Position numbers and translations under genes: made by a program. From assembly GCF_000497125.1 (NCBI RefSeq), contig NC_090597.1, positions 1,561,797 to 1,625,796 on the forward strand: 64,000 bases of DNA, in the 5' to 3' direction. The notes beneath the pieces were generated by a model. It ran no database searches and was not told the DNA's origin. It saw nothing but the letters and a program-made list of their open reading frames with translations. The DNA is from Spironucleus salmonicida. Its lineage: Eukaryota. Of this stretch, positions 1 through 64,000 are shown piece after piece; positions within the stretch are counted from its first letter, which is position 1; every line of letters begins with the position of its first letter.

Positions 1-487
1 CAGAGTTACGAAGATAGTGAAGACGGCGGCGCTGGTGCACGACATCGGCCACGGGCCATTCAGCCATTTGTTTGAACAGATCTTGCATAAAAACAACATC
101 AAACTAGACGGAAAGCAGATCTGCCACGAGAGCATCGGTTGTGATGTGTTCCGGAAAATGATGCAGCGTATCAAGATGGATGTGGGCATGGACGACCATG
201 ATATCGACTGTGTGTGCAGCTTGATTACGGGCCAGGAGGCCGACGACGAGACCTTCAAGAAGTACTTCTTCCTGAACCAGATCGTGTCCAACTCCGTCAA
301 CGGCTTGGATACTGACAAGATGGACTACCTGCTGCGGGACTCGAGGTCGGTTGGCTTGGGCCTCACCATCGACCCTATCCGCATTTTAAAAAACCAATCC
401 ATCTTCAAGTACCCCAAAGACAGCACTGGAAAGTACTACCTCTCGTCATCCCAAAAGACTAAGTTTGACATCATGCAGGTTTATCAT
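1..487 (+). repeat. GC-rich core identical (inverted) to 14608-15094
   Basis: Matches the reverse complement of 14608-15094. Identity stops abruptly after ...CAGGTTTATCAT and probably extends left of the window. Confidence 0.95.
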
Positions 488-1351
488 ACTAGGTATATTT
501 TAACAAAAATTATCTATTAAACATCTAAATCAATAGCATGGGATTTAATAATATTATACATATTTGAATAAGCGATTAAATTTAAATTAATTGATATTCC
601 AACATTATATAAACGTGATGTTTTACCAGATGATAGAATATTAGGATATATTTAATACTTACATTAATAAATGGATTGCCCTTATAAGTAATTATAAAAT
701 AAATTAGACGTATTAGATTATCATAATACACCTACAGTAGTGTTTGAGACTTCTATAACACATAATTGTGAGTTAACATAAAATATTTCCTCGGATATTA
801 GGGCTTAAAAGATTAAATAATTTATTTAAGATCAAACTGAATTATAAAGCAATTTGTTTGAAGTTGTTATATCAGATATAAAATATGGTGTAAAAAACTA
901 AAATCCATTAGATTTTTTACCTATTCATAACAAATAAACTGTATTTACTCCTACTAAATTTGCTGAATAATATGGAAGCAAATCGAAGCTATAATCTTAA
1001 TCAAATAGTACTAATGAAAATTCCCAATATCCTTAAACGCCTGTTAGACTTATGCCGCCAGTTTCCATAGATAATGCAGCTACCTAAGATATGTTAATGC
1101 CTAATATTTTTAAAGAAACTCTTTTGTACGTTTTCATTTATACTAATAATTTATTTTCGTAGAATCAGTTAAAGGAATCAATACAGAATTTTCTATTAAG
1201 CTAAAATTTAAATAATAATGAGAATAGTATTTAACTACTCACTGATAACTGTTTAGAATATAATGATATCGTACCTATTACCATATCCCCACTTCTTACT
1301 ACACATAATAATTTTCCTTTACCAGAAGACTGTAAATCTGATGATAAGTGA
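1..1351 (+). CDS. SAMHD1-like HD-domain dNTP triphosphohydrolase, copy A (5' end lies outside the window)
   Basis: Motifs ALVHDIGHGPFSHLFE, CHE and NGLDTDKMDYLLRD. With TAR=Gln the frame continues to TGA at 1349-1351 (AAG TGA). Confidence 0.9.
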
Positions 1352-1353
1352 GA

Positions 1354-3651
1354 TCACTTTTAATTCATTTTTTCACATTAGTTATAGATAGTTTATGCTA
1401 TTGCATCACTAGTTTAACCAAAATTACATCTTAATTTAACGGTGTCAATTCCTAAATGTACAATATCTACATAATTATTAAAACCAGCCTGTTTTAGTAT
1501 TTATGCCCGATTATTTCCTACTTATGGAATCTCTAATAATTCAGTAATATCATCTGAAATTTTTTCTTTAATTTAGTTAAGATATTTTTCAAATAACGAA
1601 TAAATTATTAATTTTCTTTGTTAAGCAAACATTTTAACTTGGAATAAAATGGTTGCAGGAGATTTTAGTTAAACATCATTAGAATTTGAAAAAGCTCGAG
1701 AAATATTTATTATTTACTGTAAAATGATATTCTTAATTGTTTTTTTATTATTGGATTATATTTATAATACTTCTAAAAGTATTTTATCTTATGATATTAT
1801 ATCATCCATATTAATTTAGTACTAAAATTCTACTTCTTATGATAAAAATGAAGAAAATGACTATTATGTCAACAAATGTAATAATGATGCTGGAGGAGAA
1901 TATGAGAATAGGAAAATAGAGACACTATCAAATGGATTAATACCATATTTCTTAATTTACTCAAAAAGCTGATCAAAATAATACGCCTAATAAGGGGATA
2001 AACTGGCTTCATTTGCTGCTTAACCTAATTAAGTCAGAGACAAATTTCCTTCTTATAATGCCAAGAATTTAATTTTTAACAAAAAATTAATATTTTCTAA
2101 ACAGTCAGCATTTTTAGTATCATTTTATATATGATATAGTGTTCGTTATAGACCAAAATTAAACTCCTTTTTGAACTGAAATGCATTGATCAAGATAGAA
2201 TTTATAGAATTATTTTTGTATTATTCTGTCAATAATAAACTTTTACATACAAATTCTTTTTTTACTTCTAGAATCTCGCTAAATACATTATCTGAAACAA
2301 TAAAAATAGCTGCATTTTACTTTCCTTCAAATCTTCCAGCTCTGCCAGTCATTTATTTAAATCTTACAGAATCAAGTTGCGACATACCAACTTTCAACTA
2401 ATTTATGAAAACTGACATAGCTGGAAGATTGACTCCAGCGGCCAATGTACTTGTAGCTATAATCGTATGTAGAATTCCATCAGAGTAAGAATTTTCTATT
2501 TTCATCCTATCTTACCCTGAAAGTGAAGCATTATGATAAGCTACACCTGCTAAAATTGATTATTGCTATTAATCTAGAGACTAATTAAGGATTTTTCTTG
2601 CTTCAGTTTTTTCTTCATTATTTAATACCTTGTCTTAAAAATTTTTAACCAGAAACGCTCCCAATTAATTCGCGAAATAAAGGCACTAATTACGAGTTGG
2701 AACAAACATAATAAGAGGTTTTGGAGCCATCACGCAAATTTTAAGCTAAATAGTTGCATTAAACGAATATTTGAAATAAAAATCTGAAATCTTTTAAAGA
2801 GTATCAAAGTCGTAAATTTGATTGTCATTAATAATAAATTTTTATAATTTTTATTCGGAATAATCAGTTAAAAATGTCTTACAATTCAACCATTATTCTA
2901 TATCAAGATGATTTGATAAAGTTGCTGACATAGTAATTAACTTTACATTGTGTTCTTATTAATATAGAAGAAAATAATTAATAAATGTCTCTAGAAGGAC
3001 TGATCTATCAGAATTTACTTCGCCTACAACTTGTAATTCATCTACTATTACTAGCCCTAAATTTTCTTATAGTCCTTGTTCATTGAATTTTTTCAGTATC
3101 TAATAAGCCTTTTCATTAGTGCAGATATAAATTGTAGGTTTTGTGGCTAGAAACTCTGGTAAATTACGCAGTCCACAAAGCCCTGATAATCCATAGTTTC
3201 CTGTTAAAAACTAAGAGAATTTATCTACCAATTCATTTACTATAGTTACATATGGGGCAGAAAATATGACACATTTTTTCTAGACTATCAATGTATATAA
3301 TGCAAAAATAACTGAAACATGTGTTTTACCAGATGCTGTGCCAGCAGATACAAGTAAATTATCTTTGCTTAGAAGGTTCTCTTGTAGAATCTATTTTTAC
3401 CATTGTCTTAACTTTTCTACACGTATATTTGGTGATAATGCATCAATCTATAACAATATATCTGATAATTCTAATTATTACTCGTCAATAAAAAAATCTT
3501 GGAAACTATACTATTCTAAAATATTTGGTAGATTAAGATAACCATAATCGGATTAAAATATACTAGACTGTTTTACATCTTCTGTCTCTGGTTCTATCTG
3601 GCTTAATAAATTCAATAAAATTTAATTATAATCATATTACATTCTGACCAT
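1354..3651 (-). CDS. Ski2-like SF2 DNA helicase (HELQ/Hel308/POLQ-helicase type), 765 aa
   Basis: Walker A LLVSAGTASGKT, IVDELQ, ATSTLAAGVNLPA, QMTGRAGR and a C-terminal HhH-like LLEIPQVG. ATG at 3651, TGA at 1354. Confidence 0.8.
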
Positions 3652-3685
3652 AGTATACGATAGTATTATATATAAATTAAGATTA

Positions 3686-5647
3686 TCATTTCCAACTATG
3701 CTAAATTATTTAATCAAATATACTGTTTTAAGAAACAATTCGCTCTCTGATCCATTTACTTAAAGAACTTATTTCATATTTGTACCTTTCATCCAATAAA
3801 ATAACATTTGCATAGTCACCTTTCCACCTTACAGCTCTGCCAATCGCTTGATTTACTAATCGCATAGCTTTAACATTGATGTTTCCTCTAGCTTTAACAA
3901 CTGGATCCCCAATATTAGCGAGTGGAATACCAACAATAACTAATAATCTACATAAATCATCTTTAAAATCTATTCCTTCAGATAAATTTCCACCTAGAAC
4001 ACCCATTAAAATAGAGTATTCCGTTGTTTTAAGCTCATCTATGCTATTTTTCGATTCAAAAAGGAAATTCTCACCATTACATACACTTTTAAATGTCTCC
4101 AGAACTCTTTTAGAAGGTAGAAAACAAACTGTTTATTATTTTTTATTAAATTTTTTTCTTAATTATTATAACATATTGCTTAATTTTACTAGATTATCAT
4201 ATGTTTAATTATTCAATGTAAACTTAACTTAATCGCAAAGTAAAACTTTTAAGGAATCTTTCTCAAGAACTGGATCACCTTCATATGTATTAAATTTTAT
4301 ATCAAATATATCTTCAAATGACTTAAATGGTTGCATTGTTCCACCTATTAAAATAATACTTTCCACATTACTAGCAACTTTAATTCTTGAATTTATAACA
4401 CAGACCCTCATCACTTCATTTATAACAAGAAGCATTTCTGAATAGTGATATTAAGAAATAATTGTAATAAATTTAATAATTTTGTAGAAAGTTGAATGAT
4501 TATGTGGAGAAATCCTATATATAAATCGTTACTACTGAAATAAATTTATCTGAGGTAAAATATTAATATCAAGTTTATTCTAAATAAAGAATTAATGTAA
4601 ATCATTATCTCTCAGTATCAACTCATTTTTAGTTCTTTTAATTACATTTTCTAGTTTTTTAGTGACTGCATATATTTAATTTATTAAGAAAATATGTTTA
4701 GCAACAATATAATCTCCTCTTCTCTCAATATATTACGAAATCTCATTATTAAATAATACTAAATCTTAAAGTTATATTTTAATATCTAAATTTTCATCTG
4801 CTAATGATAATAAATTGTGCGACTCGTCAGATATAATTATTTAGCTTTATCTTGTCAAAATAGACTGTTGCTTTTTTAACTCTTCAATTAAATTATTATG
4901 AGGCATAATCACTAAATCTGCCAAATAGGAAGCTTATTTTTAGGCATAATATGGGCACGCAGATTTTTTAATAGCATGTGATTTGGTTTCTATATAATCA
5001 TAATTATTTTTTAAGCAATCTATCATAAAGTTATGAATTTTTCCACTTTTTTTATATAAACAAGCTGTGTCTTTACAAAACTAATCTAGATCGAAAATAT
5101 CTTCAATATCACGCTGAGTATGAATACAGTATTAATTTCTACCCGCTAAAACAGATATTTTTAATTATTATAAATTAACATAATCATATTAAATCTATTG
5201 ACATTGCATATGCGTTCTTGAAGCGTAAATTATTGCCCCACTATTATTGGTATTACATAAAATCATAGACGAAATAATATCTGGAATTATTGAATGAAGT
5301 TCATCTAATGTTTTAATATCCTCAGATAAAGGAATAAAACCTTTAACATAATCATCTATAGCTTATGAATCTTTTTATGTCTATAGTTATTCATTTTCAT
5401 ATACAGTTTATTAAATCCATCCAGGTAATATTGGTTTAGGAATAACTGCACTTGGTCTTATTTAAAAATCACGTAGCTTTCTCAGATAATTATAAGTTGA
5501 AAATACTATCATTAATGATTTTCCAGTTCCTGTTGGGGACTCAATAAGAGCAGATTATTTCTATATATATTATTCTTCTAAATATTCCATTAGCTTGATC
5601 TAAATATCATACGGTTTATAAGGAAATTAGATATATTTGAGAGTCAT
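3686..5647 (-). CDS. XPD/Rad3-family Fe-S DNA helicase, CHL1/DDX11-like, 653 aa
   Basis: FPYKPYDIQ, ESPTGTGKSL, IISDESHN, GGTMQP, GGNLSEGIDFKDDLCR, NQAIGRAVR and ILLDERY. Confidence 0.85.
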
Positions 5648-5695
5648 TGTGTATACTAATATTTGAATATAATATATTAAATATATAAAATAATA

Positions 5696-6793
5696 ATGAT
5701 AAACTTTTATACACTACATATTTCAAAATTTAAGATCCGTTTTGAATCTATTTATCAGGAAATTAATGAAATTAATAATTAAGATAATATAGTGTTATTC
5801 TTTGATACAATATCAACATATGATCTTCCTTAATTAGTAAAAATTGATCCACATAAATTTAAATAATAATTTATGAACCTATTAGAATTATGCGACAATG
5901 AAGATAATGAAGACTATTTAATATTATTATAATAGTTTTCATGTTTAAATATTCTCCCTTTTTAAACATTTTTAGAAAGTATTAATATTCTTTCAACACT
6001 ATTTAAAAACTTACCTAAAACAGTCTTAATTATATCAAATTTAATAATATAACTTTAATTTTCATCAAATCATTTATAAAATATTTCAGAAAATTTATAA
6101 ATATAACTTGTAAATATATTGCTATAATAAGATAAATCATATTAACTTTTAGAAGATTATGGATTTATGGTTCTTCAAGCTATTAGACAAAATCCAAATT
6201 TTATAGAATTTATAGCATTAGTTTAAGATTTACTTTAATATGATAACGTAAATACACCATTCTCAGTATAAATATTATCTAATTTATATGAAATAAGTGT
6301 ATTTACACTTTTATAAGCTGCAGGTAAATTTAAGAACAGAATTATTTTTAAGATTTTATATGATCAATTATAGGAATATAAATAAACGCCTGAAATATTT
6401 TCTTAATTCTTGTAACTTTTCATCGAATCTTTTTCAGTAGAATATTCATAAATTCTTTCTGTACTTATTTAATCAATTACATACTATAGTCCATCTGAGT
6501 AATCATATTTTTCCTCTAGAATTGACATACTTGATGAATAAATATTAATTTTTGCTTTATCTTAATAAATTTTTTAGTAAGATATTCTGTAATTTTTATT
6601 TAAACTTGCAGTTTATAATATTAGATCACCATTAATATAGAGATTAAGAGGGCAAAACCTGACTTTATAGCTTTCAAAAATGGCGAAAAATGGTACCAGC
6701 TTAATTTTATAGTAATTATTTTTTGAACTTGATACTATTGATTTTTTTGATGAAATGTAACGAGAATTACTTCTTATTTATTTAGCATAGTGA
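5696..6793 (+). CDS. Hypothetical helical protein, 365 aa
   Basis: ATG after an AT-rich intergenic stretch, in frame with TAG TGA (AGTGA) at 6788-6793. Confidence 0.65.
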
Positions 6794-6828
6794 TTATTGT
6801 ATTCAATTATGTAATAAAAATAAGTATA

Positions 6829-7362
6829 TCATTTAAGATTAGACAAAGCTTGTAACAATTCATTTATATTCCAAGTATCAATGCTAATCTAACAGCTCAA
6901 AAATACTAATTCTGAAAGTTCTTCTATATACTCAATGCCCTATAATTTTGCTGCCTCTTCACAAATAAGTTTATAAAAAGTATCTGTTTTTTGACAGCAT
7001 ACGTAAACTAAGGTGCTATTATTAGCAACTGTTGCTATATGTTTGGCCTACTCCAAAGACTACAAATTTATAGGAATTATTGCAATATCAATCTACTCTG
7101 GAAGTTTATCACGAGAATCCGATGGAAAATCTATCAAAGTAAATTCTTTATCTGAAAAATTGAGTTTACCTGTATAGGAAGATGGGGCTGCTGATTTAAC
7201 AGTATGAGGAAGTTGACCTGAAATTAAAAAGTGAAAAAGTCTTGTTTTACATGTTTAGCCTAAACCTGTGATCACTATAGTTTTAGTATTATTAACTTTT
7301 TTTCTCAATAACAATAATAATGGTAACAACAACATCAGAGGTAAAATATACATACACTACAT
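6829..7362 (-). CDS. Signal recognition particle receptor beta-like small GTPase with N-terminal TM anchor
   Basis: Hydrophobic ILPLMLLLPLLLLLRKK, then IVITGLGQTCKTRLF (degenerate P-loop), TVKS and LIDFPSD. Confidence 0.65.
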
Positions 7363-7428
7363 TTTTTTAGAGAGGAACTAACCTCAAAAGTAATCTTTTT
7401 ATTAATATATTATAGATTAATATTAAAA

Positions 7429-8229
7429 ATGACTCCAATTATTCTGATGATTTTTCTCTGGTTTTTTGTATTCTTCACTTCAAAAACTTATTTCTCTAAG
7501 TAAATTATTAGTAACAATTACTGCCTGATTACTGGGGCCACAGGTAATGTAGGGTTAGCTTTATCAAAATAATTGCATCTAAAAGGTGCAAAACTTATTT
7601 GTACTGGTAGAGACGAATCGAAGTTATTATTTTTGAAATAGGCATATAAAGCCATAACAATATAATTTGACATTAATGATGTGGAAAATTTTCCTAGTGC
7701 ATTTGAATAAGCTTTAAATGAGTATAAAGTTAATTAATGCGAAGTCAAGCACGTATTTTTAAATCATGGTTATGGATATTTTGGTTAGTTTGTCAAATAA
7801 AATAATATTTAAAGATACTTATAAGTAAATCAGTATTCATTTATTGTATTAGCGCATTATTTATTATAATCGTTTTCCCTAAATTCCATCACTATTACAT
7901 CATCATGTATAGCATACATTCCTAGCTAAAATTACACGCTTTACCATATTTCAAAAAGAGCTATCTCTTCGTTTGTTAAATCTCTTAGAAAAGAAATGAA
8001 GAATGTCAATATATCTGCAGTACATCCTGGAACTATTAATGGTCCATTTTTCGATCATTCTGGAATGGAAAATTCTCAATAAGGAATTAGAAAGTTAGGA
8101 TAGTATAAATTTTTCAGTTCAAGTCCGGAATATGTTGCGAAATAACTTATTTATAGTGCTGAAACAGGCAAAGATTTAAATCCATCCCTTATTTCAAAAT
8201 TGTTAAAGTATGCTCAATTTTTATAGTGA
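7429..8229 (+). CDS. Short-chain dehydrogenase/reductase with N-terminal signal anchor, 266 aa
   Basis: LITGATGNVG (TGxxxxxG), LNHGYG, catalytic YHISK (YxxxK) and VHPG. Confidence 0.85.
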
Positions 8230-8240
8230 AAAATTTAATC

Positions 8241-8771
8241 TCATCTTATTGATTTACCAAAATGTTCTTTAAAGAATTCTCCCCTTTACTTATCCGCCTC
8301 AACTTCCTGCAATTTATCATGTTGCTGATTTATTTTTTTTTGTTAAATTTAACTTAATTAAACAGCTCTTAAATATTCTTAATATTCCTTCATTGCAGCA
8401 TCTTTCTCTTTGTCCATAATTTATTCATATTTTTCCCTTTCTATCATCTCCTATTCAAGTCTCATTTCTATAAGTTTTTCTTGAACAATTTTTTCCTGAT
8501 AAATTCTTTAATTTTACTACAACTCATTATGGTATTAAGCCATAATTTGTTATTTCTCTTCAGCAGTACCATGGAGCTTTTTAAGCTACAATTTTTCAAA
8601 CTCTGCAAAATTTTCACGTTTTTTTTCGTCTTTTTCTTATGAATTTCTGAATTCTACAGGACCATTTTCTGCTACTGATTTACCATAAGATTATAGTATT
8701 GGACGCTAAGTAATTTTCTATAAGCGTTGATTATTGTAAGCTGTGCGAGATACTGTAAAATTAGGCTTCAT
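8241..8771 (-). CDS. Hypothetical charged coiled-coil protein, 176 aa
   Basis: ATG at 8771 in frame with TGA at 8241; E/K/Q-rich. Confidence 0.7.
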
Positions 8772-8861
8772 GATTTTTGGATTAATTAGTATTTAGTAAT
8801 ATTAATACATAATTCTATTTATTATAAAATATACTTAAAAATAATATTTAAATAAATAATC

Positions 8862-11300
8862 TCATTTTTCGTCAACTTTGACTGCAAGACCATCAACGTT
8901 ATTTATAATCTAATCAACAAACTCAAAAGTTTTATCTTTAACATCGCCGAGTACAGCAAAAATCAAAGGGAATTGAAATTATTAATAAAACTATGCATTT
9001 GGTCTAAAACTATCACCTGCAACAAGCCAGTATGTAAGCGGTGTAAAAATTTAGTATATTTTCGCTTATTTCTCTATTTAGCTATCAAACTCTGTGTTGT
9101 TGTTTTAAAAATAGAATAAGCAGCAACTAGAAAGCTCAAGTAGTTTGTCTAAGCATGCTAGTTGAAATTATCCATTATGTGGTAAAAATGCTACACTTTT
9201 GATATTTTTTATTTTGGTAGAAAAGAAATTACCATAACTATTAAAATATTGATCTACATCTCCAAATAATGAATAATATTATGATAGATACGTGTTGAAT
9301 GGTGATGAAAATAATTCTTATGTAAAACCTTATATATTTAATTATTTATAAAGAAGAGGTGGAATTGAAACTTAAAATGAGGAACCTTCATTAATTTTTG
9401 GCTTTTATTCTTTAGAATAAACAAACTAGGAACCATTAAAACTAGAATATCTCCGAAATAAAATAAAAAGTCGTAATTTAAAATGATCAAACGAAGGATC
9501 AAAGTTACTAACCTGATAAAGCTAAACAAGTTTTAAAAAATAATTTTTAGAAATTATAAACTTTTAATCAAACTTGTTTAATTAGGTAAAAATCTTAAGT
9601 GAATTTGCATAATCAGGTCTATTATGATCTGGATTTATAGATATTATATAATGCTTAGCCTAGTTATTTATAAACTAGTTAATATTGAAATGTTCAAAAG
9701 TGCATGGTTGATTTTAATCATTTACTAGATTAATAACAAATGATTCGTCCAAACAGCTATTAACATTATCTGTATTCATTTCGTTAATATCTTTATAAAT
9801 CTCTTCGATAATTTCAAAGATAACTGTTGCAAATCTCTATCTAGCAAAATTTAAATTTAAATTTTTAGCCTCAGTCAACTTTTTAACTCTAAAATGATCA
9901 GGAATTAAGTCAGTACGATATTTTTTGATTTATTGCTTAAATGTTGAGTAAATATTTTGAATGTTTTAAGGCTATGATTATATTGAAACGTCTTCTAATG
10001 CAAGAAATTCTCTAGATCTGTTCTATAATGCCAATAACTCATCATTTAACTTTTTTTTATCAATATTTTCATAATTAGACCTAAGTTTAATAGGTATAGA
10101 AGAGATCAACTCTTAAAAAATAGCATTATTCTCAGGCTATAATTTATTAATTACAAGAAAATTTTTATCGCTACTAAACTAATTTATCTGGTATAAGAAC
10201 TACACAAATGTATCTTTTGGTAGATCAATATGTAATTTTTATCTCACTAACATGTTTAGCTTTTCTCTTATGTTATTAATTTATATTGCAAACAAAAGTT
10301 CTTATATCAAAGGTTATTCGTTATCTATTTTAATCAGTTCTATTTCACTTTTGGCTAATGATCCACTAATATTAGCATTTAGAATTGGTATATAGCGTTA
10401 CTATCTAGGATTCATTATGAGAAGTGAAAAAATATAATCTATAATATAAATATATCAGTTAAAGTCTTCAAAGAACACATTTTTGCAATCCGTCATTATT
10501 TTTAACTTTAATCCCATTGGAGTAAATATTGCTACTACTCCATATAATTATTTTTCGGATTTAAAGATATAAGGTCCGTGAATGACTAGCCGATCTAACA
10601 AATAATTTATAATACAGAATTCAGTATTATTTAATACTACTAAAAAATTATTCTAAATATAATACCTCGATACATTAATCGGTACGAATTAAGTTAGTTC
10701 GATTTCTTTATTTGTGAAATAAAAATACTATTTTTCTTATAATACTTTAAAACCATGAAAATTTTGACTGAAAATGATCTAATCTTAAGTTTATATCTCA
10801 GATTATATATAATTTTCACCAACTTTCATTAATTTTGACTAAAATATGATATTCCTTCTCTTATAAGTTACTATTTATTCAATATCATCAAACTAAAATA
10901 TTGTCACAAAAGTTGATATTACAAATTGGTGATTATTAGTAGAGATACTTAATAATCCGCTTTAAGTTAAAAATAAATATACATCTTTAGTGATAGAATG
11001 AACTTATACCAATTTACCTTTTACAAATTTATTATTTTCATCTGCTTATTTGGTTTCTAGAGTTTTAACTGGTTTATCCATGCTAAGATGCTAATTATTT
11101 CCTAACCTATCTCGTTCTTTATATTATCTTTTATTTTACCCTATATTTTCAGGTAGCATACGTCTCCCACTACTATACTCATGTCGGTTCAATGAATATC
11201 TTTCATTATAATGAAAATTATCTACATTTCTGTTACTACCATAAGCCCTGCTTTATTTCACTACAGGTAAATCTTTAATTGACACTTGGCCTTTCTCCAT
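8862..11300 (-). CDS. Hypothetical protein, about 812 aa
   Basis: MEKGQVSIKDLP...NVDGLAVKVDEK*. Start and stop are in frame; no recognised domain. Confidence 0.65.
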
Positions 11301-11478
11301 TATCAAATTTAAATTAACCAGAATTATATGATAATTAAATCTAATTAGTTCAGAATTCTCATCCCTTTATTATCAAGAATTATTTTACTCCTACATAAAC
11401 TATTATTATATGAAAATTTATACCATAATTTCACTCAACTTATCCGTGGTCCTGAAACGCTCTCACTCTACTCCACTC

Positions 11479-12774
11479 TCATAAAAATACATCAACCCCA
11501 ATAGCCTAGATTCTACTCTCGTAAACACGTTACCCTTCTAAAATGCAACCGCCCTCCTTCTGTACTACTTGCAAAACCATATCTCCGCAAATCGTCAGCA
11601 TCTACATGTTGAATTTTACTGCGACTTTTTGGATATCAGAAACACCTTTAGCAGTTACTGCAAAACTAAAGCAGAGCTTCCCGATTTGGGCTCGAAATTT
11701 TGTCGATTTGACTTGCTAAAAATAACTGAATGGAATGCCAATTTGAGAGGTAAATTTGGAAGAGCTGACGTTAATTTACGTAGATTTTGTCAAAATTGTG
11801 AAAAAAGGTTGGTCAAGCTGAGAAATGAGAAATGTGTCATCTGTAATTTCGAAAAAGTTGTCAAACCCGGATAAATACGAAGGAAAAACTATTTAACACT
11901 TATTCGATATAATAGTTGGTGTTTCATTTTGTTCTTGCTACAAAATGATTTTGTCAATTTGGACGCAGTTCTTGGTTTAGTAGCTGTAAAGTATTCTGAT
12001 TTTATTGTCTATCTCCTCTAAGGCAATTGCTGATATGTATCCTTCAATTTTTATCTAGTGCATAATTTTAAATTCTTCTATATTGTATAAAATCAGCTCG
12101 TTTTCGCCAAATATTTACTTACCGTTTTCATCGAACTTAATACTATTTTACCCTATTAACAGAAAGTTTCGTGTTATTTTTACACATTAAATAACGTTTT
12201 TATGTTCAATTAACTGCTTACACTCAGTGATAAAATTAACAATTTAGTCACGATTCTTACGCTAGTTTGTTACTGAAAAATCAAACAGATAAAGACCATT
12301 CAGAGTAGAAAATACTAGTCTAGAATCATAAAAATCAGATGCAAATATAAAATTGAAAGGGAAAAATGATTTTAAATTGTACTCCTCAATAAGTTTGAAT
12401 GAATTCTAATGATCAAATACTTGAAGTTTCTGCTATGAAAATGATATTAATAATGGTGAATCAGAGTCGCTGTTAGCTAATAACCATTAAGGTTTTATTA
12501 GAGTTCTCTCAGGTTCCTCTACTTTTTCTCGCTTTGGAAAAAAAGGCTTAGGAGATAGCTTTAACTTTGTTTCTTAGCTTTTAGATCTTATAAATGGTTT
12601 ACGGCCTTCATCAATCGATTTAGGCGGAAATTTCTGAGTATGTAATTTATTATCAGTCTAATCTTTCTACTTAAAGTCATTAGTTCGTGGTCTATTTATT
12701 CTTTATAATCGTGGCTCTCTAGCCTAATCTTTAAGTCCTCTAGTAAAAATCTCTGGTTGCGCTGCGGAATCCAT
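11479..12774 (-). CDS. Hypothetical protein, 431 aa
   Basis: MDSAAQPEIFTRGLK...ESRIQAIGVDVFL*; no in-frame TGA in the lines checked. Confidence 0.7.
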
Positions 12775-12825
12775 ATTTTTAAAAAGTTATTATATATTAA
12801 AAGTTATATAATGATAATAATTTCA

Positions 12826-13707
12826 TCATTATGTTAAATAAGATTTTAATAATTAAATTTCCTATGGCCAATTTTCTGGCTTTGTTGTCTCTAAGCAATA
12901 CACTGAATTGATTCTCTAAGAAAACAAATTCTTAAATTCATTCTTTTAATGCTTTCCTTATTGTAGCGGAGCGTGTCGATCGACCTTAGAATTGTACTCA
13001 GTCAGCGAGTCATTTATGTGGAACCCTTTCAAGTACGATCTACCTATAAGTCTGTCAAAATTTTGAATCAGCTCAACTGAGAAATTGTCTTTGTTTGCAT
13101 ATCCTCCCGCAAATGTGTGCTAGGTATCTATGCAGACACCGATCCTATTTTGATCGCTGATATGATCTATTATGTTCTTAATCTGCTCAAAACTGCTCCC
13201 TACACAGCTTCTAACTTTGTTCCCAGCCATGGTCTCTAACACAACTATGACATCCGGAACTATTTTATGCGCCTCGTTGATCAGATCCCACACGCACTCA
13301 ATATTGCTCCCCGTTCCAGGATGGATATTGAGCAGATCCAATCCCATGGACCTTACCACGAACATTTCGAATACAAGACGTCGAAAAGATGCTTCTCTGA
13401 CTCTCTCTTATTCAGATGCTAGATTTAATAAATACGGTCCGTGAGGTAAGAATTAATTTCGATAAAATTTAAGTTACAACGCTTAATCATAGAATAACTA
13501 ATATTTATCTGATTAGATTTTTACATTCCAAGATTACGGCGTTGTAGTGAAAAATGCTGCGCTTTCAGCTTTTAGATCCCTCATTTCTTTAAAAAGATTT
13601 GATAACGATAAATGAGCACCAATATATATTCCCTCCTTGAAATCTAATAGATCAGAATATTTTGCAATATCATACGCTGTAATAAACTATACATCTTATT
13701 CAGACAT
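12826..13707 (-). CDS. Endonuclease IV (Nfo/Apn1-type AP endonuclease), copy A, 293 aa
   Basis: YIGAHLS, LPHGPYLLNLAS, NIHPG, LETMAG, RIGVCIDTQHTFAGGY, FHINDS, VDRHA and LET: the EndoIV metal-ligand motifs. Confidence 0.92.
12974..13395 (-). repeat. 422-bp core, inverted near-identical copy of 42531-42952
   Basis: Base-by-base comparison gives 421/422 identity; the single difference is at 13212/42714 (Arg vs Gly). Confidence 0.95.
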
Positions 13708-13737
13708 TAAGTAAAGTAATATATTATACAAATTAAA

Positions 13738-15333
13738 TCATTATTCATCAAATTTAAAATTTAATGGGTTTAACTCTTAAGATGACGTCAAGGGCGAAAT
13801 AGCTCTAGCTTATAAATTTTTATTTGGATCGTCGAAACTAATTTCTGCATTTAAAAGATAATTAGCCTCATCTGTAATCATATTATTTATGTTCAAAAAT
13901 TTATTAATTGCACTTTTTAATTACTCTTTAATTTAGCTTTACACTTCTGGGTATATAAAAACACAAAAACAAGTTTCCTTAAAGATATTAGGCATTAACA
14001 TATCCTGAGTGGCTACGTTATTAATAACTACTGGACGCGTAAATTTAGCAGGAGTTTATGACGAAAGAGATTTACTAGTTTTAGAACTAATACTTCGAGC
14101 AATAGATTATGCTCTATTACCGTATTATTCCGCAAATTATGTTGGTGTAAATACAGTTTACTTATTATGAATTGGTAAAAAATCTAGTGGGTTTTGATTT
14201 TTAACGCCATAATTAATATCAGCTACAACTACTTCAAATAGTTTACTATCAACATTAGAAATTTTAATAAGTTATTCTTTTGCATATTACTCACGTTGTT
14301 AGGAGGAAACTTTTTCAGTTAACTTACAATCTTTTGTTATTGAAAGTTCAAAAATTATATCTGGCGTCATATGATAATTTAAAATTTAAAAACTTTTACA
14401 GAGTTCTTTATATTTTTGATTTTAATCTTCAACTTGTAGCTATACATAATATAGAATTCTGTCATCAGGAAGTGTATCTTTTCTATATAATTATCCAATA
14501 TCCAACAAATTTGATTTAATTGAAGCATCAAAAATTTTACAAACTATTTCATTAAATGCTAATATTTTCGAGTTTAAGTAAATAATTTTATTAAGCACAT
14601 ATCTGGAATGATAAACCTGCATGATGTCAAACTTAGTCTTTTGGGATGACGAGAGGTAGTACTTTCCAGTGCTGTCTTTGGGGTACTTGAAGATGGATTG
14701 GTTTTTTAAAATGCGGATAGGGTCGATGGTGAGGCCCAAGCCAACCGACCTCGAGTCCCGCAGCAGGTAGTCCATCTTGTCAGTATCCAAGCCGTTGACG
14801 GAGTTGGACACGATCTGGTTCAGGAAGAAGTACTTCTTGAAGGTCTCGTCGTCGGCCTCCTGGCCCGTAATCAAGCTGCACACACAGTCGATATCATGGT
14901 CGTCCATGCCCACATCCATCTTGATACGCTGCATCATTTTCCGGAACACATCACAACCGATGCTCTCGTGGCAGATCTGCTTTCCGTCTAGTTTGATGTT
15001 GTTTTTATGCAAGATCTGTTCAAACAAATGGCTGAATGGCCCGTGGCCGATGTCGTGCACCAGCGCCGCCGTCTTCACTATCTTCGTAACTCTGTCGCTC
15101 AGGCTCTCGGGCAGCTGGGCATTGAGGTGGTCTAGCGCTATCTTCGTCAGGTGGTACACCCCGAGCGAGTGCTCGAATCTGGTGTGATTTGCACTCGGAT
15201 AAACAAGATATGCCATTCCGTTTTATCTAAGATGTCTTAATCTTTAAAACTGTGGTGTTTTTATTATTTTATAAGCAAAATCTTCTAGTTGAATACTATT
15301 ATACACAGGATCTTTAACTTCTTTCAGTGTCAT
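13738..15333 (-). CDS. SAMHD1-like HD-domain dNTP triphosphohydrolase, copy B, 531 aa (no SAM domain)
   Basis: KDPVY, TPQFQRLRHLRQNG, YPSANHTRFEHSLGV, HDIGHGPFSH and DTDKMDY. ATG at 15333, TGA at 13738. Confidence 0.92.
14608..15094 (-). repeat. GC-rich core identical (inverted) to 1-487
   Basis: Reverse complement equals positions 1-487. High GC persists to about 15200, suggesting the shared tract is longer. Confidence 0.95.
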
Positions 15334-15496
15334 TTTAAAGAAGAGAAATACTATTGTACTATATCTTTAATAATATTATATATATTTTTGTTCTATTTTA
15401 GAAATTAATTACTGTAAAACATAATTGTTAACATTAACAATTGCTTAACTTTCTCTCTTTTAATAAATATAACAAAACATGGAATAACAAAGACAA

Positions 15497-18379
15497 TCAT
15501 TCTTAAATTATTTAGAACCACTTTTCATTATTATTAATTAATGACGAAATATCATTTTTCCCTTAACAGTGAGGACAAACTGCAATATTTTAAATCTAAA
15601 TATTGTTTTACTCTAAAAAAATACTCATACAATCTATATGTGAATAACATCCACACCCTAAATACCATCCTTGCAGAACAGATGACTTAGTACAGATGAG
15701 GCAAGTTGGCATTTGCGAAACACCCCTATAAGCAATATTTTCTACTAATTATTGATTATTGTAAAAGTCACCCCCAATAACCTCTAAACATGATTGCTAA
15801 AACTAAATTTCTTTAGTGATATCAGAAATGATTTAATCGCCAACTTTGGTTGAGAGAAGTTAATTAATTGGAAGTAATTATCGTAAATCTATGCATAAAT
15901 CAGAAATAGATGGATTTTCTGTATCTAAGTACTCATGTAATGCCTGTAATAATATATCACCAGAAATTTTAATTTTGAATACTGGATAAAAATTTAAAGT
16001 CTTAATTGTAAATTAAGGTATTTGTTTAACTAATTTAATTGTAGAAATAATATCAGTATCATGCTTATGTGTTAAAATATTGAATAAAACTTAGAATGCT
16101 ACTGATTTTGAATTCTTTATAAAATTATAACTGGTAATAATTTTTCCATCTGAATTACATTAATAATTTTGAAATGATTAAATAATTTCAGAATATTCTA
16201 ATAGCTCATTCGCAAATGTTAGTATAAAATTCTAAATTTACTTTGTATAAATGTAACAGTCTTCATATTCTGAACTAGCAATGATATTAGTTAAAAGAAT
16301 ATATAAAAAATATTTTTCTATTTATAACACATTTTATTATTCAATAAATTAAATAAAAAGTTTTTCTTAATTTATTATGAAATTTCTAATATGCTACTGT
16401 TATAATAAAACTTCATTGGTATAGATTATTTAAACAACACTGAAATATTACTATACATTTTAATCCTAAATTATTTCTTAACTTAAAATAGATTAGTAAT
16501 TGTAGGTTTGACTTAAATATTAGTGAACTATGTTATTTAGACTCAATGATCTAAACAATGGGAACATAGCTTAAATACACTTTTCAAATATGGTTTCATT
16601 TTGTTAATTTTCTAAAATAATATCTATAATTATAGATCCTCTTTTATCTATTTCGATTCTATCTATATACCTCAACATACTAAAATATAATTTATGGTCT
16701 TTAGCAAAAGTAAAACAACTTAATATATTTTGTTCTATATCAAGCATTTAGGCGAATGTATTGTCGAACTAACCAGATCGAGTAAACAATTTAATAAGTG
16801 ACAAATTAAGATACTTGGGATTTAAACAATGATCTTACTCTGATTTCTTGGATATATCTAAGGCTTATTAGATTTTGAATATTAAAATATTTTCTGGATA
16901 TGCTATAGATAAATCATCATAATGTTCATAAAATGCCCTATAATCAATAATCAATAATGAATCCACAATCTATTAATGCTACTACTTTGTAAGTAAAGAA
17001 TAATCAGCAACATATTTTAGAATACTATTTAACAAACCAAAATTGGTAAATATTGATATATATTTGTTTAATAATTTTTATTTATCAGTACTTAGTTTAT
17101 ATATTGAATCAAATAGAAATAATGCTTCATTGTATTTTTTTACTTATAGCAATAATTATATAGCATTTTCTAGTGGACTAAGTAATTATGAAACAGAGTA
17201 TTAACAAACATAATCAATTATACTTGGTAATATTTATTCCAAAAGTTCCATAATTTGATTATCTATTTACTACTAATTACTACTTTCTAAACAAAGATTA
17301 TACAATTTATTAATGCTAATTATAATCTAATCTAATGTTGAAATGTTATTAATAAACAATATTTTATCTTTTTGTAATAATAAAATATGTTATGCTAATG
17401 GTCTATGATCTGAAGCTGGAATGTATCTTTTGACTTTATTCATATGAACTTAATCTAATCCTATCGTCTATTACTTTAACTAAATCGATTAAAATAATTC
17501 ACCTTGTAAAGAAAATAACAATAGTTACTGCGATTCTCCATCAGTTAATATATAAATCATCTAGTTAATTAGTAAAGAACTGTAAATAATATAGTCATCC
17601 ATATCTATACAAGATAGAACCGCAAGTTAATTGGGCTTTATGTTAAAAGAAACTCTATCTAGCTAATACTATTTTAAAAATTCTGATTATAATTATGTGT
17701 TCAATAACACAATAAAAACTTTATTATGCCAGCTAATTAAGGCTATAGATTCTGTTATAGTAGCAAATGGGAAACATCCACAATTACAAGGTGCAGGTAA
17801 GCAATTTTTAATTGTATGCTGATCGTCACAGAATAAAAATTAAGATAATTCATTCGACCTTAAATTATATATTTCTAAAGTTTAATTAATGTCTAAAATA
17901 AATGCATAATCACCAATTATTTAACAATATAATTGTAGCTTTTTTTAGTATATAAATATATTCTCGTTCTTCTTTTTAAAAATTTAATTAAGGTTATTCT
18001 ATTTACCATAAAATTAAATACCATCTAAATTTACAATAACCTTTTGATCTTCAAAAAATTATGCATAAAATGTACCATTAGGGAAATTTGCATCTGTTAT
18101 TTGCAAAGAGTTATATTCAATAAATTTCCATTAAATACCATCAGATACTAAAAATTGTGTCTATTCTGATAAATAATGTATTTAAATTGATATTATTGGT
18201 CTTTTAAAGACTTAAATTTACTATGTTACTAAATTTTATGGATTAAAAATAAATAACTATCCGTTCTAGCAGCCATATAATAATCTGATATCCTAGATGC
18301 ATTAAAAAACTTTTTAAATAATAGGTACATTCTATTAAAAGTTAAATGGTAAATATTCTTCAATAATTAAATCAGTCAT
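15497..18379 (-). CDS. Vps11/CORVET-HOPS-like protein (putative propeller + solenoid + C-terminal RING), 960 aa
   Basis: C-terminal CLIC...LGCGCYSHIDC...CPHC RING after a long helical region. Size and architecture fit Vps11/18/8; the family assignment is tentative. Confidence 0.5.
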
Positions 18380-19196
18380 TTTAATTAATTAATATTAAAA
18401 TAACTAATATAAATTAGTTATTATAATTATTAAAAATTACAAATAAATATAACTTTTACCAGCAATACGTTTTAAGTTCCAACAATCAATATTATTGATG
18501 TCATCACTGAAAAAAATGAATTATCACTATTTAACATATTCATGATTAAATAAACCTATAATTTTATACAATAATCCCGTACAAATAAATAGATAACGGT
18601 AAAGAATTACTAAATTTTTTAAATAAAATTATACTTTAAACATATATGATACAATCAGTATAGAATATTTAGGATAATTATAAGCTTGCATGCATTAATT
18701 TATCAACAAGAAGATAGTACTATAATACATTTACTTTTCAGTAATATAATAATGCTTATATTTATATAATGTTAAGTATTAAATTTCTTGCTCATATAAA
18801 TAATATTTAAGTATAGTTTTTCAAGTAATATAAAATAAATCATGCTTTCCTTACATTAAAATTTATTATTAAGATTTAAAATAATACTAAATATTTTATT
18901 AATATGTGACTAATTATACTAATTAATTTACTATTATGTTAACGTATATATCCGTTTATAAAATATTTAACGACTGATAAACTATTAAAATAATTCATAA
19001 GTTATCAAATATTCTATTTCATGTTAAAATAAAGTCCTAAAATTGATGTAAATATAATTTTAATTATACTGTATATTTTTGTATTAGTTTACTAAAATAT
19101 AATTTCTAATAATAAGTTAAAAATGTTATTTAATTTTTAAATAAAATATAAAATTATATAATAAATGCACTTTATAATACCATTCCAATATTTAAA

Positions 19197-20489
19197 ATGT
19201 CAGGTGATATTTCACATTCTTCGGCTACAGAAATTTCGTCAAAGGTATCTAACTCTAATGATTTTACTGATATATTTGCAATTAATAGAGGTATTGCTTA
19301 AGTTTCTTCTACATCCTAAAAATCATAATTGGCATGTCCAAAAAAAAGTTTTTAATGCGATTAAATCAATCAAAGTAATTATGAAAGCAGAAGTTAAAGT
19401 AAATTAAATAGTTTTAGTAAATAAGATCCAATGATATCAACTTCTGGAATAAAGAAATCTACCCTTACTTTACCAAATAAATCTATAAATGATAGCTAAA
19501 TATCTTGGCAAACTTACTAATCCTAGGTTAATATTCTCAATGAATCTTCATAAAAAATTTCAAATATCTCATAACTTTCCTTTAAAAGTCAAGCTGAGTC
19601 ATCTAGTAAGCAAAACTTTCAACCTAGTAGCAAGATTTTCGATTAAAGCATTGACCAAAGTATTAATTATTAAATAGGTAAATAGTCCAATAAAAAGCAA
19701 AAATCAGTTATGAGCTAACTTTCTACTCTTTCAATACCTAAAAAAATATAATCTCCTGCTCCTCTTCCAGATACGTTAATTATGCCACAATAAAAGTAAC
19801 TTCCACCAACATCCCATAAAATTGCTGCATCTTAGGCACTGTTACACGATAATAGTTTTGTGAACCCAATTAAAGGCGTTAGTTCTCAATAGTTTGACCA
19901 AAAACAAATTTCAGATTTGTATATGAACGAAACGTCAATTCTGTCATCTTCAAATATTTCTAATGCTTCTTCTGTAAAGTTTCCAAGCAAATCTATCTCT
20001 AGTTTCGCTTCTTCCGTATTTTAAAAACCAAAAACTGTTATTTCATAGTCTACTCGTCAAATTACAAAACAAGACTCTTAATTTGAGACCACCCTTAAAT
20101 AACCAAATATGAGTTATCGTAATCTACCTGTTTAGGATGCTTCACAGTTATGCTTATTATCAAATAACACAAAGACAAAGCTGAGTTTGGTTTAGGGCAA
20201 TGAATCTGTATAAAATAGTTCAATGTACAGTACTATTGTTGCAGTAGTTACTTAATAATAGGAGGTTGATATAAATAATGTTATTAATGATAGTAAGTTA
20301 AAAATTGATTAGCTTAAAAATTAAGAGCTCTTAAACTAAGCAAATAGCAAAGGGGGCACTGAGATTATGGAGGCTATTAAATTATTAGAAATTTAGATCA
20401 TCAGATTATAAAAATTATATAACCCGTAAAGCAAGAGACAACTAATTTTTAATGCTCTTTTCAAAATTGGAGGATAGTTGTCAAAATGA
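19197..20489 (+). CDS. Hypothetical Ser/Gln/Asn-rich low-complexity protein, 430 aa
   Basis: MSGDISHSSATEISSK..., in frame with AAA TGA at 20487. Confidence 0.7.
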
Positions 20490-20513
20490 TTATATTAATA
20501 TTTTATATTATCA

Positions 20514-21800
20514 TCACTCTTTGTTGTCTTCACCGTCACCATCTTTTTCTAAGCAACTTTTAACCCATTAAATTGGATGAATGTAGTTCATACCACTACC
20601 AAAGAAACTGAAGTATAAATGATTACAGGCACTTTGATATTCTTTATATTATAATGGCTTAGCTATACTTTTTATGCTATCTTCTATATCACATTTATAA
20701 TTCAAACTTATCAGCTCTCCGATTGAAGTTAAATTCAAATTTGTAAAAGGACATCCATGGTACTACCCCTTTCCTGGAATTTGATCAATAATCCTTTCAC
20801 AGCCACTACAATGAGCACCCTTCCTAGCACCAACCTATCCATAAACATGTTTAATATTATACGCATACTCTTTATTAAACTTATCTATTGTAATTTTTCC
20901 ACCTGCCGTAAATGCTGATTAAAATAGCAAGATAGTCTCTTCCATACTCATTCCAGCGTCCCTTAAAAATGTCGTTAACTATAGTCTTCCTTAATATTGT
21001 AAATGAGCATTTTTCTACATTTCACGGATCAACCTAACAGCACATAATGGTATTTTTTTCTATTAAATAACTCCATTAATTGATGCAGCGTTGATACCAC
21101 TAGCAAGCTGGGATTGAACAAATGATACACCATGTCTGTTCTGGCGTATCTTTGCTAATAAGTCTAAAAATACAGAATTCGCCTAAGAAGCTATTATTTG
21201 GCAGTTTTGCATTGATTTTTAATAGTTTTATGAAAATTTCGCCAAATTCAATAGCAGAATAGATGTGCTTGTAATAAAAAACTACGAATTTACTACTGGA
21301 AATTTGAATGAAGCCAATGCCGGTGCTAACAAGTTGAAATCAGATTTTAAAGTACACTAATAGGAAGGATTAAGTGCAATAAGCATATCAGCTAGTCGCT
21401 ATTAAGGTCCAAAGTCTACATCCTATGGTTTTAAAAGGCTCAGCTTCTAGGTCAAAAACTGGCTAAAATGTGCTGTTTTGACCTACTAACGTGCTAATAG
21501 CAAACACTACTCCGCTTGTAAATGCCAATCTGCAGCTTCTTACGAGACTGAAAACGCAAATTTTAGTGTCCAAAAAGATACCAAATCAACATTTTCCTAG
21601 TTCAACTCCAGAACTTCATGGTTTTTGCTCGCAAATTGGACATAAATTCTCTCACATTCTTCAGGAGTGTTATTTGCGAAGATGGATTTAATTTTATTGA
21701 ATTCACGTAGAAGTGTCAAACGTATGTTTGATATTGTTGTGATTTTGTCGATTCGCATATTAAACATGTTATTTGGAGGTATCGCGTAAAGTGTTGACAT
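20514..21800 (-). CDS. PRIM2: DNA primase large (Fe-S) subunit, 428 aa
   Basis: PLCA...HLQYQGRLQLTTFLRDAGM, FNKEYAYNIKHVYG, SGCERII and YHGCPF. Confidence 0.93.
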
Positions 21801-21870
21801 TAGGAAGGGATTATGTAACTATATTAACTATATATTAATTATTATAACAGTAAAATTAATATTTATAATT

Positions 21871-22707
21871 TCATTTAAATTAACCTAAGATTTAAGAGAA
21901 GGCTGCCATAAAGCCTTTATCAGAAGAATACTTGGCTGCAGCTGATGGGTCTCGAGCTACTTCTTGCAGTTTGAGCTCGAATTCTGGATCTGATAGTGCT
22001 TGCTGCAAAATTTGGTTTTGACTAAGCTTTTCTGCCTGCTTATCATCCATATTATTAGCTGCTTTGAACAAATTCTAGAACAGAGGTGTCTGATACACTG
22101 GATTATCTCCGTAGTTCCGCTTTACCTCCTCGTTCATTTTTTCCTAATTGGATTTTTCCCTAGTTCTTTCCGCCTCCTCTGTAGCCTGCTTTTTCTCTGC
22201 ATATGCTTCCTCAAACGCCCTCTATTTGTCGTCCTGCCTCTTGATTTTGCCGTAAATAATTTTTATTATCTCCGTGATTTCCTCATCGTTCTCGAGCTGC
22301 AACGCCTGCTTGAAGCACGCAATAGCCTGGCCGTACTCCATCAAAATATCATTGCATTTCCCCATCAGCTTTAGGGATTTGAAGCTGGGGCCCGCACGCT
22401 CAATCGATAACGCGCAGTCGCGCAAGGCCAGCTGGAAGTCGCCGTCCTGAAGGAAAAGCTGAGCTCGCGTGTTGAGGAAAATAGCGCTCGCAGGGAACAT
22501 TTCGATAGCCGTCGAAATCTTCACAAGCGCCTAGTCCACATCCTGCATCTGTAGCGCCTGCTGGCGCATTTCAAGTGCAGAATTGAGCAGTGCTTCGTCG
22601 AAAGTCTTGCTTGGGTCACCTATGGGCAGCTATCTGCGGTCGAGCACTGGGGTGTCGGGCAAGCCTGCTAAATCTTCGAGTTCGGGCATTGAATCGGAGT
22701 CAGACAT
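21871..22707 (-). CDS. Hsc70-interacting protein (Hip/ST13)-like TPR + STI1 co-chaperone, 278 aa
   Basis: Acidic N-terminus with PIGDPSK, three TPRs (AIFLNTRAQLFL...ALRDC), a charged linker and STI1-like ALSDPEFELKLQEVARDPSAAAKY. Confidence 0.8.
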
Positions 22708-22751
22708 TTGGTCAAAAGTGGATTACGAGTATTGTACAATAATACAGATTT

Positions 22752-25700
22752 TCACTCGAAACTGAATTGGCAGTATTGGGAAAACTCGGCTTTAAACTAT
22801 GAAGCTTGGTCTACACTTGAATTAAGCCAGTCGTAGCTGCATAGCTTCTCTAAAAATTCATATTCTAGGCAGTTTATTAGGCCGGCCACTGCATACTCTC
22901 TATTCCTGGCTGATTTAGCTCCTGTGAGCATTATGAGGCCCTTTAACGCTTTATTTTTAACAGACTGGTAGGGCATTTTAGCGCATTCCGATAGGAAAAT
23001 TGTTAAAAATTAAACGTGTTTAAGCTGTGTTGCCTTGTTCTTAATGATATTGAAAACAAGTGGCATTAGTTTCGTTATTTATGCATCAGCGGGGGTGTCA
23101 ATTTTATATAGGAACTAGCTTAGGAGTTATGTGGCAGCAAGCTATAATTGAGCGACATAAGATACTTAAGAATTCTGTTAAAATATATCAGTACAAATGG
23201 TTAAAATCTCTGAGGGTTAGAAATTTTTAATAATAGTAAACATATTGTCTTCATCCTTAGGTGAAGCATTTCCGAAACAAAAAATTAAATTTTGAAGCAA
23301 TGCATTTTTAAATTGCGTATTTCCAAATAAATCATAGCATAGTTCAAATCCTTTTTATAAAATTTAATGATCTGCTTAATTCATTAATAACTTTATCTAC
23401 TCATCATCTATATTATTCATATCAAATTATTATTCATCTGATACATTCTGTTGCTGATCAAGCGTATACAGCCCAGTGTACATATCCAATTTAACTATAT
23501 CTAATAATTCTATTACTAAATATTGATTTTTAGTATCATAATAAAGTCGTTTTGCTGCTGTTAATCTTAAAAACTCTATTCTAGAATGCATAAATTCTAT
23601 AAACGCTAATTTGTAAGTGTTAGATAAATTAAATTCTTAGTGAGTTTCGTTCAGGGTAGTGAGAGTAATGTATGCTTTTGTCCTAACCTAAGCTCCAATA
23701 TCACCTCTGCTATCATTTGAATAATCACCTAAAGCTAAATTTATAATCGTAATTATATTATCAATATCTTTAATGTCAAAATCTTTGTTGTAATAATCTA
23801 AAATTTCTAATACAAAAATTCTTTATATATAATTTTATGCATCTTTATACGTTTTCATGATTTAAATAAGATATTAGAAAAATTTAGTCTTATTAATATA
23901 AAGAATATCTTTATTTTAATATTACATTGCAATAATATTTGATATATTAGTATTGTCAAAATCAAAATCTTATTATTTTAAACATCTGCCTAGTAATATA
24001 ATTTCGCCTGAAAAGCTATCTTAAAATGATGTTACTGAAATGTTAGCAAAAGACTATCTAACGTAAAACTCAATATTTTACGTAATGAATAATTAACAAT
24101 ATTAATTTAACTGTAAATCACCAGAAAAATTAAGTATTAATTTCTTTAATATACTAGCTACAATATCAATAAATTATAGTCTTGCGGCTGAATTATTAAT
24201 ATCAATAAATTATTCAGCAGACTAAATTAATTAGTAAAAATTAGCATCAGTTTTATAGTATTATAATAATTCTAAGCACTAACATATTTCTACCCAGTCA
24301 TCTGAATTTTTTAAAACTTATTAGATAAATTCATAATATGATTGGTTCTTAAGCTAACTAAAAACCTTACCAGCTAATTTTCTTTATTCAATATTACTAC
24401 TAAAAGAATAAATATTAACTAAATAGTATAAAACAATATTTTCTATATCAGGAACAAGGCTAACTACCATTTTAGCTATATTATAACTATTAACTATATT
24501 TCCTAGACTATAGTAATCTAACATGCTACTAGTAACAACACCTTCTATGAACATTTCATTATGCCTACCACTTAATTCCTAATAAGCAGCGCCAGCGGCT
24601 CTTCGTACCAAAATTTCACTATCTAAGCATGCAACAGCCAGTAAATTTCCTTAGATTCTGATAAAATTTTATTTGCCAATCTCTATATCTGAATAACTTC
24701 TGGCCAAGCTCCATAAGCAGTAGCAACAACTATCTTTTACATTCCCACAACCTTTAAAAGTACATGTTAGTCCGTCTATTAATATATTAAAAATACGAAC
24801 CAAATCCTCACAATTAATTAATCTGTTCCGTAGCATTTCTCCAACGCATAAAATAGCTCCCGATTGGGTTTCTGCAGTTTCACCTGCTTAAATCAAATCT
24901 AAAACAGCAGCAATAACTTCATTCGCAAATATTCTTGGTAGCTTTTTGGTTAAAGACACCAAAGAAATCGCGGCAATTTGGCGAATTTCCTAAAAGTCCG
25001 AAGATAATGAAATCAATAATAAGTGGATTAACGCATCAAAAGATGGTTCCACATTAAATCCAGCTAGTTCTTCACCTTATGTCAAAAACTCATTTCTGAA
25101 TGTTTTCAAAAGCATTTTTTGAGCACGTCTAGATGAATAAATAATAATTATTTTGGTGAGAAGTATATTGTTATAGGATAAAAAAGAAGTAAATTTTGTA
25201 ATATTTGGTTGATCTATTACTGTATAATAATCAATTTACATAAATCTAATTGCATATGAAAAAAGTTAAAAGGCTGAAATAAGTAGCGGGGATGGTTTTG
25301 TAGATTAGTTAATAAGATTCTTATATATTTCAAATTATTCAACTCCAAATGTATTTATTAAATCTGGCCTTGTAATAAATCTTGAAAATACTTCTACAGA
25401 AATCTATGATATTTTATTCCCTAATGAAAAATTCTTTGTTAGTATATTTTTAATTTATTCAGTAAAGTTACCTATTGTATCTAAGTTTAAAGGTGTCATA
25501 GACATTACATTAAGCCAACTTAAAACAACATAATTTAGTTATTGTTATATAATTTCCTATGAAAGATTTTGATTTACATCAAAGTTTAGACCTTCTCTTT
25601 GTGTTAAAGTTTCTTTAATACTATTTAATTCGTCAAAATTAAATTTATCAATGATACTGAAATAGTTCAATAGTTTTTCGAAAATTTGTACATCGTTTGG

Positions 25701-25982
25701 AAAATAAGATTAAATTACCTAATTACCTCTAATTTGTAATAAACTATATAGAAACATAAAATAATCTATATTTTTAAGGTACTAATTGCGTATTTACGAA
25801 CTAAGTACAATTATAATTTCTTCAAGAAGCTCTTTTATTATCGAATCAATTTATTAAGGCTTCTCTAAAAATTTTTTTGCATACTCATCAAATTTACAAC
25901 CTCTACTAATCTAGGATGTAATTGTTTAGTCAGAGTAATTCATCTACTGAAATACATCAAGTAATTCTTTAGGCTAGTTCAT
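22752..25982 (-). CDS. TBCD: Tubulin-specific chaperone D, 1076 aa
   Basis: GNVKDSCCYCLWSLARSY, ACLDSEILVRRAAGAAYQELSGR and DSRGDIGAQVR match characteristic TBCD motifs. Confidence 0.88.
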
Positions 25983-26027
25983 TTGTAAATAGATTATATA
26001 TAATATGTCATATAATAATTTAATATT

Positions 26028-27146
26028 TCACTCACATCCTAGTTTAGTGCAAATCTTCTACAATAGTAGAACTATATTTGATAATATTTCAGTATTTAAT
26101 TATTATTGATTTGGCTATACTGAAAAGTGTGGCACTTATTCTAACATACTGATTCGAATCATTTAACTATCATTTCTAAAATTCTCATATCGTTAAAGAG
26201 CATCTAGTTATTTACATATAATTGGTAATTCTACAACTTCAATTTCTTGCGTAACTTGTTTTAATTTTTTTAATGGTATACTTTCAGTAATTTTTTGAAT
26301 AGGCTCCTTTTAAACAAGTTTTGCCTATTTTATTTATTTTACATGCACAGATACCGTCGATTTTTTGATAATATCAGTTTATGACTGTTACTTTACTACA
26401 TTCTTTATCTTATTAAATGGAACATCAAGCAATAACTACTTTCTTTAAAGTATATTAAAAGATCTATATCGTGATTCTGGATAATTAGAAGGTAATACTG
26501 CTGATCTAACCCGTAGCCCCAAATATCCAACAACATAGTCTTCCAGCTTATAAAAATCCAGTAATTCATACTTAAATTGAAAATCGATTAAAGGTATCAT
26601 AAAGTAACATTTTAATGAAATTTTAATCTGAAAAGTATATCCACTTTATTAAACTGCATTAATTTTACCGTCATATATAGTGGTATTATCTGTGAGGTTG
26701 AAAATTCCTTTACTAGTAACACCATATATAAATTTTGAATTTGAATTAAGTAGAAGTAGATCATTTACTACTCTCTAATTCTTTTTTTATCCATGAATAT
26801 CAATTTCCACTAGATTATTATCTACCCAGGCATAAATTATATTACCTAATATTGCTTGAAATATAGGTTATGGTTATACAACATCCTTTTTAATCAAAGT
26901 AATACTTGTTTTACTAAATGAATATAAATTACTGTTAACTATTTTAAATGCTCCATATTAAGAAACACAGCATTATGATTTTAATGGTTCCACAGATAAA
27001 TTTAACGTTGCCTAGTTAGTCAATTTATTTTTATTAATAATAATGCCTTCGCTATCAACTAGATATGAATAATCATTATCATAAAAGTACATTCCCTCAG
27101 AAAAGTAATAGTTACAATATACCCATTTACTTCTTGGTAACATCAT
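26028..27146 (-). CDS. Hypothetical protein, about 372 aa
   Basis: MMLPRSKWVYCNYYF...KICTKLGCE*, ending in GAG TGA. Confidence 0.65.
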
Positions 27147-27205
27147 TTTCGTACGAATTCATAATACATATATAAATATATAATATGTAAAATATTAAAA
27201 ACAGA

Positions 27206-29560
27206 TCAAAGGTAAATCTCTCCTACATCATATCCACTTGCTTTTGCTTTATAAGGATTTTCAAGAGCTAGTTTTCTTTACTAAACTTCTCGATTTCTTT
27301 TTGCATCTTCTACTAGTCGTTTCTTTTCAATAATTTCTTATTCCATTTCATAATCTGTTTACCTTTTTCTTTCTAAAACAGCTTTATCTCTTGATTTAAT
27401 TGCATTTTCTCGTTCTTATATTTGTTTATCCTTTACACTCATTTTATTAGTTAAATCTGTTTATCTTGCTGTTTATTCCATAGTTTTAGCACTAGGCAAT
27501 CTCTTAGTCTGAATATGTTCGTTTGCTCTAAATGCATTTATTGTACTTTTTTTCTCTTTAAGTTACTTCATCCTTTCCTTTAATGCATCTAATTTCTCAT
27601 TAGCAACGTTAGACATAGTCTTCGCTTATTATAATTCCATATTACGTCTACTTTCTTTTTAATAAATTTACTTCTCAAATGATATTTTAACCTCTTCCGC
27701 CCAAGAACTAACTTATTCAGCAACTCTCTAAAAAATACTACTATCATTTGTAATATTATTTGCTTTTCTGGCTTATGCTAATGCTTATTTAACAATATTA
27801 AGTCGATCTTATTTTTCTTACAGTGCACGTGCCTCTTCTTCTTTTTCTGCTTAAATTCGGTTCTTTTTGTTTTCCAGCATGACAATTTAATATTCCTTCA
27901 TCTTTCCTAACCTCTCTCTTAATTCTGTTAAACTCATTTCATTTAATAGGCCTATATTCATAGTTTCCGACGGATCATATTTTTCAGCAAGTTTAATAAA
28001 TCTATCTGCCGCAGCCACCTCTAAAAATGCTTTAATTTATTTTACTAAATCCACTTTCTCCATTTATTAAATTTCACTGAGTTCTTTAGCATTCTGTAAC
28101 ATGTCCTAGTTTGTTGACTTAGCTTAATTTACTTCTGCTTTCTTTTACTCCAATAGGTCCTTTTTAGCCTTTTCAAGAGCAAGTTGGTTTTCTTCTTACT
28201 ACATTCTTATTTTTTCTGCTCTTGCAGCTTCTTCTTATTCTTAATTTTCATAGAATTCTATCATTTCTTCCATTTTTTCTAAATTTTATTCTGCAACCAC
28301 TGCTTTTTTCATATTTTATGCTAATTTCTATGCTTATTTGGCATCTTCTAATAATTTTTAGGCCATAACTTTTCGGTTTTCTACTTCTTATTATTTAATT
28401 AATTGATCTTTCATATCCATAGCTCTTTTCCAATTATCGAATTCATAACTATCATGTAAGCCTGCGCTATAAAGTTCTAATTAATCTGCCTCTTCTTTCA
28501 TTTTTTTCTACAAAAGTTGATCTTCTCTAAGTAACTATGCTTTTGTTTGTTTAACTGGTTGGGGGTTGTTAGTTATTATTTTCTTTGGCTTTTTTGGAGG
28601 TAAATTCTCATTTATCAGTGGCAAATCTAATCTTTTCTTAGGTAAAGCAAATCTAGTCATACTCTCATCTGTAACAGTAGTAGATTATCGTGTATTCATA
28701 ATTTACTATATTCGTTCATTCTAAACTTCATCTAGAGACTTTTTATAGATATTGTAATCTAGTTCAAGAGCTTATACATTATTTTCAATTATTTATTTCT
28801 AACTTATTATATCTCCAGATTACGGTTTTAAATGAAATTCACTAAATGAAGTCGTTGGTAATTACTATGGTTTTCTATCTGTTTGTTCAAATGCACTACT
28901 CAATTAAACTACAAATTCAATAGCATTTTCATAATTAAAGTCAATAATACTTTTAGTCAAATGCTCAACAATAAATTTTTCATCAAAGTAGCGCTCTAAT
29001 ACATTTCTTAGTTCTGGATAAAAATTTGAAAGATGTGTTACTGGCTTAACTGTTTATGATAGTTTTGTATCAGCTTAAAAAGTTTGTTCAAAGTGAAATG
29101 TGGACTTTTCATAAACAAGACGTAAGAAAGCTAATATATTACTAGGGTTTTAAGTTTAAAGTATGAGTTTTAATTTCTTAAAATTATCTTAATTCAGTCT
29201 GAATATTAAGAAAAAGAAAAATATCTTATAATTTGTTTTGAGTGATGGATTTATATTAGAATTTTCTGCAAATAGTAAATTTATACAATCTGTTAAAAGA
29301 GATGAATGCTCAACTATACCCGAGCAAGTTTCTAAAATAAACTATCTCTCTTACTAACTAAGAATCTCTTATTATTTTGTATCAGTTAATTTCTATATAT
29401 TTTTAGCATGAGATGTATTTGATGCTTCATCTGCTAAATTCATTTTTTCGGTCTTCATTTTAGATAGAATTTCTTTTGCATGCTCATTAATTGATTACCT
29501 TTAGGGATTATAATTGCTAATAATATCGACTACAATATTAATTTGATCCGCAATTTTCAT
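27206..29560 (-). CDS. CFAP99: Cilia- and flagella-associated protein 99-like, 784 aa
   Basis: N-terminal helical domain, TKAQLLREDQL, GLHDSYEFDNW and YDPSETMNIGLLNEMSLTELRERL followed by a long coiled coil; resembles CFAP99 from memory. Confidence 0.7.
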
Positions 29561-29602
29561 TATTAAAAAATGCATTAGATAATTATTATATTAAAATAAA
29601 AA

Positions 29603-30070
29603 TCATTGTAACTTCCCACTAATTTCGATTATTGATAAAGTTATTTAATTTACCAGATCTGTCAATTTCTAACTTACGAGCATCTATTTATCAAAGTTTC
29701 TTCGCTATGTCAAAGTCCACTAATTTTAAACTTAAGGCAGCTCGCTAGGGTGTATGTCGCGAAATCCAATATTTAATGAAGAAACAATAGGTCGTTATGG
29801 AATGGATACTATACTTGATTGTTCATTATCCAAAGATATGTTTGATTAAAAAGACTATAATTGACCAGGAAAATTTAATTCAAAGTGAGATATCTCATTC
29901 AAGGATGATTAATTATTTATAAGTTATGTTGGTAATAATATATTACTAGCTGGACTAACTAGTCTAGGTTATATTTAAGATGAATTTTAAATTTTAGATT
30001 GATTTTTTTAAGAATGCGATGATGGGCTTGAAACTGAGTGCAAGAATGAAGAGTCAGAGTTGTTAGACAT
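29603..30070 (-). CDS. Hypothetical Ser-rich protein, 155 aa
   Basis: MSNNSDSSFLHSVSSPSS..., start and stop in frame. Confidence 0.6.
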
Positions 30071-30117
30071 TTGGTTTTATTCTATATAAATAATATAATA
30101 ATATAATAATATAATTT

Positions 30118-30987
30118 ATGAAGTCATTATTGATTTATTCAAGAATGTGGCCACCTTAACTTGGATATGGTACTTATAAAATAACAGAAAGCTTATCAAA
30201 AGAGTCTCTTAAAATTGCTTTTGATGCCGGTTATAGACATATAGATTGCGCTGCATATTATGGTAATGAAGCTTTTCTTGGAATTGCTTTATCTGAACTT
30301 TTCAAAACCTACAATCGTAAAGATTTCTTTATAACTTCTAAAATATGGCCAACTATGATGCAAAATGTTAAAGACTAGCTTCTAATCACTCTACAGGACC
30401 TATAAATAGAATATTTGGATTTATATTTAATTCATTAACCTATCGTCTGGGATATGGACACTTAATCTATATCTAAAAAATCACTTGAATAAGTTTGGGT
30501 GGAAATGGAAGGTTGCCAAAGAGAAAATTTAACTAAGAATATAGGCGTTTCAAATTATTCTACCAAATTAGTCACAGAACTGCTGAATTATTGCACTATT
30601 AAACCATTTATGAATTAAATTGAGTGCTCACTTGAGTTTTAAAATGATAAGGTGATAAAGTTCTGCATTGAACATAATATTCACGTTACTGGATACCGAA
30701 CTCTTATGAAATCATAAGGCACGTTTGATAATATTTCGGAATTAAAATAAATGGCGACCAAATATAACAAGACAATCCCTCAAATTGTTATTAAGTGGCA
30801 TTTATAAAAATGGCCAAAAAACTATTCTATTTTGGTTAAATCTGCCAACAAATCTAGATGTCAGTAAAATATTGATATAAATGATTTCGCTTTGACTAAA
30901 GAAGAAATGATTTTTTTGTAAACTTTAGATTAAAACAAAAGAACTTGTCCAGGACTTCCAGAATGGAAATTAGAAATGAATGAATGA
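30118..30987 (+). CDS. Aldo-keto reductase, 289 aa
   Basis: LGYGTY, AGYRHIDCAAYYGNE, FITSKIW, YLDLYLIH, IGVSNY and NQIEC. Confidence 0.92.
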
Positions 30988-31232
30988 ATATATTTTGCTT
31001 TATTATTTATAGTGCATTTCTACATTGAAAATTAAATTATTTATATTAATAAATTTACATAATTATTAGTATAAACTAAATGTATAAGTTTATTGAAAAG
31101 TGGAAGAATAATCTACTCTTTATAAAATACTTACTATAAAGTCACACATATAGGTTCGTCAAAATTTTCGTAAAAATATTAATTACTACTTTTTATTTAT
31201 TTATTTATTTTAATTTTACCGCAATTTTGTAA

Positions 31233-32234
31233 ATGGGTTGTGCTTCATCTGCTAAAGAGACAGCTTCAAATATTATACCATAAAAGACTAAAGATATTAA
31301 ATCTGACCCTAGAGCTGCACCATAGGTAGCTCCTTAATAAAGAGGGCCTATGACTAGAGATATACCTCACCCTGAAGATAAAATGATTCATGAGATGCCT
31401 GCTGACGTGGCCTTAGCATATTAAATGTATACTTCTTAAGTAGTTGTTCACGCTACAATTAAATCTTTTGAATCTGGTATGGCTACAATGTCTATGCCAC
31501 CTCAATGCTAATATATTCTCACCTTAGATGATATCACTGTTCTCCGTGGTGATTTACCATCTCAACCTTTAAAAATAAAGATTATTGGAGATGATAAGCC
31601 TGTTACTGGAACCCCTCTTGCCTTGTTTGGTGATTATGAAGAAGAATATTTTATGTTTAATGGCATGATTGTCAAATCTCTTGATGATATTAAGGCTGAG
31701 CTCAAAAGTAACCCATACGGATGGGTTAATTGTCAGTCACCCTTTGGTTATGATTTCCCAGTTTCATGCGATAAAGCGGGCGCTTTAGTTTGCCCTTCTA
31801 CTTCATTCCCTTCTTTTAATTTAGAAGGATTTTCAGTACACGTTGAAAAAGTTATCCCCTCTGACGTTAACCCTGATGTTAATCCATTCGGTAATGGCAA
31901 GTTCCTTATAAAGGTCTGCAATGATAAACAAGACGCATAAGTATGCAAAAATTTATTTAAAGACAAGAATGGCAATATTTTATTTGAAGAGTCAATAATA
32001 GCTATTATTGGTGATAAACCTTATGTATGGAGCACTAAACTTCCTTCAGACGCTTCACAGGTTCAATTTGGCGTAGGCTAGACAGTATCTGGAGAAATTG
32101 ACACGCTGAAGCTTAAAGAAGTTGAATGGCCATAAGGTGGAAGTAGAGTTTACTTTAAATTTGCCTTAGGTGATAAGATGGATCATGACTTTTTCTATTA
32201 TAACTCTTCAGTGCATGATAGTATGAGAAAGTGA
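31233..32234 (+). CDS. Putative N-myristoylated/palmitoylated protein of unknown function, 333 aa
   Basis: Starts MGCASS (Gly2, Cys3, Ser6), has a relatively GC-richer coding sequence and ends AAG TGA. Confidence 0.75.
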
Positions 32235-32270
32235 TACTTTTATTATATTAATATATTGACTTTTTAAATA

Positions 32271-34814
32271 ATGAATCACTATGATTTAGCTAAATTATTT
32301 CTTAACAACCCTGGCTAATTAGAGTATTAATGTAACGCTACTAGGTAGGAACTAAGATAGTTATTATTTCTTTAATCATAGAAAGCTTTATCTATATAGC
32401 AAGGAATATAGTAAATTTTAAGTAGTATGAAATAGGCTGAAGTATATACTGAAAAATTGAAATAGTATAAACAGTATGACTTATAATTATTAGAATAAGT
32501 AGGATATGCATTGAATGCCGCCAATTTAACAGCAAAACTACTTAAAAATTTATGCATGATTCCAATACAGGTTACTTAATTAAAACTGAAACTCCAAGAA
32601 GGTGGATACTCTTAAATTTAGTAATAGATAAGGGCCATGTAATAAGACATCTCCGATATTAAGCGTATGGCATTTATATATTAAAATGATCTAAAAACTA
32701 ATAATAAATTTATTTAATTTGAATAAATGTAAAAAGTAATATAATCTTTTGATTCGTACTTCCATATGTTTGATATATTTTAAGAATCGACATAAGATTG
32801 GCTTATTAAAAGGGCTCCCAGTGAAATACTATTATAAGTATCAAGAGGATATGAACATTTCTTAGATTCATATATACACATATTACTATAATAAGAGAAA
32901 ATTGAGCCGCTTTCGTTAGGAGAAATTTGGAAAAATATCTCATAAACAATTTATACTACCATAGGTTAATATTTTACATCTATAGATTTTTTAAATATAG
33001 ATTTTAAGTTATTAAAAGAGACACTTTTCTAGTATTATTAGATTATTGATTAAATTATTGGTAAATTATTTGAGTTTGATGCGCCTCAGTATATTTTAAC
33101 TAATTATGGCACATTGCATTATTCATAAAAATAAAATCTCTCATTTCATAGCCACTTTCCAATAAAAAGAGTATATGCATGTGCAATCCATAATTTTTTA
33201 TCATTGAAACTTCTTGAATTTGTATCTTTTAAAATTAATAATTAGTAGTTAAGTGTAGATTTTATTGTAAAGTTATTTGATTTTGTTGAAGTTTACAATA
33301 ATTTTCTTATCAAATACAAGTTTAATTATACAGTATTCCAACCGATTGAATTACTAAAGTTATAGTAGTTATAGATTGATCCCCCATTTTCATTTAATTT
33401 GAGGCCTTATTAGTTGATATAGATTATAAATACTGGATAATTAAAAGGAGGCAAATTTAATAGACAATAAAATTATTCTTTAAAGTCAGTATAATAACCA
33501 TTAATTGAAATTGCAGAGCATGCTTTTAAATTAACTTTTGATGATTTTTGGAATGATAAAACTTCAGATATTGAGAGAATATAAATTTTAGAATAAATTC
33601 AAGGCAAAGATTTTTTTGTTCAAGGCTTAACTCTAGAATCGATATCATAGGGAATAGAGGAGGAATTTAAAAAATCTATTAAATAAAAATTCTTTTCTCT
33701 TATTTAAACAGCCACGAGCGAATACTCTAAGACACTTGCAAGTCCGTAGTAATTAAATAATAAATTTAGAACAACAATTCCTTCCGATTTTTCTTCCATA
33801 TTTAATATGAATTTAATAGGCGATAATCATTCATTTACTTAAATTAAGAAATTAAACTTTATTGTATTTTAGGAGGCTTCTGATGCTATATACCAAACAG
33901 CTGCGTAACTTAATAAAAAAATATAAAGCTCTTTACCAAGACTAAATTTTTAGTCATTAATAGGAATTTCTGATAACCTTTAATTTAAAAATTTCTTTTT
34001 TGAATCAGACTATAAGAAAACTAGTAATTAAAATCTATTTAAAGTTCTACTACGAAACTAATAAAATACAACTAACCAACTTAATATTTAAAGGAAATAG
34101 GAGATTGAATTCAAGGATCCAATTCACAAAGAAAATTAATTTGATTTTTTACCACTAAATTCTTTAATTGCTTTGTGTAATGATTTTTTTGTATTTTAAT
34201 AAATGTTATAGAACTTAAGTTTAAAAATCGATAATTAAGATTCTGATGATGTTTTATAAAAATCTGCATTTGCTTGTATGGACGTTATAACATCTTGTTG
34301 TGCAAGAATTTCATATATTATATGTTAAAAAAATACTCTGAATAATAAAATTCTGAAAATTGCATTCTAAGATACTGAATTACGTTTAGAACCAATTTGT
34401 AATAATATTTTTAGATAATAGTATGTTAAAACTACTTTTGGAGTTGAATTTGCATAATTTTTATGGAAAATGATAGAAAATAAAAAATTAAATGAGCTTG
34501 ATGACAATTATATTGATATCTATGGAGAATTCGGGAAAAAACTAAAAGAATTGGAAGAAGTTTGTGTAAGTATTAAAATCAGACCAAATGATCTTAAAAA
34601 CTGTATTGATGAACTACGGATGTTCTAATCACGAGAAATTAATTATCACATGAGCCTGATAAGTATATGTGTTTATTTTGCAAAAAATGATCAAAACTAT
34701 GAGGAATTTATTCAATAAAAGGGAAAATCTAAAATAAAAATGGTACAAGATTGGAATTTTTATAGAGATTGTGGCGTCGTTGAAAGAGTAGTTAAGAGAT
34801 TTATCGAAGAGTGA
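32271..34814 (+). CDS. Helical-rod protein, possibly exocyst Sec6-like, 847 aa
   Basis: Long frame ending GAG TGA. N-terminal coiled coil loosely like Sec6; the family call is weak. Confidence 0.45.
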
Positions 34815-35111
34815 ACTAGTATATTCACTAATATTTAGAATTATAATTATGATAGTTGCATGATAAGGAAAATTATATAATGTAATTCTTGAGTACATAT
34901 TTTACTATTGATCTATTCTGATAAAAATTATGCTTTAAGTGATGATATTATAATGTATAAAATTCATACAATGCAAAAACTAATAACAAATTATAAATCT
35001 ATAATTAAGTTAATATCATATTTAATCAAGTAATTAAGCCTGTAAAAGCGATTTCCGTTTTTTCTAATTATAAACATAACTAATAATATTATGGAATTAT
35101 TAGTTTCTAGA

Positions 35112-35315
35112 ATGGGAGTTTGCTATTCATATCCAACTGGTGAAACGATTCAAGTTGCATTTGACCAGAATGATTATTTCAAGTTCCTAGTAGGAAGCGA
35201 TGAAGACTAAAATAGTAACATTAGTTATATAGAGCATATTGAATCTTCAACACAAGAAGAAATCTCTGACCAAAGCGAATTATTTGATATGCTAACGCAT
35301 TAAATTAAACACTGA
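35112..35315 (+). CDS. 67-aa acidic MGVC microprotein, paralog of 59531-59734
   Basis: MGVCYSYPTGETIQVAFDQNDYFKFLVGSDEDQNSNISYIEHIESSTQEEISDQSELFDMLTHQIKH*. Protein-level similarity to the second copy; an in-frame ATG also exists at 35091. Confidence 0.7.
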
Positions 35316-35443
35316 ATTCTATTTTTTAGCATTTTTATCATTTTATAAAGACTGCTATCTGTTGCTCTATCCATTATAATATTATTTTCACTGTTATTTT
35401 ATTTCATTGATGTTATTATATGATACATTCTATTTATAGGAAA

Positions 35444-36649
35444 ATGCTCATAGGTGATGACGATGTATGCGATTTCTGTTTTTCTGGAGACTGCGATTCT
35501 GATGATCCTATAATTTATTGTGATTCATGTAATGCCTGTGTACATGCTTCTTGCTACTAAATAACTGGTGATTTACCAGAGTCATTTATTTGTGAGGCAT
35601 GTGAAGCACACGATAGATAATGCTGCCTTTGCTATAATTCATCCCCTTTTATGATGCAGTAAATTAAATTTTCTAGTTTATATGCACATGCATTATGTTT
35701 TAGATTTGCGCCAACTTTGAACTTTGAATTTTATTAACGACTCTCGTGTGGAACTAGTTAAGAAGTAGTGGAAAATAAGATTTAAAGCAATATTTCAGAA
35801 ATAAAATGTTCAATTTGTGGGTATAATGGAAATGTTCGTGACTGTTGTACGAGTTACTGCAAATAGTGTTTTCATCCATCTTGTTGTATTTAGAGCGGTG
35901 GAAAATTACTTATCCGTGAGACTGATACACATGAGTTTTTGTAATTATTGTGTGCAGATCATTCAAAATCTGATAATTTTTATATTGAGATCTGGCCAGG
36001 AATCGAAAAATTACTATACAAAAATTACGATTTTCCTATTGATTTTAATGAAGAGAATTGCGGTAATCTTATTATGAATGTTAATTGCTGTGAAAGTGAA
36101 GAAACTTTTTAAGAAAGTATTAAAATGTTTGGCATAAATGCATTAAGGTAGTATTCCCGATTGCTAAATTTTTAATAAAATAGTATGTTAAAAGTATAAA
36201 AAATTTGGCAAATTGTTAAAAAGAGACGAGTTAGAGATCCTGTTGAAGTTGGTTGTATTTTTAATTAGTCCATAGACCAAAAAGTATAAACTATATCATT
36301 TTGTTATCTAGGTAATAAAATTTAACTTCAAGTAATTTCATAGTTAATGTCGGATGACATTGATTTTAATGAAAAAAATGTTAATTTTACTTTTACATAG
36401 ATTATAACCGAGAATGATTTGACAAAGCTCTATGTTTAAGGATTATTTCTGATAGGAATTCTAGAGGTTAATAAATTTGAAAGTATCTTTGGGTTTTTAT
36501 TGTAAAAAGAATAATAAAATCTATATACCAATTGCTATTTCTGTGTATTTGATTTAGGATATTATTTGCAAGAGTTGGCTGGTTAATTGGGTATATTTGG
36601 TATTTAACTAACAACTTTTTTGGACGATAAATTATATAGTTATATTTGA
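35444..36649 (+). CDS. PHD-Zn knuckle-PHD (PZP) protein, BRPF/JADE/Nto1/AF10-like, 401 aa
   Basis: CDFC...IIYCDSCNACVHASCY...CEAC, CCLC...AHALC, CSIC...CCTSYCKQCFHPSC. Confidence 0.85.
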
Positions 36650-37056
36650 TTTTACAGTAAATTTTTGTGTAGGTCATATTATAATTTATTTATAACTGAA
36701 TTCCATTTTTAAAATGAATATATCTAAGCTAATATATTATGTCACGTTTACTTCTGTTGCTAATTTCTATAATATTAGGATTAATAGCTATATTATAGAA
36801 AAATTTAATAATAATTATCACTAAGATGGGCATCTTCTATATAGTAAAATTACATCAAAACATAAATAGGAATTATCAATCTAAAATTTACTATCGATAC
36901 CGTTCTAGTTTAAAAATCATCCATTACTTAGATAATATCATTAAAAATCTAACCTCCTTAAATTTAATAGATCTGGCACACTAAGTTTAAAATAAAGAGG
37001 CTGTAAGAACACTGAAAAATTAATATGCCTATAAATGAGAGTGAATTTAGAAGATT

Positions 37057-37272
37057 TCATTATATAATTATATCTGTCTCATCGTTTATTTCTGTCAAAG
37101 AAATGTCATTAACTAAAACAAATATATGATCATTATATTATAGATCAAAATGGTTGACTGTTAACTTTAATAACATCTCATCAGAAAAATTATTATCCTC
37201 GATTGTGAAACCTTTATTTTCTTAAGGTTTAAAATTGTGAGGTGACTAAAATGGTGTCCAAGTATTCTTCAT
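37057..37272 (-). CDS. Possible small acidic protein, 71 aa
   Basis: MKNTWTPFQSPHNFKPQENKGF...ETDIIIQ*, ending AATGA; short and without homology support. Confidence 0.35.
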
Positions 37273-37370
37273 TAAATACGTACGATAATTCTTGTTCAAT
37301 AAAATTCTAAAGTGTAAAATACTTTAATAAATATATTTATATATTAATAATATAATTTTCAAATTTCTAA

Positions 37371-39677
37371 ATGCAGATCGGAAAATTTGAGTTATTATAG
37401 TGGGCCGCACCATTAAATACTACCCCATAAAAATGGTCTGATATTAATCCTCATATGTATTACAAAATTAATTTTTTATTTAAAACATCATTCTCACCAC
37501 TTTCAACATCAGAGGATTATAAATTATTTTTCTATTCCAGATAGGTACCAGAAATTTTAGATTGGGATGCAATTGAATAAGGGCGAGGTAGAGCAATATT
37601 TAATTTTTTAGCCTTTTTATACGTTATTGAATCAATAAAAGATGGAAATACAGCTCCTATTGAATTTGCTCTACCAGTGGACTAAAAGATCACTGATTAT
37701 TTAGAGTCACCTGATGTATTAAAATTATTATAAATTTAAATAATGTCACCTTAAGTTTAGATTTCAAGTTCACACCAAAAATCTATATCCATTTCATAAA
37801 CCGACGTGAAATTAGATAATTTTTTAACAGAGATGGATTCTTTAGTTCCAAATTTAGATGAATCAATAAGAGATAAAGCTCTATTAGCCTCTAGAGTATT
37901 GTAACGTGCAGTAGAACATGATTTAGATAAGGAATACTTAGATCAAGATTGCTAAACAGATATTTCTTATCGTGATCTTTCCAATATTATCATGAAAACA
38001 TAGCAAAATACAAATGATTCTGTTTATACTGAATTATTATAAGAAAATATGGCACTAAAATAGTAAAACAAAAACTACGAAAAATTAGTGGACTTTTATC
38101 GCAGCTAAACACATGATAAGTTAAACTATAATTAATAATTTTATTAAACTATTTCACAATTATAAAAATAATCAATTTCTCTTGATCTTATATAAGAATT
38201 ATAGATTGAAACCTTGGCTAATGTAAAGGTGTAAAAAATTATATATGAAAATATTTTAAAAATTAAATCTGCGCTATAAAATGAAGGTTTAAATATGTAT
38301 TAAAAATATGAAATTTTCATTTAAAAAGAATAATTAGAATAAAGTTAAGTATCTGAAACACAATAAATTGTTGATTCATTCTCATAGTTAAGTTAATAAG
38401 TATAATTATTCAATACTAATATTTAAGACAATATAGAGAAGATGGTTGATTTAACTAAACATGTTGATATAAGTATAGATTAAAAACTTGAAGGTTTATG
38501 TTAAGAAAATAAACTATTATAAAATACAATTTCTATATTAGATAAAGATAATACCTAGTTAAAGCAGTTAAATGCCTAACTCATTACTAATACAAACGAA
38601 GATATAATGAAAGATCTTCAAACTGTTTTAATAAATAGTTCTGGTATCGAACTAACAGCATCTCTCATACAACTTACGTAGAAATTTTAATATTATATCC
38701 ATAAATTTTCATTTGTATAAGACAGTTATACAAAGAAACTTAAAACTCTTAATTTAATTAATCTAGATAAAGAAGATATGTAGATTATATAATAATCACT
38801 TGATTAAGAACCAGAGGTCTTGTTTCAAAATTATGAGCTATAATTTTCAGATAAATTTAAAGATATTCTACAAACTTTGGGAATAAATTGCACATATTTT
38901 ACCTCTTCTCCAATTTAATTTGACAATATTCCTCTAAACTAAACAATTAATATAATTAAATAAATTGAAAGCGATGGTATACTCCTAAAAGAAGAATCAT
39001 TATAGTTATAGTCTTCTACTTATAAAAATTAGATTGAATAGTTAATACTTATAATATCTCAAATTTTGAAACAATTTACGAAGTTTAAAACTGAATTTAA
39101 AAATAAGCATCAGTCTTTAGTTAAAACCTGCAGAAACTTATAGATGTAATTAGTTAATAGGTCAGAAGAAACATCTTAGATGTTTACTTAGAAGCTTACT
39201 ACGACAATTACATAACTTAATATTAATAAAGATGAACTTGAATTTTATAAATAAAAAATAACATCATAATAATAATAAATTACTTAGTTAATATAATCGT
39301 AATCTTTATCAGAATAAGCATAACTAGAGGCTAAAAGACTCTGGTAACGTGTTAAACAGCAAACATAATGTTTAGATTTATTTTAAGATGTTACTGATTA
39401 ATTATTAAGCAATAATACATTTAATATCTAGTAAAAATTATAAGATATAAATGCTATCAGAAATTAAACAATTTAATTTGCTGAAAAATCTGTTTTCTAA
39501 TGTGAAAGTTTATTAGCAATAGAAAGAAATCGAGCTGATTTAGAAAGAGAAAAGTCATCTGGCCTTAGAAACTAGATTGCTAGTCTGAAAAGTGAAATAT
39601 TGGTTCTAGAAGAATTACTCTAGATGACAAAGTAAGACTGTAATAAAAGCATAGCAATCTGTTTCTAAGAAGAATGA
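37371..39677 (+). CDS. Long coiled-coil protein with globular (possibly CH-like) N-terminus, 768 aa
   Basis: MQIGKFELLQWA..., then Q/E/K heptad-rich; ends GAA TGA. Confidence 0.7.
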
Positions 39678-39704
39678 ACTATTACATTTTACAATAAAAG
39701 TTAT

Positions 39705-41921
39705 TCACTTCCATTTTGAAAATTCTATATATATTTATTTTGTATTTAAAATCATACAATCTACTATTTCTATTTCTACTATTTCTTCTTCTATTTAATT
39801 AAATGTTTGACAAATAATACGTAGTAAAACAGAATCGTCTTCATTTATATCTCCATACATATCTCCAACTAATCTTTTTATTAACATCAAATATCCTTTA
39901 AACTACAATATTTATTAAAGTTTTAATGACAAAAATAGAGCTTAAACAGCATTGAGTTTTTCACTTAATCTAAGTATATAATAGGTTTAAATCTAAAATA
40001 AAATTTAGATTAAAGTTTAATCTTCAATCTTTTAATAAAACAGAATTAAAAAATCTCCAATTCTTTCGGCATCACATCTTGTTAATTTAAGTGTTGATAT
40101 TGTCAATAGTTTAAATATTTCGCAAATTTATTATTTACGTCCTGATTAAAGATGGAAAATTAAATAATTAACTAAAGAATCGAAATGCTACCTTGTGGTG
40201 CATAATATAAATTGGCTTATTCTTTAGACTTCTAATGGAGTATTAACTTGGAATGGTAAGAGATTGAATATCTAGCTAAAATTTAAGACATCTGAGATAT
40301 TAAACAAATGTTTTTAGCTATAAGAAAGTGGAAGTAAAAATGGAACATTTTACCCTTATAGTTTATATGATATATGTATAGACTAACCATCATAAATCCA
40401 TAATAAATCATTTTTAGTTAATGTAATTAAATCCGACAATTCAATATCATTACATCCAGGAACAATAAGATATTACGAAAAGTTTTATATATCTAATGAA
40501 AGTAAGGTTTAATCTAATGTAGCAAACTACTTAAATAACTTTTATAATATAATGTTATTATCCATCAGAGTACAAATATCTACCTACCTTTAAACACTGT
40601 CAGTGAATTTATTTTACTAAAATTCTGCTGTTAACCATATTAATTCTCTAATTGCGAAAACTCCTAAAATATTATGATTATTAAGGCTGCATTCAAACTA
40701 TACTACTAAAAATAATTTTATCTCATTAAGTTAATACTAATGAACAATTCTAAGCAAAAATATTACTGAATTTTATGTTGATTTTTATATTTTTCCTTAT
40801 TAATAACAATCAAAATCGAGATTTGAATATAAAAAAATAATAGTTGATAAAAGAAGCTCTTATGGACTATTAGCTAATATTATATAAATAAGCTAAGACA
40901 AATCTGTTAAGAGAATTTTTTCGGCATAAAATTTCCCAGCTTCGATAAATGCTAATTAATGTAATTAATAAAGAGAATTTGTAAATTAGTTGACATTTTA
41001 CATATTAACCCTACTAAATGCATCTCTCAATAAAATTTTAATACCAGATTCTAAATATAAAATTTATTCAGAATTTTTAATAAATTATATTTATCCTGCA
41101 AAATCTAATTTAATAAAATTTGAACTATTTTATAACATATCTAATGTATATTGTGGTAAAGTGTTAAATATACAGAACTGATAGTCCAAATAACAAGCTA
41201 ATGAAATTTAATATATATCTTCGTCTAATGCTTCAGACTTATCTTAGCCTAATTTTTTCTTAAGTAACTGCTTACAATTTATTAAAAATTATGGATCTCC
41301 GGAAATAAATTTTAAGCATTACTAATATTTAAGTGAATAATAAATAAAAATGTCCGCTGGAATATATTCAAGTTCAAAATCTAACTTAGAAAAAAAGAAA
41401 CTTTCCACTAAGTTCTAGTTGAATTGAGCCTTCAAGTATTCATTTATATTAAATTTAAAATGTATCGAAAGAGAATGTTCTACTGTTTTAAGAATAGCCA
41501 TTTTTTATATCATCAGAATTTTATTTTGCGAAATATAAAAATTTTCAAATAAATCTTTAAAACAATATTAGTCTAGCTAAAACCATATATTTATTTAATT
41601 ATCTGCCAGTAAATGTATTTGTGAGCTTTTGAATAAGAATTCTAATATAGACTGATCCAGGACCTATTCATTTTTAAAATAATAACTTTTCAATAAATAT
41701 AACAATTATGCTGGAGAATCAAACATAATCTAAAAATCTTAAGGTATATTTTCAGACATAAGACGTAATTATAGTTTCTAATTTAATTCTTTTTTCGGAA
41801 CTCTAGTAAAATAGTTTATAACCTCTTAAACATATTATTTTGTTGTATATTTTGATTACTTCAGCAAATGATAACTATCTTACAATAAATTTTTTGAATT
41901 TAATATTTATTCTCCTATCAT
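39705..41921 (-). CDS. Hypothetical helical protein, about 738 aa (alternative in-frame ATG at 42119)
   Basis: Frame ends ...EFSKWK* with AAGTGA; the start was chosen downstream of an AT-rich promoter-like stretch. Confidence 0.6.
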
Positions 41922-42235
41922 TACGAATGAAAGGAAAAATAATTAGTATTTCTATATTATATTTATAATAAATTGCAAATATCTTTTAATTAACTTATAG
42001 CCAATTTGTGATTATAATTACATGTTTTTATATTTAGTCATTGCCTGATTTTCAGAAATATCAATTTATATCTTTATAACACTTAAGAGTCCTATTGTAA
42101 AATATTTTAGCTCCAACATAGTAAGTATTTCCAGATTCAAGCATACTACGGTTAATATTATCTAAAATAACAGTTTTATATATTAAAATAAAATATTATT
42201 ATAGTATAATTATAGTATATTATATTGCTACTAAA

Positions 42236-43103
42236 ATGGATAGTCTAGATATTTCTTTTATTACTACAGAATCTTATCCTGAACTCTTGCCTTGTAAATT
42301 AGGTACATATATAGGAGTTACCGTTTAGATAGATAATGTATTCTAATAAATTCAATAATTGGAAGCAACGGCAGCTTCTTTTTTCTTACTCATAATTCTT
42401 AGTAAGTAAAAAAAAACAAAATTATGCGTGTTTTTATTAGCATGCTTTATTAAAAAAACTATTTACAAATTAATTCTTGCCACATGGGGCGTATATTATA
42501 AATTTAGCCTCAGACTATGATATAATTCGTGAAGCATCTTTTCGACGTCTTGTATTCGAAATGTTCGTGGTAAGGTCCATGGGATTGGATCTGCTCAATA
42601 TCCATCCTGGAACGGGGAGCAATATTGAGTGCGTGTGGGATCTGATCAACGAGGCGCATAAAATAGTTCCGGATGTCATAGTTGTGTTAGAGACCATGGC
42701 TGGGAACAAAGTTGGAAGCTGTGTAGGGAGCAGTTTTGAGCAGATTAAGAACATAATAGATCATATCAGCGATCAAAATAGGATCGGTGTCTGCATAGAT
42801 ACCTAGCACACATTTGCGGGAGGATATGCAAACAAAGACAATTTCTCAGTTGAGCTGATTCAAAATTTTGACAGACTTATAGGTAGATCGTACTTGAAAG
42901 GGTTCCACATAAATGACTCGCTGACTGAGTACAATTCTAAGGTCGATCGACATGCATCAATTAATGAAGGATATCATAAATAAGATGAATTTTAAAGTTT
43001 ATTTTGCTAAAATATTTTATCCGTATATTGCCTAGAAACTAGAAAACCAGAAAAATGGAAGTATGAAATAGCTCTTTTAATAAGTTATACAAAAAATATT
43101 TGA
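42236..43103 (+). pseudogene. Endonuclease IV copy B; 5' part out of frame (pseudogene or homopolymer sequencing error)
   Basis: ATG 42236 (MDSLDISF...YIGVTV...AASFF) is in a different frame from LPHGAYIINLAS onward. The break falls at the T6 (42379-42384) and A9 (42408-42416) runs; span is 868 nt. Confidence 0.75.
42531..42952 (+). repeat. 422-bp core, inverted near-identical copy of 12974-13395
   Basis: 421/422 identity; the flanks are diverged and AT-rich. Confidence 0.95.
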
Positions 43104-43179
43104 TTTAATCTCATATTTTTACTACATATTAAAAATTAAACTATAATAATTATTTTATATCTAATTTAAGTATCCCAAT

Positions 43180-43601
43180 ATGTTAGAAATGAATACAAAT
43201 TATAGGTTCAGATTTCGAGTAGAAAAAAGCCCATTAGATAAAGAATTTGAAAGATCACATGGCATAGTAAGTATCATAGAATCTTAAATTCATAATCTTA
43301 AAAAATAATAGCTCAAAGTAGACTTAAAAAAATAATATTAGTTATTACTCTAATCTACAGATTCTATTAACAAATAAAAGTCAATAACATAACTACCAGA
43401 TATTTTTGCTATTTTAACTGATAATAACTGTGAAAGTAGCACAGAGAATAGTTCTTCGTCTTCTATTTACGTTGACTCCATAAATTTGTCATAAATCCAA
43501 AAATTCAAGTCAAATTTAAATCAAATTCAAAGTTAAAGAATATTAAGGTATATGGTGCATATGAATAATTTAGATCTTCATGTACATAAATACAAAAATG
43601 A
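43180..43601 (+). CDS. Hypothetical Ser-rich protein; 3' end uncertain (possible frameshift)
   Basis: MLEMNTNYRFRFRVEKSPLDKEFERSHG... A plausible AATGA end at 43601 lies in another frame. Confidence 0.35.
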
Positions 43602-43619
43602 TTATCTAGCTACGAAATA

Positions 43620-44800
43620 TTACATCAAAATTATTCATCTAGTTGAATTTATTATTAGTCGAGTAACACTTTTTATTTTTTTATTTAGTAGTATTTACCA
43701 TTTATAAAACTCTATTATTTAGCAAGTAATTCTTAATTTTATATATATTTGGTTAAAGTGCAACAATCTAATTCTATTACTATAAAACAGATACTTATCA
43801 ATCATGTCTCATTTATTACAAAGCTATTATTTATATATTTTTCCCTTCAACTCCAGTTTATAACCGCTATATTTTAAAACTTTGTTCATTTTTTGTCCTA
43901 TTAACCTATTTAGTTTAATCTTCTCAATAATTCATACTATCCTTCTGGTTTTTATAGTAATTTTCAATATCTAATAATACATTTAATTTCTCTTAAATAC
44001 TAAAATTCTCTAATGCTAATATGGAATTTTTCCTTTTTATCAAAAGATAAGACTATCTTGTATCAATTCAGTGTTACAAATCTAGCATAATCTCAGTTCG
44101 TAATTGAATTTTCTGTATATTTTCACTTTACTATTATTTGAGGTGTTTTTTAAATTCCATATTAACCTCTGATATTTTTTAGTTTTGTTCGTTTAACAAA
44201 TTAACTTCAAATTTTAATTACAAAATTTATTTATAACTTGATAATATTGATTTATTTTTATCCTTAATGATATTTTCTATACTGTTAATATAATACAATA
44301 AATGCTGTTCTGTTTTAACTTGTTTTTCTCACACTAATTCCTACTTAATACTAATACATTCTTAATATAAACCTGATTTTTCTTATTTTTCGTTTACGAG
44401 TTATAACTAAAGTTGACGAATTTCTTCTTACTATACCAGTTTTAAATCTTACATTTATTTCAAACAATCATTCGTCTAATCATCAAATTATTTATTTAAA
44501 ATGCAATTTTAATTGTTCAAATCTATAAGTATAATATCTTTATTATCAATAAAATCTATTATTTTACTATCTTTGATTTAGACAATTCTTTACTGGTATA
44601 ATACTAAACATCACTTTTCAATTAAATAATTTATCCTTGTCTTAATCCTAATACCATTTAATTTTATTAACGTCCCGTTCATATTATACTTTCAAACTTA
44701 CTAGCTCATACTGATCCAGATCTATCTCCAACGAATATATTAAAATTTAATGCACTAGTAATTAAACTTAACAGATCAATGCATTAACAGAAAGTTGTGA
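43620..44800 (-). pseudogene. Disrupted coiled-coil gene (several frameshifts and in-frame TGAs); boundaries approximate
   Basis: Coiled-coil segments (SLKVQYERDVNKIKWYQDQ / IIQLKSDVQYY / LKQMQDLKLVQQEEIRQLQLQL) lie in successive frames joined at short A/T runs near 44630 and 44550. In-frame TGA at 44329. Confidence 0.45.
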
Positions 44801-45338
44801 TAAGTATATTTCAGATTGATTTTATTTTGTAGTCTAAACCTAACCATGATATTTATTAGACAATTACTTTAGTTATAAATGCATAGCACAATTTTGATTT
44901 TCTTATGAAAATTCAGATACATATTATGGAATGCCATGCTTGCTTCCATTACTTTGATAAATATACGACTATTAAATATATTTTACATAAACTGATTTTG
45001 TTGATAGCTTAGAAAAATAGTTGCATTAATGGGTTATACAGCAATTATCTATGGAATTTACTGGCTTGGATGACTAATTTGTGGAAAAGTATCTTAATTA
45101 CTAAACATATCTTATGGTGATAAATGTAACTTAATAGACGTCGAATTAGCATTAGAATTATTCTATTATTGGTTGATTCCATAAAATTTACAGATTCTAG
45201 ATAATATTTATGATTAAAGTTGGGATTTTTTAATTTCATAATAATTATACGTGGATTAACTATATAATAATATAACTATATTAATCTTTGAATTATTAAT
45301 ACTGATTATTATTTACTGTTTCTATATTTATATTTTAA

Positions 45339-46463
45339 ATGCTCTAATTAATTTTATCAGAGGTAATTAAAATCAACAAAGGAAATATTAATTTATTAAA
45401 GGGTGACAAACTATAATTAATATATTACTCTTAATTACATAAGTGCCAATTATGTCCCTAAATAGAAGTACTTCTAAATCACGTAAACTCTCCAATTCCT
45501 ATATATTTATATTAATGTCAAACGTAGGATAAATACTGTCAGCGATAATAGATAGGTGATAAGCCATAAATATTTTTATAGAGAGGTAATAAGCAGTTAG
45601 TATAGTTTAATCCATATTAAACTACTAAATAAGGGATAGAAACATATCTTGATTAAATAACGCAACCAATATTCCTTAACAATTCTAGTTCTGATATTTA
45701 TTTTGTATTAGAATCATAAAATAATCCTTCCAAATATTAGGACAACTTTTTATCAGTCAAGCATTTATCTGAGTTTGTGTTCATTAAGGCTGAGGCAACA
45801 AAATTTTATGCAATACGATAAGGTAAAAGAATCAATTTTAATAGTAAAATTTCTAATGTTGAATAGTTAGTTTAATTTGTAACTTCTAATTCAGTAGAAT
45901 TCTTTCCTCAGTTAAATAATGTAGGTATTGGGAAATTATATGAATCACACATTACATATTTTATCTATATTGGAAGATATATTAGGGATTATGACTAAAT
46001 TTAAGAAATTTAAGAATATATAAAAATTAATTATGAGTCTTTACCAGAAAATTTAACATTTGCATATTTAGATTTGTAAGAATATGCCATTTATACAGAA
46101 AAGTATGGTGTAAATAAAAGATATGATTAAGTTAATTTAATACTAACAAATTAATAAAATGAGATATTTTATAAAGAAATTGGTAGATTTAATATCATTG
46201 AATAACTGTAATCAATGGTTGATAGATTTGTTTAAAATAAAATAAGTTATTAAAATTTCATTGTTTCTAGCTAAAAATAAGTAAAAATTGCAATTGGATA
46301 ATCTTATACTCCACCAAGCGATTCTACTGGAGATAGATTGATGTAAGTTATGTATGATATTAAAAATTATGATTTGAAATTATGGTTAGGCATATTTGCT
46401 TCATGCTCTACTTTAATTTTTATTACAATACTAACTATTATTTCTATTTATAAATTTAATTGA
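45339..46463 (+). CDS. Type-I membrane thioredoxin/PDI-like protein (TMX-like), 374 aa
   Basis: Short signal MLQLILS, CQLC (CxxC) in a Trx-like fold, downstream b-type domains and a C-terminal TM LWLGIFASCSTLIFITILTIISIY. Confidence 0.65.
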
Positions 46464-46482
46464 GTGATAGAATTAATTTTAT

Positions 46483-47586
46483 TCATTAATTTTATTCTAC
46501 TTCAACTGCTTTCTAATCAACCTTATTTTACTATTCGTTTATATAAGCTTCTAAAATTTACAGCATTTTATCATCATCACAACAATACGCAGCACAAGTC
46601 AGACCCTATTAATCCACAAGATTTAATTCTAACGGTATCAACTTTAAAACAATATCATATCCATAATTCCAGCACATAACTGCGCTCATTAGTGCTGACT
46701 TACCTTATTTATCTTGCTTTGTAACCTCTTCATCAATTTCACAAAGAAATAATGCAATTTAAACATAACTCTTAATCAAACTATCATATGTTGATTCAGC
46801 AACCTAACCAACTCTAATTAAATTTGTGAAGTAACCTAAACACGCTAAAACCCGCATTAATGCTGTTTCGCCGTAACAAGGGCACTACATACCTTTTTCC
46901 TTATTAGCAAGCATCTAAACCATCTAAATATTTCCATTAACACCTGCTAACATCAAAGCACTCCATAATTTTGGTTAGTTATTCATTTTATCTAAAATAT
47001 CGCGACTTTTAATAATAACACCATCGTTCAAAAACTCCTATATTTTGCTGAAAACAGCCATCGGTCCAAATTCAACATTACTTGTATGTGGGAATTTTCC
47101 AGCCTCTAGTGGTATCAGTGCGGGTAATACATCAATGCTGTTTTGCTCCACGGCCATCAAAAGTGCCGTTTTACCGTTGATTTAGTGGTTAGCTTCTGAA
47201 TCTAAAATATCACACATTGCTGGAAGATTCCGGATCGCCGCTTACATAAGAGCCGTGAGTCCTGAAAAATCGCGTTCATTTGACTCAAATTTGACGAGAA
47301 TTTTAGCCGCATCAATATTATTAGCTTACACCGCATGCATCAACGCTGTCAGGCCATTTGAATCTGTTAGTTTAATTTCTGGTTCAGATTGGACTTCAAA
47401 TGTTGCTCTAAAGCCTTTAATTTATGGGGGTTGTTGGACAAGAATTTCAACCGCTTCGATAAAATTTAACTTGGCTGCAAGCATTAGTGCTGTCTAGTTA
47501 TAATCTCCTCTTTGCCCCATTTAGTCAAGATGCTAATGCACCTTTTTAATGTTTTGTTGTTTTACCGCTGTAATTAATGAACTCAT
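46483..47586 (-). CDS. Ankyrin-repeat protein (diplomonad protein 21.1-like), 367 aa
   Basis: Repeated TALMLAA, GLTALMHAV, GLTALMQAA, GKTALLMAV and GETALMR. Confidence 0.88.
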
Positions 47587-48754
47587 TTTTAACAATATAT
47601 TTATAATATATATAAAATAAGATTTTAATCAGTGATAAATATTTAATTATAATGATATTAACATCTAATAATATTAGTTATTCCCATTTATATTTATTTA
47701 TTAACTTGGTGATACTCATTTCTTACGTAATACGTAATAATATCCAAATCCAAATCATTGTTATTGTCTTTTTATCTCAAAATTGTTCAATAAAATTTAT
47801 AAAATTAAATTCATCTGACTATTATTTTTATAGTATTAAATATTACAGAATATTTAAAAGCAAGTTCGAATACTAGTACACCAATTTAAGTAATTATTCT
47901 AGTTTTATATATAAGAATCCCTAAAGGTAATCTTTATCAATTTTTAATTTTTTTGTTTTTGTTAGTTAAATAAGTTTTCTAACAATAATTATTATTATCT
48001 ATTAGGTCATGGAAGATAATTTTCTATCATAAAATAAACAAATTATAATGTTACACCAATTGATTCTTAAAATAAAAATTATAAAAATTTTATGATTTGT
48101 TAGACTAATTATTTTTAGTTGTACTCATATTTTTATACTATAATTAATTTTAGCTTTTAATTAAATAAACTCTATAAAATGACAATAAACCTATATCAAA
48201 GTTTTATGTTTTACATATTAGATATTATAAATCATTCGATCTAAAATTCTATATAGTAGTAAATTTTTCCATTTAAATATAAATAATTTACTTTCATATA
48301 ACATTAGAAATATTTATTATTATAAAATAGCTATTTTAAGAGTACCTTTTGAACTTGACTTATTTTACAATAATACAAGTATCAATAAAATATTATATAT
48401 TGTTTTAATGAGTAAAAATTTGACAATAAGAAGGTACATATAAATGAAATATTTAGGTTTATTTTTAAGAAAATTAATGCTAACAAACTATAATAACTGG
48501 CTCAAATGAATTATATTATCATTATATACCAAATACTTATAACAGCTTGTATTTTTAAACGCAGTTAAGTTAATTATGTTATATGTTAATAAATTAATAT
48601 TGTTTAGGTTGAGATTTTAGCTTAAATTGGCAGATAAATATTGTTTTGTTCAAATTTATCTTATCGATAATTAATTAAGTTCTAGTTTCATTATATATAA
48701 AATATTTGGTTGTAATAATATTATATAAATACATAAATTTTTTATTTTTATATA

Positions 48755-49765
48755 ATGGACGAAGAGTAAAATCTTACTGAGTAGCAACTTCATAATATTC
48801 TTAAAGGTAAGCTTTATCAGATAAAGCTACTAGCAACTTAGAATTATAAGCATCTGATAGAAATATTTTAATAAAGCTATTTAGAATATTAAATTTGTAA
48901 AGAAAGAAAATTAATGCAATCGAATGATATAATCTCATAAAAGCTTTCAATTCCAAATCCATTTGAATCAATTTACTTATCAGATTCAGACTTTTTGCAT
49001 AAAAAATTAGAATTATTTGCTTAAATTCTTAAAAATTATTTTATATAAATTAATACTATAGAGAATGAGTATATAAAAGAAGACTTATTATTACATGATT
49101 TACAAGGCATGCATATTCAACAAAAGAATGTATTAGAGAATTAAAATAATTAAATAGAACAATTAGCTCAATATGAATATTAAATTAATGATATCATTAG
49201 TTACGATCATATTAAGATTGAAAACTTGCTAGATATATTTGATAGGATAGATTCAATAATTATTTTTTATCATACTGTATTATTAATGACGGACTAGATA
49301 CGCGAAGTTATAGCTGACACATCGGTATTCGAGTTTGAGGTGCTTGATAGTACAAGATATTTAATATTGTAACAATAAAAACTAAACATAGTTGATCCTT
49401 ATAATGATTTAATTGACTATGTCAATCAGCAAAAGCAGACTATTTAATTTCTTATTTTGAATTGTGATTTAATAAATTAAAAATACTAAGTATTATAGTA
49501 AGACGTTATTAAAGTACAAAGAACTTAGAATGATTAAACGAAATAACTATAGATATCATATCTATCAAAAATTAAAGCTATTCATTCACGCCGTTTATCA
49601 TTGATTAAAAAAACATAAACATAATTGGTGACGTAGCCATATCTATGTATTTCTCCAAGAAATCTTCATCTAAGACATACGACACTGTTATCATTACCCT
49701 AAGAAGCAAAAATATCTAGAATCTAAAGAGAATTACGAACACCTCGAGCAATAAAAAGATAATGA
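48755..49765 (+). CDS. Hypothetical coiled-coil protein, 336 aa
   Basis: MDEEQNLTEQQLHNILKG...RTPRAIKRQ*. Confidence 0.7.
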
Positions 49766-49767
49766 TA

Positions 49768-50199
49768 TCACTTTCTATATTATCTGTATTTAGATAATCT
49801 TAAATTTATTAAGTCTGTATTTCGCTAAATTATATTAGACTAAGTATCTTTTATATTTGGATTTGGAATTGTTTAACTTTGACAGTGATCACTGTTAGAT
49901 GAACTTTATGATTAGTTAGCCAACTATTGATTGCTTAAATTTTATAAAGCTATAAAATTATCAACTTAATTTAATATTGATCCTTCTAATTGTTCACTAT
50001 TTTGCTGATAATTATTGAATGAATTATTTTATTAATTATAGTTTTTACTATAACTGTATTTTAAATTTTAAATTGTGTTACTTTTATGAAGCCTTATTTG
50101 ATCATTTTTGAGAATTATAGATTATCCATATATTAGTGATAGAACTTTATCCTCCTAAATTACCTCCTTATCAATTGGCTGCTAACTTACCCAACTCAT
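49768..50199 (-). CDS. Hypothetical protein, 143 aa
   Basis: MSWVSQQPIDKEVIQEDKVL...; no in-frame TGA until AAG TGA at 49768. Confidence 0.6.
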
Positions 50200-50438
50200 T
50201 TTATTACTATTTTTGGAATAATATAACTATTATCTTATATATTTAGTGTTGTAAAAACTATGAACAATTATAATAAGAATAATATTTTATAAATTTATTT
50301 ATATTTGTACGTATTTAGTAAGTCTACAATAATGAGAGTATTATAGCTTAATAAAAATATCGCAATAATTTACAAATATCAGCTACAACTCTTCACCAGA
50401 ATTTTAATTTAATACTCACTAAAATAATCAATATATCA

Positions 50439-53400
50439 TCACTCATCAACATCTATCCAATGCTTTTCTAATAATTGCTTCCTTTCTCCGGCCCAGCCGT
50501 AGAACCTTATTCCGAAGACGATACCATCAATACCAATAATATGTTAGGCTAAATCCCAAACATTAACATCTCTATCCAACAATTTCAGTCCACCATTAAC
50601 GATTTTTACCCCTTAACAATCTCTAATCTTTAGTGTAATACAACCACCTGCTATTTCAGGTTTCACATTTATAAGTGAGTGATCTCGCTCCATATTTGCA
50701 ACTTTTCTGTCTCCAAAAACCTCTACCATACAATTAAGTATGTTTAGTAAATTAGCAGTTGAAATGGCTTTTTAGCAATCTAGAATAAATTACTTACTGT
50801 TTTTATAAGTTGGCAGTATAACGCTTCGGTGCCCAAATGGCGTGACGTGATGCCCACCACATCTACATTAATTTTACCAGTGTACTATAGCACCTTCCTG
50901 TTGGCTTGATTTTTCTGTACTAGAGCATTTCTAGTATTTTTCATTGCAGAAAAAACGTGTTTCTGCAGACTCAAGGAAATACTTGAAAGATACAAATTTG
51001 ATAAGCTCAGAGTTGGAAGAAAAAAAGTAAGATTAGGAATACTGGCGGATAAATTATTTTTTAAGTGTAATTTATTAATTGTTAAACTCAAACTAATTGA
51101 CCAAATCGACTTCTAGTGAAGGGGAATCAAACTAAAGATTAAAAATACAGTCTTTGCATCCACCAAGATCTATAGTGAACTACCAACCGTTATTAGAGTT
51201 AATATTGAATCTCAAACTCTTACCATCGTATTTAGGTTCTTTTACTTCTTTGTTTATTAGACAAAAAATGGGGGTTTTGTCTTTAAATTTATAAATATTA
51301 TATAATCTTAACATATTGTTATAGATATATTTATTTTCACATAAAAACATTCCAGTCTAGTTTTATGTGTACATAAGCTCGACTTCTGAATCATAGGTTT
51401 CAAAAATATTATTGTTCAAAGAAAAAATCTCCGTTTATGAAGAAGTTTTTGAGACAGCATGTAAGAATGATGCCAATTACTTAATATTCGAATATTACTT
51501 TACTAATAATAATTAAATTGCCATTTAGCGGGCCGATTAAAACTAAAATAACTAGTTCATACTATTATGAAAATTATCAGCTTTGAATGAATATTTAAGT
51601 GGTCTTGAAAATGCGTAAGTTGGACATTTTAGGTTATTTATTACATTATTATGATATTATTTGTAGTACATTAATTATTCAATTTTTAAAAACTGATTTT
51701 TTAGATCCTGAGTTACGATTTTTGGCTTGTTGATATAGCTTTGAATTTATTTCTAAATTGCAAATGCAAGAAACTCCAATTTTGATGAAATTTATGTCTA
51801 ACAAAGTAAATTTTTCCCAGTAAACTAAATAAACAGTAAAATATCATCTTGCTGAGTTAATAATTCTAAAGAATTTGTTTGAATTAAATTGATCTGTGAA
51901 GAAAAATCCACTAGTTTATTTTATACTAGATAACGCCTTTCTTAGACTAAAGCATCAAAGTCTGGAGAGTCTAGAAGCTTTATTTATGTTTTTTAAGAAG
52001 GAAAATGAATTTAAAGGGTAGAAGTTAAGAAAATTGAAATTTAAGAATCTCTATTGACCAAGCAATACGCTTGGTAATACTTGTTAAACTCAGGTAATTT
52101 TTCAATATTTTGCAATAAAATATCCTTATTTAAAGCAACAGGAACCCATTTAACTAAGTTAAAATTTTATAGATAATCTACTAAATTATATGGTGAATAG
52201 AAACGTGTGTCAAATTTTTCTTGCTAGCTCTATTATTATTACTATTATTGACAGGGTATGGCAACAAAATTAAAATATACTGATTGCATTCTTTTGTTAA
52301 GAAGATCTTGCTGCAAAAGTAAATTTTAAATCAGATTTTAAATTAACAATACACTGCATTATAAATGTGAGTAAATAAAAAGTTGATTATATATGATATA
52401 AGTTTACTTAACTTAGTTAGAGTCAAAACTAAATGTAATTTTAATATTTTCATTGGATTGCTAAACTAATAATGTTATTTTAACCTACTAATTTTCTAAA
52501 ATGATAAATTCTTAATTTACAGAAAATAGGCTATATTCTTTAAATAATACCTAAAGAGGAGCTTAAATCTTATTTTTTGATAGATGAATAATCATGTGGT
52601 CGTTTTAATCATATTCTAAATAATAGTCATTTGCAATAGGTACACCATTATCATTAACATAGAATATTGCATGAATTTCGTCTAGTTCATTTTAATAAAA
52701 AAGGGCAGCATCATAAGAATTAATTGTTTCTCCTATGATATTTTCAAAAAATATCTTATATACAGTATCTTCTGGAATATTAATCAATATTTTATCGACA
52801 AAGGTTATAAGAATTAATACTTTTTTTAATTATTTAAAATCATTTAGTGCGAATTAGATTAGTTTTTCAATATCTAAATTTTCTTTATGCACTGACATTT
52901 TAATCAAACCACCATTAATAAGTGAATTAATGGTAGAATAATACGTATCACCTGTTAAAAGGTTACAAAGGTTAAAATTATTTTGATCTTTAACAAGTAA
53001 TTATAGTTATCGGAAAGTAAGAAATACTTAATTTTCTTTATTTGACTCATACACTTCTAGCTTATAGTCATTATTTACGTTATTTTAAAGAAAAACTTAA
53101 AGGTCTTATAAAAAGAAACTCCTCTATTTATTTGCTAAATCATTATAAACTTATGTAATAACATTTTCAGGATAAAATTATTCTTCTTAATATGATATTA
53201 AATATTTTCCACATTATAATGACCATGGATAATCATAATTTTGTTTAAATTCAAATATTAAATAATCTGAAGGGCCCTTACTTAATTTAAGGCTACTTAA
53301 AGCGATTCTAGATACACCTGTCTGAGTTTATTTTATATATTCTAAATTTGCAAAGTGATTACTTTCTGATGCAAAAACGCCACCATTTTCTTTTGCAATT

Positions 53401-54275
53401 TATCTGAGTTTCTATTTACCATTTTTATTAAATTTATAACAAATAGCATAAACTACTGTTTCCAAACGAAGCTTAATTTGATCTTCTGTCAATGCATTCT
53501 AAGTAGTAAAAATAAACATTTCTTCATTGATATTGGTTGGAATATTCACAGATGTGATTTTTGCAACCTATTTTTTGATAACACTCTAATAAATTCTATT
53601 TTTTATTTCTTGAAACAATTAATCATCTTCTCCATTTTTATCGCTTAAAGTAATTTGAACGCTTTCTGCAAAATTTTTAAGCCAATTTTCATTAGGAATT
53701 GCTCTCATCGGCTCAAAAAAGATTTTTATTTGATCAATTTCATTGAAATCGGCATACCAATAAATCTCTCCCTTAAACCCATCAATTTCGTAAAAAACAT
53801 TACATTTTTCAATCGCAATTCTACCAGCCTTCTCCTAGCGCATCAAGATTCGTCTGAGCTCCCACACTAGGTCTGTCACAATCCTCTCATTTATCTCGTT
53901 AATAAGCTCAGCAGGCTATGCTTGGAAATCTTAGCAAAAGTCGTACTCAGGATCAAAAAGTGCATCGAATTCGTTAAAAGGTGACATCGAAAACTTCCGT
54001 TCGATCTCAAGCTATTGCTTGGCAGTTTAGAGGGAACCAAGCCATGAATTTGCAAAAGAAGATATAGCCCCAAATTATGGATAAAGAGGAATAATGAATT
54101 TAAGGGTTTTCAATAGAGAAAATGTCTTATAAGAAATTATGCAGCCTAGATCGAAATTTTAAAGATTAAATTAATTTATTATCTTATAAAGAGAAAAACG
54201 ACACATATCAACAAGTTTCTTAGGGGAATTGATCTGTTCGTTTAGTGGTTCAGTTTGGTTGATATTGATCTCCAT
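50439..54275 (-). CDS. Large hypothetical protein, about 1278 aa, possible VWA-like domain
   Basis: One frame from MEININQTEPL to HWIDVDE* (AGTGA) in the lines checked. TVVYAICY...KLRQIAKENGGVF resembles the C-terminus of a VWA domain. Confidence 0.6.
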
Positions 54276-54454
54276 TTTAATGAAGAATAACATATATATA
54301 ATAATGATATTTATCGAAATTAAATTTTAATAAGTAAAAAAAAGAAATAAGTATAAATTTTAAAAGCCCTGAAAATATATATTAATTTATGTAAAAATTG
54401 TATCGTCACATCACGTAAAAATACGACATAAATCAAGTTCTAAAAGGGTATAAA

Positions 54455-54964
54455 ATGAGTCAGATCATTTTTAGTTCAGTTGTTACTTTAGGGACAAGAT
54501 ACTATTATAAAAATAGTATGCCTAAATACTCTGCTGATAATAACACGGATATTAAAAGAAATATATCTCAGCATAAATAACTGTTAACAGAGAGGACGTA
54601 TCCACCATTCGAGTAAGCTGTTTAAAGAAGATGTCCTTAATATTTATAAGATAGACTCTAAAAGTTTAGAAGAAACTATAAAATAGCATTAACAAATTTT
54701 AATAAAAGTAGTTTAAAAACTGACCCAGTATTGAATAAGCTTAAGATAGATACAAAGTTGTACAAAGAAGTCTAATGGTAAATATTTGATTTAATGAGAA
54801 CTAATATATTAGGATATGAAATTGTTGATTATAGATATGCAAGCAAAGATTTCGTTACTCGTTTTAATGAACGATTAATGGATAGTATAGAAGGACAAAA
54901 ATTAATACTATGTGAATAACGTCATTATGATGTATTGAATACTACTGGTAATTTTATTAAGTGA
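54455..54964 (+). CDS. Hypothetical protein, 169 aa
   Basis: MSQIIFSSVVTLGTRYYY..., ending AAG TGA. Confidence 0.7.
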
Positions 54965-55292
54965 GATGTTTTGTTGATCGTAAATTATCTATCATTAAGA
55001 ATAAATTCTAGAAATAATATGTTGTATTCATTCAGTTTATTAATTTCTAAACTGGATTGGATTTTTAATGTGTGAAATATATAAAATTATAAATTTTATC
55101 ATAACAGAGATCATTAGGATTCTGTAAACTTAATTGTTTTAGTTATCAAATAGAAATTCTGCTTATAATAAATAAACTTATTTCGTGCGACTAAATTATT
55201 AATATACAAATTTTTAAGATAGAATTATGTCCATTAGATCAAATATAACTTATAATAATTTATTATATTGATATTGATATTATTTTCTAAAA

Positions 55293-55553
55293 ATGGAACG
55301 AACTATAAATCACCATGAAAGCATTACTTATTAAGATGTAGATATAGTATAAGTCGATTTCTTATAGTAAGAGATATTTAAAACTTATACAAAGAATTTA
55401 TCTTTTAAAAATTCAATAAACAGAAATTTTAACTCCACAAAACTACTTCTTTCACGTCCCCCTAATTACAAGCTACCAATATTAGACGAGCTATATTTGC
55501 TACGAAATTGTAAATCACCTGGGAGAAAAATGTTATACTCAAGATTTCAGTGA
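55293..55553 (+). CDS. Small hypothetical protein, 86 aa
   Basis: MERTINHHESITY...MLYSRFQ*, ending CAG TGA (AGTGA). Confidence 0.45.
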
Positions 55554-55562
55554 AGCAAAAAA

Positions 55563-56543
55563 TCATTAAATTATTTTTTTTGCTTGACCAAAATAACGGT
55601 TTACAAACCCCGATGTCTTAATAAATATATCTTCATCGGCATCAATAGGATAATATTTAACAACTTCTAAATCTTTAAGTAACTCCTAGTGCTTTTTACT
55701 TTCTTCAACACGAGCTGACATTTGCTCTCTTTTTAAGGAGCATTTATGCTCAAAATCTTTTATACCTTGATTTATTTGTATTATTACTTTATTTAACATA
55801 TCTTAATCAATTTTATAGTTATCAACATCTAAATCATTCATATTTAACTTTAAAATATATTTGCATATAATAAATTTAGCTTATTGCTCAATATTGTCAG
55901 TCTTATCAACACAAATGTCTTAATAAACTGTATTATCATATTTAATTTCAATATCTGATGATTCAGGCGTTTTTAATAACTTTAATTACTGGTGCAAATA
56001 ATCAGTAAAAGGTAAATATAAATTACTATATGTATAATTATTCTCTTAATTTTTCGTAATTTTATCAAATCTACCATTTAATTATAAAAGTGTTACAAGA
56101 TCCTTTTATTTTTTATTTTCACGCTTAGAAAATATTTATACTTAATTTAATCCTAGTTTTAGCTCATTGAGATCAATAATTTATTCAGAAGATGCCTGAA
56201 CTGATGTTAAGGAAAGTTAGAAAGGAATTTCATTGTCAGATTTCACACATATGATAACAGGTACGAAAACCTATTCACTGTTGATGACGATAGGCTCAGT
56301 TTAACCGAAGAAATATATGTTTTTCTTTTCTTTTAACAGATTTTCTTTCTCAATATCTTAGGTTAACTTAGGAAAAATCCAAGCATACTAGAATATTTCT
56401 TTAATGTTATAAGGCTCAGTTCCAATAAAGAAGATATTCCTAAGAATTTATTAAGCTGGATCTTATTTTTAAACTAATGATTTGATATTTTTAGGTACTG
56501 TTGTTGGCTTCTAAACTGGCTCTGTCTAGAATCCAAAGCCCAT
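55563..56543 (-). CDS. HEAT INTOLERANT 4 (HIT4)-like protein, 326 aa
   Basis: FFIGTE...YAWIFPKL, IYFFGQTEP, VPVIICV, TSVQ...EQII, VKYYP and GFVNRYFGQA are colinear with remembered plant HIT4 motifs. Confidence 0.7.
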
Positions 56544-56668
56544 GAATAAGAAGTGGTATCTAATTTTTATTTTAGATATAATATTGAAATACTTAAAATC
56601 AGGATTAAATAAATAGTATTATATATAATAATTAGATTTATAGAAAACCCGCCAACCTTTCATTAGTA

Positions 56669-57955
56669 ATGGAGAATATCAATATTCCTTAATTGGAAAA
56701 CTGGTGGCTTGGTGATTCATCCTATCATTTGAATCCTCCCATAGAATCTAGGCCAATAGTTACTAAAAATGCTCCAGATTCTTTAGATTAAAATAACCCG
56801 TTTTAAATTATTGATAAACCTGAACCTTTGTATGTTTCAAAAGATCTTTCTGCACATTTAAAAGCTATAGTGTCTGATCCCACACTATTTGAAAATTTAT
56901 TCACTGAGGTAGAGAATATTAACACTGAAATTATCAAATAACCAGTTAATTCTCACTATGACCCAAATTTAGAGCATTCGGCAGCAGAAACGGATGAATC
57001 ATTTAATTTAAATATAGAAACAGAAAATCCTGAACTTTGCGATGAAATAGAAACACATTTAGCATACTTAAAGTCACGCCTTTCTAGATTGAACACTTTT
57101 TCAAAAGATTCAATTAAGCAACAAAACGAGCTCAACAAGAAAAAGGTAAAACGAGAGTTCGTATTTCACCATCAACCAAAGGCAACTAATTATTCAACCA
57201 TTTAAATGGTTGATTTTGTAGGTAATTTAAATGAGCGTTGTATTCAAGCTATTGAGGCTAGAGAGTTTATTTCATTATATGAGCTAGAGCAAAAAAAGAT
57301 TCCCTGCGATAAAATTCATGAAAGACAATGTGGAGGTTTGCATACATAGTGTATAAAGCGCAACTTGGCGCCCCCAAGAAAGAATGGAAAATTAAAAGAA
57401 AAGTCAATTCCTAGAAGCGTAATCAACAAAATTGTGGGTGATGGTGTTGAAATGTAAATTGTTAGTTATTAAAAACCAAACTTTGCTCAAGATTTCAACT
57501 ACAATAAAAATGCTCATCCATAAGACTCTATAATTCGAAATGTTAACCAAGTATAATTAGGTCATTTTGATGATAGGATCCCTATAATAAAGAAAAAGTA
57601 AATTAAGAGACCAGAAACTGTCTAATTTGTCACATATAAATCTATAGACGACGAAAGAAAGGATATTACAGAACTTAAATTAAATAGCAAAGACGAAAAT
57701 GACGTTTTAGAGGCGACCGCTCAGATGCTTGCATAACTTAAAACGGATGAAAGACATCTTGTCACCCTTATGACCGACTATAAGGATGAATTTTAGAGAG
57801 AACCCGCGGAAGGATGGTACGAGCGTAAAGATGGAGGGTTTGGTGCAGAGATGAAACAAGCCAATATTCGAGCTGAGATGTTCAGATTGGCCGATTAAAT
57901 GGGTGTTGACATACGCGATTTGGGAAATATTCAATCTGTTGACGCAGGATGTTGA
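56669..57955 (+). CDS. Hypothetical protein, 428 aa
   Basis: MENINIPQLENWWLG...IQSVDAGC*. Confidence 0.7.
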
Positions 57956-57983
57956 TTTTAGTGATATATTTTAAATTAAATCA

Positions 57984-58610
57984 TCATTCCTACATTTTAA
58001 AAATCTTTTCCGCAATTGATATGGCCTACAAAAAATCGAATTCTTTATAATCGGTAAGCCAAAATTAAATCTAATTTCTTTCATCCCTAATTGCTCTTTT
58101 ACTAATTTTTTAACTAACTTCTAAGTATTACTCCGGTGACCAGTTTTCTTCCCAGTTTTCATAAAATTCTTCGATTTTTTTAACTAAAAATTATGTGATT
58201 TTGTGAGACTAGAAATTAAAAACCTACTCTCGAATTAGTTGTTTGAACCCATTCTATATACTCCAAGTTTTAAAAATTGCATGAGGCTAGTTCTTTTTGT
58301 AAAGTGAAAAATCTACTGGGAAAACGACAAATTTTGGGAGTGAATTAGCAAACTTATTTGGTTAATTTTGAATTTTTAAAAGACGAAATTTAGAGTGAAT
58401 TCCTTATTTCTTAGCATGTAGCAATTTAATTTCTGAGTAGTAGATATTGTCTCTAGGTAGGAATCCAAGTTCTATTTTAAAGTTCGGTTTTTTAGTAAAA
58501 ATATAAGTTGATATAGTAGAATATAAAGTCTTAGAAAGATTTTTGGAACCCGATGATGGTAGGGGAAGAAGTAGGGCTGAACGTCGTTGCAATGATGTAA
58601 AGTAGTCCAT
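57984..58610 (-). CDS. Hypothetical protein, 208 aa
   Basis: MDYFTSLQRRSALLLPLP..., in frame with tandem TGA TGA at 57981-57986. Confidence 0.6.
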
Positions 58611-58652
58611 TTAAAAAATTAGTGATGCAGTATATAATATAAAATAAAATGC

Positions 58653-59219
58653 TCATTTCAAAAATGGTGTAAGCAATTCGACAGTTTACTTCAAAACTAA
58701 ATCTTTATTACCGTTACCATCTATTCTGATAAGTTTACTCTCTTATTCAAATAATTAAACTACCTTCGTTGTCTCACTATTGTAGTTATCAATTCTGATC
58801 TTACAGGTAGCATCATTATCATCAATTCTGCCTTAGCCTCTACCTTTAATCCTTTCATAGCATTTATCATCATTACATAGCAATTCAATTAATTATACAT
58901 TGGTTACTGGTAGTTACTCAGCAAAACATTTAAATTAAGGCATTTCACGAGGAAAACCGTCAATAAGAAAGCCTTTAGATATAGAATCTTCATTCATAGC
59001 ATTTTTAAGCAATGTAACAGTTATATCAGCTGGCACAATTTTTCCAGAGGCTATATAGTTAAGAATTAAGTCTTTATGTGGTGATTAGTCACGTTTTTAC
59101 TCTGCTCTCAACAAATCACCCGCAGAAAGATGCTTCAATTAAAAATGATCCGAAATCTTTTCACAAACAGTTCCCTTACCAGAACCGGGTTTCCCGAGAA
59201 TAAAGAAGATAGGACGCAT
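58653..59219 (-). CDS. UMP-CMP kinase (adenylate kinase family), 188 aa
   Basis: FILGKPGSGKGT, HLSAGDLLRAE, GKIVP, FLIDGFPR and RIDDN (short LID). Confidence 0.9.
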
Positions 59220-59530
59220 CCTGATAGTCAAAAAAGAAGTGGAAAAACGATTATATTCATAAAATAGTATATTATTAATTATTAAATAAATACAGAAAAG
59301 CAAACAAATTTATTATTTAATACTAACTATAATAACCTAATTTTAAGTTAGTAGATTATTACAGTAGTTAATGTTTACTATTATTTAGTAACAACTATGG
59401 TAATATTATTACTTATTAGATACACTAAAAATACATATTTATAACAATAACTAAATAAAATTAAGAATATCAATTAATAGTACTATAATAGTACTATAAT
59501 AGTACAGGAAGTACATAGAAATATTAGCAA

Positions 59531-59734
59531 ATGGGAGTATGCTTTGGGACGTTGGATACCACAAGCTCAGCTACTTTCAGCTAAGTTGATTATTTCAAAT
59601 ATTTAGTTAGTACGGGAGATGAATAAAGCAGTATAAATTCAAAGACATAGGTCATAACAACATATAGTGATGGTGATGAAGTAGTTGATCAAAGTGAACT
59701 ATTTCAGCAATTATTGCTATCTTTTCATTTATGA
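59531..59734 (+). CDS. 67-aa acidic MGVC microprotein, paralog of 35112-35315
   Basis: MGVCFGTLDTTSSATFSQVDYFKYLVSTGDEQSSINSKTQVITTYSDGDEVVDQSELFQQLLLSFHL*. Confidence 0.7.
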
Positions 59735-59992
59735 CTATGGAATCTAGTAGTAATAAATTGTTCACAAATAGTGAATACTTTTTTGAAATTACTGTTTTTC
59801 AGATTTATTAAAAATACATAGTAAGGTTGAGATTATCCTTATCATATAAAGTTATAAACTTAAAGATAACCCTCCTCTATTAAAAATAATAATATTTGTA
59901 TAATTTTATTAATTTTGACAAATCAAGTATATTATATATAAATTATTATAGAAACACCCACTTCAATTTGACATTTCCACTCCATTTGATAA

Positions 59993-60619
59993 ATGGGTAG
60001 AAGACCAGCACGCTGCACTCGTTATATGTCCCCCAAGCCTTATCCTAAGTCCCGCTATTGCCGTGGTGTACCTGATGCTAAGATTAGATTCTTTGATCTC
60101 GGTAACAAGCGTGCTAGCGTAGATGAATTCCCTAATGTTCTCCACCTCCTCTCTGGTGAAAAGGAATAAGTTTCATCTGAAGCTTTAGAAGCTTGCCGTA
60201 TCGCTTGCAACAAATTTATCACCAAGAATTCTGGTAAGGATTCTTTCCACATGAGAATTCGTGTCCACCCTTTCAATATCATCCGTTAAAAGAAGATGCT
60301 CACCTGTGCCGGTGCTGATAGACTCCAAACTGGTATGAGACATGCTTTCGGTAAGCCTGCTGGTTCCGTTGCTCGTGTTCAGATCAACCAGCCTCTGATA
60401 TCCATCCGTTGCAGAAAGAACGCCGTAAGTTCAGTTAGAGAAGCTCTCAGACGTGCAATGTACAAGATCTCCGGTCGTTAAGAAATAGTTGAGACTACTA
60501 ACTTTGGTTTTACCCACTTCTCTAAGGAAGAGTATGAACTGCTCAAGTCTGAAGGTAAGCTTAAATATGAAGGTAATTATGCTAGACTTATGCCTACCAA
60601 GGGTCCCCTTGTTATCTGA
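59993..60619 (+). CDS. RPL10: 60S ribosomal protein L10 (uL16), 208 aa
   Basis: [31 protein letters not shown] and [19 protein letters not shown] occurs at the conserved Gln positions 60167 and 60479. Confidence 0.98.
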
Positions 60620-60644
60620 TCTTTAATATTTGTCTATATTTAAA

Positions 60645-62516
60645 TCATTCACTGAATAAATTTTTCATTATCTCTAAAAGCTTCTGAATGTATTCTGAGT
60701 CATTTACCTTAACATCTACCAGTTCATCACACAAATATATTCCATTATCACTTAATGAATTCAGTTTATGTATATAGTATAATTCTTCTTCTTTTAATAT
60801 CAATTCACAAGGTTTCAGAGTATCTAATATAACAAATAATTCACCTAATTACTATTATAATGACTATACCATATTCTATGCTATTTCCGTCTCGCTCTTA
60901 ATTATAGCCTTTTTTGCTTTTATTTATTATTAAAATATCATAATATTTTACAATATCCCAAAAATACAATGCTGGGCCAAAAATAGCAAAAATTGATATA
61001 AATCATCAGAGTAAGATACTATCATCTATTTAGCTATTTTATCTTATTATTTAGTATTAATATTGAGGGTTAACGCATCAGTCTCAGCTGAAAATTATGT
61101 TTCTTTAGCCAGCGAGTTTTTAATTATATTCTGCAATGAACTATCTTTATTATCAGAAAATGAAGAATTTTCTGATAAGTTTTCTTTCTTTCTACCTTCC
61201 ATAGTTAACATATTTTATTTTATTTTTTTAATGGATAAATTGAGTAACTATGAACAAACTGCATAATTAATTCTTGATAAGATAGCCAAATTTAACACTA
61301 AAACACGATCTATTTAAATAAATTTCGAGTTAAAAATAATAGGCATTTCTTACAAAATAAGTGATTCAAAGAAAACGTAAAATGCATCTCTGATACTTGG
61401 TCCAAGGAGGCAAAGTAAAATGCATACTTCGAAAATTTAAATATAAATATCTGATTATGTTAACGCATTTAATGTAATTAAATGAGATTTTAACTTTAAA
61501 ACAATACCATTTTATATTAATTTTACGCAAATTCTAATATTTTCATCCTAAACATTGTTATCAAAACTAATTCCTTCGATTTTTGGTATAATTCCGCGAT
61601 CAAGATTATCCCAAACTTAGTGTAAATGCTCACTAACATCGAAATCTTCCTTAAAACTACGCTAAATGGTATTTTTTAACCGTTGTAAAATCTAAATATC
61701 AATCTTGTCGCTTGGTACACATAACCCACTAATGATTTCTGCACAACACCGGTCTGCTTTATTGTTTCGATCTTCAAATTCACCTAGACGTTTATAAATT
61801 GGATTATCACCCCAAACTCGATTTTTCTTCTCTCTATTTAATGGTACTTGAATTTCTGAAAATTTATATCTTTTAAGAACAGAAGTAACTGATGAAATTT
61901 CTGAACCTGGTATATTAGCTATAGGAATAGAGTCTGATAACCGGGCGTTTGATATAGAAGCTGCTGCAGAAGATCTTGCCAGAGAATCTGTAAGGAATGG
62001 TGTTTTTTCGCTACTCAAAGACGAAAATGATGGTGGTAAAAAATTTAATATATCAATAGTTCTAGGATTAAATTAAGTAAGCGGTAAACTTCTCATCTTA
62101 GCTGTTGTGGCTAATTTTTAATGTAAAGTTTTTTATGGGTGATGTTTTGGCTAATATTCATCTAAAACTAATACACCTAAAGATTATAATCGTGAACACA
62201 TTTTCTATGGTTAAAATCCAGCCTCAATATGAGTTAATGTTAGATCCGTATTCTAACCTAATGTTATAGTAGAGGCTCCATTTTACATTTTGCCTTACCA
62301 TGTTTAATCGAATTAATTTGCATTTTCAGAGTGCAAAATCACTGGAATAGATTACTTCATATCATATGTTCGTGTTCCTCTATTTGGAGATCTTACTGGA
62401 GCAGCATTTGGGCACCATGAATTTTTAGTTTCTAACACAAATTTTCTTGAAGGAGAGGCGGCTTGCTATTAGATTATAAGTTGCTTAGCTTCAGATATTT
62501 TTATTGATTTTCGCAT
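60645..62516 (-). CDS. Hypothetical protein, 623 aa (disordered N-half, helical C-half)
   Basis: MRKSIKISEAKQLII..., start and stop in frame with the track fragment 61692-62018. Confidence 0.7.
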
Positions 62517-62626
62517 TTTGATAAAATATTTAATTTTAATATAATATAGTATTATAATTGGAAAATTGATAAATAACAAAAATAATGTAAATATGTTATA
62601 TTGTATTATATTATATAATTGGATAT

Positions 62627-63871
62627 ATGCCATTTCAGTAGATGATAGATTTATAGTTTTGCTAATCTTTTGGATAAGAAAAAGATTAAACAGATTAAGA
62701 ATAAATTTCTTCATTAAAATTTTCAGATTAATATTTAGCTGTAGGTGATTAAGGCGGTAGAGTAATATTGTTCACATATAAAACTTAACATTAATCTCCC
62801 ATTTTAAAAAATGATATTTATTGTCCATCCGCATCCATGGTACCTAAATTTGAATTTTAAGCTCATAATAAAGAATTCGATCCTATAAGATCATGTGAAA
62901 TCCGTAGTAAGGTAATTGAAATGGAGTTCGTTCGTGATAATATATTACTCACAGCTAATGAAAAAGAAGTAAAAATGTGGAAATTAGGTCAAAAGTAAGT
63001 ATGGTCTAAGGGAGATAGTGAATTTCCAATAAAATCAGGGGTAAAAGTAACATCAACTTTAAAGAAAACATTTAATAGTATTCAGAATTATCATATTAAT
63101 AGTATTCATGCATAGAACGATATTTTTCTTATCGCTGATGATTTTAGTATAAAGTAATACTCCATTGAGAACATACATGAATCACTCCTCATATGCAATA
63201 TAATTCCTACGAATATGGAATCTATTTTAGAAACGATAAAAGTGGCTTAATTTAATGATTAATCAGATAATATAATTAATTACGGAACTGATTTAGGTAA
63301 TATTCATATTTTGGATAAAAGATAAACATAACAGGGGTCTTCAACTAGTTTTGGAGTGGACAGTTCAGTTTTTGACCTCAAATCTCACAACGATAATCTG
63401 TATATAAGAACACTAAATGATATGTATATATATGATGTGAGAAATACATCATAACCTCTACTAGAACTTCCACTTTTCAGAGCTATTTATACAGGAAAGC
63501 CATAGACAAACTTTAAAATTGCACTCAAAGACGACGTTTTTGCTACTGGATTTTATGGTTAGTGTGTCACTATAGGAAATGCAAATGATGCTTATCAGTT
63601 TAAAGCCACACGTTAACTGAAGCGCAGTAAATCTGACTTCTGTAGTTGTGTAGGAGGGTTTTAGATTCTTAAAGATGGTATTTCTACCACTGATTAAACA
63701 TATAATAATGATTTTATTGGTGTAGCAAGTTGTTTCGATTTCTCAGATGAACTGCTTAGTGTAAGTATTGGTGGAAATCTGTACTTGTATGGTTGGGCTG
63801 ATTAAAAGGATAGTTATACGAGAGATCAAACTGGCAGTAATGAAGAAGGTGTGAAATATATTTCTGAGTGA
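62627..63871 (+). CDS. PP2A regulatory subunit B55 (Cdc55/PR55)-like WD40 protein, 414 aa
   Basis: FCQSFG, YLAVGDQGGRVILF, FQAHNKEFDPIRSCEI, LLTANEKEVKMWKL, YHINSI and ADDF. Alternative ATG at 62642. Confidence 0.85.
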
Positions 63872-63879
63872 CGAAACCT

Positions 63880-64000
63880 TCACTTTAAATAAAGGTCCAC
63901 AACCTGCTCGTAGCTAATTTTTTCAAAATGCGCAGCGAGTTTTCCACTTTTGATTAGCTATTCTGCGTACATTTATGCTTCATCGATTGTTAGTTTTGGC
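63880..64000 (-). CDS. 3' end of a gene continuing beyond the window
   Basis: ...PKLTIDEAQMYAEQLIKSGKLAAHFEKISYEQVVDLYLK*, ending AAG TGA. Confidence 0.55.

Follow-up and report, generated by a model that had tools for sequence, protein, structure and literature searches.

The window, by which we mean the whole 64-kb stretch of Spironucleus salmonicida DNA that was analysed, includes two pairs of paralogous genes whose catalytic cores are present as inverted, nearly perfect copies. It reads with TAA and TAG as glutamine codons, has few introns, is very compact and AT-rich, as would fit a hexamitid diplomonad, and includes three tandem repeats, all of them small; no tRNA genes and no Rfam families were found in it. 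The members of the first pair, SAMHD1-A and SAMHD1-B, are predicted SAMHD1-type HD dNTP triphosphohydrolases: an HD domain is recognised (Pfam HD, E 1e-10), residues 2-391 of SAMHD1-B match SAMHD1 structures with an E value of about 1e-34, and the best named relative is a dGTP triphosphohydrolase from Giardia muris. The full SAMHD1-A protein (P0004) consists of 527 amino acids. The second pair, EndoIV-A and EndoIV-B, is assigned by sequence to the endonuclease IV (Nfo/Apn1) type with a predicted AP_endonuc_2 TIM barrel. Residues 28-292 of EndoIV-A match the E. coli endonuclease IV chain 1qtw_A (E 9e-35), and H, E and D positions, among which we take the metal ligands of endonuclease IV to be, are invariant in the EndoIV alignment A1. 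The features of the locus, with the shared blocks referred to as the S core (SAMHD1 pair) and the E core (EndoIV pair), are the following.

1..487, + strand: part of the SAMHD1-A core that lies in the window; GC 0.50, GC3 0.75; the remaining 117 bp lie to the left of the window
488..1351, + strand: diverged 3' part of SAMHD1-A, ending in a TGA stop; GC3 0.17; 22 TAA/TAG glutamine codons
1-654 / 14441-15094: inverted repeat I1, 90% identity over the extended arms
12826..13707, - strand: EndoIV-A gene, intact, 293 aa; Pfam AP_endonuc_2, E 1e-30; match to 1qtw_A
12838-13506 / 42420-43088: inverted repeat I2, 87% identity
12974..13395, - strand: EndoIV-A core, 422 bp; 421/422 bases shared with 42531-42952
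13212, partner base 42714: the sole difference within the E core, from the alignment
13738..15333, - strand: SAMHD1-B gene (P0002), 531 aa plus stop by translation; Pfam HD; 30 bp upstream of EndoIV-A
14608..15211, - strand: SAMHD1-B core, full 604 bp, found as a 604-nt DNA contig; 201 codons without TAA or TAG
42236..43103, + strand: EndoIV-B, its N-terminal part in another frame according to a three-frame translation
42379..42384, + strand: T6 run at which the EndoIV-B frame shifts by one base, from a three-frame translation of the assembly sequence
42531..42952, + strand: EndoIV-B core, 422 bp, from the alignment; GC3 0.48

Apart from two diverged, short stretches in the 3' regions of the SAMHD1 genes, the inverted pairs I1 and I2 are the only long repeats in the 64 kb; a second repeat search returned the same inverted pairs, and no direct repeats were found in the window. 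The analysis reproduced the core coordinates, the orientations, the interlacing of the pairs and the in-frame geometry that an earlier note on this DNA had described, as well as the gap of 30 bp that it had placed between the neighboring genes, which extends from the SAMHD1-B stop codon (13738-13740) to the EndoIV-A ATG (13707) on the same strand.

Pairwise alignment showed that nucleotides 1-487 are the reverse complement of nucleotides 14608-15094 at all 487 bases, and that nucleotides 13395-12974 are like 42531-42952 at 421 of the 422 bases. Both paralog pairs thus include a tract of near identity (100% and 99.8%) with sharp bounds inside otherwise diverged genes. While all 60-base blocks inside the S core are identical, the blocks past its edge have 44/60, 35/60, and 37/60 matches, and those flanking the E core about 32-43 matches per 60 bases, so that at all four visible edges the identity drops in one step to approximately 60-65%. 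Outside the blocks only 40-47% of the third codon positions and 39-55% of the amino acids are identical; for the 3' part of SAMHD1-A compared to SAMHD1-B the values are 43% and 49%, respectively. Outside the S core there are two peptides that are identical in both SAMHD1 proteins, one of 24 amino acids, in which 12 of the 72 bases differ and GC3 is about 0.1 (the sole stretch for which it was computed), and one of 14 amino acids, in which 6 of the 42 bases differ. All 18 differences in the 114 bases of these 38 conserved codons are synonymous. The S core has no difference in the 162 codons that were compared in the window, the full 604-bp block including 201 codons. Selection on the protein therefore does not explain the identity of the core.

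The cores differ from their flanks in synonymous composition only. The GC contents of the S core at the first, second and third codon positions are 0.48, 0.29, and 0.75, as compared to 0.34, 0.28, and 0.16 in the 3' flank, the GC3 of the flanks ranging from 0.15 to 0.17; the E core has a GC3 of 0.48 against 0.10-0.29 in its flanks (0.23-0.29 in EndoIV-A and 0.10-0.25 in EndoIV-B). The share of the amino acids G, A, R and P is unchanged in the S core (0.14 versus 0.13), as is GC2. Glutamine is encoded by nine CAR and no TAR codons in the S core, and by 18 TAR and five CAR codons in the 3' flank. The GC enrichment is thus confined to the tract of identity and resides mainly at third codon positions. 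Elsewhere in the window, GC-rich islands coincide with entire single genes, encoding the ribosomal protein uL16 (GC3 0.40) and a Hip/ST13-like protein (GC3 0.55), which indicates that GC richness has a further source in this genome, probably codon usage linked to expression.

Contigs built from the reads of four runs, all of them word-based and ending at core edges, were placed on nucleotides 1-20000 of the window. X1 and X3 are DNA runs; no run is recorded as RNA, and to take X5-X8 as RNA runs is a guess. Gaps in contig cover, such as those of X1 beyond 16 kb and of X6 over 14008-14674, were not counted as evidence. The S core was found as one X1 contig of 604 nucleotides (14608-15211) with a depth of 323.5, about twice the 147-177 of unique contigs. 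A probable RNA contig of X6 joins base 1 of the window to base 15095 on the opposite strand and continues for 117 further bases (15095-15211), and a 24.5-kb contig exits the S core at 15211 into the upstream flank of SAMHD1-A. From the 604-nt X1 contig and the X6 contig together, the full length of the S core was set at 604 bp. The E core was found as a 422-nt DNA contig with a depth of 408; its relative depth, 2.3-2.8 times that of unique contigs in X1 and about 2-4 times in X3, exceeds the approximately twofold value of the S core, and this excess is unexplained. One probable RNA contig, from X5, spans 12861-13695 of EndoIV-A with both of its own flanks; it is the only contig that crosses a whole core, its flanks are parental, and no branch to EndoIV-B is visible in it. 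At position 13212 the X1 and X3 DNA contigs carry the EndoIV-B letter and those of the probable RNA runs X5 and X6 the EndoIV-A letter. The DNA contigs show no alternative letter within the S core and exactly one within the E core. The core-flank junctions of all flanks within 1-20000 are carried by read-based contigs, so that a polishing artefact can hardly account for the identity of the cores. A joint between 5178 and 12613, found in one X1 contig with a side of 20, was too short-sided to count, and ten single-base insertions or deletions that no run other than the low-depth X3 showed were attributed to errors in X3.

The frameshifted 5' part that had been noted earlier in one EndoIV gene was located, in the assembly, at the T6 run of EndoIV-B (42379-42384): frame 0 matches EndoIV-A up to ...AASFF and frame +1 matches it from ...SYSQF onward. 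The EndoIV-B products in public annotations have only 180 or 255 amino acids, the 255-aa frame including a Pfam AP_endonuc_2 match (E 2e-27). Judging from these frames, EndoIV-B is probably a pseudogene or a truncated gene. The two EndoIV genes of the window were the only ones returned by protein searches and by a cluster look-up, which gave no third annotated copy.

We consider it probable that recurrent non-allelic gene conversion, which we infer to be GC-biased and mostly non-crossover, maintains the identity of the catalytic cores in these two pairs of ancient, inverted paralogs on one chromosome. That the copies recombine with each other, as the earlier note had proposed, is strongly implied by the identity tracts. 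A break or nick in one core would be mended with the other copy as template, over a distance of 14 or 29 kb and with no crossover. The flanks, only about 60% identical, may block the spread of heteroduplex, or conversions that spread further may be selected against, and in either case the edges would stay sharp. If mismatch repair in the heteroduplex favours G/C while purifying selection acts on the protein, only the synonymous sites of the core would reach a high GC content. In the available text of PMC2720389, old gene pairs, one of them inverted, have converted regions with raised GC3 and stable mosaic boundaries, and the available text of PMC9509377 gives an average GC content of 44.7% for the duplicated regions of S. 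salmonicida versus 30.7% elsewhere. Several points count against this reading. To take GC3 from about 0.16 to 0.75 with only two copies would need a strong bias, with a scaled value that we estimate to be near 2.8; the GC-rich single genes point to a second source of GC richness; and the depth of the E core departs from twofold. Finally, a tract of long standing that erodes slowly should be bordered by a zone in which identity is intermediate or some excess of GC persists, and there is none. Nevertheless, a sharp tract of identity that includes all synonymous sites, with raised GC3 limited to the tract and about two copies, is what gene conversion without crossover produces, and we read the pattern as a clean yet unremarkable trace of such mosaic concerted evolution, probably with a GC bias.

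The lack of such a zone also speaks for a less likely reading, which nevertheless deserves some weight, in which each core was copied once and recently, between the paralogs or from a third copy now lost, and has GC-rich codons for a different reason, for instance selection on codon usage or an earlier history. A single recent replacement would produce the razor-sharp edges without any intermediate zone of identity or GC and the finding of only zero and one differences, and the more than twofold depth of the E core could indicate another copy. However, the GC-rich block ends at the exact bases at which the identity ends, in both copies and at every visible edge, and such a match between composition and edges, found twice in two unrelated families, is not expected of a single copying from a donor with a composition of its own. 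In addition, no third annotated copy was found and the depth of the S core is about twofold.

The earlier note had proposed the locus as a candidate terminus-swapping, shufflon-like region. In a working system of this kind, crossovers within the cores would flip the 14-kb and 29-kb intervals often, exchange the SAMHD1 C-termini, and put the intact or the frameshifted EndoIV 5' part before either 3' part. The pairs are indeed inverted, in frame and interlaced, 422-604 bp of perfect homology suffices for homologous recombination, and the intermediates that yield conversions can also be resolved as crossovers. Shufflons and invertible segments of the Rci or Hin/Gin type employ a site-specific recombinase of their own together with short crossover sites, and the proteins that they vary are surface proteins. 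The present locus resembles bacterial shufflons in that inverted repeats inside coding sequences could exchange termini, and differs from them in that the repeats are long catalytic cores of housekeeping enzymes, for which swapping termini has no evident benefit, and in that short crossover sites are lacking. As the earlier note had already reported, there is no recognisable recombinase: none of the 51 ORFs scanned has a recombinase, transposase or integrase domain. Furthermore, EndoIV-B is frameshifted, and the probable RNA contig over EndoIV-A has both parental flanks and the EndoIV-A letter at 13212. The observation that flipping one pair turns the other into direct repeats is geometrically correct. 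Those direct repeats would enclose tens of kb of housekeeping genes, including those for the DNA primase large subunit and a tubulin chaperone; as some of the genes enclosed are essential, a deletion would be lethal, and the arrangement is a hazard rather than a design. For these reasons we regard the switching system as very unlikely and the interlaced inverted layout as presumably incidental rather than a device. The more limited proposal that the cores are also live crossover substrates, so that up to three arrangements coexist in cultures (that of the assembly and those with either the 14-kb or the 29-kb interval flipped), is somewhat less doubtful, though still improbable. If it were true, the SAMHD1 termini would be exchanged, the sole intact EndoIV 5' end could stand before either 3' end, and the locus would be a recombinase-free shufflon analogue in a eukaryote, driven by homologous recombination.

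A foreign origin, in which the cores were acquired laterally from a GC-rich donor and recombined into the resident genes, is highly improbable. The S core does differ from the rest of its gene in codon usage, with no TAA or TAG in 201 codons, but the E core carries the motif DTQH with an in-frame TAG coding for Q at a position where its nearest relative P0124, which is 44% identical, also has Q, and the E core and P0124 have in common two lineage-specific insertions or deletions with respect to bacterial sequences. Moreover, the cores show no shift in amino acid composition, a transfer would have had to happen twice, in unrelated genes, and the matches of the protein searches included no sequence much closer to the core than to the flanks. 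Least probable of all, and largely refuted, is that the cores truly differ and owe their apparent identity to collapse or consensus polishing, as the earlier note had asked to be checked and as is known to occur at identical repeats in long-read assemblies, since the contigs of the DNA runs (two of these runs may be the source of the assembly, and are then not fully independent of it) give a single core piece at about twofold depth with unique contigs leaving each edge, and those of a second study, probably RNA, cross the core-flank junctions.

Biased conversion between the paralogs, the reading that we prefer, would make these two loci members of a type already known, and they reveal no new kind of system. 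According to the available text of PMC2720389, the mammalian pairs BMP8A/B, DDX19A/B and TUBG1/2 show, like those described here, partial homogenisation with sharp boundaries and raised GC3 at a copy number of two, and one published pair is likewise inverted with its members far apart. In contrast to those pairs, the present ones belong to a diplomonad-like protist with a reassigned code, have a far larger GC3 contrast (0.16 to 0.75), and consist of two unrelated pairs interlaced within 43 kb. The duplicated regions of S. salmonicida, for which the authors invoke gene conversion in the available text of PMC9509377, are also near-identical and GC-rich in an AT-rich, compact genome; that survey, however, counted only matches that reached 2000 bp at 95% identity, and the 422- and 604-bp tracts, which lie inside otherwise diverged genes, would be too short for it. 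Literature searches on biased gene conversion or codon usage in diplomonads yielded nothing beyond the cited genome papers, and among their results no description of these two loci was found.

In a host group whose sexuality and recombination are debated, the two tracts within 43 kb represent an unusually clean, small-scale case of conversion-linked GC enrichment, with GC3 going from 0.16 to 0.75 over a single-base step. If such tracts were general in the genome, they would explain the GC-rich duplicated regions at a fine scale and would allow one to gauge how strong biased conversion is in a diplomonad. Two cautions follow for annotation: the identical cores of these paralogs are not assembly errors, and EndoIV-B is probably a pseudogene. 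As in the CYP21A2/CYP21A1P pair, a broken copy is nearly identical to a working one over part of its length; unlike in that pair, the break in EndoIV-B lies outside the converted tract, so that conversion does not spread it.

The only long repeats that searches returned from the 64 kb are two inverted pairs, and pairwise alignments confirmed the geometry described in the earlier note, in which the (near-)identical cores are inverted and interlaced. Nucleotides 1-487, in SAMHD1-A, and 14608-15094, in SAMHD1-B, are exact reverse complements (S cores), and nucleotides 13395-12974, in EndoIV-A, match 42531-42952, in EndoIV-B, at 421 of 422 positions (E cores), the sole mismatch being 13212/42714. 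Beyond the S core successive 60-base blocks match at 44/60, 35/60, and 37/60 positions, and the E core flanks show about 32-43 matches per 60 bases. The window start truncates the SAMHD1-A copy; in the public protein P0004 (527 amino acids, same contig), identity is seen from 'YLVYPSANH...' on.

Contigs of the DNA run X1 at the cores
14608-15211, 604-nt contig, depth 323.5
458 to 13003, 12,546-nt contig, depth 151, from 30 bases into the S core to 30 bases into the E core
12974-13395, 422-nt contig, depth 408
13366-14637, 1272-nt contig, depth 163
15182-15211, overlap of a 24.5-kb contig that continues with letters translating to the SAMHD1-A N-terminal flank

This layout is the graph expected of exact two-copy repeats, each with four different flanks, and the cores, of 604 bp (S) and 422 bp (E), are therefore genuine and no polishing artefact. 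The assembly may derive from X1 and X3, DNA runs of one sample, but contigs of X5 and X6, from a second study, span core-flank junctions as well. The depth of the S core contig is about 2 times that of the unique contigs, and that of the E core contig about 2.3-2.8 times in X1 and about 2-4 times in X3. The DNA contigs carry the EndoIV-B letter at 13212, and there may be a third, unannotated copy of the E core; protein searches and a cluster look-up found no third annotated EndoIV gene. Single-base indels relative to the window at 2067, 4871, 5047, 6719, 6742, 8333, 9205, 10051, 15844, and 17340 occur only in contigs of the low-depth run X3 and are absent from X1 (depth 151), so that the fault probably lies with X3 and not with the window.

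A scan of the window with the bacterial code finds no more than 12 ORFs of at least 100 amino acids. When TAA and TAG are read as glutamine, with TGA as the sole stop, long ORFs fill it end to end, spaced by tens of bases (e.g., 12774 to 12826, 13707 to 13738, and 15333 to 15497), and no introns are evident in the window. This reading is confirmed by conserved motifs that need it: Q is coded by TAA in 'FQRLRHLRQ' of the HD protein and by TAG in 'CIDTQH' of endonuclease IV, the latter Q being shared by the closest relative, P0124. The GC content of the window is 27%; the 2014 description of the S. salmonicida genome (PMC3916229) agrees in broad outline, with 33.4% GC, a total of three introns, and little sequence between genes.

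The SAMHD1-B protein (P0002, 531 amino acids) matched SAMHD1 structures (residues 2-391, E about 1e-34) as well as Pfam HD, its best named relative being a Giardia muris dGTP triphosphohydrolase, and the EndoIV-A protein (P0001, 293 amino acids) matched E. coli endonuclease IV (residues 28-292, E 9e-35) as well as Pfam AP_endonuc_2. The S core corresponds to SAMHD1-B residues 42-241, including the H..HD..D motifs, and the E core to EndoIV-A residues 105-244, including most of the invariant H/E/D positions of the alignment, which we take to be metal ligands. In EndoIV-B the N-terminal 49 residues lie in one frame and the remainder in the next, the frame changing within a T6 run (42379-42384), and public annotations include only products of 180 or 255 amino acids. 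Since both parts of its flanks are conserved with respect to EndoIV-A in the order second > first > third codon position, EndoIV-B was under protein constraint through most of its history, and the frame break would thus be either recent or an uncorrected homopolymer error.

The flanks of the paralogs are old, with 39-55% amino acid identity and 40-47% third-position identity, the latter close to the expectation from AT-rich composition alone. The SAMHD1 3' flank includes two perfectly conserved peptide stretches, of 24 (AT-rich, GC3 about 0.1) and 14 amino acids, whose DNA differs at 12/72 and 6/42 bases, every difference being synonymous. At this rate dozens of silent differences would be expected in the S core, and none was observed, either in the 162 codons compared within the window or in the 201 of the entire block; the silent sites point to conversion, and not constraint, as the origin of the core identity. 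Cores and flanks differ in composition almost only at synonymous sites.

GC content by codon position
S core: GC1 0.48, GC2 0.29, GC3 0.75
SAMHD1-B 3' flank: GC1 0.34, GC2 0.28, GC3 0.16
E core: GC3 0.48
E flanks: GC3 0.10-0.29

The share of G+A+R+P residues is 0.14 in the S core versus 0.13 in the flank, and of the glutamine codons the core has 9 CAR and 0 TAR, the flank 5 CAR and 18 TAR. At every edge within the window the GC and identity steps fall on the same bases in both copies. PMC2720389 treats a GC3 raised solely where a mosaic gene pair is homogenised as a hallmark of conversion with GC-biased repair, and reports this pattern in pairs, including an inverted one, that have evolved in concert for more than 100 million years. 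The account of duplicated regions in the chromosome-scale S. salmonicida genome gives an average of 44.7% GC, as compared with 30.7% outside them, and refers to gene conversion; its survey counted matches of at least 2 kb, and tracts of 422-604 bp fall outside it (PMC9509377). High GC alone is no proof of conversion because two genes of the window are GC-rich over their whole length, probably as an effect of expression:

59993-60619, + strand, ribosomal protein uL16/L10e, GC 0.44, GC3 0.40
21871-22842, - strand, Hip/ST13-like TPR co-chaperone, GC 0.47, GC3 0.55

The top match of uL16 is chain 7pwg_I, of a Giardia ribosome (E 5e-98; next 1e-84). The reassigned code, which is of the Hexamita type, the low GC content, and the Giardia relatives of the HD protein and uL16 suggest a Spironucleus-like hexamitid diplomonad.

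The best reading is that non-allelic and probably GC-biased gene conversion drives the mosaic concerted evolution of two ancient inverted paralog pairs, a further example of a known phenomenon and, for a diplomonad-like genome, a very clean one. The edges within the window show no erosion zone, which fits recurrent conversion limited by selection or divergence; a single recent block copy as the source of the cores also fits such edges. The shufflon-like switching of gene termini proposed in the earlier note is unsupported. Perfect inverted homology of 422-604 bp could suffice for crossovers. No recombinase-like domain was recognised among the 51 ORFs scanned, in line with that note, and no short repeated site was found at the core edges. 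The expressed form that was seen is parental, since a single 835-nt contig of X5 (probably RNA; 12861 to 13695) covers the entire E core together with the 3' and 5' flanks that belong to EndoIV-A, and position 13212 has the EndoIV-A letter in X5 as well as X6. EndoIV-B flanks are either absent from X5 or too rare for graph branching. X5 links the S core with the 5' flank of SAMHD1-B, and X6 links it with the 3' flank of SAMHD1-A; both genes are represented, and the phase of 5' and 3' flanks lies beyond the reach of these contigs. The genes located in the intervals are ordinary housekeeping ones (two helicases, a short-chain dehydrogenase, a PCIF1-like protein, DNA primase large subunit, the Hip/ST13-like co-chaperone, tubulin chaperone D, an aldo-keto reductase, and a PHD-finger protein), and one flip would turn the other pair into direct repeats flanking such genes, so that a second exchange would delete them. 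The cores are native; lateral acquisition of a GC-rich block is disfavoured because the E core and P0124 (overall identity 44%) differ from bacterial homologs in the same three ways: the Q in DTQH, an insertion of two residues following 'ETMA', and a deletion of two residues following 'GGYA'.

A tail-to-head pair of DNA helicases adjoins SAMHD1-A, and with EndoIV, SAMHD1, and the primase large subunit it makes the region rich in DNA metabolism genes, which may be chance:

within 1354-5719, - strand, Ski2/HelQ-like DEAD/Helicase_C protein
within 1354-5719, - strand, XPD/DDX11-like DEAD_2/Helicase_C_2 protein
20514-22046, DNA primase large subunit

A 960-amino acid ORF (15497-18379, - strand) ends in a Cys/His-rich RING-like tail and has no Pfam match at 1e-5; further long ORFs without a family are located at 32271-34814, 37251-39677, 39705-42308, and 50439-54293. 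Directly upstream of the EndoIV-B start codon lies an AT-rich 21-bp tandem repeat (42156-42226; 3.4 copies, 73% matches).
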